Virus record (IMG/VR): IMGVR_UViG_3300025674_000014
Direction: 5' to 3' (one strand)
DNA from: a virus
Taxonomy: Duplodnaviria; Caudoviricetes
Length of the DNA: 64,000 nt
Shown here: positions 1-64,000 of the stretch, piece after piece
How positions within the stretch are numbered: position 1 is the stretch's first letter
Layout: every line of letters starts with the position of its first letter
Position numbers and translations under genes: made by a program
The notes under the pieces: generated by a model
Told to the model about the DNA's origin: nothing
What the model saw: only the letters and a program-made list of their open reading frames with translations
Databases searched by the model: none

Positions 1-348
1 CCTTCGGGTTTTAATAACCGTTGTGAAGTTAAATTATCTACCTATGATGAGAGGGATACATATTATGAAAAAGATGAGTGGATTTATAATCATTTAGATA
101 AAAAGTATACCCGTCTTAAAACAAAACCGGAAGTGTTACATGCAGAAAGTAACGCATTAATGAAAATAGCACGTTCAACTAACAGTAGCATTGGTTCTAC
201 CATGTATCTCACTTGCTCTCCCTGTTTTGAATGCGCTAAGTTAATAATTCAATCAGGAATTACTAGACTAGTTTATAAAGAAGATTATAGAAAAGAAGAT
301 GGTATTGATCTTCTTCGGCTGACTGATATAATAATTGAAAAGATTTAA
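1..348 (+). CDS. cd: dCMP deaminase (5'-truncated; frame is open from base 1)
   Basis: Frame 1 reads PSGFNNRCE...KTKPEVLHAESNALMK...TCSPCFECAKLIIQSGI: the HAE and PCxxC zinc-deaminase motifs. Confidence 0.93.
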   Translation, partial: PSGFNNRCEVKLSTYDERDTYYEKDEWIYNHLDKKYTRLKTKPEVLHAESNALMKIARSTNSSIGSTMYLTCSPCFECAKLIIQSGITRLVYKEDYRKEDGIDLLRLTDIIIEKI

Positions 349-349
349 C

Positions 350-424
350 GCGCCTATAGTTAAACGGATATAACCCTAGCCTTCTAAGCTTGTATTCTTG
401 GTTCGATTCCAAGTAGGCGTACCA
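350..424 (+). tRNA. trnR: tRNA-Arg, anticodon UCU
   Basis: Acceptor stem GCGCCTA/TAGGCGT, discriminator A421, encoded CCA 422-424, T-loop GGTTCGATTCC, anticodon loop CTTCTAA (TCT at 383-385); one T-T mismatch in the anticodon stem. Confidence 0.93.
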
Positions 425-431
425 TAATTTT

Positions 432-605
432 ATGAGCGATAAAATACCATACTCCAAAGTTAATAAAACGTCGATTCCGGCTGCAAAATCGAAAGCTCCG
501 TCTTCGAATATGCAGTCAGAAAATCGAAATGCCGGTAAAGGTGATAAGCCCAGACATAACGTATCTGTTTATTCGCAAAATTATGACGATATCAACTGGG
601 GATAG
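432..605 (+). CDS. small hypothetical protein (57 aa; missing from ORF track)
   Basis: MSDKIPYSK...NAGKGDKPRHNVSVYSQNYDDINWG*; the GKGDKPR...NYD.I.W tail resembles a recurrent small phage protein as I recall it. Confidence 0.6.
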   Translation: MSDKIPYSKVNKTSIPAAKSKAPSSNMQSENRNAGKGDKPRHNVSVYSQNYDDINWG

Positions 606-615
606 TAAAACCGAC

Positions 616-771
616 TTGCAAGTATTAATTAGATCTTATGCTAATTATATGAATATGTACGCTTCTAATTTAGGTCAGGAAGATGCTAATTTAGAAAAAA
701 CTTACAAGGAAGTAACTCTTAAAACTAAAAATTTTTGTAAACAACTAGAAGATTATGGCAAAAGGAATTAA
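616..771 (+). CDS. small hypothetical protein (start uncertain; ORF track gives 529)
   Basis: Fills the gap between 432-605 and 755-892; TTG at 616 avoids overlap with the upstream gene. No recognisable motif. Confidence 0.4.
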   Translation: MQVLIRSYANYMNMYASNLGQEDANLEKTYKEVTLKTKNFCKQLEDYGKRN

Positions 772-892
772 AGAAAAACGCAAAGTAACATTCGGTAAAC
801 TCGTAAATCGAAAAGGTCAACACTCAAAGAAAATGAGTAGAAATAAAAATAGCAAAAATTATAGTAAACCATATCGAGGTCAAGGGCGATGA
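755..892 (+). CDS. small basic hypothetical protein (45 aa; missing from ORF track)
   Basis: MAKGIKEKRKVTFGKLVNRKGQHSKKMSRNKNSKNYSKPYRGQGR*; ends in an ATGA overlap with the next gene; the YRGQG C-terminus resembles small proteins of T4-like aquatic phages. Confidence 0.65.
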   Translation: MAKGIKEKRKVTFGKLVNRKGQHSKKMSRNKNSKNYSKPYRGQGR

Positions 893-1665
893 CAGATTTT
901 TGCATTGAAACAACAGCTATCCATGATGAGTATATTGAAGAATATAATGAGCGTTTTGCTCCTCTCATGGATAAGTTGCCTAATACTCAGTTTATATGTG
1001 TTGCAACTAATCCCGATCTTGTAATCAAAAGAGATAACGTAAAAGTTGTTGATATCAAAAACTACACCGATACTAATTTTGTAAAAAGTTATGATCATAA
1101 AGGTGGTTTTTGTGAAATTTTACAAGCTACTAGATTTGGTTTAAGAGCAGCACGAGAAGCTGGTTATCTTAAAGTTATTCATTTGCAGACTGACATGTGG
1201 TTTACTGATGATGTAGATGAAGAAAAGTTATCTAAACATTTCAAACGTGGGTTGTATTTTGATATGGGAGGATCTACTTTAAATCTTAAACTTCAAACTC
1301 AAGATAATAAATCTGTTTATCTTGCTGAAAAATATAAGCTTGATGATAGGCAACTTGAAACGACTCCAGTTGGAGATGATCCTGTCGTATTGTTTAAGTT
1401 TAAGTCATCGGAAGAGTTTCATACATATCTTGAACATTTGGATAATTTATGTGCTGAAACTTTCTCACACCCTGGGTTTACAACAGGTATAGCTGATGAA
1501 TTAGTTTTTGCAATGCATCTTACTGGAGTTAGATCATATTATGATTACCATGGTGTGCTTCACCGTAGTGCTCAAAAATATTTTGATGTTGAGCATGGAC
1601 ATCTGCACATAAAACATTATAATGATAGAGACCCATCAATGATGGAAGAACGAAACTTAGTATAA
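889..1665 (+). CDS. hypothetical protein, possibly GT-A-fold glycosyltransferase-like
   Basis: 258-aa ORF, translationally coupled at both ends; RFGLRAAREAGYLKVIHLQTDMWF resembles the helix-strand-DxD segment of GT-A proteins, but the match is weak. Confidence 0.4.
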   Translation: MTDFCIETTAIHDEYIEEYNERFAPLMDKLPNTQFICVATNPDLVIKRDNVKVVDIKNYTDTNFVKSYDHKGGFCEILQATRFGLRAAREAGYLKVIHLQTDMWFTDDVDEEKLSKHFKRGLYFDMGGSTLNLKLQTQDNKSVYLAEKYKLDDRQLETTPVGDDPVVLFKFKSSEEFHTYLEHLDNLCAETFSHPGFTTGIADELVFAMHLTGVRSYYDYHGVLHRSAQKYFDVEHGHLHIKHYNDRDPSMMEERNLV

Positions 1666-2111
1666 TGCAAACATTCCTACCATACTCAAACTTTTACGAA
1701 AGTGCAAAAGTACTCGATCAAAAACGTCTTGGTAAACAACGAGTAGAAGTGTTACAACTTCTTAACTCTATTAAGGCATCTAAAGAAGATAGACCATACA
1801 AAGGTTGGAAAAACCACCCATGTCGTAAAATGTGGTATATGGGTCCTGATTATGATTACGCTAACGCATTAGTTGAGTATGGTTTGGATGTATGTATAGC
1901 TTGGAAGGAACGAGGTTATAAAGATACTTGTTTTGATAAGATTGCTGCTCATTATGATAGTAACAAAGCTATCGAGTACCCTGAATGGTTAGGTAGAGAA
2001 GACATTCATCAATCTCACCGTTCAATGCTTATACAAAAAGAAGAAAGTTGGTATAGAGATTTATGGCCTACTGAAAAAGATAACCTTGAATATATATGGC
2101 CTAACCCATAA
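1665..2111 (+). CDS. MSMEG_6728-family / pyrimidine-dimer DNA glycosylase-like protein
   Basis: MQTFLPY...LDQKRLGKQRVEVLQLL...GWKNHP...W...HQSHRSMLIQKE...YIWP matches this family's pattern. Confidence 0.85.
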   Translation: MQTFLPYSNFYESAKVLDQKRLGKQRVEVLQLLNSIKASKEDRPYKGWKNHPCRKMWYMGPDYDYANALVEYGLDVCIAWKERGYKDTCFDKIAAHYDSNKAIEYPEWLGREDIHQSHRSMLIQKEESWYRDLWPTEKDNLEYIWPNP

Positions 2112-2119
2112 TTATTAAC

Positions 2120-2359
2120 ATGAATAGTACAGCAAATAAATTTATTAAAGGTATTCACGCTGAACAATCTGGTAAACGTCTTAAAGCTTTAGCTGATTTA
2201 GAAGTATACCTCAACCAACCGGTTGGTGTAGGGGATCACAGTTTAGTTTCAGACGAAATTGAAAAGATACTTGTTAGAGTTAAAGATTGTGAAGATATAA
2301 TTGCTACTATTGAAAAACATTTTGATTTAACCACCAAAGAAGAAGTAATAAATGAGTAG
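2120..2359 (+). CDS. hypothetical protein (79 aa)
   Basis: Helical ORF with YLNQPVGVGDH core, overlapping the next start; typical small phage protein. Confidence 0.65.
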   Translation: MNSTANKFIKGIHAEQSGKRLKALADLEVYLNQPVGVGDHSLVSDEIEKILVRVKDCEDIIATIEKHFDLTTKEEVINE

Positions 2360-3032
2360 TAAAGTTTTAATTGCATCAGCAACATCTAAAAAAGATGAAA
2401 CTGAAACTCATCTTTTTAAGAGTCTTGAAGATCATGTAGAAGATATAGACCTTATTATTAAAACTGATAATAAAAAAGGTTTATGTCAGGTTTATAATGA
2501 GATTTTAGATGCTGAAGGCGATAAATATGATGCTATTATTTTCTGTCACGATGATGTGACAATTGACTCAAATAATTTCGTTGATAGAACCCTTACGGGG
2601 TTACAAACATATGATGTAGTTGGTGTTGCCGGTGGTAGCAAAATAAAGAAAAACACTCCTATTTTGTGGCATTTAATGACTGATAAAATGACACATAGTG
2701 GTATAGTTTTTCACCCTCATCATGAATATAAAGAGTTTTGTTTTCCTACTACCTTTGGCCCCAGACCTAAAGAGGTAGCTGTATTAGATGGGGTTTATCT
2801 TGCAGTTAAACCAAAAACTTTATTTGAGAAGGAAATTAAATTTGATGAAAACATAAAAGGCTTTCATCATTATGATATTAAGTTTAGTATCGATTGTAAG
2901 CTTGCAGGATTATCACTCGGTACACTTGATATTAACATAATTCATCAATCACCAGGTCTGGATGTATATGATGACGCGTTTAAAGACTCTGAAAAATATA
3001 TGAAAGAGTTTTTAAACGAAATTATGACCTAG
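2352..3032 (+). CDS. glycosyltransferase family 2-like protein
   Basis: KKGLCQVYNEIL...IIFCHDDV...VVGVAG...VAVLDGVYLAV...FDENIKGFHHYDIKFS: DxD-like HDD and GFHxYD motifs. Confidence 0.8.
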   Translation: MSSKVLIASATSKKDETETHLFKSLEDHVEDIDLIIKTDNKKGLCQVYNEILDAEGDKYDAIIFCHDDVTIDSNNFVDRTLTGLQTYDVVGVAGGSKIKKNTPILWHLMTDKMTHSGIVFHPHHEYKEFCFPTTFGPRPKEVAVLDGVYLAVKPKTLFEKEIKFDENIKGFHHYDIKFSIDCKLAGLSLGTLDINIIHQSPGLDVYDDAFKDSEKYMKEFLNEIMT

Positions 3033-5304
3033 GATCATCTTCGTTAAAAGTTTTCTTTCTATTGTAAACTTCTGTAGCAGTATTTATTTCTGTTTCATTA
3101 TTTGCCTTAGCAATTTCCCTCACTTGACTATTTGTATCAGTTAATGTGAGGGGAATATTTCTAAAGTGATGTGAGTGTGCGTAAATTTTAACAGAATTAG
3201 CAGTAGCAACAGCAGTTACGGTACTACCATCACTATCTTTTCCAATTTCAAGTCCACCAACTAACTCACCATATAATATAACTTGTTCTGTTTCTTGAAA
3301 CTCTGTTGGAGCAGTTATGTGATTAACGCTTAACTCACCATCAACATGTAAACCACCTCTAACAACCATGTTACCATTTACTCCAAAATTACTATCAACT
3401 AATACCTGGCCACTTTGTTTATTTTTAATTGAAACAATATTAGCTTCCAATGTTAATCTTTCACCACCATTAATGTTTACTTCATTTTCAGATGAAATAT
3501 TAACTTGCTGACCACCAACATTTGTAATAGCACCAGATACATCTACTCTACCATAGGATTTAAGAGATAAACCACCAGCACCTACCTGAACATTGTAACG
3601 ATTTGCAACATTTAACGTATAAGTACCACCTGGCATATCATCGACGTGAACATATTCAAGCATCGGGCTTTCTTTTTTGTGTTCATATACGCCTAAATTA
3701 TCTACAAACACCGCATCATTATAAATTTTACCAACTGAATCAATTCTTATACTACCAAAGTCATTCATTACTAAACCAATTGATTCAACTTTATTTTTTG
3801 TAATATCAATTATATGATTACCACCTAATCCCATTTTTTCTTCTATTGCAGCTAGCTTAGTAATGTTATCCTGATATAAAGCTTTATATTCACTATAAGA
3901 TTTTTTATTTTCTTCAACCCATATACCATCCATACTACTAGGACTAATACCAGTTTCATTACAAACAGGGCATCTTTCTACTGGAGGTAATAAAGTTTCT
4001 TCAGGTAAACTACCTTTTCCATAACTAACGGGTGTATAAGACGCAATTGGATCACTATTGAGTTTTACTGAAATTTCATTACTATAATTTGCAACCCTAC
4101 CATTAATAACTAAAAATTCTTTACCGCTTTCCCCTAAACAAACTGGGCATTTAGCATATTCACCATCTAAAACTTGTAAAGTAGACGTTAATTTAAGATA
4201 AGGAGAATCTTTTATAGCTTCTGCTCTTCTAATTTCGAATAATTGTTTAATATTTGCTATACTTGCAACAATATCATGCCATTCTTCATAAGCAGATACA
4301 TTAAAATTACCTATCTTTTGATAATAATCGCCTCTAGTAATATAATCTAAGTCTCTACCAGTATAAATGTTTCTAAATCCTTTTACTGTATCAAATTGAT
4401 CTTCCTGTACTAATCTTTGATCATTATGAGGTGAAAATTCTACATTAGTTTTTAATGCAAATTCTTTAAACCCACCACTATAACCTGAAAATTTAAGACT
4501 TTCTCTGTAATCAGAATTTACAAATTCTATCGTACCACCTTTTTGGTTTATAACATATTTGTTTTTGTAATAATCTAAATCTTGTTCTTTAACATTATTG
4601 GCTGATAGGCTAACGTTTTCGAATGATCCGGGGTAATCATATCCTTTTGACCCTCCGTAGATGCCTTGCCAATCATTATCACCATAACTAGCAGCAAAAT
4701 AAACTGGAAAAAGAGGATCACCATTGTGAAAAAATACCCATACGTGCGAGCCAACTGCGGGCACTGCAAATGCGCCTTTAGCTTTGTTCGAATATACACT
4801 GGGAGCGTACTCAAAGCTAAACAAATTAACGTTATTATTGTTATTAGCGATAGGGTCGTTAAATGCGTCATTAACTCTAAAACGATATTTTTCATATATA
4901 TTTCCTTCTTTCTCTCCAATGCCTTCCAAGTTTTGTTGACCCGTAGTAATAGTTTGATCTATTTTTATTTCACCGTCTTGGAAACCACTTAATCCGAAAT
5001 AGCTACTATCTGATATAGACGCATAATCTCCAGTTGCATTAAATCTACCAGATGACATTTCACCTGTTATTGGAGATGCGCAAATACTCCATGGTAAAAT
5101 TAATTTTAAATCATCATATATATCATTGAGATCACTGTTAATATTTCCACCTAAAAATTTAAATTTTTTGTCTTCCGGAATTTCGTTCCAGTTTTTATAT
5201 ACGGTAGGTGAAACGTGAGGTACAAAAATTTTAACACGACCTCTAGCTTTAGGGTCGTTGTTCTGTATTACTATACCTAAATAATTTCCGTAATATTTTT
5301 TCAT
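3022..5304 (-). CDS. gp5: baseplate hub / central spike protein (T4 gp5-like OB-fold N-terminus)
   Basis: YYGNYLGIVIQNNDPKARGRVKIFVP...LPW and VPAVGSHVWVFFHNGDPLFPVYF are gp5/VgrG OB-fold motifs; beta-helix-like C-terminal half ending in HSHH. Confidence 0.8.
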   Translation of the reverse strand: MKKYYGNYLGIVIQNNDPKARGRVKIFVPHVSPTVYKNWNEIPEDKKFKFLGGNINSDLNDIYDDLKLILPWSICASPITGEMSSGRFNATGDYASISDSSYFGLSGFQDGEIKIDQTITTGQQNLEGIGEKEGNIYEKYRFRVNDAFNDPIANNNNNVNLFSFEYAPSVYSNKAKGAFAVPAVGSHVWVFFHNGDPLFPVYFAASYGDNDWQGIYGGSKGYDYPGSFENVSLSANNVKEQDLDYYKNKYVINQKGGTIEFVNSDYRESLKFSGYSGGFKEFALKTNVEFSPHNDQRLVQEDQFDTVKGFRNIYTGRDLDYITRGDYYQKIGNFNVSAYEEWHDIVASIANIKQLFEIRRAEAIKDSPYLKLTSTLQVLDGEYAKCPVCLGESGKEFLVINGRVANYSNEISVKLNSDPIASYTPVSYGKGSLPEETLLPPVERCPVCNETGISPSSMDGIWVEENKKSYSEYKALYQDNITKLAAIEEKMGLGGNHIIDITKNKVESIGLVMNDFGSIRIDSVGKIYNDAVFVDNLGVYEHKKESPMLEYVHVDDMPGGTYTLNVANRYNVQVGAGGLSLKSYGRVDVSGAITNVGGQQVNISSENEVNINGGERLTLEANIVSIKNKQSGQVLVDSNFGVNGNMVVRGGLHVDGELSVNHITAPTEFQETEQVILYGELVGGLEIGKDSDGSTVTAVATANSVKIYAHSHHFRNIPLTLTDTNSQVREIAKANNETEINTATEVYNRKKTFNEDDPRS

Positions 5305-6593
5305 TTAAAGTTTAAATTAACAGTAGATTTACCACTTCTTATTCGACTAGTGAATATATTTTCACCATTATCTTCTTTGAATACCCCATTTACAGACTGT
5401 TGGTCAGCTTGAATATATGTATCTTCTCCAAAGCCTCTGAAATCAGTTAAAATACTAAGAGCCCCGTACGGTAATTTTGTTCCAGGTTTTTTATATGTTC
5501 CTGTAATGATATACGTGTTATCAGTCGTGTAAAACCCTGTTGACGATGTTACCATATAACCTTTGTTGTCAATTTCTAAAGTTACAATAAAATAACCACC
5601 CGGTAATTTTCTAATTGCAGCTCTTTTATTTTTAAACTCATTAACATCATATGTAGCAATTTCTGGATTTTGATCTTTTTCTGAAACTATATCATAAACA
5701 TATTTGTAATTTTGATCCATTACATCATTAACAACACTTATAGCAAATTCTTCCGGGTCTGTAATTTTTTCAAAACTATCAATAATACCGACACCAGCTT
5801 CAACTAAAGCGTTCAAAGTACCAATTTCTGCATCCTCGGAAACCGGGGTTCTATAAACTCTAATACTATAATAATTCCAAAATATAGGTGGTATTTCTTC
5901 AACTTCAGTAATCGCTGGTACTTCTTCTTGTTTAGATTTTTCAGCTGGCGGTTCAGTTCTTTGTTTTACATTTTCATCTGCTTGTGTAGCTAAAGCAACT
6001 TGACTCTTTTTTACACTTTCTTTTTCTATTTTTTCAACCGTTTCAGGTTTTTCAGCGAAATCTTTTCTTTCTCTAGGAGTAAATTCAGTAGGTACTTCTT
6101 CACACCCTAACATTTTTTTCAAAGATAACCCTCCAGTTTCTACTTGATCTAAACCATTTTGTTTCTTAATTGTGAAAGCTTCTTTTATACCCTTTACTGT
6201 ATTTTTGGCTGTATTTTTTATATCCTCAAAAGTTGCTTTGAAAGCATCTTTAATAGATAAGTTTTTAGCATCACCAAGATCCGGTACTTTAAATTGATCT
6301 AAAGAAGGTATACCAAATGGTACAGTAAACACACCTATTAAGTCTTTTATTTTTTCTTTAATACATGCAGCCATACCTGGTGTATTTTTTTTAACACCTT
6401 CAGCAATTTTTTGATCTTTAATTTCTTTTGGTAAAGGGGTATTACCTTCACCAACTAAATTTTTAGAGTTTAGAGTCTCTACGTTTTTTAACTCTTCGGT
6501 AGGTTTAGGTACAGATAAAGTACTAGTAACGTTGCTTTTTTTAGCTTTGAGACGTTCTTGTATTAAAGTTTTGGTATTGACTTTTTGTACCAC
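5301..6593 (-). CDS. hypothetical late protein, co-transcribed with gp5-like gene
   Basis: 430-aa ORF with GTG start preceded by TAAATA; 4-nt overlap with the gp5-like start; charged low-complexity N-half and aromatic beta-rich C-domain. Confidence 0.7.
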   Translation of the reverse strand: MVQKVNTKTLIQERLKAKKSNVTSTLSVPKPTEELKNVETLNSKNLVGEGNTPLPKEIKDQKIAEGVKKNTPGMAACIKEKIKDLIGVFTVPFGIPSLDQFKVPDLGDAKNLSIKDAFKATFEDIKNTAKNTVKGIKEAFTIKKQNGLDQVETGGLSLKKMLGCEEVPTEFTPRERKDFAEKPETVEKIEKESVKKSQVALATQADENVKQRTEPPAEKSKQEEVPAITEVEEIPPIFWNYYSIRVYRTPVSEDAEIGTLNALVEAGVGIIDSFEKITDPEEFAISVVNDVMDQNYKYVYDIVSEKDQNPEIATYDVNEFKNKRAAIRKLPGGYFIVTLEIDNKGYMVTSSTGFYTTDNTYIITGTYKKPGTKLPYGALSILTDFRGFGEDTYIQADQQSVNGVFKEDNGENIFTSRIRSGKSTVNLNFK

Positions 6594-6598
6594 ATATA

Positions 6599-6606
6599 TA
6601 TTTAGT
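6599..6606 (-). promoter_or_regulatory. T4-late-like promoter motif ACTAAATA
   Basis: TAAATA ends 5 nt before the GTG at 6593; the same motif and spacing recur before other structural genes. Confidence 0.55.
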
Positions 6607-6627
6607 TACCTTATCTGATAATAAAAC

Positions 6628-6660
6628 TTGAATTCTTGGTGGAATATGCTAATATAAATA
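6628..6660 (+). promoter_or_regulatory. putative sigma70-type promoter, overlapped by TATAAATA
   Basis: TTGAAT (6628-6633), 16 nt, then TG-n-TAATAT extended -10 (6647-6655); TATAAATA at 6653-6660 lies 1 nt before the ATG at 6662. Confidence 0.45.
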
Positions 6661-6661
6661 T

Positions 6662-7420
6662 ATGCGAATTTGTGTTATACCAGACCTACATAACAAAATT
6701 GATGTAGCGGATTATATTATTAACGAAGAGGATGCACATGTAGATGAGTTCGTTCTACTTGGAGATTATTTCGATGATTACAATGATACACCTGAAGATA
6801 ACAGAGAGACAGGTTTGTTTATCAATGAATTTATCAACAACGATAAGTTTAAGTTTTTGATTGGTAATCATGATCTTCATTATATCATTAATCATACTCC
6901 ATATCAGTGTAAAAATAGCTACGATGAAGAAAAATTTAATTCTATTAATGAAGTTGTTTCCGAAGATGCTTGGGAAAAAATGGTCTGGACCCATATTAGA
7001 GATAAATGGTTATTTTCACATTCTGGTATTATCGCTACAGATGGAGTGTTCAATCAAGATGAACACGACGGTAACTTAAATCTAGAAATTCAAAATGTTA
7101 TTGAAGCTAATCTCCCTGTTTCACCTAAACTTGGTTATGGTGGTACATACTGGAGAAGAGATTGTGAAGATGAACTACCTTATGCCGAAGCAGAAAATTT
7201 TAAATACAATCAAATGTATGGTCATACTGTACTTGCTAAATGGGATTGCACTCAATATGTAGGGTATAGAGCTTATAATATTGATACGCATATGCAATAT
7301 TATGCTATTATTAATACGGAGAATGATTATGTTGAGATCAAACGAACAAATTATACACATAGGTATTGGCCTCTTGAAGTAAAATGGTTACAAAAAACAG
7401 ATCAGATAAAAAATTTGTAA
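6662..7420 (+). CDS. calcineurin-like metallophosphoesterase
   Basis: IPDLH, LLGDYFD, LIGNHD, FSHSG and YGHT are the five conserved metallophosphoesterase motifs. Confidence 0.9.
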   Translation: MRICVIPDLHNKIDVADYIINEEDAHVDEFVLLGDYFDDYNDTPEDNRETGLFINEFINNDKFKFLIGNHDLHYIINHTPYQCKNSYDEEKFNSINEVVSEDAWEKMVWTHIRDKWLFSHSGIIATDGVFNQDEHDGNLNLEIQNVIEANLPVSPKLGYGGTYWRRDCEDELPYAEAENFKYNQMYGHTVLAKWDCTQYVGYRAYNIDTHMQYYAIINTENDYVEIKRTNYTHRYWPLEVKWLQKTDQIKNL

Positions 7421-8004
7421 GTCTATCAGGACCGAGTTGTTCAGGTAAAACTACTTTGGTTAATGCTGTAAACTGGTCTGATTACTTTAAAGATTATCAT
7501 TTAGTAGAATCTCATACTAGGGCTTTGAAGTCTAAAGGTATGCAGATTAATGAAAAGGGTAGCGATGAAACTCAAGTTGCTGTGATGGATATTCATCATA
7601 GTAATTATGTAAAGTTTGATACTAAAAGTAATATCAAATCATTTATAACTGATAGGTGTGTTTTAGATGGTATTGTTTATACTGAATGGTTAGCTAATAC
7701 TGATAGGATTCATAGTAATATTCTTAGTTATGCAAGTAAGATATTTATGGATGTAAAAGATAAAATTGATATTTTATTCTATTGTGAACCTGTTGAGTAT
7801 AAGGATGATGCAGATAGAAAATTATCTAAAAGAGATCATGAAATAATTTGTAATTTATTTGAGTCTTATATTGGTATGTTTGATTTGAATCAAGTAGTAA
7901 GACTTAGAGGTTCAGTTGAAGAACGATTGAAGATTATAGATAACAAACTAAAATTTAACAAAGTTAAATTAACTACAGAAGATATTTTATTATGGAACAA
8001 CTAG
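7384..8004 (+). CDS. P-loop NTPase, nucleotide-kinase-like (AAA_28/NadR-type)
   Basis: Walker A SGPSCSGKTT, ITDRCVLDGIVYT, and DxxR lid motif (DDADR). Confidence 0.75.
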   Translation: MVTKNRSDKKFVSLSGPSCSGKTTLVNAVNWSDYFKDYHLVESHTRALKSKGMQINEKGSDETQVAVMDIHHSNYVKFDTKSNIKSFITDRCVLDGIVYTEWLANTDRIHSNILSYASKIFMDVKDKIDILFYCEPVEYKDDADRKLSKRDHEIICNLFESYIGMFDLNQVVRLRGSVEERLKIIDNKLKFNKVKLTTEDILLWNN

Positions 8005-8885
8005 ATAACACAAACATTAGTACACACCTAGGTCAGAGTAGTCAGTATAAGTCGCAATATGACCCTGGATTGTTGGTAAGAGAGCCTCGTCAAAGTAACC
8101 GTTCATATCTTGATATTCAAGATGACAATCTACCGTTTGTAGGTTATGATGTATGGAATGGTTATGAAGTATCTGCTTTGACTAATAACGGTAGACCAGT
8201 AGCTGCAATTGCTAAAGTAATTTACCCGTGTGATAGTAAGTATATCGTTGAATCAAAGTCTATGAAACTATATTGGAATAGTTTCAATATGACCAAGCTT
8301 GGTGATACATCTCAGGATGTGATGGGTGAAATTGAAAAGAGAGCTATTGAAGACCTATCAAACTTTCTTGAAACAAACGTAAGTGTTCAATTGTTTTTCG
8401 ATGATACAGAAATTGAAGAAGGTTTAGACTTTTCTGTTATTGAAAATATCGATATTACAGTTGGTCAAGACGTTGTATTTGATACTTATAACGAAACCCC
8501 TGAACTGTTAGAAGTAGAAGAGCATGATGAGCCTCAAGATATTAATTATATTTCTGGCTTGTTGAAGTCAAATTGTAGGGTAACTTCACAACCTGATTGG
8601 GGTGATGTATACATTTACATGAGAGGTAATAAAGTACCCACTAAAGAATCACTTCTAAAGTATATCGTATCATTTAGAGATGAATGTCATTTTCATGAAG
8701 AGATTTGTGAATGTATTTATAAGAGACTATGGGATACTTTCTCTCCCGAAGAGTTATCTGTAATGTGTTTATATGTTAGAAGAGGTGGCTGGGACATTAA
8801 TCCTCATAGGTGCTCCCATGAGCATCTTTATAATGAGCTTATATTCGATATAGGTAAGATCTTTCCTAAGCGTCCTAGACAATAG
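7992..8885 (+). CDS. queF: NADPH-dependent 7-cyano-7-deazaguanine (preQ0) reductase, bimodular type
   Basis: LGQSSQYKSQYDPGLL N-terminus, QueF motif IVESKSMKLYWNSF, catalytic LLKSNCRVTSQPDWG, FHEE, and YVRRGGWDINP. Confidence 0.92.
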   Translation: MEQLDNTNISTHLGQSSQYKSQYDPGLLVREPRQSNRSYLDIQDDNLPFVGYDVWNGYEVSALTNNGRPVAAIAKVIYPCDSKYIVESKSMKLYWNSFNMTKLGDTSQDVMGEIEKRAIEDLSNFLETNVSVQLFFDDTEIEEGLDFSVIENIDITVGQDVVFDTYNETPELLEVEEHDEPQDINYISGLLKSNCRVTSQPDWGDVYIYMRGNKVPTKESLLKYIVSFRDECHFHEEICECIYKRLWDTFSPEELSVMCLYVRRGGWDINPHRCSHEHLYNELIFDIGKIFPKRPRQ

Positions 8886-8903
8886 TCCGTTCCATAAACA
8901 GGT

Positions 8904-8939
8904 GAAAGACCCGGGGTTCGAAACCGGGTCTTTCTTTTT
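8904..8939 (+). terminator. Rho-independent terminator after queF
   Basis: 11-bp inverted repeat GAAAGACCCGG / CCGGGTCTTTC followed by a T run, at the convergence point of the two transcription units. Confidence 0.8.
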
Positions 8940-8973
8940 GCACGCCTGCGGGATCGGGGTCGACAGGAGTAAA

Positions 8974-9375
8974 TTAGATATATCCTAAAAGATATTTTCT
9001 TCTTCTATTAGGACCAACTGCAATATTCTGACCAGATAATGCATCGTGAGTTGCATTACCGTTGGTAATAGTGAATGGAATACCATAATTGTCAGTTGTA
9101 ACTAAGTAAATTGTGCTGCCTCCTGGTAATGCAGTACTAACAACTGTATCATCTGATCCTAATAAACCGTCTGAAATAGTAATAGTACTTAAAGAATAGT
9201 AAGTTGTTGCATTATCAAATAATACACCTACAACTTGATGACCATCCCAAGTACCAGCTTCATGCAATCCCATAATAGGGTCAGTACCGTTGAAAGCTGA
9301 TAAACTGTAATTAGGTGCTGGGGGAGGCGTAATCTGTGTAGTATCGTAAACTCCGTTGTTTAATCCTGTTGCCAT
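8974..9375 (-). CDS. hypothetical late protein downstream of the major capsid gene (candidate capsid decoration)
   Basis: 133-aa T/G/S/N-rich ORF with its own AATAAATA motif; the decoration role is inferred from position only. Confidence 0.6.
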   Translation of the reverse strand: MATGLNNGVYDTTQITPPPAPNYSLSAFNGTDPIMGLHEAGTWDGHQVVGVLFDNATTYYSLSTITISDGLLGSDDTVVSTALPGGSTIYLVTTDNYGIPFTITNGNATHDALSGQNIAVGPNRRRKYLLGYI

Positions 9376-9380
9376 GTATA

Positions 9381-9388
9381 TATTTATT
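9381..9388 (-). promoter_or_regulatory. T4-late-like promoter motif AATAAATA
   Basis: Ends 5 nt before the ATG at 9375, directly downstream of the gp23 terminator. Confidence 0.6.
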
Positions 9389-9397
9389 GCTCTCCAT

Positions 9398-9425
9398 AAA
9401 AAAAGCCCGACCTTTCGGCCGGGCT
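9398..9425 (-). terminator. Rho-independent terminator after gp23
   Basis: Minus strand AGCCCGGCC-GAAA-GGTCGGGCT followed by TTTTTTT. Confidence 0.9.
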
Positions 9426-9449
9426 GTGATTAATAACTGTAAATTTCGA

Positions 9450-10991
9450 TTAGAAGTATACAGCCTGAGAACCTGGTGTGAAGGCCTCACCAAGATTCTT
9501 AACAATGATAACGTGGTAGTACAAGTTAGCACCGAAGATGTTGTCAACAACACCGTAACGGGTTAACAAGCCAACACGTGGCGAGAAGTCGTTAGGACCA
9601 ATCGTTCTCTGAACCATAACAGGAATGTATGGACAGTAGATAATACCAGTGTCATAGAATTCAGGGCCTTTGTAACCAAGCAATGCATACTCAACGCGAG
9701 AGGTACGAGCACCGGAAGGTGTATAAGTACCTTGATCAGGCTGAGTGATATAACCTGCATTGTTTTCGTACTGAGCTTCTGTGCGGGTGTCACGGTAAAC
9801 GTTGAAACGACCGCCGAGGTTACCAACTTTGGCAACACCAACAGGCTGGGTGTTAACGTTACCCTGAACGGGTACCCACTGGAACTCAGGCAACATCTCG
9901 AGGATAGCTGCAACTCTAGGTGTACAAACGATGAAGTTAGCAGCACCACGTCTGTTACGAATAGCAATTCTATTTGCTTCAATAATGATTCTCTGGTAGA
10001 AGTCTCTGTTACGCTCAACTAACCAGCGACCGTCAGCAGACTGAGGAGCCCAGATGGAATAACCGTTTCCGGATCCATTATCAAGAGCAACCTGAACCAT
10101 ACGCATCAACATTTCACGATCTATCTCAGCCTGCAACTCGTAAGACATTGCATTGGTGAGTTCGGTATCGATGTCAATACCATTCATGTTCTTAAGGTCC
10201 TGCTCGAGCTCAACAGACCAACGAGCGGCCAAACGACGTGTACCAGCTTCAACAGCTGTCTTCTCAAAGCTAACAACGACCTGAGGAATACGTCCGGTCA
10301 ACTCAAAGTTAGCAAGAAGTTTTGCAACACCTTCGTCCTGATTGACGAATGGGAAGTCTGAACCAGCACCTAAACCAGACAATTTTTCGGAAGATGTACC
10401 AGTGAAACGTGTATCTAAGAACTGATAACCTAATTCCTTACCATCGGCATTGGATCCAGAACCGGAACCTCTACCAGAAGCAGGGTTGTTAGCAGTGTTT
10501 TCAGCAGTACCATAAGTACCCTGACCGATACCGTCAATACCATTACCAAGAGCGTCTGTCTCGTACTTATAACGCAAAGCAAATGCTAAGCCAACGGGAC
10601 CACTCATAGGCTGAACACCAACGATTTCGTTAGTAATCAACTCAGGGAAGGTACGACGAATCATAGGAATAAGAATCTTAGGCAAACGGAAGTCACCGGT
10701 TGCGTATGTGTCACCCTGACTGTAAGAGTTAGGGATCTGATTACCATACTGACCGATGTTAACACTACCATTGCTAAGAGCAGATCCTGTTCCGCCTGCA
10801 AAGTTACCATTCTCGTTTAAACACCATGCCTCTTGGTTTTCCAAGAGCATAGCCGTACTCAGACGCTGATGGTCGTCTGTGATTTCTTTGACATTATCAG
10901 ATTTGTAGTCCAATACAGGACCCCATTTTTCTAACAATGCTTTAGCCCTATTCTGATCGATATAGGCTTCTGAGGGTTTAATAGTATTCAT
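9450..10991 (-). CDS. gp23: T4-like major capsid protein (start likely ATG 10991, MNTIKP)
   Basis: LLEKWGPVLD, LIPMIRRTFPELITNEIVGVQPMSGPVGLAFALRY, AVEAGTRRLAARWSVELEQDLKNMNGIDID, YCPYIP, GLLTRYG. Confidence 0.97.
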   Translation of the reverse strand: MNTIKPSEAYIDQNRAKALLEKWGPVLDYKSDNVKEITDDHQRLSTAMLLENQEAWCLNENGNFAGGTGSALSNGSVNIGQYGNQIPNSYSQGDTYATGDFRLPKILIPMIRRTFPELITNEIVGVQPMSGPVGLAFALRYKYETDALGNGIDGIGQGTYGTAENTANNPASGRGSGSGSNADGKELGYQFLDTRFTGTSSEKLSGLGAGSDFPFVNQDEGVAKLLANFELTGRIPQVVVSFEKTAVEAGTRRLAARWSVELEQDLKNMNGIDIDTELTNAMSYELQAEIDREMLMRMVQVALDNGSGNGYSIWAPQSADGRWLVERNRDFYQRIIIEANRIAIRNRRGAANFIVCTPRVAAILEMLPEFQWVPVQGNVNTQPVGVAKVGNLGGRFNVYRDTRTEAQYENNAGYITQPDQGTYTPSGARTSRVEYALLGYKGPEFYDTGIIYCPYIPVMVQRTIGPNDFSPRVGLLTRYGVVDNIFGANLYYHVIIVKNLGEAFTPGSQAVYF

Positions 10992-11068
10992 AGTTTTATG
11001 TATACGGGTTTGTAAGCACTCTACCAAGAGCGCTGGAAATTCTTATAAAAGGGTATCTATCAATGAGA

Positions 11069-11947
11069 TTAATACTTACCGAGCTCGCCTAAGTAAGCGT
11101 TAAAGTAAGGATTCTCAGATTTCTTAGACTGTTGTTTTGCAGACTCACTAATAACTTGGGTAGGTCTGTCAACGTCCTTAGAAACGGAATTCTGTCTTTT
11201 TGCTTGCTCATGCAAAACTTCAAGATGCTCTTCATGATTTTTATCAAACATCTTCAATGTATAATCAAAGTTCTCATTAATAAATTTGGCAGATTTGCCA
11301 GAGAGGACTTTCTTACAAAATGCAGCTTTGTCTTCAGATAATTCGAGGCACTTTCTTTCAAGTGTCAACTGAGACTTAAGTCTAGCATTTTCTTTAGCTA
11401 ATTTTTCAGCAGCAGAGCTGATTTCATTAACTTTAGCAGTGGATTCGTCAATTCTAGCCTTACCATCAACGATTGCATCTTTAATTGCATTCTTCTGTAA
11501 AGCAGCATCAACTGCAAGTACACCACGTAACTCAGATAGCATTTTAGCTGATCTCTTATTCTTAACTGCCTCATTAATACTTTTCTGAGGAACAAGTTTC
11601 TCAAGATAGATATCAAGGTATTTGCTTACCTTATTAACGATATCGCTCTTAAATTCAGAAGCTTCTTGTGTAAGAGCTTTGCTGTATTTCTCAACCACTG
11701 CAATCATTTTTTCGGAGTGGTTCTTATCAATTGCTTCGACAACTTTGTCTAGCTTCTTAGAGTGGTCAATATCAATGGCTTCAAGCAAATGCTCAAGCTT
11801 GTTAGCATATTCGTCATCCTGTTTGACGAGAGCAGCCTCAACATGAAGCTGAACCTTCTTGTTAAACGCTTCTTCAATCTGCTGCAATGTTTCCTCAGTG
11901 AGGATGTCTTGAGCTTTTTCTTGGAGTATATCTTTGATGTTTTCCAT
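11069..11947 (-). CDS. gp22: prohead core scaffold protein
   Basis: Coiled-coil charged protein immediately upstream of gp23; EAFNKKV, KVSKYLDIYLE and acidic C-terminus ending NAYLGELGKY fit gp22-like scaffolds. Confidence 0.8.
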   Translation of the reverse strand: MENIKDILQEKAQDILTEETLQQIEEAFNKKVQLHVEAALVKQDDEYANKLEHLLEAIDIDHSKKLDKVVEAIDKNHSEKMIAVVEKYSKALTQEASEFKSDIVNKVSKYLDIYLEKLVPQKSINEAVKNKRSAKMLSELRGVLAVDAALQKNAIKDAIVDGKARIDESTAKVNEISSAAEKLAKENARLKSQLTLERKCLELSEDKAAFCKKVLSGKSAKFINENFDYTLKMFDKNHEEHLEVLHEQAKRQNSVSKDVDRPTQVISESAKQQSKKSENPYFNAYLGELGKY

Positions 11948-11948
11948 A

Positions 11949-12095
11949 TTAAAATAGTTTCTTTTTAGAAGCTTTATTGATCTTGTGCTTCATTTTGTCT
12001 TCTACAACAGATCGTAAATTATCATGAGCATTTTTATATTCGCCATTGATAATATTCTTTACAAAATTTTTAATTTCTTTACGCTGTTGAATCAT
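11949..12095 (-). CDS. small prohead-core-like protein (48 aa; missing from ORF track)
   Basis: MIQQRKEIKNFVKNIINGEYKNAHDNLRSVVEDKMKHKINKASKKKLF* fills the gp21-gp22 gap exactly, stopping 1 nt before the gp22 ATG. Confidence 0.7.
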   Translation of the reverse strand: MIQQRKEIKNFVKNIINGEYKNAHDNLRSVVEDKMKHKINKASKKKLF

Positions 12096-12120
12096 AAGAT
12101 TTATATCTAATATTTATGCT

Positions 12121-12795
12121 TTACCGTCCAATTTTATCTAAAAAGTCAATAATTTGGTCTCTTAAATAATCATTCAATTCTTTTTTAGGTAAAGTTTTAA
12201 TACTTTCTTCGAATGTATCATAAGATTCTTCCCATCTTCCATCCTTAGCTAACACAAATTGCTTAGATTCTAATATACCATTTACGAATGCTTTTGGGCA
12301 AGAAGGATCGGATACACAATCAACTGCAACCAATCTCATTTCAGAAACTCTACTAACACCGGGTCTGGTTTTTTCTTCAGATAATTGACCTAATGCCCTT
12401 GAGCTCATACCGACTTTTACACCGTCATTGATTAAACTCTTAACGATTTGACCACATGGAGTAGAAAGTACTTTTGACTTACCATAGAACATATTACCTT
12501 CTGACCATAAGTCAGTTACCATATGGCAAGCACGTTCTAGGTCAACTTCAGCAGATGTTGGATGGTTTAATTCACCCATACTTCTGTTCTCATTAACCAT
12601 TTCTCTCATATAACGATCAACTTCACGTTGTAGTTCGTCTCTGGGATAGAATCGTTTGTTACGGTTAACGTCTTCAGCCATCATGTAAGGGCCTTTGATA
12701 TAAAGCGTTTGACCTGAGCCAGTGCTTTTCTCTTCGACGATGTACTCAAAAGCCTCTTTAGGCGCCGGATTTTCAACTAATAATCTGAAAGACAT
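12121..12795 (-). CDS. gp21: prohead core protease
   Basis: LYIKGPYM..EDVNRNKRFYP, SMGELNHP, GMSSRALG, VDCVSDPS..AFVNGILE. Confidence 0.95.
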   Translation of the reverse strand: MSFRLLVENPAPKEAFEYIVEEKSTGSGQTLYIKGPYMMAEDVNRNKRFYPRDELQREVDRYMREMVNENRSMGELNHPTSAEVDLERACHMVTDLWSEGNMFYGKSKVLSTPCGQIVKSLINDGVKVGMSSRALGQLSEEKTRPGVSRVSEMRLVAVDCVSDPSCPKAFVNGILESKQFVLAKDGRWEESYDTFEESIKTLPKKELNDYLRDQIIDFLDKIGR

Positions 12796-12797
12796 CT

Positions 12798-12812
12798 TAT
12801 TTATTATTTATA
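12798..12812 (-). promoter_or_regulatory. tandem T4-late-like promoter motifs (TATAAATA + AATAAATA)
   Basis: Minus strand TATAAATAATAAATAAG-ATG; a perfect T4 consensus TATAAATA lies at 12805-12812. Confidence 0.65.
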
Positions 12813-12828
12813 CTATAATTTAATTTTT

Positions 12829-13263
12829 TCAGCAATTAAGCTCTTTTTCTGTAAGTATTTTGAACTCAATACCTTTTTTCTTAGCCCATTTTTCTGCTGC
12901 TTCCCACTTAGCTTGATTAACAACCCACGTTTTTTGCTCGTAAAGCATTGTGCTTTTACGTTTATATTTTTTAGGTTGTGGAGCCTTGACTTGTGAGGAG
13001 GGTTTTATTTCAATTAGGTAAGTTTTGGTACCTGTTGATTCTTTTATAGATATAAGACCATCAACGAAATAACGGTGAATCCTACCATCTAATGGGCTTT
13101 GATAAGGGATAATTACACCTTCACTGTTCCATGCAACAATGTTTGGATTACAGTCGCACCAACGGAAAAATTTTAACTCCCACCCTGATCTGTAAACTGG
13201 TAAGGACTTTCCTTTATATTTTTCCCTCAGTTTTGGTCTAAAAACTCCTTGTTTAAAAGGCAT
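12829..13263 (-). CDS. gp4: head completion protein (TnsA-like endonuclease fold)
   Basis: FKQGVFRPKLREKYKG...YRSGWELKFFRWCDCNPNIVAWNSE...IPYQSPLDGRIHRYFVD...IEIKP...NQAKWEAA. Confidence 0.92.
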   Translation of the reverse strand: MPFKQGVFRPKLREKYKGKSLPVYRSGWELKFFRWCDCNPNIVAWNSEGVIIPYQSPLDGRIHRYFVDGLISIKESTGTKTYLIEIKPSSQVKAPQPKKYKRKSTMLYEQKTWVVNQAKWEAAEKWAKKKGIEFKILTEKELNC

Positions 13264-13268
13264 ATTTT

Positions 13269-13274
13269 TATTTA
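13269..13274 (-). promoter_or_regulatory. TAAATA late-promoter motif before gp4
   Basis: Ends 5 nt before the ATG at 13263. Confidence 0.5.
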
Positions 13275-13277
13275 AAA

Positions 13278-14339
13278 CTATCCAATCAAGAACAAGGTCG
13301 GTTCAGCATCACCCATACCTGGAGACGCTCCAGTATAAAGTTGCTCTTCTAATTTTTCTTTTTCAGTACGACCTTCTTCTAATAGATCATAATTGAGAAC
13401 ACCGCCTCCAAACAGCTGAACATTACCATATTTACCTCTTACCCTACCAACTACAATTTTGGATAACGCAAGAGCGTATTGGTAAACCCATTCTTCTTTT
13501 ATGACCCACGCTATAGGTTTTTCGACATAACATTCTAAAGTACCCCAAAACTGTTCATCTTTTGGTTCTGGGTACATTTGCATCATTTGAGTACGATCAT
13601 TAAAGTTTATAGCTTTTCTCAATGCTAACATTTTCTCTCTCGTATCAAGCCAATTCTTAAGAGTGTACCAACTTATAAGATCAAATCCATAATTACCCAT
13701 TGAGTAACTGAAGTATGTTTGTTGAGCTAAAGTTTGTTCAATTGTGAATAAAGTGTTAACACCATCAGAGGAACCTACTTCAAATCCGCGAACTGAAACA
13801 ACTTTTCTATAATCATCTAAAAGATAATCATAAGCTTGATTTAACTCTAATTGATTAGGTTTTAAATTATCACCAACTTGATAAATGTATGGGTTGGCTG
13901 CTTCACCAATTACCATTTTACTCAAACTATATAATGGAGCAAATTGTTTACCGCATTTTTCTTCGTATCTGAAATTGAAATTAGGGTTTAATTTTTGAGC
14001 TTCTGTTGTGGCAATTTTTGTTTTGTAATCGGAAAAATCTGAATCTCTTCTAGCAGAAAATAAAACATCCATTCTTATACCCTTACCTCTTTCATATAAG
14101 TCGGAGTTAAAAATAATATATTCTCTAGTATAACCAGCAAACTTTGTAAACATTTCAACAGCTATACTAATGTTTTCATAAAGCTGATCTTGATGAATTT
14201 CAACGTTAATTAATGGAGCTCCTAAAGATCTTGAAATACGTTCCCCTAATCTACTATAACCGCAAATAACATTGTTAAGGTTAGTAGAGTAAAAAGAACT
14301 CAAGGGCATTGCTTGACTGCAGTCGATTACGGTTGCCAT
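13278..14339 (-). CDS. gp13: neck / head-tail adaptor protein
   Basis: RISRSLGAPLINVEIHQDQLYENISIAVEMF matches the T4 gp13 N-terminal motif; WVYQYALALSKIVVGRVRGKY...GGGVLN C-terminus. Confidence 0.88.
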   Translation of the reverse strand: MATVIDCSQAMPLSSFYSTNLNNVICGYSRLGERISRSLGAPLINVEIHQDQLYENISIAVEMFTKFAGYTREYIIFNSDLYERGKGIRMDVLFSARRDSDFSDYKTKIATTEAQKLNPNFNFRYEEKCGKQFAPLYSLSKMVIGEAANPYIYQVGDNLKPNQLELNQAYDYLLDDYRKVVSVRGFEVGSSDGVNTLFTIEQTLAQQTYFSYSMGNYGFDLISWYTLKNWLDTREKMLALRKAINFNDRTQMMQMYPEPKDEQFWGTLECYVEKPIAWVIKEEWVYQYALALSKIVVGRVRGKYGNVQLFGGGVLNYDLLEEGRTEKEKLEEQLYTGASPGMGDAEPTLFLIG

Positions 14340-14344
14340 AGAAA

Positions 14345-14350
14345 TATTTA
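14345..14350 (-). promoter_or_regulatory. TAAATA late-promoter motif before gp13
   Basis: Ends 5 nt before the ATG at 14339; overlaps the upstream stop codon. Confidence 0.5.
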
Positions 14351-15253
14351 AGCAAACGACTCTATTGTTACTGACACGGTATGAGTTTCTCTATCAGTAT
14401 CTGGGCAATAAACAGTTATCGGTAGTTTGTTAATTTTTTTATTCTCACCATCAATTTCTATTGCCATATTAGTATTGGTTCTATTTTGATATTCTGAATC
14501 TGTACCAGGTGCAAAATAACTACGCATAGGAAAAACTAAAGTATTATCTTTTACAGTTTGATTTTTCCATAAGTATGAATTAACGTCATCTCGGCTAGGG
14601 TTAGTACCTATCATAGCAGTACCTAAAATTTTAGTATTATTTTTACCGTCCCAGTAAATTATAAATTTAAAATACGATACATTTTCTGCACTTTTAGAAC
14701 CATCACATCTACTATGTCTATAAGTTATTATAGATTTAGAATAGTTAAATGTTTTATTAAAAAGTAACCCCCAATCACCCATAACCCTGGATGAACTTTT
14801 TGATGATATTAATACTACCTTATTAGTAATTATATTATTTATTGTAGAAGCAATAGGGGTAGTATTTTGAAAATACCCATTATTTTGATTTCTTGCATAA
14901 TAAGGGCCAATAGACATTGCAATTGAACCTATAAATGTATCAACCTCTGATTCTACTCTATTTTTAGGTGCAATAGCTATAACATTACCATAATTATCAA
15001 AAGTTACACTTTCAATTTCGCTTTTTATTTTCTTTGAAAGAGAAACTGATGAATTTGTATTGTTGAAATTTATATATGTATTATTAAAAGGTATATCAAA
15101 AATAGAAGTTGAATAATTTTTTAGATAACCAACTAAAGATTCAGTATTAAGATTATAATTAAAATCCTTTGGAGCAGTACCAATAAAAAGATCATTATAT
15201 GAAATTTGATCTTTACTAGCAGAAAGTAATTGTGTAATACTATTTTTTGGCAT
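14348..15253 (-). CDS. hypothetical virion protein, paralog of 15253-16221
   Basis: Shares IPFN..IN, FDxYG.V, DW..LFNKT, IYW...K..GT and I.ID...KKI..LPI with the neighbouring ORF. Confidence 0.7.
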   Translation of the reverse strand: MPKNSITQLLSASKDQISYNDLFIGTAPKDFNYNLNTESLVGYLKNYSTSIFDIPFNNTYINFNNTNSSVSLSKKIKSEIESVTFDNYGNVIAIAPKNRVESEVDTFIGSIAMSIGPYYARNQNNGYFQNTTPIASTINNIITNKVVLISSKSSSRVMGDWGLLFNKTFNYSKSIITYRHSRCDGSKSAENVSYFKFIIYWDGKNNTKILGTAMIGTNPSRDDVNSYLWKNQTVKDNTLVFPMRSYFAPGTDSEYQNRTNTNMAIEIDGENKKINKLPITVYCPDTDRETHTVSVTIESFA

Positions 15254-16221
15254 TAGTAATAGTTAGTTAATATTAAACTTACATTAGTATTATTATTAGA
15301 ATAGGCGGAACCATTTTTATTTGTACCAATTGGTAACCCTAAAATCTTTTTACTTGCATTATCTATTATAATTTTAGGCGTTGCAACATTAGTTGAATTT
15401 GTTTGAGTTAACGTACCTAAAATTGTTTGTGTACCTGAAGTTAAACTTTGACTAAAAATAACCGAAAAATTTAAATTTGCATAACCGGCTAACATACCTG
15501 TACCTATTACTTTATTTTCACTCCAATATATAAAAATATTAAAATTACTTACTATTAATGGAGATACAGATTTATCTATACCTTGGGTCATTTCTATTTT
15601 AGTAGTAACTACATTTTCATAAGTTTTGTTAAACAAATATGTCCAATCGTAATCGTTTTGCCTTCCATCACTATAGCTTATTTTTTGAGCATTTTGAGCT
15701 GCGCCGCTACCTACTTTAGGGTTCCAGTAACTGTATTGATTGAAATAACCGGCGTTATTATCACCGACCCCTACCGTATTACCTGTTAAACTTGCTGGTT
15801 GAGGGTTGTTAAAATTTTCTGTAATTCTAGTTTTATACCAAGTAGCAGCTGAACCGGAAGCCATTAAAATATCCTCAGAAGCATTTGGCTCTGTATCACT
15901 AGTATAATCATACACTCTACCATATTGGTCAAATTTAAATGCAGCAACATCAGCTAAATTAACTGTTTGACCAGCTACTTTAGATGAAATTGGTATTTTA
16001 TCTCCGTTAATATAAGCATCAGGATTTATAAATTGTGTGTTAAATGGAATAGGAAATAAATTAGTATACTCTTTTAAATACTTACCAAACTCATCAAATG
16101 TTACATTTTTGTTGATATTTTCAACGTCAGTTTCGTCGACATCAACAAACGTAAGTACATCGGTTGGCTCGATTTGATCAGCGTTCGCATAATTTAATTC
16201 TGATATTTTTTTATTGGCCAT
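15253..16221 (-). CDS. hypothetical virion / fibre-like protein
   Basis: N-terminal MANKKISEL...D.L.FVD motif typical of phage fibre attachment regions; FDQYGRV motif; preceded by TAAATA. Confidence 0.7.
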   Translation of the reverse strand: MANKKISELNYANADQIEPTDVLTFVDVDETDVENINKNVTFDEFGKYLKEYTNLFPIPFNTQFINPDAYINGDKIPISSKVAGQTVNLADVAAFKFDQYGRVYDYTSDTEPNASEDILMASGSAATWYKTRITENFNNPQPASLTGNTVGVGDNNAGYFNQYSYWNPKVGSGAAQNAQKISYSDGRQNDYDWTYLFNKTYENVVTTKIEMTQGIDKSVSPLIVSNFNIFIYWSENKVIGTGMLAGYANLNFSVIFSQSLTSGTQTILGTLTQTNSTNVATPKIIIDNASKKILGLPIGTNKNGSAYSNNNTNVSLILTNYY

Positions 16222-16227
16222 TTATAT

Positions 16228-16233
16228 TATTTA
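16228..16233 (-). promoter_or_regulatory. TAAATA late-promoter motif
   Basis: Ends 6 nt before the ATG at 16221. Confidence 0.5.
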
Positions 16234-18369
16234 ATTAACGGTTTCTGATATAACAGCAAACTCTTGAATAAGATAATCTCTATCATCTTCACTATCTTCT
16301 AAAACAAAATGAGAGTCAATAATAGATGGCCATGTTTCTAACATTATACCATTATTATCAGATGCAAGATATATTGTCTGTCTTGGAGGTTGTTCAACAT
16401 TAGATTGAAATAATTTTAATAATAAACTTTGTAATTTATATACTTCACCTAAAACTCTATTTACAACAGCTCTAGAAAATATTTCATTAGTACCAATATA
16501 ATTATTCATACTAGTTTGATAACCGGTAATGTTTAAATCATCTTCGGAAAAATATGTAACACCGGTAAATTCAAAACTTTCATCCCTTAGTAATTTAGAA
16601 TTTATTTTTCTATAGATAAAGTTTCTTAGTTGTAGAGTATTCTTTAAAATTTTGTTAATAGACTTATTATAAGCAAAACTAGAAGCAAATTCTTCTTTCT
16701 TAAGATGTAATTCATCTTTGCTAAAAATTTGAAAGTTATAATCAGATAACAAATTAAAATAAAATTCATCTTCTTCAAATACAAATATTATACCTCTTCC
16801 ATTATTATTACTATAAGCATAAATTACATCTTTATTATCTACAGTCTCTATAAGGTTAAAAAATTTATAACTAATATCAGAACTAGTAATGTTATAATTT
16901 GATAGATTAAATTTACCTATGATAACTTCTGTATCAGTAAAATATTTGTATATATTTTTTCTAGTTAATGCATAAAAGTTATTATTAATAGGAGATATTA
17001 TTAAATCTAAAAATTCATCAGTATTATTAACTGATATATCTTTTTGTCTTAATAAATTTAGATCAAAATCAAATACTAATAATGTACCATTAGCAGTTAA
17101 CCAATAAAAATTATCATTAAAAATCTTAATTGCAACAGGAGGGTAAATTTTATAAGTAGCTGCTTTTCTCAAATTTTTAACAAACCCTAAATCTTTATCA
17201 TAAACTTTAATACATTCATTACCTTGATCTAAAACATAAAGATTGTTTTTGTAAAAATCTAAAATTTTCGGTTTATCGAATGAATAATTACTTCTTACTT
17301 CCCCTTCACCGCCTATGATTTCAGTTTCGTAATATTTGTTATTTCTATGATCGTCATGAGTAGTAAAACCAGATATGTTTAGTCTAACAACGTTATTTCT
17401 ACTTTCATCTGATATGTATAAACTATCTTGATAAACTGCTGATCCATTTATCTTTAAGAAGTTAAGTTTATTATTTTCACCATACGTATCAGTATAACCA
17501 GCAAATACAAATTCATTAGTAGTTGTGTTGGAACTCAATGATTGTATTCTAGTATCAGAACATAAAAATATATTTTTAAATCCAGGTAAGTTAGCTCTAC
17601 TTAAACTTAAATTATTTGCCTGGTCAAAGTTAGAAGGGTTATTTTTTACTTTACTCGGGGATGTACTGTTGTTGGTAAAAACTATTGGGCTTTCTCCTTG
17701 TATTACCGTGCAAACAATATTATCGCCAAATAAATGAGTGTAAGTATCTGTAGATCTATTACCGAAAAAGGTACCTCCATTTTCTCTAGTCGAAAAAACT
17801 AATTCAAATTTAGACTCATTGTAAGAGGCTAATAAATTTTGTTCTATTAAAATTTCAACAACTCTTTTAGATGATAGATCATCACCGTTATACTCACCAG
17901 ATAAATCTATAATATAATTTACCCCTACAGGTAAAAAGTCTACTTCAGGGTTATAAACATTATTATATGTAAAAATTATATTGATAGTAGTACCGTCATA
18001 ATTAGTCAAATAAAAATAAGGTATTAAATTTGCTATTACATTACCATCACTATCAAATTTCAATCCAGATCTAAAAAAATTACCTTTTAAGTAAACAGAC
18101 ATTACTTTACCTAAATTATTATTTTCACTACTACCTAACCAACCTTTATAATTTTTTGGTAAGTCGGGATTTGCAAATTTAGAAACAGAGTAAAGATACA
18201 TTAAGTTAGATTGTAAAAAATCTAAACTTTTATTAAAATTAAATCCGTTAGCTAATTCATTTACCCCAAGTTCGACATCTTTTAATTGATAAGGTAAATC
18301 AATAATAGAACTTAAACTTCTATTAAACGAATAATTATAATTTTCAAATTCTGTTGAAATATTAATCAT
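16231..18369 (-). CDS. virion structural protein with NHL/beta-propeller-like repeats
   Basis: LYISDESRNNVVRL and IGGEG...FDKPKILDFYKNNLYVLDQGNECIKVYD are NHL-like; acidic C-terminal LE...LE motif. Confidence 0.6.
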   Translation of the reverse strand: MINISTEFENYNYSFNRSLSSIIDLPYQLKDVELGVNELANGFNFNKSLDFLQSNLMYLYSVSKFANPDLPKNYKGWLGSSENNNLGKVMSVYLKGNFFRSGLKFDSDGNVIANLIPYFYLTNYDGTTINIIFTYNNVYNPEVDFLPVGVNYIIDLSGEYNGDDLSSKRVVEILIEQNLLASYNESKFELVFSTRENGGTFFGNRSTDTYTHLFGDNIVCTVIQGESPIVFTNNSTSPSKVKNNPSNFDQANNLSLSRANLPGFKNIFLCSDTRIQSLSSNTTTNEFVFAGYTDTYGENNKLNFLKINGSAVYQDSLYISDESRNNVVRLNISGFTTHDDHRNNKYYETEIIGGEGEVRSNYSFDKPKILDFYKNNLYVLDQGNECIKVYDKDLGFVKNLRKAATYKIYPPVAIKIFNDNFYWLTANGTLLVFDFDLNLLRQKDISVNNTDEFLDLIISPINNNFYALTRKNIYKYFTDTEVIIGKFNLSNYNITSSDISYKFFNLIETVDNKDVIYAYSNNNGRGIIFVFEEDEFYFNLLSDYNFQIFSKDELHLKKEEFASSFAYNKSINKILKNTLQLRNFIYRKINSKLLRDESFEFTGVTYFSEDDLNITGYQTSMNNYIGTNEIFSRAVVNRVLGEVYKLQSLLLKLFQSNVEQPPRQTIYLASDNNGIMLETWPSIIDSHFVLEDSEDDRDYLIQEFAVISETVN

Positions 18370-21300
18370 CTTTTTCCCAAACTATTTTGTTAAGTTTTGT
18401 ATTAGCAGGTAAAACTTTATAAATGCTTGAAACTATTTCTTCACTAATATCATCTTGTAAAGGTTTATCTGTTATACCTGTATCTTGAATAGATATATTT
18501 ACCAGGTTACTCTTTCTACCAGGTAATTTATTTTTGAAAAATCTGTCAATTGTTTCAACATAATTCCTTTTACCTGTTGGTATTTCAAAATGTAAGTCTT
18601 GTATTTTATATTTACTTCTCACTATGTTTGCTATATCGTATAGATATAACGGTGTGTTATACATATAAAAATCTTTTAGCTTAAAGCTACCGTAGTTGTA
18701 ATAATTTACATCGTTAAGATTATCATTAAGTTTATTATTACCATAACTTGCTTCTGTACCAATATAAATTGAATTATCAAAGATAGTACCAAAACTATAT
18801 TTACCAGATTCAAAAGCATACTTATCTACTGATTTGCCATCAATATAAAATTGAAACAAACCATTAGTTGTATCAAATGTTACTGTAAAATTATGATAAC
18901 CTGGTGAAAGATTTGATAATGGGTAAGTTAAAGTTGCAGTTTCAAAAGTCTGAACATCGTAAATATTAGGTAACTTTATTTTACAGGTTATATTTTCACC
19001 ATTATCAAAATTATTTCTTAGATAATCATAATTATTAATGTTATAATTTTTTAAGAACCCGGTCTCAATATTAGATGTTATACCGGTTAAAGTATTTGAA
19101 CTATTTTCTAAACTATCATCTACTCTAGAATAAACTAATTTACCATCTGTATTATTAGAGCTAAGACTTATAATAGATAAAAGATTGTTAATTTTCTCTT
19201 TACCGTAAAATTCATCAATAATATCGATACCTTTACCTACACTATTTTCAAATCCAGTTACTGAAGATAACATTACAATTTTAGATCCACCGAATCCAAT
19301 TTGATTATCTAATTTATCTATAACTGCAATTTTGTTATTATCGTAAATGCAATATAATGAACCATCTTCAATAAAGACGTAATCGTTTATATCAGCATCA
19401 ATCTTTATACCTATGTTTGTTGTTGCTATATCATAATAGAATAAATTGTTAGAGTTAATATAGTATATTTCATTGTTGTAAATTTTAGGATTATAACCAG
19501 ATAGTAAAAATACCGAACTATCTTTTACAACAATACTTTGAGGATCACCACCACTTATATCGACAATTTTATAATTTAAATTATTATTTTGTTCATATGT
19601 AAGTGTGTTACAATCAACTCTATACCAATCATTGTTAATTAATACGAATGAAAAATTACCATAACTATAAAAGCTTTTATCACTGCTTGTTTTTAAGAAT
19701 GGTAAAAATCTTTTATCTAATGTAGTACCAATATAGCTATATTTTGTAACATAACCTTCACTATCAAAGACTAAAAATATACTATTAGGTTCAAATCTTT
19801 GTACGCTAGTTATATTATTTTCAGTTGTAATTGTTCTTATAACTGACCCTTGAGTGTTAAAAAGATAAACTTTATTACCTTCAAAAGCTACTGAATGGGG
19901 TGTTATTTTTCTATAATTAAAAATCCCGAACCCTTTATTAGTATAATTACCAATTATTTGGGATCCGAAAGGTAAGTTCCAGTTTTCATTACTAATATCA
20001 ACGGATAAACTAAAATTATCAAAAGGCGAAACAGAATCTAATGGTTCTGATAATACTTTAGCAAAATAATTACTATCAAAAATTATCTCATTTTCATATA
20101 CTTTTCTATCATATGTAATTGTAAAATAATAATCAATATTGTTAACAATAAGATTTGATGATAATGAATCAACAAATAATTTACTATTTTCATTACCTAC
20201 ATGATGATAAGCATATAACGCCCCTTTTTCAAAAGTTAAATTACTCGTAACATCATATAAATCGTAAACATTATTATTGTTATTTGTAATTTGAGATAAA
20301 CTTTCAAAATCAGTTTGAAGTAAAACATTATAAGGATTTACACCAACTAAAGCATCTATATAACTTAACTTTGATGGGTTATAATATCTATCTAACCAAA
20401 CACCTTCATCATTAATATCATTTCCACCAGATAACCAAGAGCAAAGATAAGCATTAGTTTGTGTATCTGAAACCCCTCCAAAAGGTGAGCTATATTTGTA
20501 ATTGTTAAGCTTCTTAAAAATTTTATCAGAGTAGTACGGGTTATCGCTTGAAGTAGCTCCAGATATAGCTAAACTACTATCATTAATATTAAGTTTTTCA
20601 TACGGATATATATTATATGGCATATGAAAATAAGTTAATGCATCACTTTTAAAAGTTTTAGTTAAAGTGTAACTACTATATCCTAAACCAATATTTGAAT
20701 TACCTTTTTCTTGTTTTACACCGGTAAATAAATTTTCGTAATATCTATGTTTAAAAGAAGGCTGATTTAAAAATACACCTCCTTGTGATTGGGTGTTTTC
20801 TACTGTCTTTTGATTTTTTAAGTTAAGTATGTTTAAATTTAAATTTCTATTCAAATATGGGTCTATAGAATAATACTCATTATTGAAAAGATAATTAGTA
20901 TCAAAATCATATGTACTTTTTTCTTCATCAACAATAATTTTAGTATTATCTAAACTTTGTTTATATGTATAATTAGAAGTAGAAATTATATCGTTTAAAG
21001 TAGATGTGTTAACTCTTAATTTAAACAATTCAAAATTCTTAAATGGTTGTACTCTATTATTTGAAGGAGGTAGTTTAAATGATAGAGAGTTGGTTTCTTG
21101 AGAAACATATAAGTATTGAGTTTTATCGTAAATCTTTTTACTGAAAGAAATTACGTTATTATTTCTATCATAAACATATTGAAAGGTATTGATATCATTA
21201 TTACCAATAGCATCATAACCAGTTAACATTATAATTTCAGAGTTAACATAATTGTATGATAAGTATCTTACTAAATTACCTTCTGTATGTTTAATTTTAC

Positions 21301-21694
21301 AATTAAGATTATCTATAAAAAATATTTCAAAGAATGATTTGTTATCTGAATAGTCTGCAAAGGTTAATTGAGTTAATGGATTTTTACCTGCAGGAATTGC
21401 AGATAAATACATGCTAGTTGATTCAGATATAATATAGGATGTAAAGGTATAATTTTCTGGTACATCTAATATATCAACTGATAAGAAGTCATTGTAATTG
21501 AAATCATCAGATAGAAAGAAAGAGGAATAATTGTTTATCGTAGTATCTTTTGTACCAGATAAACAATTATCCAATGTTAAATCAAACCCATGATAGCTAT
21601 TACGATTAGTGTTTTTAAAACTAACGTTGTTGTCTAACTCATAAGTTGCACTTAAACTTGCAAATGTGGAACTATTAAGTACCTTTACTTCCAT
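18362..21694 (-). CDS. large virion structural protein with C-terminal LamG-like domain (possible baseplate wedge)
   Basis: 1110 aa, N/S/Y-rich; YHNFTVTFD...FYIDGK...IYIGT...LKDFYMYN LamG-like segment; ends KVLPANTKLNKIVW. Confidence 0.55.
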   Translation of the reverse strand: MEVKVLNSSTFASLSATYELDNNVSFKNTNRNSYHGFDLTLDNCLSGTKDTTINNYSSFFLSDDFNYNDFLSVDILDVPENYTFTSYIISESTSMYLSAIPAGKNPLTQLTFADYSDNKSFFEIFFIDNLNCKIKHTEGNLVRYLSYNYVNSEIIMLTGYDAIGNNDINTFQYVYDRNNNVISFSKKIYDKTQYLYVSQETNSLSFKLPPSNNRVQPFKNFELFKLRVNTSTLNDIISTSNYTYKQSLDNTKIIVDEEKSTYDFDTNYLFNNEYYSIDPYLNRNLNLNILNLKNQKTVENTQSQGGVFLNQPSFKHRYYENLFTGVKQEKGNSNIGLGYSSYTLTKTFKSDALTYFHMPYNIYPYEKLNINDSSLAISGATSSDNPYYSDKIFKKLNNYKYSSPFGGVSDTQTNAYLCSWLSGGNDINDEGVWLDRYYNPSKLSYIDALVGVNPYNVLLQTDFESLSQITNNNNNVYDLYDVTSNLTFEKGALYAYHHVGNENSKLFVDSLSSNLIVNNIDYYFTITYDRKVYENEIIFDSNYFAKVLSEPLDSVSPFDNFSLSVDISNENWNLPFGSQIIGNYTNKGFGIFNYRKITPHSVAFEGNKVYLFNTQGSVIRTITTENNITSVQRFEPNSIFLVFDSEGYVTKYSYIGTTLDKRFLPFLKTSSDKSFYSYGNFSFVLINNDWYRVDCNTLTYEQNNNLNYKIVDISGGDPQSIVVKDSSVFLLSGYNPKIYNNEIYYINSNNLFYYDIATTNIGIKIDADINDYVFIEDGSLYCIYDNNKIAVIDKLDNQIGFGGSKIVMLSSVTGFENSVGKGIDIIDEFYGKEKINNLLSIISLSSNNTDGKLVYSRVDDSLENSSNTLTGITSNIETGFLKNYNINNYDYLRNNFDNGENITCKIKLPNIYDVQTFETATLTYPLSNLSPGYHNFTVTFDTTNGLFQFYIDGKSVDKYAFESGKYSFGTIFDNSIYIGTEASYGNNKLNDNLNDVNYYNYGSFKLKDFYMYNTPLYLYDIANIVRSKYKIQDLHFEIPTGKRNYVETIDRFFKNKLPGRKSNLVNISIQDTGITDKPLQDDISEEIVSSIYKVLPANTKLNKIVWEKDD

Positions 21695-21700
21695 TTAAAA

Positions 21701-21706
21701 TATTTA
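21701..21706 (-). promoter_or_regulatory. TAAATA late-promoter motif
   Basis: Ends 6 nt before the ATG at 21694. Confidence 0.5.
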
Positions 21707-21721
21707 ATACAGAAGCATCAT

Positions 21722-24325
21722 TTAGTTTTCTCTTCTATCTTCAGCTTTGTAATATTCAAACCTTTCATGATAGCAAGGAGTTGCTAATAGAATTGCAGGT
21801 TTAATATGTCCCTTAACTGTTTGCTGATAAATGTATGACATCCAAGTTTGTTCAAACGGTGCTGCCCATTTCTCTTCAAGGAACATCTTCTTATTACCTT
21901 CTTTTGAAACTAACTGAGGCCAGTTACAATAGAATACCTCTCCATCAATGTAAGGTAAACCGTCCATATTGTAAATATGATTGTATTTAACTAATGGAGC
22001 GTTAGGATCTAAACCGTTAGCCGGTAAATATTTCTTTTCTGGCCATACTTGCTCTCTCAGTTCTTGAGGTACATTATACCAAGACCATTGAGTACGATTA
22101 TCTCCAAAGAATTCAGTAAAGCAGAATTTAAGCAAATCAAATCCATGCTTTTCCATAATCTTGTGAGTCTTATCAAACAAGTTAGGTATATATCTTCTAA
22201 AACCACTTTCACAATAACCAACTTCTTTATCGTGAATATACATATCATCTTCAAGAAAGATATAATAATCACCGTCTGTCTTGTCAAAGTGTTCGGCTAC
22301 CCACTGTCTACCTCCGCAAATACCGATATTATCTCGTTTATGCTCTGTAAAATTATAAAGATCAAAAATAGCTTCATAATCAGCATCAGTAGATCTATCA
22401 GTCGAATTATTCAATACAACTTTTTCACATTTCTCAAACCATTTATCAGTAGTTGACCAATTTTCACAAAGTCTTAAGAATTGAGCAGGTGAATTATAAG
22501 TGATCACGTAAAGATATGTCTTAAGATCTTCAATAGGTCTAGTTTTTCTCGTCGTGATTAACTCAACGGTATCATTTTTTAGATGCTCAAAGAAACATTC
22601 AAACAGACCGTCATCTCTGATCATGGTTCTGTCTACTAAATCTTCATGTTTGTAAGTCAAAATAGTGAATACACTCTCTTCTGTACCCATTTGACCTTCA
22701 TCTAATGAATTTTTTAAGTAATCGTAGTAAAGACTATTAACTTTTGGTATATAATCCTTATGACCACCAAATACACCTGCTCTTGCAACGCGGGTTGTCT
22801 TATCTACATTACAATATGTGCGTAATCTTTCATGATCAAAGCCATGAATTTCATAATTTTCGTACGGAAAACATACGAATAAAAATTTCTGCAAGTAATG
22901 ATGAATTTTATTAATAACTTTATCGTGAGTAAAGTACCCTTGATGAACTGTACTAGTAATACCACCATCAACCCATAAGAAATAATCGGTATTAAATGGA
23001 TTTGAAATAGCAGCATCATTGAGTAAAAACATCTTACTCATTACCATTGGATTATACAGTTCTAACCCAGCCTGAGTACTCTCTGCGAGCCAGGATGCTT
23101 TGTTATACCAGTCTGGGTTAGAACGAATCTCTTGTACTTTGTCGTAGAATTCAAACCAAGTTTTAAACTCCTCAGCTTCTTTAATAATAACACTAGTGTT
23201 ATCCCTACTTCTACGCTCCCATACGAAATCTTCATGTGCTTTTCCGATAAAAATAATCATCGGAGCATCAGTTTTTAATAGTTCATCAAATTTATCTAGA
23301 TAATGTTGGAATGGTCTATTAAACCCTCCCTCCATTTCTCCACGTTTAAGGTCCCAAATACCAGTCACTATAGTCGTTTTAGAAGGTCCTTCGTTAGATA
23401 TTGTTCTCTTTGGTTCTTCTTTGTCTTCTACTATAGTTCCATCTTGGAAATAATCACCTTCTTCAACGTTTTCAGGTACATCTATAAAGTTACCATCGGC
23501 ATCGTTTCTAAAACCATTACCTTCAACGCAAAGGCCAAGTTTTTCAACCTCAACCCAACGTCTATTTGTCTTAAATTTCTCAATCTCACTACTATGGAAA
23601 GCCATAATATCACAACCTTCCTGATTAGTAAGAATGTAACCTGCAGCAATTAACCTATCAAATAGTTTAACTAACTTATCTTCTTCATTATTGAATAACT
23701 CAAACTTAATTACTTTAGGTAAGTATTTTTCTAAAGTAAATCCTAAAAACACTTCATAATCAAAACCTTCTGTATCAACTGTACAGAAATCAATCTTTTC
23801 AATACCGTGTTTTTCTAATAGTGAATCAGCAGTAACTACATCTACTTCAATAAGATCACCGTGTTCTTCAAGTAATGCTTTAGTTTCAGCATCTGTTTCA
23901 AAGCCATTTTTAGGTGGTATAAAAGAACCCATACCTACAATAGCTTCATGTAAACCATCTGATTCAATCTTACTCCATGGAATGTAACACATTAGCTCTT
24001 TTCGTTCAGTATCTGAAACAGCTACATTCTCCGTAATACAACCTTCTGGTAATTCAGTGGTTACATACTTTGTAAGTGCTTTAAATGCATCAGGTATTGG
24101 TTCAACGAACATACCTCTCCATTTATATGTTACCATATATGCAGAAATAGTATCATGAAAAGTACCATCACAAGAACCAATCGATAGATTGAACATAGGG
24201 TCGCCTTTTCGACCATAGTGATGCAAAATTATATCATAAATTCTCTCGACTTGCCAGGTGTTGAATTTTGTTGAAATTCTACCTTCATAGTCATCCCCTA
24301 CTATATGATTGTGAATATTACTCAT
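21722..24325 (-). CDS. three-domain glycan-processing protein: FkbM methyltransferase + HtrL/YibB (WlaTC)-like + GT-A-like domain
   Basis: N-terminus IGSCDG...FVEP...IDFCTVDTEGFDYEV (FkbM); middle TTIVTGIWDL...YLDKFDELL...MSKMFLL...FLWVDGGI...GTEES (HtrL-like); C-terminus NIGICGGRQWVAEHF...YYIFLEDD (GT-A-like). Confidence 0.75.
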   Translation of the reverse strand: MSNIHNHIVGDDYEGRISTKFNTWQVERIYDIILHHYGRKGDPMFNLSIGSCDGTFHDTISAYMVTYKWRGMFVEPIPDAFKALTKYVTTELPEGCITENVAVSDTERKELMCYIPWSKIESDGLHEAIVGMGSFIPPKNGFETDAETKALLEEHGDLIEVDVVTADSLLEKHGIEKIDFCTVDTEGFDYEVFLGFTLEKYLPKVIKFELFNNEEDKLVKLFDRLIAAGYILTNQEGCDIMAFHSSEIEKFKTNRRWVEVEKLGLCVEGNGFRNDADGNFIDVPENVEEGDYFQDGTIVEDKEEPKRTISNEGPSKTTIVTGIWDLKRGEMEGGFNRPFQHYLDKFDELLKTDAPMIIFIGKAHEDFVWERRSRDNTSVIIKEAEEFKTWFEFYDKVQEIRSNPDWYNKASWLAESTQAGLELYNPMVMSKMFLLNDAAISNPFNTDYFLWVDGGITSTVHQGYFTHDKVINKIHHYLQKFLFVCFPYENYEIHGFDHERLRTYCNVDKTTRVARAGVFGGHKDYIPKVNSLYYDYLKNSLDEGQMGTEESVFTILTYKHEDLVDRTMIRDDGLFECFFEHLKNDTVELITTRKTRPIEDLKTYLYVITYNSPAQFLRLCENWSTTDKWFEKCEKVVLNNSTDRSTDADYEAIFDLYNFTEHKRDNIGICGGRQWVAEHFDKTDGDYYIFLEDDMYIHDKEVGYCESGFRRYIPNLFDKTHKIMEKHGFDLLKFCFTEFFGDNRTQWSWYNVPQELREQVWPEKKYLPANGLDPNAPLVKYNHIYNMDGLPYIDGEVFYCNWPQLVSKEGNKKMFLEEKWAAPFEQTWMSYIYQQTVKGHIKPAILLATPCYHERFEYYKAEDRREN

Positions 24326-25670
24326 TATAAATTCCGTTCGTTATTTCATGTTTTGAGTGAGGTAAGTGGATAGGGTGTGGACCAATTCTATCTAACCAAC
24401 CTTTGCTAGCGCTGTGAGGTAACACAGCCCATGATTTAGGTTCTTTTTCACTGCAGAACTTCAAAAAGAAACTTGCAGCATCTTTGGCACATTCTTCATC
24501 AATACGCCATCTACCTAAGTCTTCTCTAAAAATTTCTTCACCATCTGCATCATGAGCTGTACAACACCAGAAATCACAATCAGCATGATCAGGTGTTGTG
24601 ATATCTGCATTAGCTATCCAAATATCTACACACCAGTTCCTACCAAATGCATTCTCCCAATCTTCTTTAGATGCAAATATTTCTGGATTATCTTTATAAT
24701 TAGGTGTTGGTGGCTCGTTTAACTGAGGCCAAGTATACTCCATAACACCTCTTCTATCGAATTTGATACCTGTATAACATTCAAACTCTTCTAAAGTACG
24801 TTCAGTACCGAAACCATACTTACCAAAGTCAAATGTTTGTTCTGTTTCATCCATTCCAAATAAAGTTCTGTTTCTGAAATGACACGCATTATTAACAGAT
24901 GACCAACCATAACTACTACCTGAATCTACATCATGGTCATCCCAATGTTTATCTCTTCCCTCTCTAGTATATTCATGCCAAGCAATAAGCTTATGAGGGT
25001 GAAATAGATCATAACCATGGGTAAATGCTCTTGCTGCAATGCTAATCTCTTCTCCATGAAAATAATAATCAGGATCGTGAGGTATCTCAGTACAAAACTG
25101 ACCTAAGGTAAAACAAAAATGAGCAGAATAAAATCTGGATCTCATTGGTTCGGTTCTAACTCTATAATTAGGCATTGTAGCTGGTATAAAGAAAATAGCA
25201 CCTTCTGGAATAAATCTATCAAATTCCATAAACCAAGGATCGTTTTCTCTACCATCGGGGTCATTATGAGGTTTATATGAAGGTAAATATGCAGTAAGTA
25301 AAGGTTTCTTATGACCTTTCTTTTGTAATTGTTTTACCATATCAATGCACAAGGTATCCCAACCTTCTGCAAACCTGTGATGTGAATCTAGCTGAAGGGT
25401 ATATGTTTCGCCTTTATATTCATTCTGAACAATATTTCTAGCCCAACATACACCTCTGGCTTCTTTCCAATCTACATCGATAATTCTAAATCGTGGGTCG
25501 TTTTCAAACTCTGGAATTTCATCAAACGTATCACCTGGCTTAAATTGTCTACAAATACCAAATCTTAAATTCTCTGGTTTATTTGCATTATTAATACAGT
25601 CGTGTAACGTTTTAGGTAATTCTGGGTCTCTATACGAAGCAATTTGTATAAAAATAGTTTCTTCTTTCAT
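24318..25670 (-). CDS. GT60-like UDP-GlcNAc:polypeptide N-acetylglucosaminyltransferase (GlcNAc family)
   Basis: IFIQIASYRDPEL, RGVCWAR, QLDSHHRF (DSH metal motif), LLTAYLPSY, FYSAHFCF, YYFHGEEISIAARAFTHGYDLFHP. Confidence 0.85.
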   Translation of the reverse strand: MKEETIFIQIASYRDPELPKTLHDCINNANKPENLRFGICRQFKPGDTFDEIPEFENDPRFRIIDVDWKEARGVCWARNIVQNEYKGETYTLQLDSHHRFAEGWDTLCIDMVKQLQKKGHKKPLLTAYLPSYKPHNDPDGRENDPWFMEFDRFIPEGAIFFIPATMPNYRVRTEPMRSRFYSAHFCFTLGQFCTEIPHDPDYYFHGEEISIAARAFTHGYDLFHPHKLIAWHEYTREGRDKHWDDHDVDSGSSYGWSSVNNACHFRNRTLFGMDETEQTFDFGKYGFGTERTLEEFECYTGIKFDRRGVMEYTWPQLNEPPTPNYKDNPEIFASKEDWENAFGRNWCVDIWIANADITTPDHADCDFWCCTAHDADGEEIFREDLGRWRIDEECAKDAASFFLKFCSEKEPKSWAVLPHSASKGWLDRIGPHPIHLPHSKHEITNGIYNE

Positions 25671-25688
25671 AGCATCCTGTTATTATGT

Positions 25689-27215
25689 TTACTTTGGATC
25701 AACAATATCTTTAGTAATCTTATCTAACCAACCATTATTATGGGTGTAAGGTATTACTGTATATGATGCAGGTGTTTCAGGGCATGTCAATGACATAGGA
25801 AATCTAGCTGCATATGGATCTTGTCTCTCGTCGTAAATTTCTTGAATCTTACCAATGTCGTAATCTTCTCTCTTTAGCTCCTTACCTTCTGCATCATGCA
25901 CACCTACATACCAAAACTCAGTATCTTCATAAGTCTCAGGTAACTCATCCCAAGGGACAAAGAAGTCTATACACCAGTTCTTACACCATTCTGTTTGATC
26001 ATGAGGTGTAATATTTTCATAACTAGGGTTTTTATAATCTCTACAATCAGGAGAAATAGCTCTTAGTTTAAAATTAATACCAGCGTACTCTTCATATTGT
26101 TCTACTGTTCTAACTTTACCAAACCCATATTCATCCCCGAAGTTAATTTGATTAGGATCTTCACCATCCATACCAAACAGAATACGGTTACGCTTATGAC
26201 ATTGATCATTTACTTCATACCAGTCATATTCTCTACCGCTTGATCTATTATTATCATCCCAATGGTGAGGTCTACCTTTTCTTGTATATTCATGATATGC
26301 AATAATCTTATGAGGATGGAATAAATCATACCCGTGAGTAAAAGCTCTTACAGCAATACTAATCTCTTCACCGTGGAAGTAATAATTAGGGTCGTGAGTT
26401 ACTTCTTTACACATCTTACCAGATGCAAAAGCAAAGTGAGCTGAATAAAATCTACTTGGAATAGGTTCTCTTTGTTCGTCTCTTTCCATTGACGTGGGTA
26501 AAAAGAACATTGCACCTTCTGGAATGAATCTATCGATAATCATCTTCCAAGGATCTACTTCAAAACCATTAGCAAGCGTACGTTCACCTGTACCGTCTTT
26601 AAATTCTAACCAAGGTTTATAGCTGGTTATGTAACCGGTAAATAGTGGTTTTTCGTGACCTTTATCTTGCATGTAATAATACATGCTTTTCATTTCTGAA
26701 TCCCAGTGATCTACAAATCTATGATGTGAATCAATTGCTAAAGTAAATTCATCTTCACACCATAAGTGTTGTAATGAATGTCTAGCCCAGCATGTACCGT
26801 GACCTCTTCTAGCATCTACTTTAATTACTTGAAATCTATCATCATTTTGCATGAATTCGAACATGTCCTTATCATATTCATCATCTGGGTGCCATTGCCA
26901 GCAGATACCAAATCGTAAATTTTCAGGGTTATCAGCCCTTTTAATCATATCTTTAATAGTTGGAATGAGTTCAGGGTCTCTATATGCAGCAATCTGAACA
27001 AAAATACGTTGATTACCTTTTCTATTTGGATCTACACTTTCATGGTAATATGTACCTACTTTATCCCAGGATTCATTTGTTTGTTGTTTACCTGGGGTGC
27101 TAATTTGTAATGAAGGGGTATCTTGTTGTGAATGTTGTACTTCTACAACTTTTTCACTACTAGTACTTTTTACAGACTTTAATCTATTTTTCCTAACAAT
27201 CTTAATACCTGGCAT
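25689..27215 (-). CDS. second GT60-like polypeptide GlcNAc-transferase paralog
   Basis: IFVQIAAYRDPEL, HGTCWAR, AIDSHHRF, FYSAHFAF, YYFHGEEISIAVRAFTHGYDLFHP; about 68-aa N-terminal extension. Confidence 0.85.
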   Translation of the reverse strand: MPGIKIVRKNRLKSVKSTSSEKVVEVQHSQQDTPSLQISTPGKQQTNESWDKVGTYYHESVDPNRKGNQRIFVQIAAYRDPELIPTIKDMIKRADNPENLRFGICWQWHPDDEYDKDMFEFMQNDDRFQVIKVDARRGHGTCWARHSLQHLWCEDEFTLAIDSHHRFVDHWDSEMKSMYYYMQDKGHEKPLFTGYITSYKPWLEFKDGTGERTLANGFEVDPWKMIIDRFIPEGAMFFLPTSMERDEQREPIPSRFYSAHFAFASGKMCKEVTHDPNYYFHGEEISIAVRAFTHGYDLFHPHKIIAYHEYTRKGRPHHWDDNNRSSGREYDWYEVNDQCHKRNRILFGMDGEDPNQINFGDEYGFGKVRTVEQYEEYAGINFKLRAISPDCRDYKNPSYENITPHDQTEWCKNWCIDFFVPWDELPETYEDTEFWYVGVHDAEGKELKREDYDIGKIQEIYDERQDPYAARFPMSLTCPETPASYTVIPYTHNNGWLDKITKDIVDPK

Positions 27216-27236
27216 ATTTTATTTTATGCCAGGTAT
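27205..27236 (-). promoter_or_regulatory. 12-bp hairpin enclosing the start codon of the GT60 gene
   Basis: Perfect inverted repeat ATACCTGGCATA-(AAATAAAA)-TATGCCAGGTAT; the ATG at 27215-27213 lies in the 3' arm; no U-tract follows. Confidence 0.55.
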
Positions 27237-27249
27237 CGTTGATTTCAAC

Positions 27250-30200
27250 TTAGTTAATACATTTTACTTTATAATCAAACCATTCTTGATGTAAACGAAC
27301 ACAGTTAATGCAAGCTGAATTATGAATACAAGCAGCATTATTAACATTAAGAAATGCAATTCCTACAAATTGTCTTGTTGAACCCCATAAATTTAAACAA
27401 GAATCATTAAAATCTAGCTGTTTACAAACGGTTACTACTTGATTAGTAAAAGTATTTGGCATGTTTGCGCCTATACTACACCATATTATTCCGTTACCAA
27501 AGCTAAATAAATAACATACCGGGTAATTACTACTAGTGTTATTTCCATAAGATACATTTATTTTATAATATAAACAATCAATCATACTCATACAGTAATT
27601 AGAACTACAAACTGAACATTTTACCATACATGCCTTATTTGCCATCATAGGAATGCAATTTGTACAACACATTGTATAATAGGCATACCACCCACCATCA
27701 CTTCCCGGAAGACAAATATTATGTACATATTGACCTCCGCATGTAAAACCACATGTGGTGTTTCTACAACAATAAGCTAATGAATAATTTTCACACCCTA
27801 CATTTGCCAATATGTATTTACAACCGCAACCCCAACATAAACTAGTTGAATCATAACCGGCACAAAGATATTTGTCACACATATTATCTATATGATAATT
27901 ACTCCACCAATTAGATTGCCATGCATAAATACATCTACCTGAATATCCGCAATCATAAAGATTAGCTAATGCACATAAATTACATGTACTACAAGCGGTA
28001 TAAATAGCAGGCATCCAAGAATCATGTTGAGTATACCCAGACGGTTTTGGAGCACACCAACACCAATATAGAGGTGTACCTGAAGCTCGACAATTGTTTA
28101 CGTAATAACTATAAGTAAAACAATTACTACTATCTGCCAACATATTTGTAGTTGCAAATGTCATAGCAGGGTTATATACTTCACAAGAATAACAAAATTT
28201 TATACATTGACCGGTAGTTAAAGTAGAATAATCTACAGAACATGTTATAGTGCTATATGAAGATACGTTAGAGTTAATAGTAGGGTAGTTATATGTAGCT
28301 TTAAATGTACCAGCGCTACAAAAATAAGGGTCACACCCATATGTAATAAACCCGCCAAATGGAAAACATATTTTCCATGTCCATCCAAAAACACAAGAAG
28401 TGCTTATACATCTAACTTTATACCCGTAACCACTGGTTGGTGTACCCCAGGGTAATATATAGGTGTTAGAAGTATTACCATAATTGTCTGTTCTACTTGT
28501 CCACCAAGGGTGCGCTTTTGCTTGATTAAAGCATCTAAATCCTTGCGTACCTGTACATTTTGTTTCGGGCATTAAATTAGTACAAGCATAACTACCGCTG
28601 GTATAATTAGCACAGGTATAGCTAGTTATTGTTGGACAAGTCGCGCCTGAACATATTAAATCAGTTACACTTGAACATTCATTAGGCACGGGAGGTGTGC
28701 TCGTAACTGTGGGTGTTCTTGTCTGTGTAGGTGTATGTGTACTTGTTCTGGTCGGCGTTCTCGTCTTGGATTCTGTAATAGACTTCGTTCTGGTTGGTGT
28801 TCTTGTCTTCGTTCTAGTACGTGTAGGTGTATAGGTTGGTGTTCTTGTACGCGTAGGTGTTCTTGTTCTCGTGTTAGTAGGCGTTTGTGTACGCGTACGT
28901 GTGTAGGTTGGTGTTCTTGTACGTGTACGTGTACGTGTTTGGGTTGGTGTTCTCGTACGTGTACGTGAATGTGTAATAGATTTCGTTCTGGTTGGTGTTT
29001 GTGTACGTGTAGGTGTACATGTTCTCGTGCGTGTATAGGTTGGTGTTCTCGTACGTGTACGTGATTGTGTAATCGACTTCGTTCTGGTTGGTGTTCTCGT
29101 ACGTGTAGGTGTTTGTGTACGTGTACGTGTTTGGGTTGGTGTTCTCGTACGTGTACGTGATTGTGTAATCGACTTCGTTCTGGTTGGTGTTCTCGTACGT
29201 GTAGGCGTACATGTACGTGTTCTTGTTCTCGTACGTGTAGGCGACTGGGTTGGTGTTCTTGTACGTGTAGGTGTTTGTGTACGTGATCTTGTACGTGTAC
29301 GTGTACGTGTAGCTGATTGAGTTGGTGTTCTTGTACGTGTAGGTGTTTGTGTACGTGTTTGGGTTGGTGTGCGCGTTCTAGTAGGTGTTTGTGTACGTGT
29401 CTTAGTTCTTGTTTGCGTTCTCGTACGTGTATAGGTTGGTGTTCTTGTTCTCGTACGTGTATATGTAGGAGTTTGTGTACGTGTATTTGTTGGTGTACGC
29501 GTACGTGATGCTGTACGTGTCGGTGTTTGTGAACGAGTAGGTGTTTGTGTACGTGTACGTGTTGCTGATCTGGTCGGTGTGCGTGTACGTGTACGTGTCT
29601 GTGTAGGTGTTTGTGTACGTGTTTGTGTTCTCGTTCTACTTGGTGTAGGTGTTTGTGTTATTGATTTAGTACGTGTAACGGTTGGTGTTCTTGTACGTGT
29701 TACAGCTGGTGTTGCTGTTCTGGTAGGTGTTCTTGTACGCGTAGCTGTCTGAGATTTTGTTCTCGTTTGCGTAGCTGTACGTGTATTTGTTGGTGTTTGC
29801 GTACGTGTCGGTGTTTGTGTACGTGTCTTAGTTCTTGTTCTCGTACTCGTAGCTGTTCTCGTATTAGTAGCTGTCTGCGTATTAGATTTTGTTCTAGTAG
29901 CTGTTGGCGTTTGTGTACGTGTCTTAGTAGCTGTTCTAGACTTAGTACGTGTTGGTGTTTGCGATCTCGTACGTGTATTGGTTGGTGTTTGCGTACGTGT
30001 AGCTGTTTGAGTGTTAGATTTCGTTCTCGTCTGGGTTGGTGTTCTTGTACGCGTACGTGTAGATGTTTGTGTTGCTGTACGTGTTGATGTTGGTGTTTGT
30101 GTTCTGGATCTTGTACGTGTACGTGTCGGTGTATTTGATCTCGTACGCGTACGTGTAGCAGATTGTGTAGGTGTTTGTGTACGTGTCTTAGTTGACGTAT

Positions 30201-33200
30201 TAGTAGCTGTCTGCGTTGCTGTCTTAGTGTTTGTTGGTGTTGGTGTTTCAGTACGTGTTCTAGTACGTGTTCTTGTGGGAGATTGTGTTCTCGTTGGCGA
30301 TTGTGAACGTGTTCTTGTAGGTGTCTGTGTTCTTGTTCTTGTAGACGTTCTTGACTGTGTAGACGTTTTCGTCTTTGTAACTGTATTAGTACGTGTGTTT
30401 GTAGGAGTTTGTGTTCTTGTCTGCGTTGCTGTCTGCGTTGCTGTCTTAGTGTTTGTAGGTGTTTGTGAACGCGTACGTGTTACCGTTTCTGTTGCTGTTC
30501 TGGTAGACGTTCTTGTTTGTGTGGCTGTTCTTGTTCTCGTTGGCGTTTCTGTGCGTGTACGAGTTGGTGTACTACTACGTGTTTTAGTATTTGTAGCGGT
30601 TTGTGTGGTTGTTCTAGTGCTTGTCTTAGTAGGTGTATGTGTTCTAGTAGGTGTTTGTGTACGTGTTCTTGTATTAGTTTCGGTTCTTGTCTGCGTATTT
30701 GTTCTTGTAGATGTAGGTGTTTGTGTATATGTAGGTGTTGATGTTCTTGTATTTGTAGCGGTCTGCGTGTAAGTTGATGTAGATGTTCTTGTGTTAGTAG
30801 CAGTTTGGGTATTTGTTTTTGTTTGTGTTGGTGTTCTCGTTGATGTTTGAGTTGATGTTTTAGTAGATGTTCTTGTTTGTGTGGCTGTACGTGTGTTAGA
30901 TTTCGTTCTCGTTTGTGTGCGTGAACGTGTTTGCGTAGCAGTTTGTGTTGCCGTACTTGTAGGTGTTTGTGTTCTTGTACGTGTACTAGTAGCGGTATTT
31001 GTAGGGGTTTGTGTTCTTGTACTTGTACTGGTTTTGGTATTTGTTGGTGTTTGTGTTCGCGTACGTGTATTTGTTGGCGTTTGTGTACGTGTTTCAGTTG
31101 GTGTTTGTGTACGCGTACGTGTATTTGTTGCTGTTTGAGTAGGGGTTTGTGTTCTTGTTTGCGTTGGTGTCGGATAACGTGAAACAGTTGCAGTAGATGT
31201 TTGTGTGTTCGTTCTCGTCTGTGTAGATGTTCTCGTCTGCGTAGACGTTCTTGTCTGCGTAGATGTTCTTGTATTGGTTGGTGTTCTTGTACGTGTACGA
31301 GTGTTAGTTGCTGTTGGCGTTTGTGTACGTGTACGTGTTTGTGTATTTGTACGTGTATTTGTCGGTGTTTGTGTTCGTGTACGTGTACTAGTATTTGTAG
31401 GTGTTTGTGTGCGTGTACGTGTTTCTGTTGGTGTAGGCGTTTGTGTTCTCGTTCTTGTCTGAGTAGCAGTTCTTGTCTGTGTTGATGTACGTGTGTTAGT
31501 AGCGGTTTGCGTAGACGTTTGCGTAACCGTTCTCGTATTAGTAGCTGTTTGAGTAGCTGTTTGTGATGACGTTCTTGTTTGTGTTGGTGTACTTGTAGCT
31601 GTTCTAGAAGCTGTCTGGGTAGGTGTTCTAGTACGTGTAGCTGTCTGGGTTGGTGTTCTAGTTTGGGTTGGTGTGCGTGTACGTGTTACGTCAGGTGTAT
31701 CTGTTTGACTTGGTGTTCTCGTAAACGTAGGTGTTCTTGTTTGTGTTCCGGTCTGCGTTGATGTTGGTGTTTGTGTACGTGTACGTGTTTGTGTATTTGT
31801 TGGTGTTTGGGTGCGTGTACGGGTTTGTGTACGTGTACGTGTATGTGTTGGTGTTTGCGTTCTTGTCTGCGTCGGTGTTTGTGTACGTGTACGTGTGTTA
31901 GTAGATGTTTGTGTATTTGTTTTTGTTCTTGTTTGAGTAGCTGTTCTTGTCTGCGTAGATGTTCTCGTCTGTGTTGGTGTTTGTGTTCTCGTCTGAGTCG
32001 GTGTTTGTGTACGTGTACGTGTTTGTGTGTTTGTTCTTGTCTGTGTAGGTGTTTGTGTGCGTGTTCTTGTCTGCGTACGTGTACGTGTATTAGTAGCTGT
32101 TTGTGTGTTTGTTCTTGTCTGCGTAGATGTTCTCGTCTGCGTAGATGTTCTTGTCTGTGTTGGTGTTGGATAACGAGAAACCGTGCTCGTAGCTGTTCTG
32201 GATTGGGTAGCTGTTCTAGTTTGAGTATTTGTTCTCGTCTGGGTATTTGTTCTTGTTTGTGTTGGTGTCTGAGTACTTGTTCTTGTCTGAGTAGCTGTTC
32301 TTGTCTGCGTACGTGTACGTGTTTGTGTTCTTGTCTGAGTAGCTGTTCTCGTCTGAGTAGCTGTTCTCGTTTGAGTAGCTGTTCTAGTATTAGTTGGTGT
32401 TTGTGTACGTGTTTGTGTAGCTGTTTGTGTGTTTGTTCTCGTTTGTGTTGCTGTTCTCGTTGGTGTTTGGGTACGTGTACGTGTACGTGTACGTGTTTGA
32501 GTAGGTGTTTGTGTTCTCGTTCTAGTGTTAGTAGGAGTTTGTGTTCTTGTTCTAGTTGATGTATTAGTAGCTGTTCTTGTTTGTGTAGATGTTCTTGTAT
32601 TGGTTGGTGTTTGCGTTCTTGTAGGTGTTTGTGTTTGGCTTGCTGTTCTCGTACTTGTTGGTGTTTGTGTACGTGTACGTGTATTTGTAGGTGTTTGAGT
32701 TCTTGTTCTTGTCGGTGTTTGCGTTCTTGTTCTAGTATTTGTTGGTGTTTGCGTACGTGTACGTGTACGTGTATTGGTAGCTGTTCTTGTTTGTGTAGAT
32801 GTTCTTGTTTGTGTCGGTGTTTGTGTTCTTGTTTCGGTAGCAGTTTGGGTTGGTGTCCTTGTCTGCGTAGCTGTTTGAGTAGGTGTTTGTGTTCTTGTTC
32901 TCGTTGGTGTTAATCTAGGTAAGTCAAATCTATGACGTAATGCTGAGTAACTAGCTTCTATTTGATTTTCAGTTAATGCATCGTTGTATACTTTAACGAT
33001 AGCAATTTCACCGTTCATATCTCTAACTGAACCATAACTTTTACCAACGCTTAACAATGTTTCTGATGTATTTCTGCTAGAAGGTATCGAAACGGTACCT
33101 TCAAGATCAGCATTGAAATACATTTTCATATTAGAGCTATCAACAGTTATTGCAAATTGGAACCAACCGGTTGATGTGGTAAGAGCTGTTGGCATTGTAA

Positions 33201-33318
33201 TGGTGTAAGAAGAGCCACCAAGTATTAAATTAGCATATAACTTATTGCCTACAGGTAATCCTGAACGCTCTTTTTGCACTAATAACCAATTGCTTGAATC
33301 CCCCACATAAGTAAACAT
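27250..33318 (-). CDS. C-terminal segment of the giant mucin-like fibre protein (its frame is open back to ~33432)
   Basis: Begins mid-LamG domain, followed by a ~1400-aa (T-X)n stalk and a Cys-rich C-terminal region; the sequence upstream of the Met continues the homologous domain ([20 protein letters not shown]). Confidence 0.8.
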   Translation of the reverse strand: MFTYVGDSSNWLLVQKERSGLPVGNKLYANLILGGSSYTITMPTALTTSTGWFQFAITVDSSNMKMYFNADLEGTVSIPSSRNTSETLLSVGKSYGSVRDMNGEIAIVKVYNDALTENQIEASYSALRHRFDLPRLTPTRTRTQTPTQTATQTRTPTQTATETRTQTPTQTRTSTQTRTATNTRTRTRTQTPTNTRTRTQTPTRTRTQTPTNTRTRTQTPTSTRTASQTQTPTRTQTPTNTRTSTQTRTATNTSTRTRTQTPTNTRTRTQTPTQTRTRTRTRTQTPTRTATQTRTNTQTATQTRTQTPTNTRTATQTRTATQTRTATQTRTQTRTRTQTRTATQTRTSTQTPTQTRTNTQTRTNTQTRTATQSRTATSTVSRYPTPTQTRTSTQTRTSTQTRTNTQTATNTRTRTQTRTRTQTPTQTRTNTQTRTRTQTPTQTRTQTPTQTRTSTQTRTATQTRTKTNTQTSTNTRTRTQTPTQTRTQTPTHTRTRTQTRTRTQTPTNTQTRTRTQTPTSTQTGTQTRTPTFTRTPSQTDTPDVTRTRTPTQTRTPTQTATRTRTPTQTASRTATSTPTQTRTSSQTATQTATNTRTVTQTSTQTATNTRTSTQTRTATQTRTRTQTPTPTETRTRTQTPTNTSTRTRTQTPTNTRTNTQTRTRTQTPTATNTRTRTRTPTNTRTSTQTRTSTQTRTSTQTRTNTQTSTATVSRYPTPTQTRTQTPTQTATNTRTRTQTPTETRTQTPTNTRTRTQTPTNTKTSTSTRTQTPTNTATSTRTRTQTPTSTATQTATQTRSRTQTRTKSNTRTATQTRTSTKTSTQTSTRTPTQTKTNTQTATNTRTSTSTYTQTATNTRTSTPTYTQTPTSTRTNTQTRTETNTRTRTQTPTRTHTPTKTSTRTTTQTATNTKTRSSTPTRTRTETPTRTRTATQTRTSTRTATETVTRTRSQTPTNTKTATQTATQTRTQTPTNTRTNTVTKTKTSTQSRTSTRTRTQTPTRTRSQSPTRTQSPTRTRTRTRTETPTPTNTKTATQTATNTSTKTRTQTPTQSATRTRTRSNTPTRTRTRSRTQTPTSTRTATQTSTRTRTRTPTQTRTKSNTQTATRTQTPTNTRTRSQTPTRTKSRTATKTRTQTPTATRTKSNTQTATNTRTATSTRTRTKTRTQTPTRTQTPTNTRTATQTRTKSQTATRTRTPTRTATPAVTRTRTPTVTRTKSITQTPTPSRTRTQTRTQTPTQTRTRTRTPTRSATRTRTQTPTRSQTPTRTASRTRTPTNTRTQTPTYTRTRTRTPTYTRTRTQTRTKTRTQTPTRTRTPTQTRTQTPTRTRTPTQSATRTRTRTRSRTQTPTRTRTPTQSPTRTRTRTRTCTPTRTRTPTRTKSITQSRTRTRTPTQTRTRTQTPTRTRTPTRTKSITQSRTRTRTPTYTRTRTCTPTRTQTPTRTKSITHSRTRTRTPTQTRTRTRTRTPTYTRTRTQTPTNTRTRTPTRTRTPTYTPTRTRTKTRTPTRTKSITESKTRTPTRTSTHTPTQTRTPTVTSTPPVPNECSSVTDLICSGATCPTITSYTCANYTSGSYACTNLMPETKCTGTQGFRCFNQAKAHPWWTSRTDNYGNTSNTYILPWGTPTSGYGYKVRCISTSCVFGWTWKICFPFGGFITYGCDPYFCSAGTFKATYNYPTINSNVSSYSTITCSVDYSTLTTGQCIKFCYSCEVYNPAMTFATTNMLADSSNCFTYSYYVNNCRASGTPLYWCWCAPKPSGYTQHDSWMPAIYTACSTCNLCALANLYDCGYSGRCIYAWQSNWWSNYHIDNMCDKYLCAGYDSTSLCWGCGCKYILANVGCENYSLAYCCRNTTCGFTCGGQYVHNICLPGSDGGWYAYYTMCCTNCIPMMANKACMVKCSVCSSNYCMSMIDCLYYKINVSYGNNTSSNYPVCYLFSFGNGIIWCSIGANMPNTFTNQVVTVCKQLDFNDSCLNLWGSTRQFVGIAFLNVNNAACIHNSACINCVRLHQEWFDYKVKCIN
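28690..32910 (-). repeat. (Thr-X)n low-complexity coding stalk, approx. bounds
   Basis: Thr/Ser at every second residue; 6-nt periodic DNA, GT-rich on the + strand. Confidence 0.9.
28942..29229. repeat. three tandem 96-bp coding repeat units
   Basis: A 72-bp identical stretch at 29038-29109 and 29134-29205 (period 96), plus a diverged copy from 28942; encodes TPTRTKSITQSRTRTRTPT. Confidence 0.85.
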
Positions 33319-33407
33319 TACTTGAGTTTCATTTGATGTAAAAGAACTATCATCAAAATAAACCCATGAAATAATTGTAAAACTATCATTTAAAACAGGT
33401 AACGTAT

Positions 33408-36400
33408 TTAAATTAGAAACCGTTCTATATAATTAACCGCATCACCTGTAGAGGTTGGCCATACATAACTCTTAGGACTTGTTTGATTTAATTCTACATC
33501 ACCTACTATTACACTATCAATGCTATTTGATGTAATATCACCTATTCCAGTAGCTGGATAAAACTCTCTAGATTGTGGTGTGAAATTACTTGTGTATCTA
33601 GCAGTACCAATTGTAAGTCTAAACTCATCTATATAACCAGTTAGTTTTGATGTACCGTCAGATTTTGATCCAATTATTAATTGACCACCTGGAGCCGTAC
33701 CGGATATTGAAACGGTAGCTTCTTGTGTACCGTCAATGAATAATCTTGCAGTACTACTATCTCTTACAGCAGCTAAATGATACCAAGTGTTATTTGATAA
33801 TGTTGAAGTTGAATATGTATCAGCGCTTATTATACCACCAGAGAATAAAACTTTACCATTTGCTTCAACAGTTAATAATACCCCACCAGATCCACCACCT
33901 CTTGTATCAAAAATGTACTGTCTACTACCTATAGAACTTACATAAACCCATGTTTCAAAAGTAAAGTCAGATGAACCTAAAGCTAACCCAGAAGAATAAT
34001 TTAGGTAAGCTGTTCCATCAAAATAAGCACTACTACCACCAAATTTAAATTGATCGGTACTAATTTCTGTATTTGTATTTGATGCTGTATTAGAAGCACT
34101 ACTACTATCAGTGAACGTTGTAGAACCATCGGTTCCGTTCATATGTAATAGTAACTGAACGTCTGAATAATATGTATCCGAAAGATCTCCGGTTGTGGTT
34201 GTATTATCGGCATCGTAATATGCTATCAAATCACTTTGAATTGCAGATGTCGCTGTTTGCGTTGGTGTCTGTGTAGCTGTTCTTGTTTGTGTAGGTGTCT
34301 GTGTACTTGTTCTTGTTTGTGTTGGTGTCTGTGATCTGGTTTGTGTAGATGTTCTAGTCTGGGTAGCTGTTGCTGTTTGGCTAGCTGTTCTAGTTTGTGT
34401 TCTTGTTCTGGTGTTAGTAGCAGTTTGTGTAGACGTTCTTGTCTGTGTACTTGTTCTTGTACTTGTAGGTGTTTGTGTTGTTGTTCTAGTAGATGTATTT
34501 GTAGGTGTTTGTGTTGGTGTTTCTGTTCTAGTTCTTGTTCTTGTAGGTGTAAAGGTAGGTGTTCTGGATTGCGTAGGTGTATTTGTTTGACTAGATGTTC
34601 TTGTTTGTGTTCTTGTTCTTGTACTGGTTACTGTTTGGGTGTTTGTTCTTGTTTCAGTTGGTGTTCTTGTATTGGTAGGCGACTGGGTTGGTGTTTGTGT
34701 TGATGTTGGTGTATTAGTAGGTGTTGAAGTATTTGTTCTTGTATTAGATGGTGTTCTTGTTTGTGTAGGTTGTGGTGATCTTGTTCTAGTAACTGTTTGG
34801 GTGTTTGTTCTAGTTACAGTTGATGTTTGTGTAGGGGTTTGTGTTCTAGTTCTAGTATTAGTAGGTGTAGGTGATAACTGTGGTAAGTTAAAACGTTTAA
34901 ATGTGGTTTCGTAATTTAACTGAACCTGGTATAACGTCAATGCTGTGTCATAAACTTTTAATGATGCATATTTACCATCCATAAACCCGCTCAAACCATT
35001 ATAGCTTGCCATTCTAGGTCTTGGATTTCCGTTATTCAAGTTACTAACATCTCCTTGGAAGTCAATTAATGTTGAATGATCTTGATAACCATCAACATAA
35101 ATTCTCATATCATTAAACTTACCAGGGTAGAATGTTGTTGTAGGTCTTCTAAAGTTACCGGTGTAACGAGCAATACCTTTAGTTATTCTAACATCCTGTA
35201 AATAACCGTTCATGTATTGAGATCTATTTTGACTACCAATATAAAGATCTCTTGTACTGTTATATACTGAGCTTGTACCTACATCTGTATTACTAGTTGA
35301 TATACCATCAACGTAAACTCTTAATGAAGTACCATTTCTAACTAATGCAACATGGTGCCATGCATTATCGTTAACAGCAATTGTGCTTGTATTTGTATAT
35401 GTCCAACCTGTACCAGTAGTACTAATTGCACCAACTGCATAACCACCATTACTATCAGATAACGCTCCTAAGTAGAATGCTGAATTAGAAGATGCTCCAA
35501 ATGACGATTGACTTGCTATAATCTGATAATTACCAGTAGAAGGCCCACCTGGTGATTTCATCCAAGCTTCAATAGTGAAATCTCCATCACCAAAATGCCA
35601 ATCATCGCTATCACTATATAATAAATAGTCACCGCTACCGTCGAAGTAACCACTACTTCCACCCCACTTATAATCGTTAGTAAGAATTTCAGTATTACCT
35701 GCAACATCTGATGGTGTTCTTGCAGCGCTACTACTATCGGTAAATGTAGTAGATTCATTCGCACCGTTCATATGCAATAACAACTTAACATTCGGGTAAT
35801 ATGAATCTGTAGGTACATTAACATCACCACTTAAGGTTGTGTAAATATGATGCCATTTACCATCTGTTATATTAGTTGTACCTGTTGCACTTAAAGCACC
35901 TGCTGTTGCTTCAGGTAATGTATAAACTTGCAATGTACCAGATAATGGATCAACATTCATCTGGAAATTATCAATTGTATCTCCGGTAGGTCCATCAAAT
36001 TTGAAAATGTTCTGACTAATACCATTACTCAATGATTTAGAATTAGATTGAACCCACATACCTACACTGAATGAACTTAATGAATTATATCCGCTTAATT
36101 CAGCATAATCACCATGCCCGGACATCGCAACATAATAAGATGATAAACTATCCGCAACATTGTAATTAATTGATGGTGAATATACATAACTTGGGAACAT
36201 ATCTTGAGGAGTATCAAAATCTGCTGTATATCTTGCAACATCTCTTGTTACTCTCAACCCGTTCATCCATCCATCTAAACTTGCACCTTGACCAGTTTCA
36301 CATGCAACGTATATATAATTACCGTTAGTAACACTGTCACCCCAAGTAGTTTCAGCTATCTTAGTGCCATTAACAAATAATCTCATTACTCCAGATTCTC

Positions 36401-39400
36401 TAGAAACTGCTAAATGATACCACTTATCAATTTCCATTCCGTGAGTACCGTTAATTCTTTGAGTATCGGTATAATGTACAATTAATTTTGTCTGACCTAT
36501 TAAGAAACCAAAACCATTTCCAGATCCAGGATCGCCACTAGTGATAATCATTTGATGATTTTGCCAATTAGTTGGCCAAGAATCACTTGTAGGCATACTT
36601 CTTAATTTAACCCAGGACTCAATAGTAAAGTCGTTGGTATAAAATCTCATATCATAACCAGCATATGCTGGTTTCATAATACCATCAACGTTACCGGAGC
36701 GATTAAATTCACCACTACTACTACCAAATTTGTATTCAGATGTAGTAATAAATGCATCTCCTAAAGTAATAAATTCAGCATTAGCGCTACTACTATCAAC
36801 AAATGTTGTTTGACCGCTTAATCCTTGGAAGTTCAATACAATGGCATTATAATCTGAATATTCGTCTCTATTTGCTATAGTAAGATCATTATTATTTGAG
36901 CTAATGTCCTGCCATAGATAAGGTGATTGACCTGTTGATGTATTCGTTGGTGTGGGAGTTACTAAAGGAGCTAATGTTTTATTAAACTTAGATAATAAGT
37001 AGTTATTCATTCTAGCTACTTCATAATCTGTTAATGCGGTACCATGAACTGCTACTGCGCCAACTTTACCATAAAATCTATTACCTTCACCTTGATCGGA
37101 GAATATATTAAAATTATGTCCAGGGTAAAATCTATAACCGTATGGATCGGTTATATCTATGTTAAATGCTTGAACACCGTTGATAAAACCAGACATTTTA
37201 TCTTTTGTTCTTCTGTAAGTAATAACATCAAATCTACCTTCACTTACAGGTAACTTAGAGAATCCCCAACTACCACTTAATGGATATACATTATCACCAT
37301 GTCCGATACCAATGTTATAATATCTATGATATGCATCATAACTACCGTTACCCATGTTCATAGATATACCCATATCAGGGTAATTGGTATCAAACAAGTA
37401 CATTTCCCTAGTTTCTTCATTAGGCTGCATTGCTAATGTAATGGTCCAATCAGATGCAGTAAGAGGTTGGAATGTATTGTTATACCCGTAACCATTTTGC
37501 CATTCTAAATGTCTTGGATTAATATAATTATCATCAACTAATCTATAACCGGCCATTATAGTTTCGTAATGATTATCAGATAAATCATACCAACGATTAC
37601 CACCACTTGCAGGATAACTAAATGTATTTGTTGAATCTAAGAATAAGCATAAGTTTCTTGTTGAAACACATGCACCTTGAGTTACTGTAGGTGTGTTTGT
37701 AGGCGTTACAGGTGGTGTACATACTGATAATGTATATCTACTTGATAATGCTGCGTAATCAGCGCAAACTTGTTCGTGAGATAAACCACATGTTTGATAC
37801 CATCTAAATGTTGCAATACTACCCTTCCAACGATAATCGTTCCTTTCTTGACGATAACCACCTAACATAGGCAATAAATTACAAGAAGATAATGAAAGTA
37901 TATTAGAAGTATTTTCTGCTGATAATCCAGGCACACCATTTAAATAAGCATAACTTACATTATTCTTTCTTACAAATGCTACATGACTCCATTCACATAA
38001 TGTTAAAGCACTTAATGGGTAAGTCCAAACATCACCACCTGTTGAATATAAACCATTAGTGTAAAATCTAGCTCTACACTGATCATCAACTAACCACCAA
38101 AGTTGGTAATCATGGCCATAAGTACCTATTCTTTTCGTATTACCTAAAATTGTAGAATTAACCCTAGTAGGGCAAATCCAAGCTGTTGCTGAAAAGTCGC
38201 CGGATAAAGTTTCAAAAGCATTAGGGTTGTTAAAATAAACTGCTCCAGAACAACTGCAACGTTCATCCCAACATAAGGTACCACCACCATCATATTCGCA
38301 ATTGCTATACCAAGGGTAGTTGCTTATTGGGTAACATGTACCGTATGGGCAACAAAATTTATGACAACATTTCTGTGAATAAAGTGTCAAGTCATTACAA
38401 AATAACGTACCATCGTTACCATGATTAGTTAAGTCAACAATATTACTTTCGGTACACCCGTAAGCTGATCTTGTATAATTAGGATATGATTGTTGATTAT
38501 AAAAATCGTAACTAATTGTTAAACAATCCGGTGCTGCTACATATTGTGTAGCAGTAGGTGTAGGGGTAACACCAATAGTTGGTGAACTACTTCTTGTTGG
38601 AGTATAACTTCTAGTTCTAGTTACGGTAGATGTTTGTGTTGGTGTTTGTGTATTAGTAGGAGCAGGTGTAGCTTGATACCTAGCAGACAAACCTTTGAAG
38701 TCAGAAATTACTTCATCTCTTGTCATACCAAACCCACAATAAACTCTATATTGAGCTAAATTACAAAAAGCTCCAAGTGTGTATGGACGACCGTAATCAT
38801 AGATATTGTAACAATTATTTACAGGGCAGCAAAATAGATCACCTGCATTTGAATAAATTGCAATTTCATTAGCTCTTCTAGAAACATTAACATAATGGAA
38901 TGAACTTAATGTAAGCTGTTGTGTACATAAAGTAGGTAATCCCTGACCACTAACTATATATCTACAATCGCTACCTCTCCAATATATATCAAACGGGTTG
39001 TTATTCCATGAATACCTATCTACTACGCTTTGATCACCGCTTGTTGAAACGGGTCTTGCCCAGAATGCTACGGTAAAATCTTCGCAGAAGAATGTTAAAT
39101 CTGTATTTTCAGGTAAACACATACCACTTCTGAATGAAAGTGTACCCTGATATGGGTCTGCACAATAACAAGAATTGTATACAGTAAGTCTACCATGATT
39201 ATTTCTTGGTGATAAATCTTCAACATAAACATATTGACCATTCTCACCATCTCTTTCAGGTAATGTGCAATATGGGTAAGATTGTCCTTGATAAAAATCT
39301 AAGTGTAATACTAATTTATCACTCTTTAAAAAGCAACCTGCAGGCGTAGTGGTAGGTGATAACCCTATAGTATTTGTTCTTGTTGGTGTGTTAGATGATG

Positions 39401-42400
39401 TTGGTGTAGGGGTTACTAATGGAATTGGTGTGTAATCATACTTACATGCATCATGATTGTAATCTTGAGCTATTTCAACATCAGATAATACTCTATTATA
39501 TAATTTAGCTGAATAAAATTCACTAGCTGCACAACCATTACAAAACATTGTTAACCAACCGTTAGTACATCTTGGTGTCATGTAGTACAATTTTCTTTGA
39601 TAACCGTCTTTACAGCAACCATTAACGTATATTCTAAAACACCCGCATGTGTTATCATAAGATGCTGCTACTGTGGTAATATTAGTAGACGATAATAAAG
39701 GCTGGCAACCCCAAGTATAACCAATATCACTTCCACATCTATCATATATATAAAAATCTAATGTACAATCGGTACGTCTGTAAAGATTGAATACATTTTC
39801 TAAACACATTAAACTACCTTCAGTTATACAATAAGGCTTAAATGTGGTGATAATTGTAAACCCAGGTGAATTATCAACCCTATAAATTGCGGTATCAGCA
39901 TCACACCAACTAGAGCAACACTTGTTTACGTTGCACATATAAATACCACCACCACAACACATTGAAATACTACGTCTTTTATCGCAGTATGTACTGAAAG
40001 AGTTATACAAATCATTGTTAAAACAGCCAATACATCCGTTTACTAAGTTATAAACATCACGGTTACATTCAGTGCTACCTGCAGATAACTCAGGAAAACT
40101 ATTTGGATTGCTAACATCTATATGCATTATCAATCCGCATTTATTTACACCTGTTTGGGTTCTTGTTGGTGTGTATGTCGGTGTATTACTGCTAGTACGA
40201 GTTTGTGTCTTAGTTACTGTAACATTACAAGTTGCGGTAGCTGAATGTGTATTAGTGTATGTAGCAGTTCTAGCTGGTGTGTTAGTTTGAGTTACTGTTG
40301 GTGTATTTGTTTGTGTGCAAGTAGGTGTGGTTGTAAACGTTGCTGTTTTGGTGTTTGTTAATGTTTTAGTTGGTGTGGTGGAACGTGTTTTAGTTGGTGT
40401 ATTTGTAGGTGTTTGTGTAGGTGTTTGTGTTCTTGTTCTTGTATTGGTTCTTGTTTGTGAAGGTGTTCTTGTTTGTGATTTAGTTCTTGTTCTTGTTTGT
40501 GTTACTGAATATGTAGGGGTTGTGGTAGGTGTTTGTGTAGGTGTTTGGGTTAATGTTGAAGTATTTGTTAATGTAGGTGTAGGTGATGAACCTTGAGTTG
40601 GTGAAACTGAAACTGTTTTAGTTGGTGTTGTTATTGGGTAATTTCCAGGGTATGGATAATAACCTAAGGTACATGTCCAATATGGAGGTTCTTCACCCCA
40701 ACCGAAAATAGTCATGCATTTTTCTGTCGTGGTATACAACCTTGTTTCTGCCATATAAGTTGTATTGTTACTGGCGTTTCTATTATTGAAACAAGCACAT
40801 TTTATACCTCTAGGACCACTACCAACATTTCTTTCACCTAAATAACATCCATTCATCCAGAATCTATAATAAGCTGATCCTGAAGAGTCTAAACATTGCG
40901 AAACCATATAATGGTTCCAATCACATACACTAAAGTTACAGAAACAACTATCTACATCAAAACCAACTGCATATACGTTACAACAATGAACGTAAAAACA
41001 ATTGTTGCTATTCATGTAAATTTCACTGTTACCGCATCTATTACTACATAATAATGAAAACCCGCATTGAGTAGTAGCTTTCCAATAACCTTGTAATGTC
41101 CACCCCCAATCGCACCCATCTAACATTATACCACAATTAATAAGTGATCCAGATGTAGGGTGAACTGTTGTGGTCATACAAATGTAAGTACAATTGCAAT
41201 CAAATTTAACCGACCCGGTACCATATCTATACTCATCTGTCGTAAATTTACCGCATGTTATACCAACATTACCGTAATTACAAGCACCGTAATCACATAT
41301 AAACCCATCACCATTATTACCATCCATTCTGAATGTATAAATGTTGTTATTGTAATAAGGGTCGCCTATAGCATTTTCAGTGTTTGTAACGGTAGGTGTT
41401 CTTGTTCTTGTACTTGTATTAGTTGGTGTACAAGTTCTTGTTTTAGTACATGTAGATGTTTTAGTTCTAGTACATGTATACGTAGGCGTTTTACTAGTTG
41501 TTGGTGAAGGCGATCTAGTAGGTGACGATGTTTGGGTTGGTGTTGGGGTTGTATAATGACCTTCAGGACCACTTATAGTGTAACTTAAAATAACAACACC
41601 GGATGAACCAGGTAACCCGTTAGGAAATTTATCTCCTCCATAGTTATAACTATAAACACCTGCACCACCATTACCGGTGTTAGGTATTGGGTCACTATTA
41701 CAACCATTACCACCTGTTCTTGCAGCATAATTACCAGCAGGAGCACCACCAGTTGCGTAAGTAGCAGATAACCCGGTAATATCACTTGTACAACCATAGC
41801 CGTTTTCATCTAAAGCACCACCACCATAAGTTGGCGGGCACCATGAATATGGTCTATATCCACCGCAATTACCTTGACCAGGGCAACAACCGCCTCTATT
41901 TGACCAGTTAGTACCGCCGCCACCGGAACCACCGGAGCAGGAAACACCATAACAACAATCAGCTCCCCTACCACCACCAAATGCTGTTAAATGTAAAAAT
42001 ATACTATCTTCACCGTTACAGAAATATCTACCTTGACCAACCTGAACGGTATGTGTACCAATTGATGAAGGAGCTAAGTACATAGAACCTTCTAAATAAC
42101 CACCGGCACCGCCACCAGCTGCTTGAGTACCATTGTTACGTACAACGCCACCAGAACCACCTGCACCTACTACCAGATAACATAATAAACAATTATCACC
42201 GTGATATTTGATACACATTGTATCGGTTTCATTGAAAACGTGTATACATTTATTACCCCATTGGTAACTACAAGTACCACCTGAAATAGCTATACTATTA
42301 TAAGTTGGTGTTGGAGTTGAACAAACACTTGACGTTTGAGTAACGGTTCGTGTTTGGGTAGCAGTCATTGTATTTGTTGGTGTAGCAGTTTGTGTAGCTG

Positions 42401-45400
42401 TAATTGTATTACATCTTGTTTTAGTTTTGGTAGGTGTTACAGCTCTTTCAGGTAAGTCGTACATATACCTGTATTTTTCGGTATCGTAATTTTCTTTAAC
42501 TTGAGCTTGGTTTAATGCACAATTATAGTATTTGTATGAACCTAAACCACCGCACATACGACAATTACCATCAGGAGCAGTACCAATAGTAAAGTAATTA
42601 TCAGCTGAATTACTCCAATAACAGGTCATACAAGTACCTTCGGAGTTAATCATATCAACTAATTCACCATTAACAAACAAACATGTATGATCTTTACTAT
42701 AAACACCTACAACATGAGCCCATTGCCTATTATGACCTTGCCCATTGAACAAATCGTTAGTTCTGGTTGCACCTGCACAAGCGCAATAATATCCACCGTT
42801 ACTTCTTCTAGTACCGAAAACAATACCTCTACCGTCGTAACTTCTAGGATAACCGTTCCATTCTGATACAAATAACCAAAAACCATAATCAGCAGCACCA
42901 TTACGACCGTAAGCTGCAATTGTTCTAGCGTAATACCTATTATCGATACATACCCAAGCTTCAACCGAACCCTCATCAGGGTTAATAGTGTCAGCCCAAT
43001 AATTAGGGGTGCTATATAATCTATTATCACCATTCCAATAAGTGTATTGCATACCGGTACCGGTTGATGTTAACGTCGGGTAATTTGTATAGCAAACATA
43101 TATATCAGTATCACCTTGTAAATTATAGAAAAAGCAACCACCTGATGCAGGGTAACTCAACGTATTATTAGGCTCAAAATATAAACATAAATTTGATGAA
43201 TACCCAACTGATGTTGGTGTGTAGTTAATAGTATTTGTTTTTGTAGGTGTGGGTGTATGCACGTAATTAGTACAAACATCACTTGCATCTTGATTAGCAA
43301 CTAAGTTACTTGTAACTATTCCACTTGTTTGTGTTTGTGTTCTTGTTGGTGTGCTACTATAAACTGGTGTGGGTGTTGGTGTGTTTGTACTAGTTTGGGT
43401 AGCTGTTCTTGTATTTGTTCTAGTACGTGTACCTGTAGGTGTTTGAGTTATTGTCTCAGTTATTGATTTTGTTATTGTCGGTGACTGAGTTATTGATTGG
43501 GTTTGTGTTGGTGTAAATGTATAGGTAGGTGTTTGTGTATTTGTAGGGGTAGATGTTTGAGTTTGAGATCTTGTTTGTGTAGGTGTTTTTGTTTGTGTTT
43601 TTGTTATTGTTCTAGTTGTGGTATTAGTTTTAGTAACTGTACCTGTTTGAGTTGGTGTTTGGGTTTGGGTAGGTGTTTGAGATCTAGTAGGTGTAGGTGT
43701 AGTATTAGGATTATCAGGGAATGGGTACTTAATAACTACAATACCATTACCACCGCGTGATCTAGGACCACCACCACCACCGGTACCATCAACACCTGCA
43801 GAGTTACTACCGCATCTACGACCACCGGAGCCACCACCGCCGCAGCCACCAACACCACGGCAGCCACCACCACCACCACCGACCCAACATAGGGTACCAA
43901 ACATTTCGAAACATACACCGACACCACCATCACCGCAACAACCAGTAGTGCCGTCACAAGATAACTGACCTGGTCCACCGGCACCACCACCGCCACCACC
44001 ACTAGATGAAGCACAAACTGCTCCACCATCATGACCTTGACCTGGTATACCAGCACCACCACAACCGCGATAACCACCGTTATCAACACTTGTACCACCT
44101 GCTCCGGAACCACCGGATTGACCGTTAAAACGACCACCGTTCCATGGAAGACCGGAATAACCACCTTGACCACCACCGCAAGCACTAATGGTACCGAACA
44201 TTGAGTTATAACCTCTAGTATAACCTTGATTCCAACTTGGGTTACCAAATGATGCAGCACCTACACTTACTTTAAAATTACCTGTTGTAGCTTGGAAAGC
44301 GCTCAATACAACACCACCGGCACCACCACCGCCAAGACCGTAGTTATACTCACCACCAGCACCACCACCACCACCGGCAACGACCATGGCTTCAATAGTG
44401 TTATAAACTTCACTACTAGCGGTATTGTTTACATAAAAATCATAATCATATACACATCTATAATCTGTACAAAATATATGGTAACGAAAACCTTCACATT
44501 GAATTTCACAACCACCAAACGCTCTTATATAATAAGAACCAGGTGAAGGTGTTACCGTTTGGGTAGCTGTTTGAGTTCCTGTTCTGGTTTGTGTTGGTGT
44601 CTGAGTAGCTGTTCTTGTTTGTGTAGGGGTATGGGTACCTGTTATAGTTTGTGTTGGTGTCTGGGTAGCTGTTCTAGTTTGGGTTGGGGTTCTTGATCTA
44701 GTTGGTGTTTGTGTTCTCGTTCTAGTTTGGGTGCGTGTTCTAGTTTGGGTGGCTGTTCTAGTTTGAGTAGCTGTTCTAGTTTGTGTAGATGTACGTGTTT
44801 GGGTTGGTGTTTGTGTTCTAGTTTGGGTAGGTGTTTGCGTTGGTGTTAATTGTGGTAAATTAAAACGTTGGAATGTTGCTTCATAATCATCTTGTACATC
44901 ATCAGCAGACATTTCCCTGTTATACATTTTAAACTGAGATATATCTCCGTTTAATCTACCTTTAGTATAACTATAACCACCAATTCTAGGTCTAATGTTA
45001 CCGTTATTTAAATCAGTAGGCGTTATATAATTATTATAAGATACTTCTGGATAACCATCTACATATAATGTAGATACCGTACCCGTACCAGGATAAAACT
45101 GATTATTTGGTGGTGTAAAACTACTTGTATAACGAGCAACTCCTTTAGTTACTCTAACATCTTGCATGTAACCATTTAAAGGTTCAGTTGAATATCCTGC
45201 AATATCACCAATTTCAGAATATGTCTGGGTATAGTTTCTTGTATCTGTTGCAGTATCAACTAAAGTACCGTTAACAAACATTCTTAAACTACCGCTTTCT
45301 CTTGTAAAAGCATAATGGTACCATTGACCTGAAGTTACACCATTCCATTCTACTATTCTTGCTCCTTGTGCATACCAACCAGTATCGCCATTAGCTCCTG

Positions 45401-48400
45401 TCCAAGTATTAAACCCATTAGATGCTCTAGTTGTAGAAACGTGTGTTATCCAATTGTATATAGAGTTGAAATAAATCCAATATTCAAGAGTAAAATCATC
45501 AGTACCAAAAGCCAAAGCTGATGATTGCCAAGATAGAAAATCTTCTGACCCTTGAAAATAACCACTAGTACCTTGAAATTTATACTCGTCATCTGTAATC
45601 ATTGCATTACCATTTGTGGTAATATTGTTATCAGAAGCTGATAAACTTGAATCGGTAAAGGTTTGTGATCCACTTAATCCATTCATATGTAAGAGTAAAC
45701 TTACATTTTCATAATACGGATCTACAGGTATATCATTATAACCTAAAGTTGCATAAACTTGATGCCAATTACCATCAGTCAAATCTGTATAACCGTCAGC
45801 ACTTAATGTATCGGCACCGGATAACAGAGTATTGTATGCTTGTAATGTACCGGTGTCAACATTAATACCTAACTGAAAGTTATCGGCATTATCTCCCGAA
45901 GGACCGTCTAACATAAACAATTTAGGACTTACCCCTCCGTCAATAGCAGAACTATCTGTTTTAATCCACATACCAACAGTAAATGCACTAAGGGTAGTTC
46001 CAACATTAAGATTATTATTATCTAGAACTATATCATTTACTGTGTAATATGATGATAATGTATCAGCTATATTATAAGATGGTTCAGATAAATTGTAATT
46101 AGCAAACGTAGCATTTGGTGGTGTAAAATCATCAGTGTAACGAGCTATACCTTTTGTAATTCTTAAATCTTGGATATAACCGTCCATTGAATCGGAATTT
46201 TGAAAGAAGTTAGATGTACCAATTATACTGCTTGAAACACCATTAAACAATGTACCAGAATAAGTTGCAGAGTTAAGTTCTGTACCATCTCTAAATACCT
46301 TAAAGGTATTACCGCTTCTAGTAGCGGCAACATGATACCAAGTATTAGTACTCCAACCTGAAGTATTACCTTGACTTGCATTAACTAAGAACGACCCAGA
46401 ATCAACAGATAAAAATCTTAAACCTTCTTCCCAGTGAAGGGCAAAAACCGTTACGTTACTGCTGTTATCTTGTTCACTATAATCTGTTAATATATAATGA
46501 CTCTCATCACTTGGTAAACTGTCAAATCTAACCCAAGCTTCAATTGTAAAATCATCACTACCAAAATTTGCAGCTGTGTTAGGTACAGTTAAATAACTTG
46601 AACCGGAGCCGTTAAAATAACCACTACTACCGCCCCATTTATACTGATCCGTACTTGTTACTGCACTACCGTATGTTGTAACGGTATTAACTGAGCTACT
46701 ACTATCTGTAAACGTTGTACCATCATTGTTACCATTCATATGTAATAACAATGAAACGTTAGGATAATATGTATCTCCTGATGCAAATTTAAAGTCATTT
46801 ACATTAGTTGTGAGATCATACCAGGTATTAGAATCTGCAGGATAAAATCCAGTAGAAGGTGTTCTTGTTGTTGTAGCTGTTTGTGTGACTTGAGGTGAAC
46901 CAACACAATATCTATTTTTATTGGAATTATATAAATTGTTTATATCTTGTTGAGATAATGTGTCATTAAAGACTTTAGCTTGACCAATTTTACCGGTAAA
47001 TAAATTACATGATGAATTCCAAGGATCTCTACCAATTGCAAAACAACCATGCGATGCATAATCAAGGAACGGTGTAATGGAATTGCTATTAACCATATCA
47101 CCGTTATAATACAATTTTGTACCATCAGTTGGTGAATATGTAAATGATAACTGATTCCATTCACCTGTAGATAAACAACCTGAGTTATAAACACAGCTGT
47201 CATTAACACCGCCTGTACCATATTGAACTTGGGCATATAAACAACTACCGCTGTTTGTACCTAATGCAGCTTGTCTGTTACCAGAATTAGCTGCATCAGT
47301 TATCACGTCAGCATCGGATAAACTATCAAAATTAACCCAAGCTACATAAGTTAAGTTACAACCGCTTGAAAAATCTTTTAATATGGAATCACCAACCATA
47401 CCATCACCACTACTGAAACAGAAGTATTTGATACCACAACTGGTTGTATATGTTGGCCCGCAAATTGATAAATTATAACTATTAGCTAAATCATACCAAG
47501 TTGTACCACTTGTATAACTAGAGGTATTATCAGCATCCCAATATGCTACTAAATTAGTAGAATATGGTGGTGTATTAGTAACGGTAGGTGTATTTGTTTG
47601 TGTTGGAGTTGGTGTTGATACAAATGCGCTTCTAATACTTGATGCATCTTGATTAGCAATTAATCCGCATGTTTGACCATGGGTTGATGTATTTGTTGGG
47701 GTTTGGGTTGATGTTCTTGTATAAGTTGGTGTAGCTGTTCTAGTAGCACTTGGTGTGTAAGTTGGTGTTCTTGTTCTAGTAGCGGTATTGGTAGCTGTTC
47801 TAGTACTTGTTCTTGTTTGGGTACTTGTTCTTGTTGATGTTTGCGTAGGAGTTTGTGTTCTTGTTCTAGTAGCGGTATTGGTAGCTGTTCGTGTAGCTGT
47901 TTCAGTGGATGTTCTTGTTCTAGTATTAGTTGGTGTTCTAGATTGTGTAGGGGTAGGTGTTGATGTAGCGGTTTGGGTTGGTGTTCTTGACTGGGTAGGT
48001 GTTCTTGTTCTTGTACTACCAGGTGTTCCTGATCTTGTGCTTGTACTAGTAACTGTTCGTGTACTAGTTACGGTGTTTGTAGCCGTTTGTGTTGGTGTTT
48101 GAGTTGGTGTTTGTGTTCTTGTCCTTGTCCTTGTAGGGGTGTTAGTTTGTGTATTTGTTCTGGTTTGAGTTGATGTTCTTGTTGATGTTGCTGTCTGTGT
48201 ACTTGTTCTTGTAGCTGTTTGTGTAGATGTTTTGGTGTTAGTAGGTGTTTGTGTAGATGTTCTAGTTTGAGAAGCTGTTCTAGTTTGGGTAGATGTTCTA
48301 GTAGAGGTAGGTGTTTGAGTACAAGTAGCTGTTTGAGTAGATGTTCTTGTATTAGTAGCTGTTTGAGTAGATGTTCTGGTTTGTGTATTGGTTCTTGTAT

Positions 48401-51400
48401 TAGTAGCTGTAGCAGTTGGTGTTTGAGTTGGAGATTTAGAACGTGTGACGGTTGCAGTAGCTGTCTGAGTAGCTGTTCTTGATTGAGTTCTAGTTCTGGT
48501 AGCCGTTTCAGTAACTGTAGGTGTCCTAGTTTGTGTTTGCGTAGCTGTTGGTGATGCCCCTTGAGTGGCTGTTCTAGTAGATGTTTGAGTTGGTGTTTGA
48601 GAACGGGTACGTGTATTTGTTCTTGTTTGTGTTGATGTCTGTGTAGATGTTCTTGTATTTGTAGGTGTTTGTGTTCCGGTAGTGGTTGTCGTATTAGTAG
48701 CTGTTCTTGTCTGGGTTGGTGTATAAGTTGGTGTATTAGTTCTTGTCTGAGTTACTGTTGGGGTTTGTGTAGATGTTTGTGTGGATGTTGGTGTAGATGT
48801 TACCGTCTGTGATGGTGTCTGGGTTGGTGTAAATGTTCTTGTCTTTGTATTAGTAGGCGTTTGTGTTGATGTTGGTGTGCTTGTTACTGTATTGGTAGCA
48901 GTTTGGGTAGGTGTTTGTGATCTTGTTTGTGTTGGTGTAGCTGTTTGTGAATGTGTTCTAGTTTGTGTTGGTGTATTTGTTGATGTTGCTGTTTGAGTTG
49001 GTGTTTCAGTTCTGGTAGCTGTTCTTGTCTGGGTAGGTGTTTGTGTTGGTGACTGAGTAGCTGTTAAAGTAGCTGTTGGTGTGTTTGTCTGAGAAGACGT
49101 TACTGTTTGGGTAGGCGTTGGTGTTTGTGAACTTGTTTGTGTTGGTGTTCTTGTTGCAGTTACATCAGGTGTATCTGTCTGGCTAGGGGTTCTTGTAAAT
49201 GTAGCTGTTCTAGTGTAAGTAGGTGTTTGTGTTCTAGTATTTGTTCTTGTTTGGGTAGGGGTTTGTGTAGGTGATTGAGTAGCTGTTTGTGTTACTGTAC
49301 CTGTTGGTGTTTGGGTTGACGTTCTAGTTTGGCTAGCTGTTCTAGTGGTTGTTCTAGTAGCGGATTGGGTAGGTGTTCTTGTTCTTGTTGCTGTATTAGT
49401 TGGTGTGTAAGTTGGTGTTGATGTAGATGTTTGACTTCTTGACTTAGTAGGTGTTTTGGTTTGTGTAGCTGTTGGTGTTTGGGTTTGTGTACCTGTTCTT
49501 GTACTTGTTGGTGTTTGGGTTTGAGTAGATGTTTTAGTATTAGTAACGGTAGCTGTTCTTGTCTGTGTTGGTGTACCTGTTCTTGTAGATGTTTGTGTAG
49601 CTGTTCTTGTACCGGTAATGGTAGCTGTAACCGTTGGTGTTTGTGTTTGAGTAGATGTTCTTGTTGCTGTTGGTTCAGCTGTTTGTGTTTGTGTTGTTGT
49701 TCTTGTCTGAGTTTGTGATCTAGTTTGTGTTGATGTTCTTGTACTTGTAGCTGTTGCCGTAACAGTTGATGTACTGGTTGGTGTTCTGGTTTGTGTATTT
49801 GTTCTAGTTTGTGTAGGTGTTTGTGTTCTTGTAACAGATGCTGTTGGTGTTTGTGTTTCTGTTCTTGTCTGTGTTGAAGTTCTTGTTACAGTAGATGTAG
49901 CTGTTTGTGTTGCTGTCTGAGTTGCAGTTGCTTCTGCTGTAGGTGTATTAGTAGCTGTTCTTGTATATGTCGGTGTTGCTGTTTGAGTTGGTGTTTGAGT
50001 TGCAGTAGCTGTACTAGTTTTAGTTCTTGTATTAGTAGCTGTTTGTGTAGCTGATCTAGTCTGGGTAGCTGTTCTTGTTTGAGTGGGTGTTGCAGAGTTT
50101 GTTGCTGTAACTGTTGGTGTAGCTGTATTAGTAGCTGTCTTTGTCTTACTAGCTGTTCTTGTTTGGCTAGCTGTTCTGGTTTGTGTATTAGTTCTTGTTG
50201 ATGTAGCTGTTTGCGTGTATGTTGGTGTATTAGTTCTTGTTCTTGTTCTGGTTGATGTAACTGTAGGTGTAATTGTTCTTGTTTGTGTAGGTGTTTGAGT
50301 TGCGGTAGATGTTACAGTTGATGTTTGAGTAGGTGTTTGTGTAACTGTTGATGTTGCTGTTGGTGTTTGAGTTGCTGTTCTGGTTTGGGTAGGTGTTTGT
50401 GTACCTGTTTGTGTATTTGTTCTAGTCTGTGTAGATGTTCTAGTAACTGAAGGTGTTGGTGTTAATTCAGGTAAGTTAAATCTTTGTCTTAAACTATTAT
50501 AACTTGATTCAATTTCATTCTCAGTTAATGCTGAATCGTATAGTTTTACGATAGCAATATCTCCAAACATGTCAGCTTCTAAAGTTTCACTGGTATTAAA
50601 GTTTCTACCAACCGCAAAAGCAGGCTGTGTGGTACTTCTTGAAGATGGTACGGTTAAAGTACTACCTAACTGGTCAGCATTAAAATATAATTTTAATTCA
50701 TTATTTGATAATGTTAATGCAACTTGAAACCATCCAGTTGATGATGATAAAGCTGGTAAACTACCATCAATACCTATAGTATAACTTGTACCACCTGATC
50801 TTAATTGACCAAATAACCTATTAGGTGCTGCTGAATAACCACTTCTGACTTTGTTAATTTTTATTAAATTACTATCATCAACATATAAGTACATTATCTG
50901 ATGATATCTATTAGTAGAAAATGAATCATCATCATATCTAACCCAAGCTAAAACCGTAATATTATCATTAAGAACGGGTAATGTACTTAAATTAGAAACA
51001 CTTTGTAAATAGTTTACACCACCAAAAGCTTGCCAAGTAGGCCAATTATAATATTTCGGTTGAGTTGCTTGATATAAATCAACGTCGCCAACTATTACAC
51101 TATCAATGCTATTTGATGTAATATCATCTACACCAGTAGCTGGATAAAATTCTAAAGATTGCGGTGTAAATGCAGCGTCATTTATAAACGGATATTTAGT
51201 GTTGTTATAATCAGCTTCAATTTCACTAGCAGTTAAAGCTTTATCTAGATAAAATCTTGCAACTGATAAATCTCCGTTCATATATGAACTATTACCTGAC
51301 ATAATAGTCCAATTAGCTCCTGATGTAATATCTCCACCAGGTCTATTACTAGCAGATGTAGCTTCTAATACACCATCTACATAAATTCTTAACTTAGTAG

Positions 51401-54400
51401 AATCCGCAACATAAGCTATATGATGCCAAGTGTCATCATTATAAGTATCAGAAGTTCTAGCTAATCTTTCTGTACCTGATGAATTTCTTTCCCAGAAATC
51501 TAGCTTACCACCATTAGTAGCATCTCCAAGCCCCCTCATACCTACCATAAAGTATGAAGAAGTACCGTTATAGTCGGTAGCTAAAGGTTTTGTATAACTA
51601 TGTGCACTTTGAGTAGAATCTAATTTTACCCAGAAAACAAATGAATATTGTTTATTATCTAAGGTAAAACTTCTACCTGTTGCTATATTATCATTACTAC
51701 CATCAAATGATAAGTAAGCTGGTGAATCTGGACTATAAGTTGCTCCATTAATAGTAGCATTATACGCTCCAGATGTTAAATCATATAAAGTTGAAGTTAA
51801 TGCACGCCTACTACCAGCATTAATATTATAATTAAATTCTAAATCTGAAGTTAATGAAGTTTCAGTACCCGTTTCGTATCTTCCAACTCCTTTAGTAACT
51901 CTAAATTCATCAATATAACCTTGTAATTGATAATTATCACCAATTTTAGATCCTGCAATGTTTAACGTTGTACTTGATCCATTATCAATAGAACCAGTAT
52001 AACTGCTGTTATTAGCCTCCATTACACCATCAACAAACAAATAAAATACACTATCTTTTCTTTGAAGTATTACATTATACCAAGTATTTGTACTTACTGA
52101 AGTGGTTGAAGCTAATACAGGTGCCCCATCATTCTTTAAATTATAAGCCCAAAATGTAAATAAATTTTGCCTATTCGGGTGGTCAGCGTAAAGTACCCAT
52201 TTATCACTACCCCAATTTCCGTCAACATAATTTTTAGTTATAGTAGTACCGCTACTACCGTGAGCGGTAATATAAACCCAAGTTTCAATAGTAAAATCAC
52301 CTGAACCGAATGCTGTACTAGAACTTGTACTATAACTTAACCAATCATTATTACCGTCAAAGTAAGCACTACTACCACCAAACTTAAATTGATCGGTACT
52401 AATTTGAGCATTACCGTTAACAGAAGCTGTTCTATTAGCACTACTACTATCAGTAAATGTGGTAGAACCGTCAGCTCCATTCATATGTAACAGTAACGAA
52501 GTGTCGCTATAATAGGTATCCGAAAGATCTCCGGTAGTGGTTTGATTAGCAGCATCGTAATATGCTATCAAATTACTGGTTATTGGCCCGGTAGCTGTTT
52601 GTGTTGGTGTATGAGTAGCTGTTCTGGTTTGGGTAGGGGTATTTGTTGCTGTTCTTGTATTAGTTGGTGTATTGGTTTGGCTAGCTGTTCTTGTTTGTGT
52701 ATTTGTTCTTGTAGCCGTAGCAGATACTGTTGATGTAGGTGTAGACGTTTTTGTAGCTGTTTGTGTTGGTGTTACTGCTCTAGTAGCTGTTTGGGTAGCT
52801 GTTCTAGTATGGGTAGCTGTTCTTGTATAAGTTGGGGTTGATGTTTGTGATCTTGTTCTTGTTTGAGTACTAGTTACCGTTGAAGTAGCAGTCTGTGTTG
52901 ATGTTTGAGTTGGTGTTGACGTTTGGGTATTTGTTTTTGTCTGTGTAGCTGTTCTTGTAGCTGTATTTGTAGCAGTCTGAGTAGCTGTTCTGGTTTGTGT
53001 AGGTGTTTGTGTTCTGGTTTGGCTAGCTGTACGTGTTTGTGTTCTAGTTCTGGTAGATGTAGCTGTTTGTGTTGCTGTAGGTGTAGATGTTTGTGTTCTT
53101 GTATTAGTAGCCGTTCTTGTCTGTGTTGGTGTAGATGTTTGGGTTGGTGTTCTGGTTCTTGTAACATCTGGTGTATCTGTCTGACTAGGTGTTCTAGTAA
53201 AAGTCGATGTTCTTGTATTGGTAGGTGTAGGTGTTGATGTACTAGTAGGGGTTTGGGTAGGTGTTTCAGTTCTAGTTACTGTTGATGTATTTGTTCTAGT
53301 TTGGGTTGGTGTTTGGGTAGCTGTTGGGGTTGCTGTTTGACTTGCTGTACGGGTCTGTGTTCTTGTTCTTGTATTAGTAGCAGTCTGGGTTGGGGTTTGA
53401 GTAGATGTTTGAGTTGCTGTAGCTGTTTGGCTTGCTGTTCTTGTAGCTGTTTGACTTGCTGTTCTTGTAGGTGTTTGGGTTTGGGTTGCTGTTGCAGATT
53501 GGGTAGCTGTTCTTGTTTTTGTAGGTGTTTGTGTTCTGGTTTCAGTAGCTGTTTGAGTAGATGTTCTGGTTTGCGTTCTTGTTGGTGTTTGGGTTGAAGT
53601 TCTTGTTGCGGTAACTGTAGCTGTTTGACTTGCTGTTCTGGTCTGTGTTCTTGTTCTAGTAGATGTTGATGTTTGTGTTGCTGTTGGTGTTGCTGTCTGA
53701 CTAGCTGTTCTTGTCTGTGTATGAGTCTGGGTAGCTGTTCTTGTTACCGTCTCCGTTGCTGTTCTAGTTTGGGTAGGGGTTTGGGTTGCTGTCTGAGTTG
53801 CTGATTGGGTAGCAGTCTGACTAGCTGTACGTGTTTGTGTTCTTGTTCTTGTTGATGTAGAAGTTCTGGTCTGGGTAGGTGTTCTGGTTTGGGTTGCTGT
53901 AGGTGTTTGAGTTGATGTTTGAGTAGGTGTTTGTGATCTTGTTCTTGTAACTGTTTCAGTTGCTGTTCTTGTCTGGGTAGGTGTTTGTGTTCTAGTATTA
54001 GTAGCAGTCTGTGTTGGTGTCTGTGTAACTGTACTTGTTACTGTTGGTGTTTGAGTAGCTGTTTGAGTTGCTGTATTAGTAGCTGTTTGGGTAGGGGTTT
54101 GTGTTTGGCTAGCTGTTCTTGTTTGAGTAGGGGTTTGAGTTTGGCTAGCTGTTCTAGTTACTGTAGCTGTTTGAGTACCGGTTTGTGTATAAGTTTGTGT
54201 ATTTGTTCTAGTCTGGGTAGATGTTCTAGTAGCCGTATTAGTTGCTGTTTGTGTGGGTGTTTGAGTTTGGCTAGCTGTTCTGGTTTGTGTAGGTGTTTGT
54301 GTTTGTGTTGCTGTTCTAGTATTGGTTGGTGTTTGCGTTCTTGTTCTAGTAGATGTTTGTGTAGCTGTTTGGGTGGGTGTTTGTGTCTGAGTTGAAGTTC

Positions 54401-57400
54401 TGGTTTGGGTTGGTGTAGATGTTTGTGTAGATGTTTGTGTATTTGTTCTAGTTTGGGTAGGTGTGCTTGTTGATGTTTGGGTAGACGTTCTTGTTTGGGT
54501 AGGGGTATTAGTAGCAGTCTGAGTTGCTGTTTGTGTCGGGGTTTGTGTTGGTGTCTGAGATGCTGTTCTAGTTACAGTAGCTGTTGATGTTTGAGTTGAT
54601 GTTCTTGTCTGAGTAGGTGTTTGTGTTTGTGTAGATGTTTGGGTTGGGGTTCTTGTTCTCGTTACATCAGGTGTATCTGTTTGACTTGGCGTTCTTGTAA
54701 AAGTTGATGTTCTTGTCTGTGTAGGTGTTTGTGTAGAAGATTGGGTAGCTGTTTGTGTCGGGGTTTGTGTAGGTGTTTGAGTACTTGTTGCAGTAGCTGT
54801 TTGTGTATTTGTTCTGGTTTGGGTAGGTGTTTGTGTTCTAGTATTAGTAGCAGTCTGTGTTGGTGTTTGTGTCTGTGTAGGTGTTTGTGATCTGGTCTGT
54901 GTAGATGTTTGCGTATTTGTTCTTGTTTGGGTTGGTGTTGGGTATCTAGAAACGGTAGATGTTTGAGTATTTGTTCTAGTTTGGGTTGCTGTTTGAGATG
55001 CTGTTCTAGATGCAGTACGGGTAGCTGTTTGTGTATTTGTTCTTGTCTGGGTAGGAGTTTGTGTTCTCGTTTCAGTAGCAGTTTGAGTAGCAGATCTAGT
55101 TTGTGTTGGTGTTTGAGTCGGTGTGGATGTTCGTGTTTGAGTAGCTGTTCTAGTTTGGGTAGGTGTTTGTGATCTAGTTTGTGTTGCTGTTTGAGTTGAA
55201 GTTCTTGTCTGAGTAGGTGTTTGTGATCTAGTTTGGGTAGCAGTTTGTGTTGCAGATCTAGTTTGGGTTGGTGTCTGGGTAGGTGTTTCTGTTCTTGTCT
55301 GTGTTGCTGTTCTAGTAGATGTTCTTGTTTGTGTAGAAGATCTTGTCTGTGTTGGTGTGTTAGTTGAAGTTTGGGTTGCTGTATTAGTAGCTGTTTGAGT
55401 TGGTGTTTGAGATCTTGTCGGTGTTTGGGTTTGTGTAGATGTTCTAGTATTAGTAGCAGTTTGGGTAGTTGTTTGAGTAGCTGTTGGTGTAGGTGTTTGT
55501 GTTCTCGTTCTAGTAGATGTATTGGTAGCTGTTTGTGTAGATGTTCTTGTCTGTGTTGGTGTGCTTGTAGATGTTTGTGTAGCTGTAGGTGATGGGGTTT
55601 GAGTAGCTGTTCTAGTTACAGTAGATGTTGGCGTTCTTGTACTTGTAACTGTTTGGCTAGCTGTTCTTGTTTGGGTAGGTGTTCTGGTAGATGTAATTGT
55701 AGCTGTTTGAGTAGCTGTTCTTGTCTGTGTTGGTGTCTGGGTTTGGGTAGCTGTTCTTGTTGCTGTATTAGTAGCTGTTTGAGTAGGTGTTTGGGTTTGA
55801 GTAGCTGTTCTAGTTTGTGTAGCTGTTCTAGAACTTGTTCTCGTTCTAGTTTGGGTTGGTGTTGATGTTTGGGTATTTGTTCTTGTCTGGGTAGGTGTTT
55901 GAGTTCTAGTAGATGTAGATGTTTGTGTATTTGTTCTTGTTTGAGTAGCTGTTCTTGTCTGTGTAGGTGTTTGTGTGCTTGTATTGGTAGCTGTTTGTGT
56001 TGCTGTTCTAGATTGTGTTCTAGTCTGGGTTTGAGTAGCTGTTCTTGTAGCTGTAGCAGATCTAGTCTGGGTCGGTGTTCTTGTTGAAGTGTTTGTAGCT
56101 GTCTGAGATTTTGTTCTTGTAACCGTTTGTGTAGGTGTTTGTGTTGATGTTCTAGTTACAGTTGATGTAGCTGTTTGAGTAGCTGTTCTAGACTGGGTAG
56201 GTGTCGGTGTTTGTGTTGATGATTGGGTTGGTGTTCTAGTTCTAGTAACATCAGGGGTGTCTGTTTGACTTGGCGTTCTTGTAAAAGTAGGTGTTCTGGT
56301 TTGAGTAGGTGTTTGTGTTCTAGTATTGGTAACGGTTTGGGTAGCCGTCTGTGTAGGTGTTTGAGTTTGGCTAGCAGTTCTTGTTGATGTAACTGATTGT
56401 GTAGGTGTTTGTGTTCTTGTCTGTGTAGCTGTTCTTGTCTGACTAGCTGTTCTTGTAACTGTAGCTGTCTGAGTTGGTGTATTAGTAGCTGTTTGTGTAG
56501 CTGTTCTACTAGCTGTTCTAGTAACTGTAGGGGTTTGAGTTGATGTTTTAGTTTGTGTTGGTGTTTGAGTTCTAGTAACGGAAACTGTATTAGTAGCTGT
56601 TTTTGTAACTGTAGCTGTCTGAGTTGGGGTATTGGTAGCTGTCTGAGTTGGTGTAGATGTTCTTGTCTGAGTAGCTGTTCTTGTAACTGTAGGTGTTTGT
56701 GTACTTGTTCTTGTTAATGTGCTAGTAGCTGTTCTAGTGGCCGTAACCGTTGGAGATGCTGTTCTGCTTACGGTTGATGTTACTGTAGCTGTACGTGTAA
56801 CTGTGACTGTAGGTGTTTGTGTTGCCGTTCTTGTAATTGTTCTAGTAGGTGTTCTTGTTGGTGTTGGATCAATCTTGTTAATAACTTCTAATGGTAAGAA
56901 ATTAGTAGAAGGTGATGAAAGGGCTTGTTGTTTAAAAAATGAAATATAAGACGATTGCTGCACGAATTCGGTAAAACCTTGTAAGAAAGAAGGTAATCCA
57001 GGAACGTAAGTCTCAAATACAGGGCTTAATTGATTTGTAGGTCTTAATCTGAATACTCTTTCTGTAGCTGATGTTCTGTTAAAAACAGTAAATGCTTCAT
57101 CAGTCATACCAGCACCTGTTGCTAAATTCATATTAACAGCTGATGTATATAAGAACCAAGATAAACCTGATCTCATATATTGAGCTGATAATGCATTAGC
57201 GCCTAACGGTGGTATGAAACCACTTACAGAGAGTGGTAACACACTAAGTGAATCAACATACACCGCATATGTACTACCAGGCACAAATTGAGTGAAACCT
57301 TGCAAGAAGTCAGGTAACCCAGGTGTGTAAGTAATACGAGATGGTGAATTAGGATTGTCAGAAGCAAATATTCTATCTACGTAATCGCCAGATGATAGTA

Positions 57401-57473
57401 TCGTGCTACTAACATTTAGCCTATTTTCTTCGATAAACTGTAATATTTGCCCGGAAAACGTGATTAAGCCCAT
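33408..57473 (-). CDS. giant virion fibre/adhesin-like protein (8021 aa; ~10,074 aa if joined to 27250-33318)
   Basis: Uninterrupted 24-kb ORF preceded by TAAATA; alternates (T-X)n stalks with many LamG/ConA-like domains (LLLHMNG...FTDSS...WYHxA) and two Gly-rich domains; no signal peptide is evident. Confidence 0.9.
47690..50460 (-). repeat. (Thr-X)n low-complexity coding stalk, approx. bounds
   Basis: About 920 codons of T-X alternation between LamG blocks. Confidence 0.9.
52590..56865 (-). repeat. (Thr-X)n low-complexity coding stalk, approx. bounds
   Basis: About 1400 codons of T-X alternation following the N-terminal domain. Confidence 0.9.
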
Positions 57474-57482
57474 ACGTAAATA

Positions 57483-57488
57483 TATTTA
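57483..57488 (-). promoter_or_regulatory. TAAATA late-promoter motif before the giant gene
   Basis: Ends 9 nt before the ATG at 57473. Confidence 0.5.
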
Positions 57489-57519
57489 ATCACCTACGTA
57501 TAAGGGAAATAAAAGAATC

Positions 57520-57801
57520 TTAAGAAAAATTAATTTTTTCTGACTTAAGTTTAAACTTAAACTCTTTCTTGTATTTATTAGAAAAGTATGTAATTTCTTT
57601 ACCTAGATATTCAACATAGTTTACATTTATAACAGCTAGAGGCTCGTCTTTATAATAGACATATGTAGTGGATAAACACAACTCTCCTTCAAGAGGTATT
57701 GCCGGTAAGATAACATAATCATCTTTACCTGCTTGAAATGAAACTGCATTATCTTGAGCATGTGGCTCACCACCTGTTCCTATTAATTTAAATGTATCCA
57801 T
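57520..57801 (-). CDS. small stand-alone paralog of the C-terminal domain of the upstream mucin-like protein
   Basis: LIGTGGEPHAQDNAVSFQ...KINFS aligns with LTGTGSAPHPAANGVTFQ...NVNFST; 1-nt stop/start overlap with the upstream gene. Confidence 0.75.
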   Translation of the reverse strand: MDTFKLIGTGGEPHAQDNAVSFQAGKDDYVILPAIPLEGELCLSTTYVYYKDEPLAVINVNYVEYLGKEITYFSNKYKKEFKFKLKSEKINFS

Positions 57802-60443
57802 TATGTAGAAAAGTTAACGTTACCATCAACAAAGTTACCTAAGAAAGGTCCATCTCCGTTAGCATACTCAACTCTGAATTGGTCTCCTGTATATCCATTG
57901 TAAGAGTAACTCACAACTGATCTAATACTACCATCAACGTAGATATACATAGTAGCAAAAGCTGGGCCACCGGATAAATCAGTATCAAACTCAAATATGT
58001 CATTTGCAGCAGATTGGAATGTAACACCGTTAGCTGCAGGGTGAGGTGCTGATCCGGTACCTGTTAAACTGTTATTAAAGGTAAGAGGAGGTGTTGATGT
58101 TTGAGTTGGTGTGTAAGTAGGTGTTCTAGATTGGGTAGGTGTTTGGGTAGATGTTCTTGTATTAGTCGGTGTAGCTGTAGGGGTTTGTGTCCTTGTTCTT
58201 GTTTGTGTAGGTGTTTGAGATCTAGTAGAGGTTTGTGTCGGACTTTGAGTAGCGGTTTGCGATCTAGTTTGGGTAGGTGTTCCTGTCTGTGAAGATGTTC
58301 TTGTTTGGGTTGGTGTTTGAGATTTTGTTCTTGTATTAGTAGGTGTTTGTGTTCTAGATTGTGTTGGTGTTTGTGTCGGTGATTGAGTAGGTGTATTTGT
58401 ATTTGTTTGTGTTGGTGTTTGTGTTAAAGTTTGTGTTGGTGTACGAGTTTGTGTTGATGTTCTAGTAGTAGTTGGTGTTCTTGTTCTAGTTGCACCTGGT
58501 GTATCAGTTTGACTTGGTGTTCTTGTGAAAGTTGCTGTTCTTGTGTTAGTTGGTGTGGTAGTTGATGTATTAGTAGGTGTTTGAGTTGCGGTAGAAGATT
58601 GAGTAGCTGTACGGGTAACAGTTGGTGACGATGTTCTAGTAGATGTTTGTGTGTTTGTTCTAGAAGAAGTTACTGTAGGTGTAGCTGTTGAAGTCTTTGA
58701 TTTTGTTCTAGTTACAGTGGGTGTTACAGTATTAGTAGCTGTTTTAGTTTGTGTGGGGGTTTGAGATCTAGTAGGTGTTTGTGTTCTTGTAGATGTTCGT
58801 GTTGGTGTTTGAGTTGATGTTTGAGTAGGGGTTTCTGTTCTTGTTTGAGTAGCTGTTCTAGTATTAGTTGGTGTATTGGTAGCTGTACGAGTAGGAGAAG
58901 CTGTAGCTTCTGGTGTTAAAGTTGATGTAGATGTTACCGTTCTAGTATTAGTAGCGGTTTGAGAAGCTGTTCTAGTGGCTGTTTTTGTATTAGTAGGTGT
59001 ATTTGTCGGTGTTCTACTATTAGTGGGTGTTCTAGTTCTCGTAACGTCAGGTGTATCGGTTTGCGAAGGCGTTCTAGTGAAAGTAGCTGTTCTTGTATTA
59101 GTTGGTGTGGATGAATTTGTAGCTGTTCTAGTAGTAGTTTGTGTTGGAGATTGAGTTGCAGTTTGTGTAGCGGTTCGAGAAGATGTTCTCGTGTTAGTTG
59201 GGGTTACTCCAGGTGTACCTGTTCTGGTGGATGTTTGTGTAGGGGTTTGTGTAGAAGTCTGAGTTCTTGACCTTGTTTGTGTAGGAGATTGGGTAGGTGT
59301 TTGAGTTCTTGTAGTTGTAGCAGAACGAGTAGGTGTAACTGTATTAGTTGGTGTAGATGTTCTTGTAGAAGTCCTTGTAGCAGAAGCTGTTTGAGTTGGT
59401 GTAATAGTTGACGTTCTAGTTTGGGTAACACCGGGTGTTGCTGATCTAGTTGACGTTCTCGTTTGTGTTGGTGTGATTGTTGATGTAGCGGTATTAGTAG
59501 CGGTTGTTGTAGCTGAACTAGTTGCTGTTTTAGTATTTGTTATAGTGGCTGTTACGGTTGGTGTAGATGTTGACGTTCTAGTAGCCGTAGCAGTTTGAGT
59601 TGGTGTTTGTGTGGGTGTAGTTTGAGGTGTACCAGTTGAAGTAACTGTCTGCGTAGGTGTTTGAGAAGATGTCTTAGTGTTAGTAGCAGTAGATGTTTTT
59701 GTTCTGGTAGTTGTTTGTGTCGGGGTTTGAGTAGCAGTAGCTGCTGGTGTAGCTTGAGGTGTATTTGATGATGTTGCAGTAGGGGTAACTGTTGCAGTTC
59801 TTGTAGGTGTTTGAGTAGCGGTTTGTGTTCTAGATCTTGTAGCTGTTTGAGTAGCTGTTTGTGTTCTCGTTCTAGTAGATGTTTGCGTGGGGGATACTTG
59901 AGGAGATGCAGTAGGTGTAGCAGTAGATGTAGAAGTTGTTGTTCTAGTTGGTGTTGCAGTATTACTTGCTGTTCTAGTTGGTGTTTGTGTTGAAGTTACT
60001 GCAGGGGACGCTGTTGGTGTGGCAGTAGATGTAGAAGTTGATGTTCTAGTTGGTGTTTGAGTTGTAGATTGAGTACTTGTTCTAGTTACCGTCTGGGTAG
60101 ATGTACGGGTATTAGTTGGTGTTGGTGTTGGTGCAGATCCTTGAGTAGGTGAAACTGAAACAGTCTTTGTAGGGGTTTGTGTTCTTGTTCTAGTATAAGT
60201 CGGGGTAGCTGTTCTTGTAGCTGTTGGTGTTACTACTGGATTTGGTTCATTATCAACCGAAACCATACCAACATGCATACCTAACGGTTGCAAGCCAGAT
60301 CTTCTAGAAGATCTGTTAGCTTGCGGTCGGGGATCCAATATACAGGAGGGAATAGCTCGCCTACTATTTAAAGGATTATTAGGACAAATATTGGCTATAT
60401 TATTTTGGTTACCACTTCCAAATTGATTTGATCTACTCGCCAC
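57801..60443 (-). CDS. mucin-like Thr-rich virion protein (880 aa) with small C-terminal beta domain
   Basis: GTG start after AATAAATA; ~70-aa N-terminus, ~710-aa (T-X)n stalk and ~95-aa C-terminal domain. Confidence 0.85.
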   Translation of the reverse strand: MASRSNQFGSGNQNNIANICPNNPLNSRRAIPSCILDPRPQANRSSRRSGLQPLGMHVGMVSVDNEPNPVVTPTATRTATPTYTRTRTQTPTKTVSVSPTQGSAPTPTPTNTRTSTQTVTRTSTQSTTQTPTRTSTSTSTATPTASPAVTSTQTPTRTASNTATPTRTTTSTSTATPTASPQVSPTQTSTRTRTQTATQTATRSRTQTATQTPTRTATVTPTATSSNTPQATPAATATQTPTQTTTRTKTSTATNTKTSSQTPTQTVTSTGTPQTTPTQTPTQTATATRTSTSTPTVTATITNTKTATSSATTTATNTATSTITPTQTRTSTRSATPGVTQTRTSTITPTQTASATRTSTRTSTPTNTVTPTRSATTTRTQTPTQSPTQTRSRTQTSTQTPTQTSTRTGTPGVTPTNTRTSSRTATQTATQSPTQTTTRTATNSSTPTNTRTATFTRTPSQTDTPDVTRTRTPTNSRTPTNTPTNTKTATRTASQTATNTRTVTSTSTLTPEATASPTRTATNTPTNTRTATQTRTETPTQTSTQTPTRTSTRTQTPTRSQTPTQTKTATNTVTPTVTRTKSKTSTATPTVTSSRTNTQTSTRTSSPTVTRTATQSSTATQTPTNTSTTTPTNTRTATFTRTPSQTDTPGATRTRTPTTTRTSTQTRTPTQTLTQTPTQTNTNTPTQSPTQTPTQSRTQTPTNTRTKSQTPTQTRTSSQTGTPTQTRSQTATQSPTQTSTRSQTPTQTRTRTQTPTATPTNTRTSTQTPTQSRTPTYTPTQTSTPPLTFNNSLTGTGSAPHPAANGVTFQSAANDIFEFDTDLSGGPAFATMYIYVDGSIRSVVSYSYNGYTGDQFRVEYANGDGPFLGNFVDGNVNFST

Positions 60444-60450
60444 AATTATA

Positions 60451-60458
60451 TTTATTAA
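60451..60458 (-). promoter_or_regulatory. AATAAATA late-promoter motif
   Basis: Ends 7 nt before the GTG at 60443. Confidence 0.5.
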
Positions 60459-60467
60459 ATTATTGGC

Positions 60468-61382
60468 TTATAGTTTGAGAGAAGTAATGATTTTATCAAC
60501 ATTAAAGATCTCTCTTTCATCAGTATAAGGACATTCATGAGCGTGAGCAGCTAAATCATAATCAAAATAATAACTGTTCATCAAATGAGATTTGCCTTTA
60601 GGATCATTAGCCTTAATATTGTGATGAAGTTTATAACCGAACATCTCAGGGTGAGTACCAATCCAAAGTACGGTAGAAGGTAAACCAAAAGCTGCTGCAG
60701 CATGCTGCATGCATGAGTCAATTAGAAGTCTTTTATCCGCTGCTTTTAGAATAGAAAACAATTCAATATTACTCATTTGTGCATTTACTACTTCACAACC
60801 TTGAACATGAGGAGAGTTAGGTCTGCAAACCTGGTAAACGTGATAACCTTTATTGAGAGCAGCATTAGCTACCTCCGAAGCAACACTATAAGGCATATCG
60901 CGAGTCCAAGCATATATATGTTGCTGTTGGTCTTCACCGAACGGACCACCGTTGGTTTGCAGAACTAAAATTGGTCTTTGATCTTGATTAAGCCATCTTT
61001 GATGAGCCTGTTGACCATACATGTTAAGAGGAATGTTAGGTCTATGTTTAAGTTCATTAAACTCTAACCCACACATTGTAAACCACGTCTGCATAAGAGG
61101 TGTCTTCTGCATAATGTGAGTAGATTCATAATAAGGCTCTCTTCTAAGAACAATAGTATCTTTATTGTTAATAAATGTTTCGTAAAAATAAGGTGTACCG
61201 TGAGGGTAAACTCGTTCAATATCTGGGTTATGAAAGAAAATCTCTGGCCAGGAAGCAGTTACAATTATTTTTCTATCAGGATATTTTTCCTTAAGAGGTT
61301 TTATAATAGCAGTAGAAGCAACGTTCTTACCTAAACCACCTTCTACATGTAATACAACATATTTTTCTTTTGACTCGCTCAT
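60468..61382 (-). CDS. GT-B fold glycosyltransferase, GT9 (heptosyltransferase)-like
   Basis: VLHVEGGLGKNVASTAIIKPLKEKYPDRKIIV, ILVLQTNGG...RDMP, LLIDSCMQHAAAAFGLPSTVLWIGT.P..FGY. Confidence 0.75.
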   Translation of the reverse strand: MSESKEKYVVLHVEGGLGKNVASTAIIKPLKEKYPDRKIIVTASWPEIFFHNPDIERVYPHGTPYFYETFINNKDTIVLRREPYYESTHIMQKTPLMQTWFTMCGLEFNELKHRPNIPLNMYGQQAHQRWLNQDQRPILVLQTNGGPFGEDQQQHIYAWTRDMPYSVASEVANAALNKGYHVYQVCRPNSPHVQGCEVVNAQMSNIELFSILKAADKRLLIDSCMQHAAAAFGLPSTVLWIGTHPEMFGYKLHHNIKANDPKGKSHLMNSYYFDYDLAAHAHECPYTDEREIFNVDKIITSLKL

Positions 61383-61411
61383 TAATTTAATTTAGCGAGT
61401 ATCTATATAAA

Positions 61412-63853
61412 TCAAGTTATATCACTCCAAACATTTACTCTTTGAATAGTACCATCAGCACCTAATTGATTATCTATAACGTCTTGAACTTCATCAAGAA
61501 ATTCTGTCTGAGTGTAATTAGGACCATTAGGATAACCGCCGCCGCCATATAATAATGAAGCAAGTAAAATATCATTATTATAAAGTAAGAATATAGGACT
61601 ACCACTATCACCAGACGATACACCGTTAGGAAAAAATAACGTTCTTGCAGGTAATAAAGAACTAGCTGTACTTAAATTTTGATATTTATTTATATAAAAT
61701 TGATAAGCCCCGGGGCAAGTAGTTCTACACGCCCAAGGATAAATTTTTTCATTTAAAGCTATAGCATATGCATTATCTAAACAAACAGTTCCAGGAGCCG
61801 GGGTAAAGGATCTACCACCACCTACAATTACTGGAAACGAACAAGCTGGTACGATTTCCGAACCATTTAAATTTTTGAATTCAGCAAATTTATATATTTT
61901 TATATCTGGATCGGTAATAGGGTTTGATAATTTACCTACAGCAACATCAGTATAATAATTACCTAATACTGAACTTTGGTTAAAATAACAACCTTGTAAT
62001 CCACTACTGTTACAAGCCCAGCATGCTACTTGAGCAGATACTCTATCCCCATTAGGTTTAATAAAATTAATACAATAACCAGTAGTTAATCCCTGATATT
62101 GAGAATCAGATTGTATATTATTATGAGGTGTATTATGAGCAGCTACTATAAAGTGTCTATCAGTAATCATTACATAATTACTAAATTCTGTATGTAATGC
62201 GCAAGAACCACTATCATAAAAATACGGATTACCACAACATGTTACATTAGAAAACCCTTGACCAGTTAAACATGAATAGCACGCTGCGTACCTAACACCT
62301 GATACATCAACTATATTTCTACAACTATACCACCAAGCACTGGTATTTACATTACCGCCGCTGCAATTAATATAATTGTAAGTAAATGAATTTGCAGCAG
62401 TTATTGAAGTAATACTGTTAACACCTAATCTACAAAATTCATAATTAGTGCAATTTAAAAAGTTTCTAAAACATTGACAATAATAACACGCTGTTGGTGT
62501 TCTTGTTTGAGTCGGTGTTTGTGTTCTTGTTCTAGTATAAGTTGGTGTCCTGGTTTGAGTACGTGTTCTTGTAGGGGTTGGTGTACATGTTGATGTTGCT
62601 CCGCTTGTGCAAGTTTGAGTATTTGTTCTAGTTTGTGTAGGTGTTTGTGTTGATGTTCTAGTATATGTAGGTGTATTGGTTGGTGTTCTGGTATTTGTAC
62701 AAGTTGGGGTAGGGGTACCGTATTTAGATACCGTTGATGTTTGCGTGGCTGTTCTTGTAGCTGTTCTTGTTTGAGTAGGTGTTCTAGTTGGTGTACCTGT
62801 TTGAGAAGCTGTTCTTGTATTGGTGGGTGTTGGTGTAGGTGTATCTGCAGAAGTACATGTGATTGTTGGTGATACCGATCTCGTTCTTGTTTGAGTTGGT
62901 GATAAAGTAATTGATTTGGTTATAGTAGGGGTTTGTGTAGGGGAACTACCGCAAGTAACAGAAGGTGTTAATGTTCTTGTTCTAGTATTAGTTGCAGTAC
63001 GGGTTCTAGTTGGTGAACTTGTTCTACTATTAGTAGGTGTTTGGGTTGAGGTAGGGGTGGGGGTAGCGTAACTTGAAACCGTGCGTGTCGGGGTCAATGT
63101 ACGAGATTGAGTTAAAGTTCGTGTTGGTGTTGATATATTTGTACCCGAACACGTTTGGGTTGGTGTATTAGATCTTGTTTTAGTATTTGTGGCGGTTTGT
63201 GAGCTTGTTTTAGTTTGGGTTGATGTTTTGGTATTAGTTAAAGTCGATGTTGATGTTCTAGTGCAAGTTACATTTGGTGTATCCGTTCTTGTAGCTGTTT
63301 GAGTAGGGGTTTGTGTTCTTGTTTGAGTTGGTGTTCTTGATCTTGTATATGTTGTTGTTGGTGTTCTACTATTAGTTGGTGTTGATGTAGGTGTAGATGT
63401 TGAAGTTCTGGTATCTGTAGGTGTATAAGTATGTGTTCTCGTACAAGTAGGTGTTTGAGTAGGTGTTCTAGAACAGGTTACATTAGGATTAGTTACTAAA
63501 GGATCAGTAGCGGTAGGGGTAGATGTTTTTGTTCTCGATTTAGTATTTGTAGGTGTAGCTGTAACAGCTAAACAACTCGAACCAAAAGCTGTTGGTGTTC
63601 TTGTTCTAGTACCTGTAAAAGTAGCAGTATTTGATCTAGTTACTGTTTGAGATGGAGTGGTGGTTGGGCATGATGTAACTGTTTGTGTTGGTGTGTTAGA
63701 TCTTGTAGGGGTTAAAGTCGCGGTTTGCGTAGGTGTCCTAGTTTGAGTTACATACGGGTCGGCCCCTTGACGCATTTTACCCCAGTTGCTCGCTTGAGCT
63801 GGACCTGGGTTTGCGCTTCTAATTAAATCTCTTACTGTTGGTAAAGTAGCCAC
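61412..63853 (-). CDS. mucin-like Thr-rich protein with C-terminal trypsin-like serine protease domain
   Basis: ~420-aa (T-X)n stalk, Cys-rich linker, then HFIVAAH (His), TDVAVGKL (Asp) and SGDSGSPIF (Ser) catalytic-triad motifs. Confidence 0.8.
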   Translation of the reverse strand: MATLPTVRDLIRSANPGPAQASNWGKMRQGADPYVTQTRTPTQTATLTPTRSNTPTQTVTSCPTTTPSQTVTRSNTATFTGTRTRTPTAFGSSCLAVTATPTNTKSRTKTSTPTATDPLVTNPNVTCSRTPTQTPTCTRTHTYTPTDTRTSTSTPTSTPTNSRTPTTTYTRSRTPTQTRTQTPTQTATRTDTPNVTCTRTSTSTLTNTKTSTQTKTSSQTATNTKTRSNTPTQTCSGTNISTPTRTLTQSRTLTPTRTVSSYATPTPTSTQTPTNSRTSSPTRTRTATNTRTRTLTPSVTCGSSPTQTPTITKSITLSPTQTRTRSVSPTITCTSADTPTPTPTNTRTASQTGTPTRTPTQTRTATRTATQTSTVSKYGTPTPTCTNTRTPTNTPTYTRTSTQTPTQTRTNTQTCTSGATSTCTPTPTRTRTQTRTPTYTRTRTQTPTQTRTPTACYYCQCFRNFLNCTNYEFCRLGVNSITSITAANSFTYNYINCSGGNVNTSAWWYSCRNIVDVSGVRYAACYSCLTGQGFSNVTCCGNPYFYDSGSCALHTEFSNYVMITDRHFIVAAHNTPHNNIQSDSQYQGLTTGYCINFIKPNGDRVSAQVACWACNSSGLQGCYFNQSSVLGNYYTDVAVGKLSNPITDPDIKIYKFAEFKNLNGSEIVPACSFPVIVGGGRSFTPAPGTVCLDNAYAIALNEKIYPWACRTTCPGAYQFYINKYQNLSTASSLLPARTLFFPNGVSSGDSGSPIFLLYNNDILLASLLYGGGGYPNGPNYTQTEFLDEVQDVIDNQLGADGTIQRVNVWSDIT

Positions 63854-63862
63854 AATCTAATA

Positions 63863-63868
63863 TATTTA
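63863..63868 (-). promoter_or_regulatory. TAAATA late-promoter motif
   Basis: Ends 9 nt before the GTG at 63853; a second TAAATA lies near 63882-63887. Confidence 0.45.
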
Positions 63869-63892
63869 ATCTACTATAATATATTTAAAGAT

Positions 63893-64000
63893 TTAAAGTG
63901 TACCGTACCCCACCCCAACATATAAATCATTATTTCTGTTAACGCAATATGAAAAATTAGAATAAACTTCAACGCGTTGAGCACTACCTACGTAAGGAGT
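63893..64000 (-). CDS. C-terminal fragment of an upstream gene (begins outside window)
   Basis: Open frame TPYVGSAQRVEVYSNFSYCVNRNNDLYVGVGYGTL* ending TAA at 63893-63895. Confidence 0.55.
   Translation of the reverse strand, partial: TPYVGSAQRVEVYSNFSYCVNRNNDLYVGVGYGTL

Follow-up and report, generated by a model that had tools for sequence, protein, structure and literature searches.

Mucin-type O-glycosylation is regarded as a eukaryotic chemistry, to which the SRRP adhesins of Gram-positive bacteria offer a parallel. Several viruses glycosylate their own virion proteins, as in the case of the capsid and tail-tube C-termini of mycobacteriophages, Vp54 of the chlorovirus PBCV-1 and the fibrils of mimivirus. 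The characterised glycosyltransferases (GTs) of family GT60 require Mn2+ and transfer alpha-GlcNAc onto protein hydroxyls, including Thr residues of the Thr-rich mucins of Trypanosoma cruzi (PMC3769586). In SRRPs, dedicated enzymes encoded beside their substrate attach O-GlcNAc to the stalk within the cytoplasm, and further GTs then extend the glycan (PMC5578698, PMC7661464).

We analysed a stretch of 64,000 nt from an uncultured virus (IMG/VR record IMGVR_UViG_3300025674_000014), called the window in the following. Judged from its proteins, it belongs to a distant T4-like myovirus, a member of a large uncultured aquatic clade. Consistent with a T4-like (Straboviridae-type) assignment, Pfam profiles identified a gp23-type major capsid protein (PF07068, E 5.8e-89) and a gp21-type prohead protease (PF03420, E 1.9e-35), and there were matches to a scaffold (PF25623, weak) and a gp5-type hub (PF04717). 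The identity of this gp23 to the gp23 of cultured phages is only 31-34%. DNA-modification genes, e.g. QueF, are located elsewhere in the window. The fibre and enzyme ORFs all lie on the minus strand, and their coordinates bear out the initial annotation, which had described a co-oriented 42-kb block (21722-63853) of Thr-rich fibres interleaved with GTs.

Table 1 Features of the fibre and glycosyltransferase region, in window coordinates
Feature	Coordinates	Strand	Details
TTAAATAT copy, head-tail adaptor-like gene	14344-14351		
TTAAATAT copy, 1110-aa gene	21700-21707		
867-aa fusion	21722..24325	-	FkbM aa 49-225; HtrL/YibB-type GT aa 316-565; probable GT-A/GT2-like domain aa ~575-867
GT60a	24318..25670	-	450-aa PF11397 glycosyltransferase; Pfam E 1.9e-69, 235 bits
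D95-S96-H97 motif of GT60a	25380-25388		
GT60b	25689..27215	-	508-aa PF11397 glycosyltransferase; Pfam E 3.7e-65, 221 bits
2022-aa fibre protein	27250..33318	-	Thr 35.6%; (T-X)n tract aa 130-1550 (28669-32931), 249 Arg
TATATA run with -1 frame change	33426..33431	-	between 8021- and 2022-aa ORFs
8021-aa giant fibre protein	33408..57473	-	Thr 23.8%; nine (T-X)n tracts, 3,215 aa together; largest aa 197-1637 (52563-56885) and aa 2331-3273 (47655-50483)
21-aa island, one copy	56223..56288	-	conserved peptide
TTAAATAT, late-promoter-like motif	57482..57489	-	9 nt ahead of the ATG of the giant gene
93-aa ORF	57520..57801	-	separate ORF, paralogous to the C-terminal domain of the 880-aa protein (translations compared by eye); gene call in related loci L043-L046
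880-aa fibre protein	57801..60443	-	Thr 36.9%; (T-X)n tract aa 65-799 (58047-60251)
304-aa GT-B glycosyltransferase	60468..61382	-	GT9 (heptosyltransferase) fold; between two fibre genes
813-aa fibre protein	61412..63853	-	Thr 24.7%; (T-X)n tract aa 29-461 (62471-63769)
TTAAATAT copies, 813-aa gene	63862-63869, 63881-63888		

Strictly alternating (Thr-X)n tracts occur in four ORFs of 813, 880, 8021 and 2022 aa and sum up to 5,804 residues, exceeding the "well over 4000" estimated initially. The tract residues are ~45% Thr, and the X positions are mainly filled by R (20%), Q (19%), P (15%), S (15%), A (10.5%) and N (6%). The tracts have a net charge of ~+660 and, in contrast to classical mucins, are unusually rich in Arg. 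As in mucin- and SRRP-type substrates, they are long, of low complexity and dense in Ser/Thr acceptor sites. A fifth TX protein of 1420 aa is encoded just outside the window end. All five share the same layout: a short N-terminus is followed by a (Thr-X)n stalk, 430 to >1,400 residues long, and the head behind it is variable.

These heads had been described as lectins, which holds for one part of them. The giant ORF contains ~17 LamG_3 lectin-like stretches in addition to two Gly_rich_2 domains and Cys-rich domains; its N-terminal domain had no match among cultured phages. The C-terminal head of the 813-aa protein, however, is Cys-rich, contains AAHN...GDSGSP motifs and resembles a protease of the trypsin/S1 type, and it led to serine protease/trypsin clusters in a protein-cluster atlas. 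Other heads are Cys-rich and of no matched fold, such as that of the 2022-aa protein (aa 1551-2022, without family match), which carries a LamG remnant at aa 1-129. The 880-aa protein terminates in a small C-terminal domain of ~90 aa. A conserved 21-aa island occurs in seven copies in the window: four in the giant protein (aa 397, 925, 1425 and 2759), one in the 2022-aa protein (aa 532) and two in the 880-aa protein (aa 455 and 639). The peptide is identical in these copies, with 70-90% DNA identity in the core and background identity in the flanks.

Low-complexity DNA with a strand skew is difficult to assemble, the 2022-aa protein has no record elsewhere and a frame break separates the two largest ORFs, so that one might regard the Thr-X ORFs as an artefact of mis-assembly or as non-coding repeats. 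We consider this highly improbable. Exact repeats of ≥80 nt are absent from the 34.7 kb of TX coding sequence, the Thr codons as well as the X residues vary, and a frame of 24 kb remains open, with real Pfam domains in frame between the tracts. Moreover, the 813- and 880-aa proteins were recovered at 99.9-100% identity in four independent assemblies, and homologous TX ORFs exist in dozens of viral contigs. Reading through the TATATA run at the frame break joins two halves into one LamG domain, which is colinear to residues 2140-2215 within the giant protein. The 8021- and 2022-aa ORFs probably constitute one gene of ~10,070 aa, with the 2022-aa part at the C-terminus.

Upstream of the fibre genes we noticed the late-promoter-like motif TTAAATAT. 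All five copies in the window (5/5) are on the coding strand and ≤30 nt away from a start codon, against 10.2 copies expected by chance anywhere in the window. That fibre genes and the gene for a head-tail adaptor-like protein have it in common suggests co-regulation. From gene position and this shared motif only, we infer that the fibres would be attached to the virion. Only 18-34 nt lie between the fibre and GT60 genes, and the GT60 pair follows directly behind the fibres without a promoter-like motif of its own.

A search with the PF11397 profile (cut-off 21 bits) matched both of the enzymes initially proposed as GT60-like (Table 1). In an alignment of 25 sequences, the 60-odd invariant columns are all retained in GT60a and GT60b. 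Residues Y13-R14, D95-S96-H97, G206-E207-E208, H224 and H226 show no variation across 24-25 sequences, both window paralogues included. We take the D-S-H of GT60a to be the counterpart of the Mn-binding DxH in GT27. GT60b has an N-terminal extension of ~60 aa and keeps all invariant columns of the catalytic core, whereas GT60a consists of a GT-A domain (aa 1-~330) and a C-terminal beta-sandwich (aa ~343-433). We compared the AlphaFold model of GT60a (pLDDT 89.4) with reviewed proteins and with the PDB. The top reviewed fold match was Dictyostelium Gnt1 (Q8T1C6; E 7.4e-25, 24% identity, TM 0.59/0.62), followed by GT27 ppGalNAc-Ts only, and the best 46 PDB matches were all GT27 ppGalNAc-Ts. By sequence, both window enzymes are therefore members of the CAZy GT60 / PF11397 family, and the predicted model places GT60a there by its fold as well. 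Hydropathy analysis revealed no TM segment or signal peptide in any of the GT enzymes, and the GT60 enzymes are predicted to be soluble.

Two further enzymes are encoded in the block. The 304-aa protein, annotated initially as GT9-like, has this fold according to its AlphaFold model (pLDDT 90.6): the best 30 PDB matches in Foldseek were all GT9 (WaaF, WaaC, Veillonella GT9, TibC) at E 1e-10 to 6e-7, with WaaF at E 1e-10, Veillonella GT9 at TM 0.66 and TibC at TM 0.62-0.68. Sequence profiles did not place it in GT9, as there was no Pfam match and TIGR02201 reached only E 0.0065 (15.5 bits versus a cut-off of 170). Some of its relatives bear the name heptosyltransferase or contain PF01075, a domain present in only 15% of one related atlas cluster. 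Because the fold of the protein O-heptosyltransferase TibC is as close as that of the LPS heptosyltransferases, the 304-aa enzyme may act as another initiator instead of as an extender. The 867-aa protein is the FkbM-HtrL-GT fusion that had been proposed, with PF05050 at 62.8 bits (cut-off 22.7), TIGR01444 at 49.8 bits (cut-off 37.7), PF09612 at 44.2 bits (cut-off 24.1) and a C-terminal domain that is probably GT-A/GT2-like. Its HtrL_YibB domain scores under the YibB equivalog cut-off and represents a family member, not an orthologue.

The families of these accessory enzymes raise the question of other targets. HtrL and GT9 enzymes are chiefly familiar from LPS core loci, a weak PHROG match (E 3e-5) links the C-terminus of the 867-aa protein to a T4 HMC-glucosyltransferase family, and the window contains other DNA-modification genes such as QueF. 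The GTs could hence act on host envelope glycans or LPS (superinfection exclusion, receptor masking) or on phage DNA, leaving the stalks as unglycosylated, PT-linker-like spacers and reducing the adjacency of the genes to a shared accessory or hypervariable region. Such a role appears unlikely to us: the nearest characterised GT60 relatives are exclusively protein O-glycosyltransferases, the enzymes are predicted to be soluble, and the GT9 fold also includes the protein heptosyltransferase TibC.

The distribution of the genes bears on the same question. Among 20 records of one phage clade chosen by gp23 alone, a small and fragmentary sample in which the GT60-positive records tend to be larger, TX12 tracts occurred in 5/6 GT60-positive versus 2/14 GT60-negative records (one-sided Fisher p ~0.007). 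An independent distribution of GT60 and Thr-rich fibres, which had been named beforehand as an outcome speaking against the idea, was hence not seen in this sample. For records of ≥60 kb, the numbers were 5/5 versus 0/4. One complete genome (G087) combines GT60 with 108 TX hits, and a complete 230-kb genome of the same clade (G086) lacks GT60 and has 0 TX hits. TX12 was absent from 16/39 GT60 records, all 16 being fragments of ≤45% completeness, and TX tracts were found in 5/5 GT60 records of ≥70% completeness. In IMG/VR, GT60 was present in 10/43 TX16-bearing records, compared to 4/50,697 cultured phage records. Several complete phage genomes possess shorter TX16 tracts without GT60; therefore, TX tracts do not depend on GT60, a point in favour of targets other than the stalks.

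At the level of synteny, GT60 is directly preceded by a co-oriented ORF of the TX or Ser/Thr/Pro-rich kind in at least 14 loci that have diverged to 47-78% identity, although in one lineage ~150 kb separate the TX genes from GT60. This tracking within one clade and the direct adjacency in many diverged lineages argue against host glycans or DNA as targets. The heads of the GT60-adjacent fibres vary by lineage (LamG, DUF5122 propeller, DUF285), while stalk and GT60 are constant. A candidate initiating GT is thus linked to and co-distributed with its candidate substrate, as in mucin/SRRP-type systems. The HtrL-type GT was detected in 9/10 GT60-positive versus 0/33 GT60-negative TX records, and a homologue of the 867-aa protein occurs ≤10 kb from GT60 in 26/40 loci. 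The GT9-like gene was found in 0/40 related GT60 loci. The conserved cassette hence comprises GT60 and the HtrL-type GT. The initial interpretation is thus supported in part: its core, initiators encoded together with their own substrates, is backed by the data, whereas the roles given to the single enzymes have to be revised. In another lineage, the cassette also includes HAD/nucleotidyltransferase genes and a TylF-type methyltransferase.

The neighbourhoods further allow for the view that the cassette glycosylates heads, capsid or tail proteins of the phage, with the (T-X)n stalks at most bystanders. Two GT60 records of ~75% completeness contain merely 1-2 TX hits, and their GT60 lies beside moderately Ser/Thr/Pro-rich ORFs (L015-L017); in addition, the best fold match, Gnt1, modifies one hydroxyproline in a globular protein and not a repeat. 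We judge this view to be quite unlikely, because the Thr-rich tract is the common denominator of the GT60 neighbours, whose heads differ. Furthermore, the TX load is highest in the two lineages with tandem GT60 genes (326-384 hits in partial and ~1,800 in near-complete records, versus ≤240 in single-copy records), and the complete clade genome without GT60 makes capsid and tail yet lacks TX tracts.

A cultured phage, XacN1, offers a point of reference. It has only two GTs, one GT60 (47% identical) and one GT9, and its large proteins adjoining the tail genes contain TX tracts. XacN1 virions have at least two glycoproteins stained by PAS (Schiff) (PMC5852040). The paper regards the action of phage GTs on DNA or host O-antigen as the classical cases, which would suit a target outside the virion; it does not assign the PAS bands to proteins, name ORF334 as GT60 or mention the Thr-X tracts (PMC5852040). 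The missing protein assignment is also compatible with a modification of other phage proteins, whereas the presence of virion glycoproteins in a phage both of whose GTs fall into these families speaks against host glycans or DNA.

Taken together, we favour, with a probability of about 0.7, the reading that the phage encodes a system for the O-glycosylation of its own fibre proteins within the host cytoplasm, because of the GT60 family and fold, the co-occurrence within the clade and the adjacency, the varying heads on a constant stalk, and XacN1. Gene content, enzyme families and folds, co-occurrence and synteny are observed here; for donor sugar, acceptor, enzyme order, virion attachment and fibre function we infer the following steps. 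The co-directional gene array would be transcribed late in infection, yielding five stalk-and-head fibres. The two soluble GT60 paralogues would attach a HexNAc (most probably alpha-GlcNAc, with UDP-GlcNAc of the host as donor) to the Thr hydroxyls of the stalks by a mechanism that is presumably metal-dependent via the DxH motif, as in the eukaryotic GT60 and GT27 enzymes. The HtrL-type and GT2-like domains could then lengthen the glycan and the fused FkbM domain methylate it, while the GT9-fold enzyme may contribute one more sugar, placed on the glycan or, TibC-like, straight on the protein. The products would be extended, protease-resistant, brush-like stalks that keep heads with binding or enzymatic functions at a large distance from the particle; with 0.25-0.34 nm for each residue, a tract of 1,400 residues would span ~350-480 nm.

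A wider reading that joins all these elements is speculative, and we propose it only tentatively. Here, the aquatic T4-like clade and unrelated jumbo phages (XacN1) would build cationic, glycosylated (Thr-X)n "viral mucin" tentacles of hundreds of nm to >1 micrometre in length. GT60 might be processive, with the beta-sandwich in the role of the GT27 lectin domain, and docking or processing might take place at the 21-aa island. The heads, of lectin, propeller, LRR-like or protease type, would be exchangeable and would enlarge the capture radius far beyond the tail. To our knowledge, such a tentacle-based capture of hosts or particles has not been described for any phage.

If fibre glycosylation is correct, mucin-type protein O-glycosylation extends to bacteriophages, and a function could be assigned to the GT60/PF11397 genes common in aquatic viral metagenomes, for which we counted >7,900 relatives at E 1e-10 or better. 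It would also explain the recurrent giant Thr-rich ORFs of large phage genomes. Phage particles might then bear glycan-coated appendages much longer than the virion, which would matter for adsorption kinetics, for sticking to mucus and particles, for withstanding proteases and grazing, and for the way phages look in cryo-ET. Compact, soluble and cytoplasm-active enzymes would become available to make densely O-glycosylated polypeptides in bacteria. The question is directly testable because XacN1 is cultured and has the same enzymes, tracts and published virion glycoproteins.

Compared to the known members of CAZy GT60 (T. cruzi TcOGNT-2, Dictyostelium Gnt2 and Gnt1), the window enzymes have the same PF11397 and GT-A core with a DxH-type motif, appear soluble like Gnt1 and are paired with Thr-rich candidate acceptors as in T. 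cruzi mucins (PMC3769586). They differ in being encoded by a bacteriophage for the bacterial cytoplasm, in the presence of two paralogues, one with an extra C-terminal beta-sandwich, and in their presumed acceptors, Arg-rich, strictly alternating (T-X)n tracts of thousands of residues. Animal mucin-type O-glycosylation, whose GT27 ppGalNAc-Ts are the closest solved structures, follows the same logic of an initiating enzyme and dense Ser/Thr repeats that result in extended brush-like stalks, and the extra domain of the window enzyme occupies the position of the GT27 lectin domain. The CAZy family is another one, however, there is no Golgi, secretion or ricin-type lectin domain, and the phage tracts are cationic with Pro at only 15% of the X positions. 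The SRRPs (GspB, Fap1; GtfA/GtfB) are likewise built from a binding head and a stalk of (S/T-X)n dipeptide repeats, but use GT-B (GT4) initiators, Ser repeats and accessory Sec export to the cell wall, as opposed to a GT-A (GT60) initiator, Thr repeats, no export system and a presumably virion-bound product. The autotransporter heptosyltransferases TibC/AAH resemble the 304-aa enzyme in fold, and TibC acts on adhesin Ser in the cytoplasm; the identity is only 14-16%, WaaF, WaaC and Veillonella GT9 match equally well, and the 304-aa gene is outside the conserved GT60 cassette. In virus-encoded virion glycosylation, too, own GTs act on own structural proteins without the host secretory machinery, and XacN1, with PAS-positive virion proteins, has the same GT60 and GT9 pair (PMC5852040). 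GT60 and long (T-X)n stalks are not known to have been implicated in those systems. As far as can be judged from sequence, the system in the window is a real feature and likely a kind of virus-encoded virion glycosylation that is new in its use of GT60 and (T-X)n stalks.

By its gene content, the window belongs to a distant T4-like myovirus. Among its products are a gp23-type major capsid protein (PF07068, E-value 5.8e-89), a prohead protease of the gp21 type, a gp5-type hub and a scaffold protein; QueF is encoded as well. Identity of the capsid protein to its counterparts in cultured phages is only 31-34%, and a megablast search with the capsid region yielded no match among cultured phages. 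In IMG/VR the protein has at least 600 relatives, the best 80 of which share 70-89% identity, and complete genomes of this capsid-related group are 217-230 kb long. One window protein recurs unchanged on a 242.7-kb contig, and the window's DNA turned up in many metagenome studies of freshwater, ponds, estuaries and seawater. The QueF-like protein, a nitrile reductase of the 7-deazaguanine pathway, is encoded outside the fibre block, as is an additional glycosyltransferase (GT) of the GT2_5 type.

The co-oriented block of Thr-rich fibre and GT genes described in the initial annotation was borne out, and its tracts had been understated. Strictly alternating Thr-X tracts, (T-X)n or TX in the following, add up to 5,804 residues in the window, ~45% of them Thr. 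The minus-strand genes follow each other, in the direction of transcription, as 813-, 304-, 880-, 93-, 8021-, 2022-, 508-, 450- and 867-aa ORFs. The X positions are occupied by R (20%), Q (19%), P (15%), S (15%), A (10.5%) and N (6%). Hardly any acidic or hydrophobic residues occur, and the net charge is about +660. Just beyond the window end follows a fifth TX protein of 1420 aa with a Cys-rich head. There is no exact repeat of ≥80 nt in the 34.7 kb of coding sequence, and the 813- and 880-aa proteins are 99.9-100% identical across four independent assemblies. The tracts are therefore neither an assembly artefact nor a recent repeat expansion, and we regard it as highly improbable that the Thr-X ORFs are artefactual. 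An 825-aa variant of the 880-aa protein, considered as a tract-length polymorphism, was rejected as merely another start call.

Between its tracts, the 8021-aa giant protein carries ~17 LamG_3 (ConA-like lectin) stretches and two Gly_rich_2 domains. Its N-terminal 205 aa matched nothing in cultured phages, Pfam or NCBIfam, and neither the head of the 813-aa protein nor the Cys-rich one of the 2022-aa protein had a match in Pfam, PHROG or NCBIfam. The end of the 8021-aa ORF and the frame upstream of the ATG of the 2022-aa ORF together rebuild a LamG segment that is intact at residues 2140-2215. The two ORFs therefore very probably represent a single gene of ~10,070 aa with a -1 frame change in its course. 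No exact copy of the 2022-aa protein is on record elsewhere, the junction was not found in JGI metagenome contigs, and the junction region had no relatives in IMG/VR. The break may be a genuine mutation, an error of the assembly, the outcome of heterogeneous slippage at (TA)3 or a programmed frameshift.

Several further features of the fibre region were recorded. The head of the 813-aa fibre contains AAHN...GDSGSP motifs, and atlas features suggest trypsin/S1/S6-type serine proteases; this fibre would be a protease borne on a Thr-X stalk of ~430 residues. The 93-aa ORF stands alone as a paralogue of the ~90-aa domain at the C-terminus of the neighboring 880-aa fibre protein. A 21-aa island (Thr followed by 20 residues) occurs in eight copies in four proteins, with the peptide conserved and the DNA varying synonymously. 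It contains nearly all acidic residues and the sole Phe of the tracts and could be a docking, cleavage or hinge site. Within tracts, ACA makes up 61% of Thr codons compared to 35% in neighboring genes, and strand skews are extreme, with GC skew reaching 0.6 and AT skew falling to -0.6. The fifth fibre gene adjoins a gene for a 209-aa Mtd_N protein; Mtd is the major tropism determinant of Bordetella phage BPP-1, and the domain could be a sign of a diversity-generating system. Four Asn-rich ORFs (301, 322, 712 and 1110 aa; GC 25-29%) had no Pfam or PHROG match and are kept directly downstream of the GT cassette in the close relatives L003-L007. They may encode further fibre or tail components.

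Coordinates of the features discussed. L035 and L043 are related viral loci; all other positions refer to the window.
Feature	Position	Strand	Remark
GT60a (450 aa)	24318-25670	-	PF11397
GT60b (508 aa)	25689-27215	-	PF11397
2022-aa ORF	27250-33318	-	
8021-aa ORF (giant protein)	33408-57473	-	
-1 frame change at TATATA	33426-33431 (region 33380-33460)	-	inside LamG domain
TTAAATAT, five copies	14344-14351, 21700-21707, 57482-57489, 63862-63869, 63881-63888	-	motif scan
21-aa island	56223-56288 and six further window copies; L043 1420-aa ORF, aa 551	-	protein-level conservation
813-aa fibre head	61415-62470	-	protease-like motifs
93-aa ORF	57520-57801	-	
Tract with ACA bias (example)	28669-32931	-	
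Asn-rich ORFs	14348-21694	-	
Extra beta-sandwich of GT60a	24371-24644	-	aa ~343-433, model
QueF-like reductase	7992-8885	+	
GT2_5-type GT	2352-3032	+	
Mtd_N protein	L043:2189-2818	-	just past the window's high end
RuBisCO large-chain-like protein	L035:17563-18801	+	PF00016, E-value 1e-31

The two proteins proposed initially as GT60-like score far above the family cut-off in a PF11397 profile search. In an alignment with diverse relatives, both retain every invariant column, including Y-R-D, D-S-H and G-E-E. In the PDB, nothing meaningful matched GT60a, the 304-aa or the 867-aa protein by sequence or profile. The AlphaFold model of GT60a (pLDDT 89.4) found as its best reviewed match Dictyostelium Gnt1 (E-value 7.4e-25, 24% identity, TM ~0.6), the founding GT60 enzyme, followed only by GT27 polypeptide GalNAc-transferases (ppGalNAc-Ts); in the PDB, the top 46 fold matches are all ppGalNAc-Ts. 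The model has an extra C-terminal beta-sandwich which Gnt1 lacks. It is placed where GT27 enzymes have their lectin domain and, as a lead from the model, may be a substrate- or glycan-binding module. A complex prediction for GT60a, Mn and a 61-aa tract segment with the conserved 21-aa island scored 0.00 and was given no weight in either direction.

The 867-aa protein combines FkbM and HtrL/YibB domains, and its C-terminal part clusters with viral HtrL and GT2 proteins. For the 304-aa protein, the initial call as GT9-like held by fold but not by sequence: its confident GT-B model (pLDDT 90.6) has exclusively GT9 proteins, including LPS heptosyltransferases, among its 30 best solved matches, whereas its sequence lies below the GT9 profile cut-offs. 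TibC, which heptosylates an adhesin protein in the cytoplasm, matches this model with a TM equal to or better than that of the LPS heptosyltransferases. None of the four enzymes has a transmembrane or signal-like segment, which points to action in the cytoplasm, the site of phage protein synthesis.

Three features make co-expression of fibres and enzymes plausible: the genes all run in one direction, the GT genes follow their predecessors after just 18-34 nt, and a common motif, TTAAATAT, is present. All five window copies of this motif are on the coding strand, at most 30 nt upstream of a start codon, and it is depleted elsewhere (10.2 expected). It precedes two fibre genes, the 1110-aa gene and a head-tail adaptor-like gene, and may be this phage clade's variant of a late promoter. 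The T4 late promoter TATAAATA was not enriched in the window (6 copies versus 11 expected).

Independent distribution of GT60 and Thr-rich fibre genes, which would speak against the proposed system, was examined in five ways and not found, although all five rest on fragment records and small numbers, and larger records are likelier to hold both features. We identified 40 IMG/VR loci with GT60 relatives at 44-99% identity, and in at least 14 of them a Thr-rich ORF is co-oriented with GT60, mostly directly upstream. A (T-X)12 tract (TX12) is present in 23 of 39 GT60 records (reversed control pattern ~0) and at least one tract in all five that are ≥70% complete. One lineage without a TX gene near GT60 has ~1,800 TX matches elsewhere in its genome. 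Conversely, (T-X)16-coding tracts (TX16) occur in at least 120 viral contigs; PF11397 was detected in 10 of the 43 whole TX16 records searched compared to 4 of 50,697 cultured phage records. Shorter TX tracts occur in complete phage genomes without GT60. To control for clade, 20 records were picked by gp23 alone: TX12 was found in 5/6 GT60-positive versus 2/14 GT60-negative records (one-sided Fisher p ~0.007), and in 5/5 versus 0/4 when considering records ≥60 kb. Among these, the complete genome G087 has GT60 and 108 TX matches, one cluster directly upstream of the enzyme gene, whereas the complete genome G086 has neither. The heaviest TX loads belong to the two lineages with tandem GT60 copies, which is only suggestive of a link.

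The HtrL-type GT tracks GT60 almost perfectly: it is present in 9/10 GT60-positive and 0/33 GT60-negative TX records, in G087 and in none of four GT60-negative clade records (G085, G086, G088, G091), and lies within 10 kb of GT60 at 26/40 loci. A GT9-like gene was found at none of the 40 GT60 loci. Another GT60 phage lineage (L035) encodes a RuBisCO large-chain-like protein inside its glycosylation island, among HAD/nucleotidyltransferase and TylF-type methyltransferase genes. The heads of GT60-adjacent Thr-rich proteins vary, with LamG in the window and DUF5122 beta-propeller or DUF285 elsewhere, so the stalk is the shared element. This constancy argues against the GTs modifying other phage proteins while sparing the stalks, a reading we consider unlikely. 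Parts of the GT genes are matched at 90-99% identity by metatranscriptome contigs of four RNA libraries, but these were not counted as expression as DNA carry-over is possible.

The cultured jumbo phage XacN1 possesses a GT60 (ORF334, 47% identical) and a GT9 (ORF328), its only two glycosyltransferases according to its description (PMC5852040). At least two of its virion proteins, known as stained bands only, are periodic acid-Schiff positive, and phage enzymes were proposed to make these glycoproteins (PMC5852040). XacN1 has 122 (T-X)8 matches (control pattern 0), and its tract carriers include ORF369 and ORF370, adjoining a tail-sheath completion gene, and ORF384. Enzymes, tracts and virion glycoproteins are thus already together in one cultured phage, a link not made in print. 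The GTs could instead modify host glycans or DNA, with the stalks as bare linkers; we consider this unlikely in view of the fold relatives, the co-variation within the clade, the conserved adjacency and the XacN1 glycoproteins.

We therefore favor, with a probability of roughly 0.7, that the soluble GT60 paralogues start O-glycosylation of stalk threonines in the cytoplasm. An abundant host UDP-HexNAc would serve as sugar donor. Glycan extension would fall to the HtrL and GT2-like domains and methylation to FkbM, while the GT9-fold enzyme would attach a further sugar, either onto the glycan or straight onto the protein. Donor, linkage, step order, virion attachment and biological role of the fibres are what we infer. 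With 0.25-0.34 nm for each residue, a tract of 1,400 residues would span ~350-480 nm.

Glycosylation of virion proteins by virus-encoded enzymes is known from mycobacteriophages, PBCV-1 and mimivirus, and XacN1 provides a published hint. Our literature search on phages combined with GT60, Thr-X tracts or Thr-rich fibres found no description, and phages go unmentioned in a 2024 review of viral O-glycosylation. Characterized GT60 enzymes transfer alpha-GlcNAc onto Thr of Thr-rich mucins and require Mn2+ (PMC3769586). Among bacteria, the nearest parallel is found in the serine-rich repeat adhesins: enzymes encoded next to the adhesin gene glycosylate them in the cytoplasm (PMC5578698, PMC7661464).

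Follow-up and report, generated by a model that had tools for sequence, protein, structure and literature searches.

A predicted beta-sandwich module of tandem phage GT60 glycosyltransferases and its candidate role in acceptor targeting

To our knowledge, the O-glycosylation of phage proteins is barely characterised. Two adjacent glycosyltransferase genes of an uncultured tailed phage (IMG/VR record IMGVR_UViG_3300025674_000014; the window, that is, the whole stretch of DNA analysed, comprises 64,000 nucleotides) raise the question of what the domain shared by the C-terminal ends of their products is, and whether it might guide these enzymes to a protein acceptor.

The tandem GT60 genes and their putative acceptor

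The genes and their parts are as follows.
24318..25670, minus strand: GT60 paralogue 1 (P0001, 450 aa), whole gene; open reading frame and translation, PF11397, AF2 model
24759..25670, minus strand: P0001 catalytic GT-A domain, residues 1-304; Pfam range, motifs IASYRD, DSH (DxH) and FHGEE
24645..24758, minus strand: P0001 linker, residues 305-342; AF2 model
24372..24644, minus strand: P0001 C-terminal beta-sandwich module (C-dom), residues 343-433; model folded alone
25689..27215, minus strand: GT60 paralogue 2 (P0002, 508 aa), whole gene; open reading frame and translation, PF11397
27012..27215, minus strand: P0002 N-terminal extension, residues 1-68; alignment of three orthologues
26070..27011, minus strand: P0002 catalytic GT-A domain, residues 69-382; Pfam and BLASTP
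25707..25985, minus strand: P0002 C-terminal beta-sandwich module, residues 411-503; alignment with the P0001 module
27250..33318, minus strand: gene of the 2,022-aa Thr-x protein, upstream; translation
21722..24325, minus strand: FkbM methyltransferase / HtrL_YibB fusion, 867 aa, downstream; Pfam

Both reading frames of the tandem pair are present where the original prediction had placed them, and the IASYRD/IAAYRD, DSH and FHGEE motifs and the C-terminal strings on which it relied were all found in the translations. The Pfam profile search matched both products to PF11397 (GlcNAc), with E-values of 1.9e-69 for P0001 and 3.7e-65 for P0002 (235.3 and 221.1 bits versus a cut-off of 21); the model ends at residue 304 in P0001 and residue 382 in P0002. 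The two proteins share 47% identity over 444 residues in a BLASTP alignment that extends through the C-terminus. The DSH motif occupies residues 95-97 of P0001 and 162-164 of P0002, and all family-invariant residues are kept in P0002, as seen in an alignment with homologues. The N-terminal extension of P0002, which has no counterpart in P0001 or in single-copy homologues, opens in three orthologues with the conserved motif MPGIKIxRK and continues as a variable stretch of low complexity. Both proteins are members of the GT60/PF11397 family, with a predicted activity of retaining alpha-GlcNAc transfer to a polypeptide hydroxyl.

The nearest solved fold to the P0001 catalytic domain is that of ppGalNAc-T1 (Z 21.5 over 285 aa); ppGalNAc-T2 and T4 were matched by Foldseek with an E-value of 3e-9, and the catalytic domain of TarS was also present among the solved-structure matches. 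GT60 groups with GT27, the family of the ppGalNAc-Ts, and the DxH metal motif has been described for both (PMC7185993). The likeness extends to the occurrence of multiple paralogues, to an additional domain on the C-terminal side of the catalytic one, and to the initiation of dense Ser/Thr O-glycosylation of repeat proteins, which is predicted on the phage side. Unlike the ppGalNAc-Ts, the phage enzyme is soluble and cytoplasmic, without a signal anchor, and its sugar is probably GlcNAc instead of GalNAc. Within GT60, the protist Golgi polypeptide alpha-GlcNAc-transferases (TcOGNT-2, DdGnt2) transfer alpha-GlcNAc onto Thr-rich mucins, in T. cruzi onto mucin Thr residues (PMC3769586). Gnt1 of Dictyostelium (Q8T1C6, 423 aa), a Skp1-hydroxyproline alpha-GlcNAc-transferase, carries PF11397 like P0001 and P0002 and resembles P0001 structurally, but its acceptor is one hydroxyproline on a folded protein.

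A plausible acceptor is encoded next to the pair, amid virion genes. The gene of the upstream 2,022-aa protein, in which about 1,400 residues show Thr-x alternation, stops 34 nt before P0002; on the other side, the FkbM/HtrL_YibB fusion gene shares 8 nt with the stop end of P0001. An open reading frame with Thr/Ser alternation lies directly upstream of GT60 in 26 of 75 phage loci, with a gap of 45-291 nt, and frames of this type account for 74 of the 4,344 of at least 100 aa in those loci. A Thr-alternating neighbour was found for 15 of 63 bacterial GT60s with the C-terminal module versus none of 10 without it, a sample too small to mean anything. The 2,022-aa Thr-x protein is likely the acceptor of P0001 and P0002. 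Both would be soluble GT60 polypeptide GlcNAc-transferases of a T4-like phage, co-transcribed behind the giant virion protein, and its Thr-x stalk would most probably be O-glycosylated by them in the host cytoplasm.

DNA glucosylation is known in T4-type phages. DNA was rejected as the acceptor here on account of membership in the GT60/GT27 clade and of the recurrent adjacency to Thr-repeat genes.

Sequence and predicted fold of the C-terminal module

The C-terminal module had been predicted as an unrecognised domain of about 95 aa in both proteins, outside the ordinary GT60 fold and possibly analogous to the ppGalNAc-T lectin domain. The first point was borne out: the modules, of about 91 aa, are homologous when compared alone (E 5e-17, 33% identity over 90 aa), and no Pfam or NCBIfam model matches them, even at E<=10. 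Literature searches on GT60/PF11397 and on phage and virion glycosylation yielded no description of the domain.

The AF2 model of full-length P0001 has a pLDDT of 90.4 and a pTM of 0.89. Folded alone by AlphaFold (pLDDT 91.6), the P0001 module forms a sandwich of six long strands and two helices, with a helix inserted between strands 3 and 4. The top structural matches are all FN3/Ig-like and include domains of GH2 and GH76 glycoside hydrolases; the best is an FN3 domain (rmsd 2.7 over 85 aa, 3-14% identity) with Z 7.7, a value in the range typical for models without a true relative; the FN3 likeness holds at fold level only. The Pfam FN3 profile (PF00041) gave no match to the module at E<=10, and a Foldseek search of the PDB with the isolated module gave none at E<=0.001. 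The ricin-B domain of ppGalNAc-Ts is a beta-trefoil of about 120-130 aa, built of three internal repeats, each about 40 aa long and with QxW motifs. Neither a Q-x-W motif nor an internal repeat was found in the P0001 or P0002 module sequence, and Ricin_B gave no Pfam match at E<=10. Beta-trefoils did not figure among the structural matches, an absence that by the rule of the search tool is no proof. On the evidence of the model, the module is probably a beta-sandwich of 6-7 strands, FN3/Ig-like and not a ricin-type lectin. The structure comparison that the original prediction had suggested led to FN3; of the lectin analogy the position behind a GT27-like catalytic domain stands, while homology is not supported.

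Conserved F/W, R and D residues are present in the module. R382 and D384 of P0001 are invariant across every enzyme context in which it occurs; they are one residue apart in a strand (i and i+2), and the face to which they belong also bears the conserved hydrophobic I380, positions 381, 383 and 385 being variable. A sugar-binding site formed by R382/D384 and F367/W368 was considered and not adopted, since the periodicity along the strand would suit a buried structural pair just as well. The P0001 linker has no regular secondary structure before a short helix at 335-340, and its high confidence (pLDDT 94-98) suggests that in the model it lies ordered on the catalytic domain.

Distribution and divergence of the module

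The module is a true addition to the GT60 catalytic fold, since Gnt1 and several bacterial GT60s lack it. Gnt1 aligns with residues 1-321 of P0001 only (E 5.8e-24, TM 0.61-0.65), its entire length being used by this part, without the C-terminal beta-sandwich; the bacterial proteins are complete at 300-365 aa. In this respect the original prediction was correct, but the module is not peculiar to the two paralogues. All 81 GT60 reading frames of 80 IMG/VR phage loci contain the module, as do most bacterial GT60 homologues. The GT60 family occurs on at least 588 IMG/VR contigs, atlas clusters being 80-95% Viruses, and bacterial chromosomes, namely of Acidobacteriota, Verrucomicrobiota and Bacteroidota, equally encode the module.

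Full-length homologues, module included, are PHROG 24687 ('glycosyltransferase'), which matches residues 4-429 of P0001 and 70-503 of P0002 and contains the module region at profile positions 323-405, and the glycosyltransferases of the jumbo phages XacN1 and Xoo-sp13 and Stenotrophomonas phages CM1 and RAS14 (44-47% identity over residues 5-430). XacN1 also has the same downstream carbamoyltransferase cassette. These four phages have a single copy, in contrast to the tandem pair, and theirs is annotated as one undivided glycosyltransferase, with the module unrecognised.

New here is the occurrence of the module on HtrL_YibB and sulfotransferase-like enzymes as well as GT60. When 1.8 billion representatives were searched by phmmer with one module sequence, only 60 matches were obtained, mostly fragments or GT60s, and the HtrL fusions surfaced only with an HMM built on the loci. 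A feature search of the ESM Atlas with PF11397 left out yielded nothing of use. This HMM located the module behind HtrL_YibB in locus L031 (E 3e-18), and about 47 cluster representatives have this architecture, either at 355-374 aa or at about 600 aa as HtrL-Cdom-GT25. The HtrL-type and GT60 modules were aligned by hhalign at 97%. The module also follows a sulfotransferase-like N-terminal domain, namely in P0139, a protein encoded by two independent contigs. Natural fusions include GT60-Cdom-GT60-Cdom, GT60-Cdom-HtrL and HtrL-Cdom-GT25, and a PqqD peptide-binding domain is joined to GT60-Cdom in some bacterial proteins. A second module-bearing enzyme is encoded with a module-bearing GT60 on the same strand and in the same cassette in L031, L169, L170, L167 and L168, and so in every one of the cassettes examined. 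Among 160 loci a second carrier was found in L031 only, most phage cassettes having the module on GT60 alone.

Between the paralogues, the catalytic domains are 57-59% and the modules 33-39% identical; between orthologues the values are 77-81% and 74-77%, respectively. For P0001 and P0002 themselves they are 57% and 33%. The module has diverged far more than the catalytic domain between paralogues, and both are equally conserved among orthologues. Pairs of GT60 have at least three independent origins, and P0001 and P0002 probably stem from a duplication within this phage lineage. Their differences lie mainly in the module and linker, which would fit differing acceptor preferences.

Candidate role of the module in acceptor targeting

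We tentatively propose, with confidence a little short of even, that the mobile beta-sandwich is an acceptor-targeting module shared by cassette enzymes of phage O-glycosylation, its binding being predicted. The module, a discrete and evolutionarily mobile FN3/Ig-like domain in the model, would recognise a target shared by its carriers, because it is attached to GT60, HtrL-type and sulfotransferase-like enzymes of one cassette. This target may be the repeat polypeptide itself or the first sugars on it, and by holding each enzyme on the acceptor the module would play the role of the ppGalNAc-T lectin on an unrelated fold; the function of the GT27 lectin is demonstrated, whereas that of the phage module is a candidate one. 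Small acceptor- or glycan-reading domains are known on other glycosyltransferases, as in the stem domain of POMGNT1 and the SH3 domain of FUT8. These, and the C-terminal domains of TarS, resemble the module in being small non-catalytic domains attached to an enzyme of GT-A or GT-B type; no sequence or specific structural kinship to it was found, and they are functional precedents only.

A bolder form of the proposal, which we regard as doubtful, makes the module a new acceptor-reading family, specific for example for GlcNAc-alpha-Thr or extended (T-x)n strands, which phages and some bacteria would place on one enzyme after another of a mucin-type O-glycosylation pathway in the cytoplasm. It would be a convergent, FN3-like reinvention of the catalytic-plus-lectin logic of ppGalNAc-Ts, with the paralogues dividing naked and glycosylated stalk between them. 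Targeting, if true, would be a clear convergence with the animal arrangement. GT60 is found on phage contigs by the hundred, in many cases immediately after the gene of a mucin-like virion protein. The module offers a testable handle on the way in which cassette enzymes reach repeat stalks and glycosylate them densely, and it is a candidate small binder of GlcNAc-Thr or repeat peptides. Its FW...RxD...WP...GW signature can serve as a search key for more enzymes of the pathway.

Several signs count against targeting. The R-x-D strand pattern would be expected of a buried structural pair no less than of a ligand site, and the pTM of the two-domain model, together with the confident linker, suggests that the module packs rigidly on the catalytic domain, unlike a tethered lectin. 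The addition of PqqD to some bacterial GT60-Cdom proteins suggests that the module alone is insufficient as a peptide binder. The HtrL_YibB fusion in the window is itself without the module (no profile match even at E<=10), a further sign in this direction.

The fixed arrangement would suit a purely structural module, one that binds no substrate and serves to stabilise the catalytic domain before it, to keep it soluble or to act as a spacer, in which case the finding shrinks to a domain annotation. FN3 domains of carbohydrate enzymes are often mere spacers, and the FN3-like domains of glycoside hydrolases, such as those matched in GH2 and GH76, are commonly structural. The invariant R-x-D, which has a conserved hydrophobic residue beside it on its face of the strand, resembles a buried salt bridge, and in the tested multi-domain proteins, except P0147 and P0128, the module directly follows a catalytic domain. 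These domains, however, span different Pfam families, GT60 and HtrL, and include one that is sulfotransferase-like, which makes a common packing surface unlikely, and the GT60 catalytic domain occurs naturally without the module. Moreover, within cassettes the module marks two enzymes of one pathway and not random enzymes, and it diverges selectively between paralogues yet is conserved like the catalytic domain among orthologues. We consider a purely structural role unlikely.

As to the two exceptions, in P0147 the module lies behind a DNA-binding domain, and in P0128 it possibly stands alone.

The pairing of module-bearing enzymes within cassettes could also mean that homotypic or heterotypic contacts between modules join GT60 to later enzymes, or both paralogues to each other, in one multi-enzyme complex. 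TarS, a GT-A enzyme, trimerises through C-terminal beta-sandwich domains, and the natural fusions show that these enzymes cooperate. However, the module is confined to GT60 in most phage cassettes and is retained in fusions where the enzymes are already covalently joined, and we judge an assembly function improbable.

The targeting module might finally be directed not at a repeat or glycan but at a phage assembly intermediate, for instance a folded fibre or baseplate domain. The overwhelmingly viral distribution of the family and the location of the present genes amid virion genes would be in line with this. Such a target is nevertheless very improbable: the bacterial chromosomes carry the module where there is no virion, and the virion proteins encoded nearby are very different from one phage to the next, while the module has conserved core residues.

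Genomic setting of the GT60 pair

The source of the window is an uncultured T4-like phage. The window encodes a major capsid protein of the Gp23 type (PF07068, E 5.8e-89), which shares only about 33% identity with its cyanomyovirus counterparts, along with a prohead protease S77, a scaffold protein of T4 type and a gp5-like OB domain. Beside the capsid genes, a metallophosphatase, an AAA_28 protein and a two-domain QueF-like nitrile reductase (6662-8885, plus strand) suggest 7-deazaguanine (preQ-type) metabolism, possibly DNA modification. Nearly all long ORFs, from 3022 to 63853, lie on the minus strand, among them:

33408-57473, minus strand: giant ORF containing LamG-like domains, Cys-rich regions and very long stretches of alternating Thr-x
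27250-33318, minus strand: second giant ORF, with the same three features
25689-27215, minus strand: GT60 paralogue P0002, beginning 34 nt after the ORF at 27250-33318
24318-25670, minus strand: GT60 paralogue P0001, 18 nt after P0002
21722-24325, minus strand: FkbM/HtrL_YibB fusion of 867 aa, overlapping P0001 by 8 nt

Another glycosyltransferase (2352-3032, plus strand; PF13712 Glyco_tranf_2_5, E 2.1e-14) is encoded on the opposite strand, outside this cassette.

The C-terminal module of the GT60 enzymes

Both paralogues match the GT60 family PF11397 (P0001, E 1.9e-69; P0002, E 3.7e-65), the Pfam model ending at residue 304 of P0001 and residue 382 of P0002. They share 47% identity across 444 residues, C-terminus included, and their C-terminal pieces aligned by themselves at E 5e-17, which confirms the homologous terminal module claimed in the original prediction; the motifs quoted there were all found in the translations. 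The module had also rightly been called unrecognised: no Pfam or NCBIfam profile matched it even at E<=10, no description of it was found in the literature on GT60 and phage glycosylation, and database annotation gives a single undivided glycosyltransferase. P0002-type paralogues additionally carry an N-terminal extension of 65-70 aa (27012-27215, minus strand, and the L006 and L007 phage orthologues), with a conserved start motif MPGIKIxRK and then a variable low-complexity stretch. This extension, absent from P0001 and single-copy homologues, may serve for targeting or tethering.

Homologues numbered at least 7,985 among the 5.8 billion proteins searched. They are typically 417 aa long and 53-55% identical over 94-95% of P0001 (alignment A1), thus including the module. 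The module occupies positions 323-405 of PHROG 24687 ('glycosyltransferase', 409 positions) and is present in all 81 GT60 ORFs of the 80 phage loci fetched. Relatives are encoded on at least 588 IMG/VR contigs, full-length homologues occur in the jumbo phages XacN1, Xoo-sp13, CM1 and RAS14, and ESM Atlas clusters with this fold are 80-95% viral. In the genome collection, 151 bacterial species carry a homologue, mostly Acidobacteriota, Verrucomicrobiota, Bacteroidota and Gemmatimonadota. An 11.7-kb contig binned as a Gemmatimonadota MAG (L087), whose protein is 83% identical to P0001 and lies within the phage clade, is probably phage DNA.

The module is an add-on outside the ordinary GT60 catalytic fold, as had been proposed. 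Residues 1-409 of Dictyostelium Gnt1 (423 aa) align to residues 1-321 of P0001, with nothing equivalent to the module, and complete module-less GT60 ORFs of 300-365 aa are found in bacterial loci L136, L159, L160, L162 and L164, and as a second copy in L109. The C-terminal part of the bacterial L154 enzyme consists of radical-SAM and PqqD domains instead, and the enzymes of L127, L133 and L151 have other, unassigned tails. Bacterial GT60s fused to a PqqD-like peptide-recognition domain (P0135, P0148 and L154:5908-8394, the last also with radical-SAM) point to RiPP-type glycopeptide pathways using GT60.

AlphaFold2 modelling of whole P0001 on alignment A1 gave pLDDT 90.4 and pTM 0.89, and the module alone reached pLDDT 91.6, with six long strands and a short one, plus helices around residues 354-357 and 387-394. 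The catalytic domain is nearest to ppGalNAc-Ts (Foldseek E 3e-9; GalNAc-T1, VIA Z 21.5 over 285 aa) and to Gnt1 (E 5.8e-24), in agreement with the described GT27/GT60 clade and DxH motif (PMC7185993). The fold check proposed for the module yielded a predicted beta-sandwich; Foldseek found no PDB match at E<=0.001. In exhaustive alignment FN3 domains were best (Z 7.7, rmsd 2.7 over 85 aa), with Ig-like domains of GH2 and GH76 enzymes also among the best matches. Since Z 7.7 is in the range the tool gives for models without a true relative, the safe statement is a predicted FN3/Ig-like beta-sandwich with no specific relative. The module differs in size from the ricin-type lectin of ppGalNAc-Ts and lacks the three-fold repeat and QxW motifs of that domain.

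Other carriers of the module

The module is mobile and separable. A module HMM, run iteratively over every ORF in 166 loci, matched a single non-GT60 ORF, L031:11415-12545. It encodes an HtrL_YibB protein (PF09612, E 1.1e-28) whose residues 275-374 form the module (E 3e-18). With this protein as query, about 47 cluster representatives were found to have the module right after the HtrL domain (E 1e-12 to 1e-24), either 355-374 aa long or, as HtrL-Cdom-GT25, about 600 aa; plain HtrL proteins (about 265 aa) are without it. Alignment of the GT60-module profile to one HtrL fusion by hhalign gave 97% probability, and the module's best AFDB cluster match, residues 267-360 of a 360-aa 'Glycosyl transferase', resembles the HtrL fusions in its dimensions. 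In P0139 (320 aa), present on two independent contigs, the module follows an N-domain with weak, below-threshold sulfotransferase matches, and in P0147 it stands behind an OmpR-type DNA-binding domain. Fusions of the types GT60-Cdom-HtrL, GT60-Cdom-GT60-Cdom, GT60-Cdom-PqqD and GT60-Cdom-TPR were also found. P0128 (134 aa) may be a stand-alone copy; this protein, P0147 (200 aa, winged-helix) and P0178 (215 aa, N-terminal part unassigned) may be real architectures or gene-calling or assembly artefacts.

In every cassette opened (L031, L169, L170, L167 and L168), the second carrier shares both cassette and strand with a module-bearing GT60. R382 and D384 are invariant in all contexts, and F367, W368, P411, Trp417 and P418 nearly so (alignment A3), although position 417 is Leu in P0001. 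New are the module's separability and mobility, its conserved signature, its repeated occurrence on HtrL-type and sulfotransferase-like enzymes within the same cassettes, and the unequal divergence of the tandem paralogues from domain to domain.

Phage GT60 cassettes (L002-L004, about 12168-13251; L005, L169, L170 and L001, which is XacN1) have a conserved group of genes in common, for a carbamoyltransferase, a pair of unknown proteins each about 270 aa long and HtrL/DUF3431 or FkbM-HtrL enzymes. By analogy with T. cruzi mucin core 2, which carries galactofuranose on GlcNAc (PMC3769586), the UDP-galactopyranose mutase (GLF) of L002-L004 suggests the same linkage.

Possible roles of the module and divergence of the paralogues

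GT60 enzymes attach alpha-GlcNAc to Thr of T. cruzi mucins (PMC3769586). Of the 75 phage loci that extend far enough upstream, 26 have an ORF with long [T/S]-x alternation that ends 45-291 nt before the GT60 gene on the same strand. Across all loci, 4,344 ORFs reach 100 aa or more, and only 74 of them are of this kind, most lying near the GT60. In the window, the Thr-x protein encoded at 27250-33318 is the likely acceptor. In L007, the closest relative, a giant Thr-x ORF is likewise followed by the GT60 pair.

The distribution of the module across enzymes of one pathway argues that it does something intrinsic and common to them, for which acceptor recognition is the most economical candidate. 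We tentatively favour this reading, in which the module would bind an acceptor common to these enzymes, be it the repeat polypeptide or the first sugars on it, as a functional analogue, not a homologue, of the ppGalNAc-T lectin domain. Several observations count against it: the two-domain model looks rigid (linker pLDDT 94-98; pTM 0.89), the invariant R-x-D points to the same side of its strand as a conserved hydrophobic residue and may be a buried structural pair, and some bacterial enzymes append a PqqD peptide-binding domain after the module. A purely structural appendage seems fairly unlikely, and a domain for assembling the enzymes somewhat more so; direction of the enzymes to a folded virion part appears very improbable.

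In a FastTree maximum-likelihood tree of 96 sequences, rooted at the midpoint, the clade of P0002 type (window, L006, L007) is sister to that of P0001 type (window, L006, L007, L087). The duplication is therefore confined to this lineage of phages and predates these phages themselves; bacterial GT60 pairs fall in other, separate clades, and pairing therefore arose at least three times. Orthologues are 77-81% identical in the catalytic domain and 74-77% in the module; paralogues are 57-59% and 33-39% identical, respectively, and 19-25% in the linker, with residue numbering possibly off by a few positions in these by-domain figures. Both paralogues are probably active, since they keep all family-invariant residues. 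This pattern of strong divergence between paralogues, then equal constraint within each, is the one expected of module specialisation, but constraint that was briefly relaxed once the gene had duplicated would leave a similar picture. P0026 (431 aa, from a metagenomic cluster), whose N-terminal two thirds resemble the P0001/P0016 type and whose C-terminal third, module included, resembles the P0002 type, is either a natural recombinant of the tandem paralogues or an assembly chimera.

Follow-up and report, generated by a model that had tools for sequence, protein, structure and literature searches.

Nested insertions of the order A1-B1-C-B2-A2 are known, and recursion within the same fold has been described for Si3 of the cyanobacterial RNA polymerase beta-prime subunit (PMC13114784, Protein Sci 2026). 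In the accompanying survey, the median insert measured 115 residues and the median host 199, and 77% of events had an insert smaller than its host (PMC13114784). In the 'evolved Dit' of siphophages of Gram-positive bacteria, loops of the galectin domain accommodate one or two carbohydrate-binding modules, for which binding to the host cell was demonstrated (PMC7291167). Ligand-binding domains also emerge from the 'split domains' of RTX adhesins, such as FrhA of Vibrio cholerae, the Aeromonas hydrophila adhesin and MpIBP (PMC10865825, PMC12077191). Domain insertion is therefore an already known principle; in the protein analysed here, LamG domains appear to be inserted into LamG domains, and the site and number of the inserts vary among relatives.

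Layout of the giant protein and its LamG blocks

The window, the whole stretch of 64,000 nucleotides that was analysed, belongs to an uncultured T4-like water phage and encodes a T4-type major head protein at 9450-11027, which gives a virion context. Using the ORF list with translations, a block map and Pfam, we described a giant surface protein of about 10,000 residues (27250..57473, ~10,075 aa), encoded, like all block parts below, on the minus strand. It consists of an N-terminal domain, Thr-rich linkers, ~17 LamG-type domains, two Gly_rich_2 domains and a Cys-rich C-terminal domain, and its Pfam matches were to LamG or Gly_rich_2 and to no other family. Two GT60-type glycosyltransferase genes (PF11397, 24318-27215) adjoin the giant gene. 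Because of these neighbours and of the Thr-rich linkers of 100-1,400 residues that space the LamG blocks, the whole protein most likely forms a long virion fibre that is glycosylated and bears multi-lobed knobs along its length.

In four blocks (A-D), a LamG domain is interrupted by a complete LamG of a second type ("T2"), with nesting up to three levels deep. These blocks, found by separate mapping, coincide with the four coordinate ranges of the initial annotation, and the motifs quoted there are present in the sequence. Pfam Laminin_G_3 (151 model positions, cut-off 27.6 bits) matched three stretches in block A, four in B, three in C and 1+1 in D, and each inserted domain on its own scored 56-75 bits. 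The single host type assumed in that annotation was not found. Instead there are two subtypes, since the hosts are 56% identical between A and D and 41% between B and C, but only ~20% between A/D and B/C, and their insertion points differ: after strand 1 in A/D, and after strand 2 and in a mid-domain hairpin (WH.VY / LYVDG) in B/C. The T2 insert (D.YY..V.LLLHMNG...FTDSS...ARYT..FTP...FYP) is typically ~210-230 residues long; inserts of 208-232 residues stand in hosts of 229-246, so that two inserts together are twice the host. Elsewhere the T2 family gave 35,793 matches, mostly plain head-to-tail tandem arrays, and the matches retrieved contained 716 T2 C-terminal motifs, of which no other was clearly split.

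Nesting within the four blocks

Block A (52574-50469) contains a host N-terminal strand, the T2 N-part, an inner LamG, a 14-residue T2 C-terminal piece and the host C-part. The host strand (52521..52574, aa 1634-1651, 18 residues), read as the first strand of the outer LamG, lines up with strand 1 of the inner domain and of two uninterrupted LamG domains, S3308 and P0254, and was left unplaced by AlphaFold (model residues 1-21, pLDDT <50). The T2 N-part (51867..52520, aa 1652-1869), the level-2 insert, ends in GRYETG, matches Laminin_G_3 at positions 3-141 with 59.8 bits and has a pLDDT mostly >90. Before the last T2 strand or strands stands the inner LamG (51183..51866, aa 1870-2097), a complete level-3 domain matching positions 1-150 of 151 with 74.6 bits; it was modelled without homologues, and model residues 241-305 are poor. 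The T2 C-terminal piece (51141..51182, aa 2098-2111) would complete the T2 fold behind this domain, and 64 of 64 T2 homologue rows in alignment A7 put their last 7-10 residues on it, across a 228-residue gap. In block A the 14-residue piece follows 228 residues after a 12-residue stretch, whereas in block D the 16-residue counterpart runs unbroken. The piece has a pLDDT of 82 and is flanked by low-confidence linkers, and 23 of 50 solved single domains superposed on model residues ~23..477-481 with the inner domain skipped and ~170-215 residues aligned (for example 5hon_B, Z 22.1, rmsd 2.7, 196 aligned). The host C-part (50469..51140, aa 2112-2335) forms the body of the outer LamG and closes with RFNLP; it matches positions 4-150 with 54.2 bits, and among solved structures BoNT Hc-N, PAPP-A LamG and pentraxin domains fit model residues 482-711 at Z 14-17.5.

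A relative of this arrangement was found in a 170-kb IMG/VR contig (L003), where T2 carries an inner LamG at the same site, in another fibre protein and without the outer host; the nested domain of block A is 69% identical to its equivalent there. Together, the alignment rows, the superpositions and this relative support a third level, in which the inner LamG is predicted to be inserted within T2, and bear out the annotated third LamG inside the inserted one at ~52590-50460.

Blocks B (46850-44853) and C (36932-34881) each consist of three host pieces separated by two T2 domains, and their hosts are paralogues that share both insertion sites. Strands 1-2 of host B (46776..46850, aa 3542-3566, 25 residues) align with strands 1-2 of uninterrupted LamG domains and are conserved in P0034 and in block 2 of L002; AlphaFold left them unplaced (model residues 1-25, pLDDT <50). 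Insert 1 (46101..46775, aa 3567-3791; 74.5 bits, pLDDT >90) is matched by solved jelly-roll domains on model residues 29..250 with Z up to 19.6. Insert 2 (45090..45725, aa 3917-4128; 58.9 bits, pLDDT >90; 5hon_B Z 21.9 on model 379..584) occupies the hairpin between a 14-residue and a 12-residue stretch of the host. The middle piece (45726..46100, aa 3792-3916) matches Laminin_G_3 positions 14-89 only and the C piece ending in RFNLP (44853..45089, aa 4129-4207) positions 90-151 only, so that the two ranges are exactly complementary; the host pieces were modelled with moderate confidence (pLDDT 50-79).

In block C, strands 1-2 (36855..36932, aa 6848-6873) become part of a single match once the host is rejoined. 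Insert 1 (36192..36854, aa 6874-7094; 56.1 bits) is the most divergent T2 copy, with 28-36% identity to the other five. The middle piece (35811..36191, aa 7095-7221) matches positions 2-91, and the C piece (34881..35123, aa 7451-7531) the complementary positions 92-151. Insert 2 (35124..35810, aa 7222-7450), included in the T2 alignment, gives the best Laminin_G_3 stretch of the block (positions 1-141). The two inserts at matching host sites thus agree with the initial annotation, but the duplication of a whole cassette that it proposed is not supported by the insert tree, in which T2 B1 pairs with C2 (support 92/81) and not with C1. The T2 of block D is 76% identical to a T2 in the B/C-type host of the relative P0123 (support 100/100). 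As B1 groups with C2 and D1 resembles the T2 of another host type, the inserts move independently of their hosts.

Block D (34235-32923) consists of a host strand, T2 and a host body, and crosses an apparent frameshift. Host strand 1 (34179..34235, aa 7747-7765, 19 residues) is a paralogue of strand 1 of block A, and the uninterrupted T2 (33555..34178, aa 7766-7973; 84 bits) shares 56% identity with its counterpart in block A. The host body (32923..33554) was read in three frames against its paralogue in A, and P0002:1-140 matches Laminin_G_3 positions 49-150. An extra A behind 33422 was found at full depth in contigs of all four public runs (X1, X5, X6 and X7, three of them non-source). The host body lies in two frames in the window because this A is missing, and the stop at 33408-33410 is an artefact of the same loss. 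The frameshift is a consensus error, absent from the phage population; the fourth block lies where it had been annotated and does span the frameshift, but the frameshift is not genuine.

Insertion sites, relatives and alternative readings

We built an independent LamG model from 21 IMG/VR loci and rejoined the hosts in silico. The results showed that host B gave one match (positions 54-218, 55.8 bits, versus 13.3 + 35.2 as separate pieces), as did host C (positions 23-218, 58.0 bits, versus 0.6 + 17.9 + 27.6). With the inserts excised, each of these two hosts thus yields a single full-length match. At N-terminal sites the gains were small (+2.8 and +6.4 bits): host A rose from 42.6 bits (positions 21-218) to 45.4 (10-218), and the relative P0209 from 37.6 to 44.0 (6-218). 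In fragment assembly, the middle and C pieces of B, supplied as two chains, scored 0.68, while the best of three controls scored 0.00. Among solved complexes 58 of 80 attain this mark, and among mismatched pairs 2 of 110, counts that hold only roughly because own alignments were used. Three runs agreed in at least 69% of contacts (~310 contacts, partner pLDDT at least 68), and pairing was predicted between residues 40-47 and 49-56 and between middle-piece residues 113-119 and C-piece residues 5-12, the latter being the hairpin cut by the insert. As the fold to which both halves belong is represented by many solved structures, this pass indicates likeness to the fold and is not an independent measurement. 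Mid-domain insertion in blocks B and C is thus shown, at the level of sequence and models, by the complementary HMM halves, by excision and by fragment assembly. Insertion at the N-terminal sites, after strand 1 or 2, would rest on homology and on an uninterrupted paralogue.

Relatives use five insertion sites and carry 0-3 inserts per host, so the comparison of sites suggested earlier revealed variation in both respects. P0209 has T2 behind strand 1 of an A-type host, and P0254, encoded directly upstream of a P0209-like gene, is an uninterrupted A-type host (40% identity). Two tandem T2 copies occupy site 1 in P0034 and P0123, and block 2 of L002 and P0106 show an additional site. An uninterrupted homologue of the B/C-type host was looked for and none was found. 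T2 thus acts like a plug-in module, since both the loops it occupies and its copy number differ in related phages.

From these results, blocks A-D are very probably compact clusters of two or three ConA-like (LamG) jelly-roll domains, formed by whole domains inserted into LamG surface loops. The N and C ends of T2 lie side by side, so that it can be looped out of a host loop with the host fold intact, whether after strand 1, after strand 2 or in the hairpin; T2 can itself host a classical LamG just ahead of its last short strand piece, giving host > T2 > LamG in block A. The cassette moves by recombination, as indicated by the same host with 0, 1, 2 (tandem) or 3 copies, by the extra site and by near-identical T2 copies in different host types. 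The domain topology is shown at the sequence and model level. As for function, the knobs putatively recognise glycans, either on the host envelope or on particles, and the labels 'lectin' and 'multivalent' are likewise putative, drawn from the fold; ConA-like folds also fill non-lectin roles. Nesting might fix several binding faces rigidly together and might allow binding modules to be added without cutting the chain.

For the N-terminal sites only (A, D and insert 1 of B/C), a linear array could also be considered, with T2 simply preceding the host LamG and the 18-25 residues before it being a linker remnant or a strand of another domain. AlphaFold left the short N-terminal host strands of A and B undocked, model residues 482-711 of A superpose alone on complete solved domains (Z ~17), and orphan copies of a strand-like motif (16 residues) occur alone within linkers. 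However, in S3308 and P0254, which are uninterrupted, the motif NL[IV]A.[YW]DA.N runs directly into strand 2 and aligns column for column, and it is kept in all nested copies (A, D and P0209), with loop residues retained behind it in L002. Rejoining also improves the score against the LamG model and carries the match out to the N-terminus, and T2 owns its first strand and needs no donor. We therefore consider the linear array unlikely. The proposed loop insertion, branched and not linear, is upheld for the mid-domain site and the third level by HMM, excision, assembly, AlphaFold and relatives, and for the N-terminal sites by homology and an uninterrupted paralogue.

That the nested order arose from chimeric joins between paralogous LamG copies during metagenome assembly is highly improbable. 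The window does carry one consensus error (the A missing behind 33422), and the Thr-rich linker beside block D was assembled inconsistently across runs, with many joints at 34250-34830. Against this, the T2 copies of the giant protein are 28-56% identical in protein, too divergent for mis-joining, and all junctions keep the reading frame. Contigs of 6-13.6 kb from three non-source runs span block C and show 0 differences, seven runs contain 0.93-1.00 of the words of block A, and the same junction types occur in unrelated samples (Tara, ENA, IMG/VR). A real topology might also be a neutral by-product of LamG-module recombination in a hypervariable fibre gene, without binding benefit, the domains serving as spacers or decoration rather than lectins; we consider this rather unlikely. 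Insert number and position vary freely among relatives, most T2 proteins are plain tandem arrays, and no ligand site was identified. On the other side, both B/C host sites are kept in paralogues only 41% identical and in relatives, and the fibre of another phage retains T2 with its inner LamG at 69% identity, a sign of selection on nested units. Among solved structures, the nearest folds belong to carbohydrate-binding modules and receptor-binding domains (AbnA domain 4, CBM40, BoNT Hc-N and a cyanopodophage tailspike).

Comparison with described insertion systems

The nested clusters proposed here share with Si3 and other nested insertions a discontinuous host, a complete domain looped out, an insert that is itself a host, recursion within a single fold class and several inserts per host. 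They differ in that Si3 involves hybrid-motif domains in a polymerase and the present protein LamG jelly rolls in a virion fibre, in that insert and host are equal in size here, unlike in the surveyed events, and in that insert number and site differ between close relatives here. Similar to the evolved Dit, beta-sandwich modules stand in loops of a beta-sandwich lectin-like domain of a phage virion protein, with 1-2 inserts whose presence varies among relatives, although sugar binding is putative here. In the evolved Dit, however, host and insert belong to different families (a galectin-like domain and a BppA-type CBM), Dit is a hexameric baseplate hub and not a giant fibre, a third level is not described, and the giant protein appears to lack the Dit N-terminal domain, as judged by its Pfam matches.

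RTX split domains likewise occur in giant fibrillar proteins, with domains budding from a stalk-domain loop, adhesion or ligand binding being putative in our case. Their host is a small Ig-like stalk repeat, whereas the host here is itself a LamG; the adhesins are bacterial proteins that carry RTX repeats and leave the cell by type 1 secretion, in contrast to a phage structural-module protein with Thr-rich linkers, and same-fold recursion is not described there. The same T2 family, at 25-45% identity and often with a classical LamG behind it, forms tandem arrays in structural proteins of T4-like phages, among cyanophages and other phages, such as the 'virion structural protein' gp217 of Syn1. 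In Syn1 gp217 and P0143, the T2 C-piece precedes the next domain, giving a linear order, whereas in the window the next domain precedes the C-piece.

The giant protein and its genomic setting

The giant protein is encoded on the minus strand by an ORF of 8,021 codons (33408-57473), which holds its upstream part, and, after an apparent frameshift, by an ORF of 2,022 codons (27250-33318). The initial annotation had placed the fourth nested LamG block across this frameshift. An extra A behind 33422 was found at full depth in the contigs of all four public runs (4/4), three of which are not the source of the window. The frameshift in this block, and with it the stop that splits the ORF, is therefore an error of the window consensus (one missing A), and the two ORFs together encode a single chain of about 10,075 residues. 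More large ORFs lie upstream on the coding strand. Downstream of the giant gene, two PF11397 (GT60-type GlcNAc) glycosyltransferases and a FkbM-methyltransferase/HtrL fusion lie on the same strand (21722-27215). Farther downstream is a T4-type major head protein (phrog_138 match, E 3e-84; identity to cyanophage gp23 about 33%). When the region was compared by megablast with 50,697 phage records, there were 0 matches, so the phage is absent from that collection, and the sampled words of the region are present in aquatic and freshwater metagenome runs. Based on the gene neighbourhood, the head protein, the absence of DNA-level matches and the aquatic words, the giant protein belongs to the structural module of an uncultured phage that is T4-like but divergent.

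To map its domains, the protein was cut at Thr-rich stretches, which gave globular blocks; the linkers between them range from 15 to about 1,400 residues. The Pfam results showed only Laminin_G_3 (LamG) in these blocks, plus Gly_rich_2 (PF21722) in two other blocks in the middle of the protein (43713-44537 and 41562-42302), which alternate with cysteine-rich LamG-like blocks. Pfam gave no match for aa 5370-5625, aa 5779-6018 and the C-terminal aa 1546-2022 of the second ORF, and NCBIfam gave no family name, only weak TafC fimbrial-protein matches far under the cut-off. The four nested blocks proposed earlier, A (52574-50469), B (46850-44853), C (36932-34881) and D (34235-32923), came out of this map with exactly the same coordinates; three separate Laminin_G_3 stretches were detected in block A, four in block B and three in block C.

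The Thr-rich linkers carry motifs of their own. A 'punctuation' motif ending in (R/A)TRTPTQ occurs five times on the minus strand (first bases 56270, 54686, 53186, 49184 and 31710), and the Tara fragment P0256 has it as well. Another motif, VSRYPTPTQ, occurs three times. These motifs could be processing, glycosylation-boundary or recombination signals. At 47628-47663 and 43275-43307, the motif of a LamG first strand stands alone in a linker, about 25 residues ahead of the next LamG domain, which has its own first strand, and this orphan motif is conserved in the related locus L002 (about 7480-7510). The linker between blocks C and D (34250-34830) was joined in many ways in the short-read assemblies of 4 runs, skipping 18-423 bases; because of these discordant joins, true linker lengths are uncertain or variable in the population.

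LamG domains interrupted by LamG domains

In each block, an outer LamG domain (the host) is interrupted by a second LamG type, T2. The giant protein has six T2 copies, named by block A1, B1, B2, C1, C2 and D1, of 208-232 residues with pairwise identities of 28-56%, which score 56.1-74.5 bits against Laminin_G_3 (PF13385) and pass the curated cut-off of 27.6 bits. An exhaustive search with block A as query matched 35,793 proteins at E<=0.001, and nearly all of the best 150 of these matches are long head-to-tail T2 arrays. Because the family is very large and mostly found in such arrays, T2 is an autonomous domain, complete and free-standing in the linear arrays of thousands of proteins, and its customary context is beads on a string. 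A jelly-roll fold was predicted, the AlphaFold models of blocks A and B matching solved ConA-like domains with Z 17-22 and rmsd 2.5-3.0 over 189-206 aligned residues; in the block B search the match list was taken up by the two T2 domains, and the host was not separable.

The nested order is no assembly artefact. The T2 copies are too divergent for mis-assembly, every junction is in frame, the words of block A are present at 0.93-1.00 in seven runs, and block C is spanned with 0 differences by contigs of 6-13.6 kb from three non-source runs. Alignment programs may mislead here: MAFFT piled all LamG fragments on the commonest domain, and in our alignments A3 and A5 misplaced even the inner domain of a related locus, L003, that is 69% identical to that of block A. 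Since domains are stacked in this way, automatic aligners and standard domain callers tend to misread nested proteins as tandem arrays, which calls for caution. The alignments usable for AlphaFold consisted of architecture-anchored rows only (tandem T2-T2 fragments for block B; single T2 fragments and nested hosts for block A).

The firmest case is the mid-domain insertion in blocks B and C, formed by the second insert of each (B2 and C2), on which four lines of evidence concur. The block B host pieces match Laminin_G_3 positions 14-89 before the insert and 90-151 after it (25.6 and 29.3 bits), and those of block C match positions 2-91 and 92-151 (29.2 and 19.2 bits), so that the host parts are complementary, colinear stretches of one family model. 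The in-silico excision proposed in the initial annotation was carried out with an independent LamG model, for which 21 IMG/VR loci had been retrieved by means of the block A inner domain, and joined each host into one match. In intact block B the host fragments matched 54-141 (13.3 bits) and 144-218 (35.2 bits), and after rejoining a single match covered 54-218 with 55.8 bits; the rejoined block C host gave a single match of 23-218 with 58.0 bits, compared to 0.6 + 17.9 + 27.6 bits for its three pieces apart.

We also submitted the two host pieces of block B as separate chains to a complex predictor. The score was 0.68, compared to 0.00 for the best of three controls. Of 80 solved complexes 58 attained that mark, as did 2 of 110 mismatched pairs (rough counts, with our own alignments used). 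Contact agreement between runs was at least 69% and the pLDDT of the partner at least 68. Among the roughly 310 contacts predicted, ...NWHQVYA... and ...VSTLYVDG... pair as antiparallel strands and so make up exactly the hairpin that is split by the insert; the strands FTVGMWIK and GDISQFKMY also pair. By this prediction the host parts come together in space as a single domain. The result shows that the pieces resemble one LamG, and the pass probably owes something to similarity with solved LamG structures; because the pieces are halves of a much-solved fold, it is to be read as fold likeness rather than an independent measurement. The AlphaFold model of block B has a mean pLDDT of 78.9, with both T2 domains above 90 and the host pieces at 50-79 with the expected strands present.

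The N-terminal sites are probably insertions too. T2 follows the first host strand in blocks A and D, and a segment equivalent to strands 1-2 in blocks B and C. These strands have counterparts, aligned column by column, in the uninterrupted LamG at aa 3308-3523, the inner domain of block A and P0254, a related protein of 287 aa from public samples; in all three the strands run on without a break. P0209 (521 aa), another such protein, carries the same strand ahead of T2 and the host body behind it. The N-terminal anchor of P0254 is of the same type, and its host domain is uninterrupted; its identity to P0209 is 40%, and on one contig its gene lies immediately upstream of a P0209-like one. P0254 is an insert-free homologue of the A/D-type host. 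No uninterrupted homologue of the B/C-type host was found among the relatives, which vary in insert number. Rejoining extended the model match to position 10 in block A (+2.8 bits) and to position 6 in P0209 (+6.4 bits). The short N-terminal host strands were unplaced in both AlphaFold models (pLDDT <50), which neither support nor refute insertion.

Block A contains a third level. Its T2 breaks off after GRYETG, where a complete classical LamG (Laminin_G_3, 74.6 bits, positions 1-150 of 151) intervenes, and then ends with a 14-residue C-terminal piece; the T2 of block D is uninterrupted. The C-terminal part of host A scores 54.2 bits. In all 64 T2 homologues aligned (64/64), the last 7-10 residues fell on the 14-residue piece, across a gap of 228 residues. 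T2 is here discontinuous and completed after a further whole domain, in the order A1-B1-C-B2-A2. The AlphaFold model of block A has a mean pLDDT of 73.1, and that of the T2 C-terminal piece is 82, flanked by low-confidence connectors; the inner domain was folded without homologues, and the N-terminal third of its model is unreliable. When solved chains were compared with this model, 23 of the 50 best were single jelly-roll domains placed on residues from about 23 to 477-481 with only about 170-215 residues aligned, thus spanning both T2 parts and leaving out the inner domain. AbnA domain 4 (5hon_B, 206 residues) matched the block A model with Z 22.1, rmsd 2.7 and 196 aligned residues. The same module occurs in L003 (1-3684; IMG/VR UViG 3300030102_007788, 165455-169138), in another fibre protein, with GQTLQTQITSNDSDISTL and GIGT.SP repeats, on a 170-kb viral contig. 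There, the inner domain (69% identical) sits at the same ARY | F-T-x-Q site, and the module has no outer host. From the L003 module together with the alignment and model of block A, T2 with its inner LamG is a conserved two-level unit, lodged in block A within a third domain.

Insertion sites and inserts among relatives

The relatives, which share the host subtypes, come as fragments or contigs out of Tara, ENA, JGI and IMG/VR samples. The comparison of insertion sites suggested earlier revealed five sites in total with a changing insert complement, across three LamG subfamilies and with the T2 C-terminal site included. Two fragments (P0034 and P0123) carry two tandem T2 copies at site 1 of a B/C-type host. 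In block 2 of L002, T2 occupies site 1, the hairpin site and an extra site, which lies in the loop preceding ...GTTNI.DG.WH...; in P0106 it occupies the extra and hairpin sites. Block 1 of L002 and P0157 are of the A/D type.

Two loci, L040 (1508-3795) and L039 (570-2380), have tandem genes for small fibre-like proteins, each with an N-terminal anchor (M..[LF].[NSD]L[TS].N...G....G...R..P..G..R[FY]NT.T...E.Y) followed by one A-type LamG; T2 is inserted in one paralogue and absent from its neighbour.

The initial annotation held that the nested cassette was itself duplicated. Hosts B and C are indeed paralogues (41.6% identical) with the same two sites, but the T2 tree pairs neither B1 with C1 nor B2 with C2, and duplication of the whole cassette finds no support in the inserts. 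B1 instead groups with C2 (support 92/81), in a tree that is otherwise mostly unresolved. The inserts have been exchanged, or separately acquired, since the host paralogues arose. Block D and P0123 have hosts of different subtypes, yet the block D T2 and the site-1 T2 of P0123 share 76% identity (tree support 100/100).

The middle piece of the B/C host found no relatives in the IMG/VR scan and only two in a word-indexed protein search ('longer' lengths). Two candidates for nested relatives, Syn1 gp217 (tblastn, query 68-483 in one piece) and P0143 (phmmer stretch 32-463), proved on reading to be a linear T2 followed by LamG. In a regex screen of 716 T2 C-terminal motifs, the 37 odd tails inspected (P0164, P0210, P0147 and P0217) contained no further clear nested case.

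Putative function and comparison with known insertion systems

The nearest solved folds of T2 are jelly rolls that bind carbohydrates or receptors, namely AbnA domain 4, CBM40 modules, Hc-N domains of clostridial neurotoxins and a domain of a cyanopodophage tailspike (Z 15-22). These fold neighbours, the Thr-rich linkers and the adjoining glycosyltransferases suggest by analogy that the giant protein is probably a long, glycosylated fibre of the virion, whose multi-lobed knobs would bind glycans on surfaces, and the downstream glycosyltransferases fit O-glycosylation of the Thr-rich linkers. Nesting would anchor both ends of each added domain and so fix the lobes relative to one another, and it would add modules with the chain left uninterrupted; this points to a way for giant phage fibres to gain binding modules. 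The close relatives, in which copy number varies (0, 1, 2 or 3, at five loops) and different host types share a near-identical insert, show the process under way, and offer a natural map of the LamG jelly-roll loops that tolerate a whole extra domain, of use in protein engineering. A bolder reading, which we put forward tentatively and regard as rather unlikely, is that T2 is a mobile, self-nesting cassette placed by recombination in a few permissive LamG loops, its own last loop included, which lets phages of this lineage build and reshuffle multi-lobed receptor-binding knobs in a combinatorial manner. If true, it would be a modular diversification of host range, unlike point mutation, DGR-type variation or simple tandem domain shuffling.

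Nested insertions of the form A1-B1-C-B2-A2 have been documented, among them a one-fold recursion in cyanobacterial RNA polymerase (Si3 region), and a 2026 survey reported insertions in 20% of multidomain proteins, the inserts being smaller than the hosts in 77% of events (medians 115 and 199 residues) (PMC13114784). In phages, the 'evolved Dit' carries one or two CBMs in the loops of its galectin domain (PMC7291167). Pfam and PHROG scans of the blocks gave no Dit-type match; we treat it as an analogue of the giant protein and not as its family. RTX adhesins have ligand-binding domains that project from split Ig-like domains (PMC10865825, PMC12077191). In the literature we found no published description of a LamG-within-LamG-within-LamG arrangement, a single fold inserted in itself to three levels, which is unusual. 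Compared to these known systems, the giant protein differs in that LamG lies in LamG in LamG, the inserts are as large as their hosts, a host has several sites, and the inserts turn over among relatives.

Follow-up and report, generated by a model that had tools for sequence, protein, structure and literature searches.

A single missing base very probably divides one giant phage gene of about 10,000 codons in a virus genome record

The DNA analysed here, a stretch of 64,000 nucleotides from IMG/VR virus record IMGVR_UViG_3300025674_000014 (Caudoviricetes; hereafter referred to as the window), contains two adjacent ORFs of 8,021 and 2,022 aa on the minus strand, and we conclude with high confidence that these ORFs belong to a single gene in nature. 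The phage population would carry this gene as one frame of about 10,040-10,074 codons, and this record alone would be without one T, the loss of which would shift the frame and lead translation into a stop four codons further on. The split is probably private to this record, with a consensus or assembly error as its likeliest cause; a rare, very recent variant would be a less likely origin. The frameshift is without regulatory meaning. The features discussed below are listed in Table 1.

Table 1. Positions of the giant gene, its segments, and the adjacent transferase genes in the window
Feature	Position	Strand	Remarks
Whole giant gene, read through	27250..57473	-	10,074 codons; start peptide MGLITFSG
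ORF A in record	33408..57473	-	8,021 aa
Open -1 frame	27250..33432	-	2,060 codons; contains ORF B
One-base deletion site	33422..33423	-	T (coding strand) in other data sets, GAA TCG/TCT GTT
Internal paralogue of junction	50970..51023	-	Alignment across the break
N-terminal non-repetitive domain	56853..57473	-	207 aa; no family match
Junction module	32899..34259	-	454 aa; two Laminin_G_3 matches; break at module residue 280
Distal Thr-X stalk	28708..32898	-	1,397 aa, 47% Thr; missing from a product ending at 33408
Repeat-length difference zone	29014..29563	-	Window exceeds L034 by 96 nt (32 codons)
C-terminal Cys-rich head	27253..28707	-	485 aa, 11% Cys; without a Pfam family; missing from a product ending at 33408
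Two PF11397 (GlcNAc-transferase, GT60-type) genes, paralogous	24318..27215	-	E 4e-65 and 2e-69; directly downstream of giant gene

According to the initial annotation, the 8,021-aa ORF breaks off while the -1 frame runs on into the 2,022-aa ORF, and this layout was borne out by translation. ORF A, which starts at 57473, ends at a premature TAA (33410-33408) four codons past the frame change. Past a TAA at 33435-33433, the -1 frame is open from 33432 to 27250, and the 2,022-aa ORF (ORF B) is just the portion of this frame that begins at its first Met codon (33318). An open frame of this length, 2,060 codons at a GC content of 37-43%, cannot be a product of chance. When the two frames are joined with an X at the break (residue 8018), the resulting reading spans 30,225 nt, i.e. 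10,074 aa plus the stop codon. An intact internal paralogue of the junction, which had been placed near position 51000, was located at 51023-50970 (GGT GGT GTA AAC TAT TTA CAA AGT GTT TCT AAT TTA), and its alignment with the two joined frames crosses the break, with 51% identity over about 230 aa.

The base missing from the window is present in other public data sets. Logan contigs placed on positions 32880-34300 originated from four independent runs of four studies, namely one freshwater run (X4), one lagoon run (X5), and two seawater runs (X14 and X17). In all four, an extra A (plus strand) follows position 33422, at depths of 27.3/27.3, 5.5/5.5, 16.9/16.9, and 17.9/17.9, respectively, i.e. 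100%, a value that applies to the contigs, in which rare variants may be concealed. The X4 and X5 strains show no other differing letters around the break, and the seawater strains are diverged, with approximately seven differences per 136-nt contig near it. The latter also carry a C-to-A change at 33421, which converts TCG to TCT and is synonymous (Ser) in the fused frame. Changes at 33403 and 33379 were found by hand check to be at third positions and synonymous in the joined frame, and the change at 33301 likewise affects a third position.

A search pattern allowing either junction allele had no match in IMG/VR, and the same pattern matched two JGI metagenome contigs (L032 and L033), both of which have the extra base. 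These contigs derive from a relative that is ~83% identical to the window in nucleotides, as measured in the glycosyltransferase genes, and in which a single ORF, at least 2,846 aa long, passes straight through the break (…VNYIESVSNL…). Over the 35 codons that separate the break from the Met codon at 33318, the window and L032 differ by two synonymous and no non-synonymous changes, leaving the protein identical; since only synonymous changes have accumulated, this stretch is coding in the joined frame. Elsewhere in L033 (Ga0070745_1020857), at ~2600-2760, the sequence leaves the Thr-X frame for ~40 codons (…KHLLERSLLQKHQHK…) and then returns to it. This drift is probably a pair of assembly indels in the repeat and shows that such repeats attract errors.

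Seven further contigs were retrieved by exact matching of the protein encoded by the downstream glycosyltransferase gene; four of them reach the break, and all four contain the extra base. The near-identical assemblies (n = 4) share 98.6-99.9% identity with the window. The missing T at 33422 is the lone gap in the alignment of L036 (12,907 nt, 99.89% identity) and in the break-spanning alignments of L034 (8,298 nt) and L037 (5,143 nt), while in L035 and in a second alignment of L034 (29,563-15,689) all gaps besides this T are confined to the Thr-repeat zone at 28.9-29.6 kb. The translation of L036 proceeds for 3,321 codons without a stop. In addition, a single complete product of 10,042 aa is called on each of two ENA contigs, ERZ27275011:k141_316624 (50,358 nt) and ERZ27275015:k141_229568 (31,902 nt), the first 10.8 kb of which are colinear with the window without any gap and which share its start peptide. 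The 32-aa difference between these products and the 10,074 aa of the joined reading corresponds to a 96-nt change in repeat length at 29,014-29,563. Between the record and ERZ27275011:k141_316624, this difference in the Thr-X stalk is either a true repeat polymorphism or an assembly collapse.

The base is present wherever another data set covers the break, in ten public data sets in all (the four runs and six contigs), and no second allele was found among them. The initial annotation had suggested that homologues be searched for a fused ORF and had held that relatives with two separate genes would speak against fusion; the search found a single frame in relatives and near-identical assemblies alike, and the relatives keep one gene. 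Its central proposal, one ~10,074-aa gene split by one lost base, is upheld by the fused ORF in relatives and in independent assemblies.

The identity of the lost base had to be revised. A missing A, giving ACG (Thr), had been proposed, whereas the other data sets give T on the coding strand and TCG (Ser). The lost base is therefore a T on the coding strand (A on the plus strand) between 33423 and 33422, and its return restores GAA TCG GTT (Glu-Ser-Val). The Ser at the break fits the Q-S-V-S-N-L of the paralogue and is invariant in the alignment of orthologues and paralogue. On the plus strand, the context of the indel is CCG[A]TTC, in which the longest base run is two; no run of more than three, no homopolymer, and no simple repeat lies there. 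The break had also been described as lying in the middle of a LamG domain. It does lie inside a conserved module, but Pfam puts it ~9 residues before the detectable LamG core, so that the description holds only if the LamG domain is nested. An AlphaFold2 model of the intact junction module, based on a 3-row alignment, gave a mean pLDDT of 52, with values of <50 around the junction.

Neither the deletion allele nor a separate distal gene was recovered in the collections that were searched. No match to the junction was obtained by Megablast in a set of 50,697 phage records, and a search of IMG/VR returned only distant LamG relatives matching query residues 1-66. No gene on record was found to encode exactly the 2,022-aa product of ORF B, which fits a split that is private to this record. 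The surrounding 1.5 kb is present in 20 runs from 17 studies, and two possible source runs contain 0.98 and 0.97 of its words. The shortfall in these two runs, 2-3 of 145 words, is what would be expected if only the junction words were missing, and is suggestive in this respect.

At the break, co-occurring strains give rise to short alternative unitigs (assembly bubbles). Because such places are prone to contig-merging faults, a consensus error is likely here. The record is otherwise accurate, with no other indel relative to the four near-identical assemblies outside one Thr-repeat zone, and a random sequencing error is somewhat less expected because of this accuracy and because the base lies outside a homopolymer. 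Among the three causes that had been put forward for the break, an indel private to this record, due to error or to a rare variant, is favoured; the third, a length switch, is disfavoured, as there is neither a repeat tract at the break nor a second allele in the four runs and six contigs.

The strongest alternative, which we nonetheless consider unlikely, is a real and recent truncating mutation in the assembled haplotype. The gene would then yield an 8,021-aa product without the last LamG domain, including its core, the 1,397-aa stalk, and the Cys-rich head, and the deletion allele would be a genuine, natural 'tip-less' variant, which is the lesser reading of the locus. Such a mutation would agree with the lack of any other indel relative to L034-L040 outside one repeat zone, which indicates that the record is not generally error-prone, with the position of the deleted base outside any homopolymer, and with the wholesale difference of the head between relatives (see below), which marks the distal part as evolutionarily plastic. 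However, the allele is missing from all ten other data sets, including the X4 and X5 strains, which are identical to the window around the break. When a 60-nt query in which every 31-mer lies over the deletion junction was used, no run was listed, including the possible source runs, a result that refers to two sampled words and to contigs, which drop rare variants. The fully open downstream frame is what a very young lesion would leave, but it is equally compatible with an artefact.

Programmed -1 frameshifting is known from phage tail assembly chaperones (lambda G/GT type), which share with the present locus overlapping frames related by -1 in a structural region. We consider it very improbable that a programmed -1 frameshift, transcriptional slippage, or a phase-variable length switch produces a short and a long product here. 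Although the relation of the 0 to the -1 frame is that which a -1 shift bridges, no slippery heptamer (X XXY YYZ) is present in the 8-codon frame overlap (T TAT ATA GAA CGG TTT CTA ATT TAA), and no repeat or long base run occurs at the indel. The 121 nt around and past the break form modest hairpins and fold somewhat better than shuffled sequences (z = -2.18), but this signal is without meaning because there is no slip site. Unlike in the lambda G/GT type, the two-frame layout is not conserved; relatives and near-identical strains are all in frame, so that recoding is neither conserved nor needed, and a second allele was found in none of the four runs as represented by Logan contigs.

Least credible of all are two genuine adjacent genes with Met 33318 as the start of the second. 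An ATG there and a 2,022-aa ORF listed by the ORF finder speak for this layout; against it, the homologous module is unbroken over the site in the paralogue, the relative, and near-identical strains, the 35 codons upstream of this Met are conserved as protein, the Met itself aligns inside the LamG core (QVMFTYV / QIMYLYV), gene callers report one product on other assemblies, and no GGAG-type Shine-Dalgarno sequence precedes it, the last point being weak as other genes here also have none. Nor does the locus look like a decaying pseudogene, as there is a single lesion with 2,060 open codons downstream and it is the sole indel relative to L036 over 12.9 kb, or like a phase-variable locus, as there is no homopolymer or tandem repeat at the indel and the extra base is at 100% depth in the four runs (contig depth).

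For the single gene, broken in this record most likely by a consensus or assembly error, the joined protein was divided into segments by Thr content. The N-terminal 207 aa have no homologue at E <= 0.001. Six to seven major Thr-X stalks (1,419 aa, 919 aa, four of 91-199 aa, and 1,397 aa) and three short Thr-X linkers (31, 35, and 91 aa) were identified. Together, the Thr-X segments account for 4,339 of the 10,074 residues (43% of the length) and consist of 47% Thr (45-49% per segment). Laminin_G_3 domains (PF13385) were detected above the gathering score in at least 14 separate stretches, with E values down to 2e-99; the domain just past the break matches profile positions 12-150 with an E value of 1e-17. 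Two Gly_rich_2 domains were also found. A search of the ESM Atlas with the Cys-rich head produced no usable match. The head of the relative in L032 (4754-6300) is Cys-rich too, yet it has no detectable similarity to that of the window (27253-28707), whereas the LamG module 1,400 residues upstream of the head is about 94% identical between the window and L032. The divergence of the head beside a conserved LamG module fits an exchangeable or hypervariable distal tip that may serve in binding.

The two PF11397 genes and the FkbM-methyltransferase/HtrL fusion gene that comes after them keep their synteny in relatives, the PF11397 pair in L032 and L034-L038. Members of PF11397/GT60 include the polypeptide GlcNAc/GalNAc transferases of mucin-type O-glycosylation in Dictyostelium and Trypanosoma. 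The whole group of genes (21722-27215, minus strand) is a candidate for a phage-encoded mucin-type O-glycosylation cassette. Two traits of mucin-type O-glycoproteins, namely long Thr-rich stalks and polypeptide glycosyltransferase genes alongside, are both present, as a match at the sequence level.

A perfect 12-bp inverted repeat (ATACCTGGCATA … TATGCCAGGTAT, 27205-27236, minus strand) is located 14 nt past the stop codon of the giant gene, and the ATG of the first GT60 gene sits in its 3' arm. This repeat could function as a terminator or in the occlusion of the start codon. Upstream of the giant gene, a protein of 880 aa (57801-60443, minus strand) consists mostly of the Thr-X repeat, and its C-terminal ~90 aa resemble the adjoining 93-aa ORF (57520-57801, minus strand; …GTG.EPH…NAV.FQ…). 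Since the 880-aa protein is mostly Thr-X too, the Thr-X design is used by several neighbouring genes. Neither this 880-aa protein nor a neighbouring one of 1,110 aa had a tblastn match in the 50,697 phage records.

The window also encodes a major capsid protein of the Gp23 family (9450-11027, minus strand; E 6e-89), which reaches no more than about 34% identity to any entry of the 50,697 phage records, with cyanophage gp23 as the best match (about 33%). Further genes specify a baseplate OB-domain protein (Phage_base_V) and several glycosyltransferases. By this gene content, the phage belongs to a deep, uncultured, and distant T4-like lineage that occurs in freshwater, lagoon, and seawater runs. 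In addition, a gene for a QueF-like nitrile reductase (PF14819 and PF14489) is present at 7992-8885 (plus strand), which suggests that the phage may carry out 7-deazaguanine (preQ1-type) DNA modification.

The gene product would be an extended fibre borne on the virion. Such a fibre, very long and flexible, would show many lectin-type domains and a variable tip and might thereby adhere to the glycans of hosts or particles, and its Thr-X stalks would probably be O-glycosylated by the two adjacent GT60-type transferases. The complete picture, in which the full polypeptide of 10,042-10,074 aa is made, mounted on the virion, mucin-like, O-glycosylated by the GT60 pair that the phage itself encodes, and composed as a string of lectin domains with an exchangeable Cys-rich tip, is offered tentatively, as a reading that is possible rather than probable.

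In the phage collection, the junction module matches best to gp045 of cyanophage S-RIM32 (YP_009301713.1; Kyanoviridae, T4-like), with 26.8% identity over 89% of 310 aa. This protein contains LamG and carries the annotation 'virion structural protein', and its gene is one of three large structural genes that lie in a row. However, it comprises 1,362 aa, compared with about 10,000 here, and neither kilobase-long Thr-X stalks nor an adjacent GT60 pair was seen there. The giant protein is best filed as a new and extreme member of the LamG-bearing structural or fibre proteins of phages. Mucin-type systems likewise combine repeat stalks with PF11397 transferases; here the setting is a phage, and the glycosylation is putative. 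The strict Thr-X alternation also differs from the classical PTS repeats of mucin-type stalks.

The term 'giant' is applied by the respective authors to single phage polypeptides, namely to the tape measure/RNAP protein of Thermus phage P23-45, with 5,002 residues (PMC10770324), and to the virion RNAP of N4-like phages, with ~3,500 residues (PMC13434306). These proteins have half to a third of the length found here, and their functions and domains are unrelated. In our search of the literature, no phage protein of at least 10,000 aa was found named, a result that comes from a phrase search and as such proves nothing, and nothing pertinent to a mucin-like system of phages was found.

For annotation, the two reading frames ought to be joined into one gene and the break marked as probably an error of the sequence, since databases would otherwise take up a false pair of genes for products of 8,021 and 2,022 aa. 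A single gene of 30 kb, about one-eighth of a genome estimated at about 250 kb, is maintained stably: strains from freshwater, lagoon, and seawater samples, in no fewer than 12 data sets, have it intact, and the drift over the former 'gene boundary' is synonymous. If the complete picture outlined above is true, the product would be the longest phage protein documented and would be accompanied by a phage-encoded mucin-type glycosylation system. The gene is a good candidate for encoding the longest phage protein and may serve as a model for how very long adhesive phage fibres are built and glycosylated.

Follow-up and report, generated by a model that had tools for sequence, protein, structure and literature searches.

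To our knowledge, the IgA1-protease/SPATE family (Peptidase S6) is found almost exclusively among proteobacterial autotransporters, and we know of no description of an S6-like enzyme in phages. The enzymes known to us at the tips of phage spikes and fibres act on polysaccharide, peptidoglycan or teichoic acid. Extended, O-glycosylated low-complexity spacers rich in Thr and Pro are represented by the 'PT-box' linkers of cellulases and by mucin domains. In SPATE proteins the consensus serine motif is GDSGSP, EspP has a globular protease at the end of a long beta-helical stalk, and some S6 members cleave mucin-type O-glycoproteins (PMC6956023). Proteases are not mentioned in a 2018 review of the phage enzymes that breach barriers (PMC6116005).

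The gene described here was found in a stretch of viral DNA of 64,000 nucleotides, which is called the window below. The source is an uncultured aquatic T4-like phage: among the products of the window are gp23, the major capsid protein, which shares ~33% identity with the capsid proteins of cyanophages, as well as an S77 prohead protease, a gp5-like hub and a scaffold protein. The stretch is present in full in eight aquatic/freshwater metagenome runs, and 7% of its words were found in an RNA run; the eight metagenome runs give no independent support, since all of them were flagged as possible sources. The gene and the motif ahead of it are located as follows:

61412..63853, minus strand: whole gene of the 813-aa putative stalked protease (GTG start at 63851-63853, stop at 61412-61414)
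63862..63888, minus strand: two copies of TTAAATAT, resembling a T4 late promoter (63862-63869 and 63881-63888; the nearer copy lies 8 nt upstream of the GTG)

The GTG was taken as the start codon because an in-frame TAG stands two codons upstream; a GTG start and an N-terminus identical in kind were found in the orthologues L009, P0002 and P0003. A Shine-Dalgarno sequence is absent ahead of the start. The TTAAATAT motif is rarer in the window than expected (5 copies versus 10), all five copies are on the minus strand, and four of them stand 4-8 nt ahead of start codons. In the orthologues, TATAAATA or ATAAATA is located 5-9 nt upstream of the GTG. The late expression that the initial annotation had read from a TAAATA motif agrees with a late-promoter-like sequence that abuts the start, has few and strand-biased copies and has a counterpart in the orthologues.

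The region upstream of position 64000 was read through the near-identical locus L009. On the other side of the gene the following features were found:

60468..61382, minus strand: downstream neighbour, a 304-aa GT-B/GT9-like putative glycosyltransferase (weak PF01075 match; phrog_8954; syntenic in loci L009 and L010)
21722..60443, minus strand: co-oriented context block with Thr-X proteins of 880, 8021 and 2022 aa and glycosyltransferases

The 304-aa gene is related to pelagiphage genes annotated as 'putative glycosyl transferase'. Matches to Laminin_G_3 were found in the 8021-aa Thr-X protein and in the N-terminus of the 2022-aa one, and the block also encodes two PF11397 GlcNAc-transferases (GT60-like) and an FkbM+HtrL fusion. 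The 813-aa gene stands at the edge of the window's structural block, among these glycosylation genes and not between neck and portal. The genes of the orthologues P0002 and P0003 are located between gp15 (neck) and gp20 (portal). In the distant relative P0007 (locus L002) the protease is likewise C-terminal to a PT-rich linker, and its gene adjoins those for a LamG fibre protein, a GlcNAc-transferase and HtrL.

The 813-aa protein consists of four parts, namely a conserved 35-aa N-terminus, a 420-aa stalk, a Cys-rich segment and a C-terminal protease-like domain. The first three of them are encoded at the following positions:

63749..63853, minus strand: residues 1-35, conserved N-terminal module, putative particle anchor (identity to orthologues)
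62489..63748, minus strand: residues 36-455, (Thr/Ser-X)210 stalk (Thr parity 172:3)
62198..62488, minus strand: residues 456-552, Cys-rich segment with 12 Cys

Residues 1-35 are 100% identical to those of the L009 orthologue (dN = 0, dS 0.09) and 61-77% identical to those of P0002 and P0003 across 22-23 residues. A search through all ORFs of the window and of the related loci recovered this motif from the orthologues only; the other Thr-X proteins do not carry it. No hydrophobic signal peptide was visible in the N-terminal sequence when it was read by eye. It could be assumed that the protein is a soluble stalked protease that is freed at lysis, acts off the virion and remodels the matrix or neighbouring cells (particle dispersal, receptor stripping). 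The position of the window gene at the structural-block edge would suit such an enzyme, and a docking partner of the N-terminus was not found, but strong purifying selection on the 35 conserved residues, the location of the orthologues between gp15 and gp20 and a late-promoter-like motif common to structural genes all speak for a particle component and make a freely released enzyme improbable.

In the stalk, 42% of the residues are Thr, of which 172 fall in one dipeptide register versus 3 in the other, and the register never changes; the (T-X)n stalk of about 420 aa noticed initially is confirmed as a strict alternation. The Thr register contains 82% T and 11% S, and the X register contains chiefly P, R, Q, S, A and N. 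Repeats in the stalk DNA are degenerate only, with periods of 12, 18, 24 and 30. The Cys-rich segment had been described as a linker, and its 12 Cys are indeed present, but about half of it belongs to the protease module, because the sequence from approximately residue 498 onward is conserved in the distant relatives P0007 and P0008 (though without Cys there) and lies inside the fold alignment. As 31 Cys would not be oxidised in the cytoplasm, folding would hinge on the conditions after lysis.

The fourth part, the protease module, was delimited as follows:

61415..62362, minus strand: residues 498-813, predicted S6-like chymotrypsin-fold serine protease module (homologue alignment A3, fold matches, hhalign, ESM features)
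62135..62137, minus strand: putative catalytic His573 in the motif VAAH (AAH, residues 571-573, 62135-62143), kept in 7/7 homologues
61946..61948, minus strand: putative catalytic Asp636 in the motif TDVAVGKL (DVAV, residues 636-639, 61937-61948), kept in 7/7 homologues
61595..61612, minus strand: GDSGSP, residues 748-753, with putative catalytic Ser750 at 61604-61606; GDS kept in 7/7 homologues

The counts refer to the homologues in alignment A3 that cover each catalytic position. The open reading frame is real, and the motifs AAH, DVAV and GDSGSP lie within 1 nt of the positions given in the initial annotation. His, Asp and Ser are retained by every homologue that covers them at identities of 24-90% (24-29% for the most distant ones), which argues that the triad motifs are more than a chance occurrence. 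They stand in the order His, Asp, Ser and are accompanied by a GDSG-type nucleophile/oxyanion motif, as in clan PA(S).

In enzymes of trypsin-type specificity, Asp189 forms the base of the S1 pocket. The residue located six positions before Ser750 is Gly744 (Gly in most homologues), which, assuming an alignment with chymotrypsin free of indels, corresponds to position 189 and gives no reason to expect specificity for Arg/Lys. On the same assumption, specificity lends no support to the earlier idea that the enzyme matures Arg-rich stalks. PROSITE-style trypsin patterns were not used as evidence; the Ser pattern matched P0001 only and the His pattern matched no family member.

The structure prediction of the domain gave two AlphaFold (AF2) models of low confidence (pLDDT 44.5 and 46.9), in which the second beta-barrel was largely unmodelled; trimming of the domain did not improve the model. 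A Foldseek search against the PDB gave 161 matches at E<=1e-3, and the best 50 of the 161 were all chymotrypsin-fold proteins. Re-alignment with VIA gave Z ~11 with ~185 of ~240 residues aligned at ~4.2 A, and when VIA was run without bias against 48,161 chains, the best 50 were all PA-clan proteins (Z 7.0-8.8). In addition, a shape search in the Atlas gave a TM of 0.71 (normalised by hit) to a 'Serine protease family' cluster, and ESM feature searches with P0001 (0.98) and P0008 (0.97) led to serine protease, Peptidase_S6 and Trypsin clusters. The S6-like clusters in the Atlas include Uroviricota ones, and dockerin domains accompany the protease in one of these. The AFDB clusters gave weak Trypsin/Peptidase S1 rows only. 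In the viral structure library BFVD nothing was found at E<=1e-3, and the weak matches there were trypsin-like proteins of insect viruses. The C-terminal domain is thus predicted, from low-confidence models at pLDDT 45-47, to be a chymotrypsin-fold (clan PA) serine protease with an ordered and conserved His-Asp-Ser triad.

Pseudo-proteases, namely the HGF beta-chain, haptoglobin, protein Z and the scabies-mite SMIPPs, were among the fold matches. They could point to a non-catalytic protease-fold module of the haptoglobin/HGF type that binds a receptor at the tip, and the high dN/dS of 0.40 would agree with this. In every homologue at 24-90% identity, however, all three catalytic residues persist together with the GDSG oxyanion motif, which would be unexpected once catalysis was lost, so that a binding module is very unlikely and the reading of the domain as an enzyme is preferred.

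The family alignment A3 was compared by hhalign with alignment A5, which includes seven PF02395-type domains (EspP/Tsh/SepA type) whose members were verified as PF02395. The match had Prob 80.8, E 1.3e-5 and a score of 46.2 over 166 columns, with 19% identity between the phage family and S6 in the aligned columns. All three catalytic columns were paired, namely H573, D636 and S750 with the invariant His, Asp and Ser columns of S6, which we take to be H127, D156 and S263 of EspP by our own count. The controls were flat: the family versus HtrA (DegP/DegQ/DegS) gave Prob 1.3%, which is not statistically significant, even though its His and Asp blocks were paired; S6 versus HtrA gave 0.2%; and the maximum score of sixty column shuffles was 21.5 versus the real 46.2. 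The S6 match with the paired triad, taken with these controls, indicates a remote S6-like PA-clan protease and not a trypsin. By sequence comparison, the predicted clan-PA serine protease is highly divergent and has one significant relative at the family level, Peptidase S6 (IgA1 protease/SPATE), to which its relationship is remote. The earlier label of a trypsin-like serine protease holds for the fold class but not for the family, for which the S6 alignment (hhalign E 1.3e-5) replaces an S1/Trypsin model that gave no match.

Searches of sequence databases with single models revealed no such relationship. PF02395 did not match any of the eight family members even at E<=10, and no protease or other model of Pfam (E<=10), PHROGs or NCBIfam matched the domain or the family. 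Since the family is invisible to these three resources, such genes are currently annotated as hypothetical. The family is tiny, with 6 matches among 1.84 billion representatives. A tblastn search of 50,697 phage genomes with P0001 and P0008 gave no match, and pattern scans of IMG/VR with the same two proteins revealed no relatives; the alignment was too variable for such a scan. Longer homologues were sought and none was found, but this result carries little weight, since the candidates were dominated by low-complexity sequences. Several candidates were rejected. The PDB sequence/profile matches to an SDR oxidoreductase and to USPL1 were at chance level. S1 trypsin (PF00089/PF13365) had no Pfam or NCBIfam match, and Gly744 replaces Asp at the presumed position 189. 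Peptidase_S74, the phage C-terminal intramolecular-chaperone protease, had no Pfam match at E<=10, and the fold matches were to the PA clan instead. The type Va autotransporter architecture disagrees with the C-terminal protease, with the N-terminus, in which no signal peptide was visible by eye, and with the absence of autotransporter Pfam domains.

These characteristics allow us to assume that the product is probably a late virion appendage with a distal tethered protease aimed at a (glyco)protein layer of the host surface. The short conserved N-terminus (residues 1-35) would serve as the anchor, and the strictly alternating (Thr/Ser-X)n chain of 420 residues would form a long extended spacer, for which O-glycosylation by the products of the neighbouring glycosyltransferase genes, GT60-like and others, is probable. 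Past the Cys-rich segment, the distal C-terminus would present the clan-PA protease with His573-Asp636-Ser750 and the GDSGSP oxyanion/nucleophile motif. It would most likely be a tethered extracellular endoprotease that cuts, after lysis, the host surface layer or the surrounding matrix near the particle; this layer would be proteinaceous or a glycoprotein, and the enzyme could be a proteolytic counterpart of tailspike depolymerases. In comparison with the L009 orthologue, dN/dS is 0 at the N-terminus and climbs to 0.40 in the protease; phage fibres are known for this pattern, in which the base is conserved and the tip evolves faster. For an enzyme, 0.40 is a high value, which might result from relaxed selection.

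The same domain could instead process the phage's own glyco-stalk proteins during or after assembly. It would then cut the (Thr-X)n or inter-domain linkers of the giant lectin proteins, or its own stalk, and could for instance free LamG units from the 8021-aa beads-on-a-string precursor. This is consistent with the constant company of PT/Thr-X sequence, a LamG fibre and GT60/HtrL genes in the window and in the distant locus L002, and with the fact that some enzymes of S6, the sole significant family-level relative, use mucins and O-glycosylated proteins as substrates (PMC6956023). However, an enzyme of such use needs neither a 420-aa spacer nor an anchor conserved at the N-terminus, and the evolution of the domain, which is faster than that of the N-terminus, fits host interaction. 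A conserved cleavage motif was not identified, and the 13-17 kb examined at the P0002 and P0003 loci contained no giant Thr-X protein. A processing role is therefore rather unlikely, and a virion appendage directed at the host surface is preferred.

A broader and equally tentative proposal, which we regard as doubtful, is that the phage encodes its own complete 'mucin system' of Thr-X substrate chains, GT60-type and other glycosyltransferases that would coat them, LamG beads and a stalk-tethered S6-type mucinase-like protease specific for O-glycosylated Thr-X/Pro-Thr sequence. The inventory includes (Thr-X)n chains in strict alternation, which total >4,000 residues, and at least 15 lectin (LamG) beads. 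Such a protease would either modify the glyco-fibres of the phage itself or cleave a host coat made of mucin-like glycoprotein. If this proposal is true, no earlier example of a protease directed at glycoproteins in a bacteriophage particle would exist.

The putative appendage was compared with known systems. With S1 proteases (PF00089, PF13365, including HtrA/DegP) it shares the double-barrel fold by structure search, the order His-Asp-Ser and the motifs D(V/I)A(V/I)xKL and GDSG, but the phage domain has no sequence-model match, no Cys after the His and no Asp at presumed position 189. Like PT-box linkers and mucin domains, the phage protein has a Thr-rich extended spacer, with glycosyltransferase genes in the same co-oriented block; in contrast, the alternation in the phage chains is strict for hundreds of residues and for as many as 1,455, X includes R, Q, S and N besides P, and glycosylation is putative. 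Virion-associated depolymerases have the same modular order of N-terminal anchor, spacer and distal enzymatic domain, late expression and a tip that evolves faster than the base, whereas the phage tip would be a protease, and a mucin-like chain takes the place of the trimeric beta-helix or coiled coil as its spacer. With a protease tethered to the particle, the barriers that yield to phages would also include coats made of protein or glycoprotein, such as S-layers and mucin-like adhesins.

The similarity to S6 proteins includes a GDSGSP motif identical to the SPATE consensus, a LIxPQ(Y/H)xxxAxH block around the catalytic His, which is clearest in P0007 and P0008, and a globular protease at the end of a long stalk. 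Unlike EspP, Tsh/Hbp, SepA and Pic, the phage protein has no visible signal peptide and no beta-helical passenger or beta-barrel translocator; its protease is C-terminal and not N-terminal, its stalk is a (Thr-X)n chain, and it contains extra insertions and many Cys. It is also encoded by a phage and not by a proteobacterial chromosome or plasmid. The S6 relationship links the putative phage enzyme to IgA1-protease/SPATE, extends this family to a new architecture and host range, and suggests O-glycosylated Pro/Thr-rich chains as a testable class of substrates.

The ORF under study encodes a protein of 813 residues. Its GTG start is forced because an in-frame TAG lies two codons upstream, and the orthologues share both this GTG start and the N-terminus. 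The layout proposed in the initial annotation, namely a stalk, a Cys-rich segment and a C-terminal domain with triad motifs, was found complete, and its motif coordinates were at most 1 nt off. The features of the protein are as follows:

61412–63853, minus strand: ORF of 813 residues
Residues 1–35, minus strand: conserved N-terminal module
Residues 36–455, minus strand: (Thr/Ser-X)n stalk
Residues 456–552, minus strand: Cys-rich segment with 12 Cys
C-terminal domain, minus strand: motifs AAH (H573), DVAV (D636) and GDSGSP (S750)

Searches with the C-terminal domain against Pfam, PHROGs, NCBIfam and PDB sequences found nothing, even with permissive cut-offs. The family has very few members: exhaustive phmmer among 1.84 billion cluster representatives gave six matches, word-indexed searches added one further relative, and no relative was detected in 50,697 deposited phage genomes using tblastn. 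The relatives are 90% (fragments), 65% (P0002 and P0003), 29% (P0007, 997 aa) and 24% (P0008) identical to the target. The His, Asp and Ser residues are kept in every relative covering all three positions, and the surrounding blocks are recognisably similar. A catalytically dead binding module is disfavoured by this universal retention of the triad and is regarded as very improbable.

The structure prediction proposed in the initial annotation was run, and two AlphaFold2 models were obtained from an eight-sequence alignment. The models were poor (pLDDT 44.5 and 46.9), being confident only at strands around the three motifs, and they matched the chymotrypsin fold. A Foldseek search against the PDB gave 161 matches at E ≤ 1e-3, and all of the top 50 listed were chymotrypsin-fold proteins; VIA re-alignment gave Z ~11 with ~185 residues at ~4.2 Å, spanning the whole protease domain. 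When 48,161 representative chains were searched independently of Foldseek, the top 50 were all PA-clan proteases or pseudo-proteases (Z 8.8 to 7.0). The ESM Atlas shape search led to a cluster named "Serine protease family" (hit-normalised TM 0.71) and to two phage-dominated clusters. Language-model feature searches reached clusters of serine protease, Peptidase_S6 and Trypsin type, both for the target (0.98) and, independently, for P0008 (0.97).

To place the domain, seven S6 domains of plasmid origin were aligned, that of EspP (pO157) and six diverse others, all confirmed as PF02395. Profile comparison of the phage family with this set gave Prob 80.8% and E 1.3e-5 over 166 aligned columns, where H573, D636 and S750 pair with the His, Asp and Ser columns that are invariant in S6, which are EspP H127, D156 and S263 by residue count. 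The controls were flat: 1.3% for the phage family against HtrA, 0.2% for S6 against HtrA, and scores of 13.8 ± 2.4 (maximum 21.5) for 60 column shuffles and 19.9 for the reversed phage alignment versus 46.2 for the real one. The SPATE consensus serine motif is GDSGSP (PMC6956023), exactly identical to that of the target. Because of the S6 profile match with paired triad, the flat controls and this identity, the C-terminal domain is placed as a remote S6-like member of clan PA, which is not a Peptidase S6 member by the Pfam criterion and does not have the autotransporter architecture. Of the "trypsin-like serine protease" proposed initially, the chymotrypsin fold and the conserved triad residues stand, and nothing supports the trypsin family or its specificity: the resemblance to trypsin is in fold only, and the relationship by sequence profile is with S6.

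The two phage-dominated chymotrypsin-fold clusters of the ESM Atlas are shape or feature neighbours of the domain; one carries PF02395 on 14% of its members and the other Dockerin_1 on 86%. S6-like proteases in uncultured phages may be commoner than annotation indicates.

The window comes from the genome of an uncultured phage related to T4, and its products include a major capsid protein of gp23 type, a T4-type scaffold protein, a prohead protease of the S77 family and a baseplate hub resembling gp5. The deposited phages nearest by capsid protein are cyanophages, with only ~33% identity. The target stretch is present in full in eight aquatic/freshwater metagenome runs, all of them possible sources and not independent support. 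Genes for a QueF-type nitrile reductase and a calcineurin-like phosphoesterase lie close together with an AAA-domain ATPase gene between (7992–8885 and 6662–7420, plus strand), a hint that the phage may have 7-deazaguanine metabolism.

There are five copies of the motif TTAAATAT in the window versus ~10 expected, all on the minus strand. Four of the five copies lie 4–8 nt ahead of start codons, with no Shine-Dalgarno sequence:

14344–14351, minus strand
21700–21707, minus strand
57482–57489, minus strand
63862–63869, minus strand

The genes concerned are the target, the gene of an 8021-aa protein and two genes in the block 13278–21694 beside the head genes. The orthologues carry TATAAATA, the T4 late-promoter consensus, or ATAAATA 5–9 nt ahead of GTG. 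Motifs abutting the start both here and in the orthologues fit late, nearly leaderless expression of the target gene, in agreement with the late expression proposed earlier, and suggest that the TTAAATAT copies are late promoters lying directly against genes with little or no leader.

The same-strand neighbourhood of the target contains the following:

Downstream, minus strand: GT9-like gene
Downstream, minus strand: 880-aa Thr-X protein
33408–57473, minus strand: 8021-aa beads-on-a-string ORF (Pfam Laminin_G_3, Gly_rich_2)
Downstream, minus strand: 2022-aa protein with LamG domain, Thr-X stalk and Cys-rich domain
Downstream, minus strand: glycosyltransferases (two PF11397 GlcNAc-transferases, an FkbM+HtrL fusion) in a co-oriented block

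In the 8021-aa ORF the stretch counts of Laminin_G_3 (ConA-like lectin) add up to 15 or more; these domains and one Gly_rich_2 domain are spaced by Thr-X linkers 33–1,455 residues long. Upstream, past the window edge, the near-identical locus L009 shows that a gene ends there whose 1424-aa product combines a Thr-X stalk with a large Cys-rich C-terminal cap. Counting proteins of this upstream type, large Cys-rich C-terminal domains with no Pfam match occur on two Thr-X proteins besides the target (27250–28800, minus strand; L009 1545–5819), and the 2022-aa ORF has 54 Cys in total. The C-terminal non-repeat domain of the 880-aa protein is small (~100 aa); the last 159 residues of this protein (57801–58280, minus strand) match phrog_15511 of unknown function (E 5e-10), mostly over the preceding Thr-X region.

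Threonine makes up 42% of the target stalk and falls 172 times in one dipeptide register versus only three in the other, with no change of register. The Thr register is 82% Thr and 11% Ser, and the X register mainly comprises Pro, Arg, Gln, Ser, Ala and Asn. A strict single register, free of single-residue shifts, is common to every Thr-X protein in the window (27250–60443 and 62489–63748, minus strand): 664:3 over 1,455 residues (the longest run) and 431:4 over 949 residues in the 8021-aa ORF, 306:9 in the 880-aa ORF and 1:641 in the 2022-aa ORF. In the stalk DNA all repeats are degenerate, and their periods are divisible by 6. The unbroken register may reflect either expansion only in 6-nt multiples or selection on a two-residue-periodic extended structure. 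"Mucin-like" is a fair term for the composition and fits the context, given the glycosyltransferases and GT9-like gene of the co-oriented block; the spacer is probably O-glycosylated.

The distant locus L002 repeats this gene company: its protease P0007 is C-terminal to a PT-rich linker, and next to it are genes for a LamG protein of 1601 aa, a GlcNAc-transferase and HtrL. A protease grouped with a Thr/Pro-rich linker, a lectin fibre and glycosyltransferases is therefore a combination conserved across deep divergence. The P0002 and P0003 phages have the orthologue between neck gp15 and portal gp20. Mtd_N (major tropism determinant N-terminal) proteins lie near protease orthologues in related phages (L001 14691–16694; L009 758–1135) and may point to a neighbouring diversity-generating or receptor-binding module.

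That the protease travels with Thr-X/LamG proteins, and that S6 enzymes include mucinases, would suit a protease that processes the glyco-fibres of the phage itself, a reading which we hold to be unlikely. The earlier suggestion of a maturation protease for the Arg-rich stalks finds no support on specificity grounds: Gly744 stands six positions ahead of the catalytic Ser and gives no hint of an Arg/Lys preference. Release as a soluble enzyme at lysis is considered improbable.

dN/dS along the target was estimated against the 801-aa L009 orthologue:

N-terminus (residues 1–35): 0
First part of stalk: 0.04
Rest of stalk: 0.27
Cys-rich segment: 0.35
Protease: 0.40

The constraint on the protease domain is therefore only moderate. 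The best-supported reading, which we hold to be more likely than not, is that the target is a late appendage protein, in which the N-terminus would serve as the anchor and the long, probably O-glycosylated spacer would carry a putative S6-like serine protease at its end; near the particle, the predicted enzyme would cleave matrix or a layer of protein or glycoprotein on the host surface. No paper found in the literature search linked phage fibres with Peptidase_S6 or with proteases of chymotrypsin fold, and proteases are absent from the text of a review of phage barrier-breaching enzymes (PMC6116005). Phage fibres and receptor-interacting tips show the same pattern as the target, with a conserved base and a faster-evolving distal domain. 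The catalytic fold and the distant family are already known, and the architecture and its biological setting are new.
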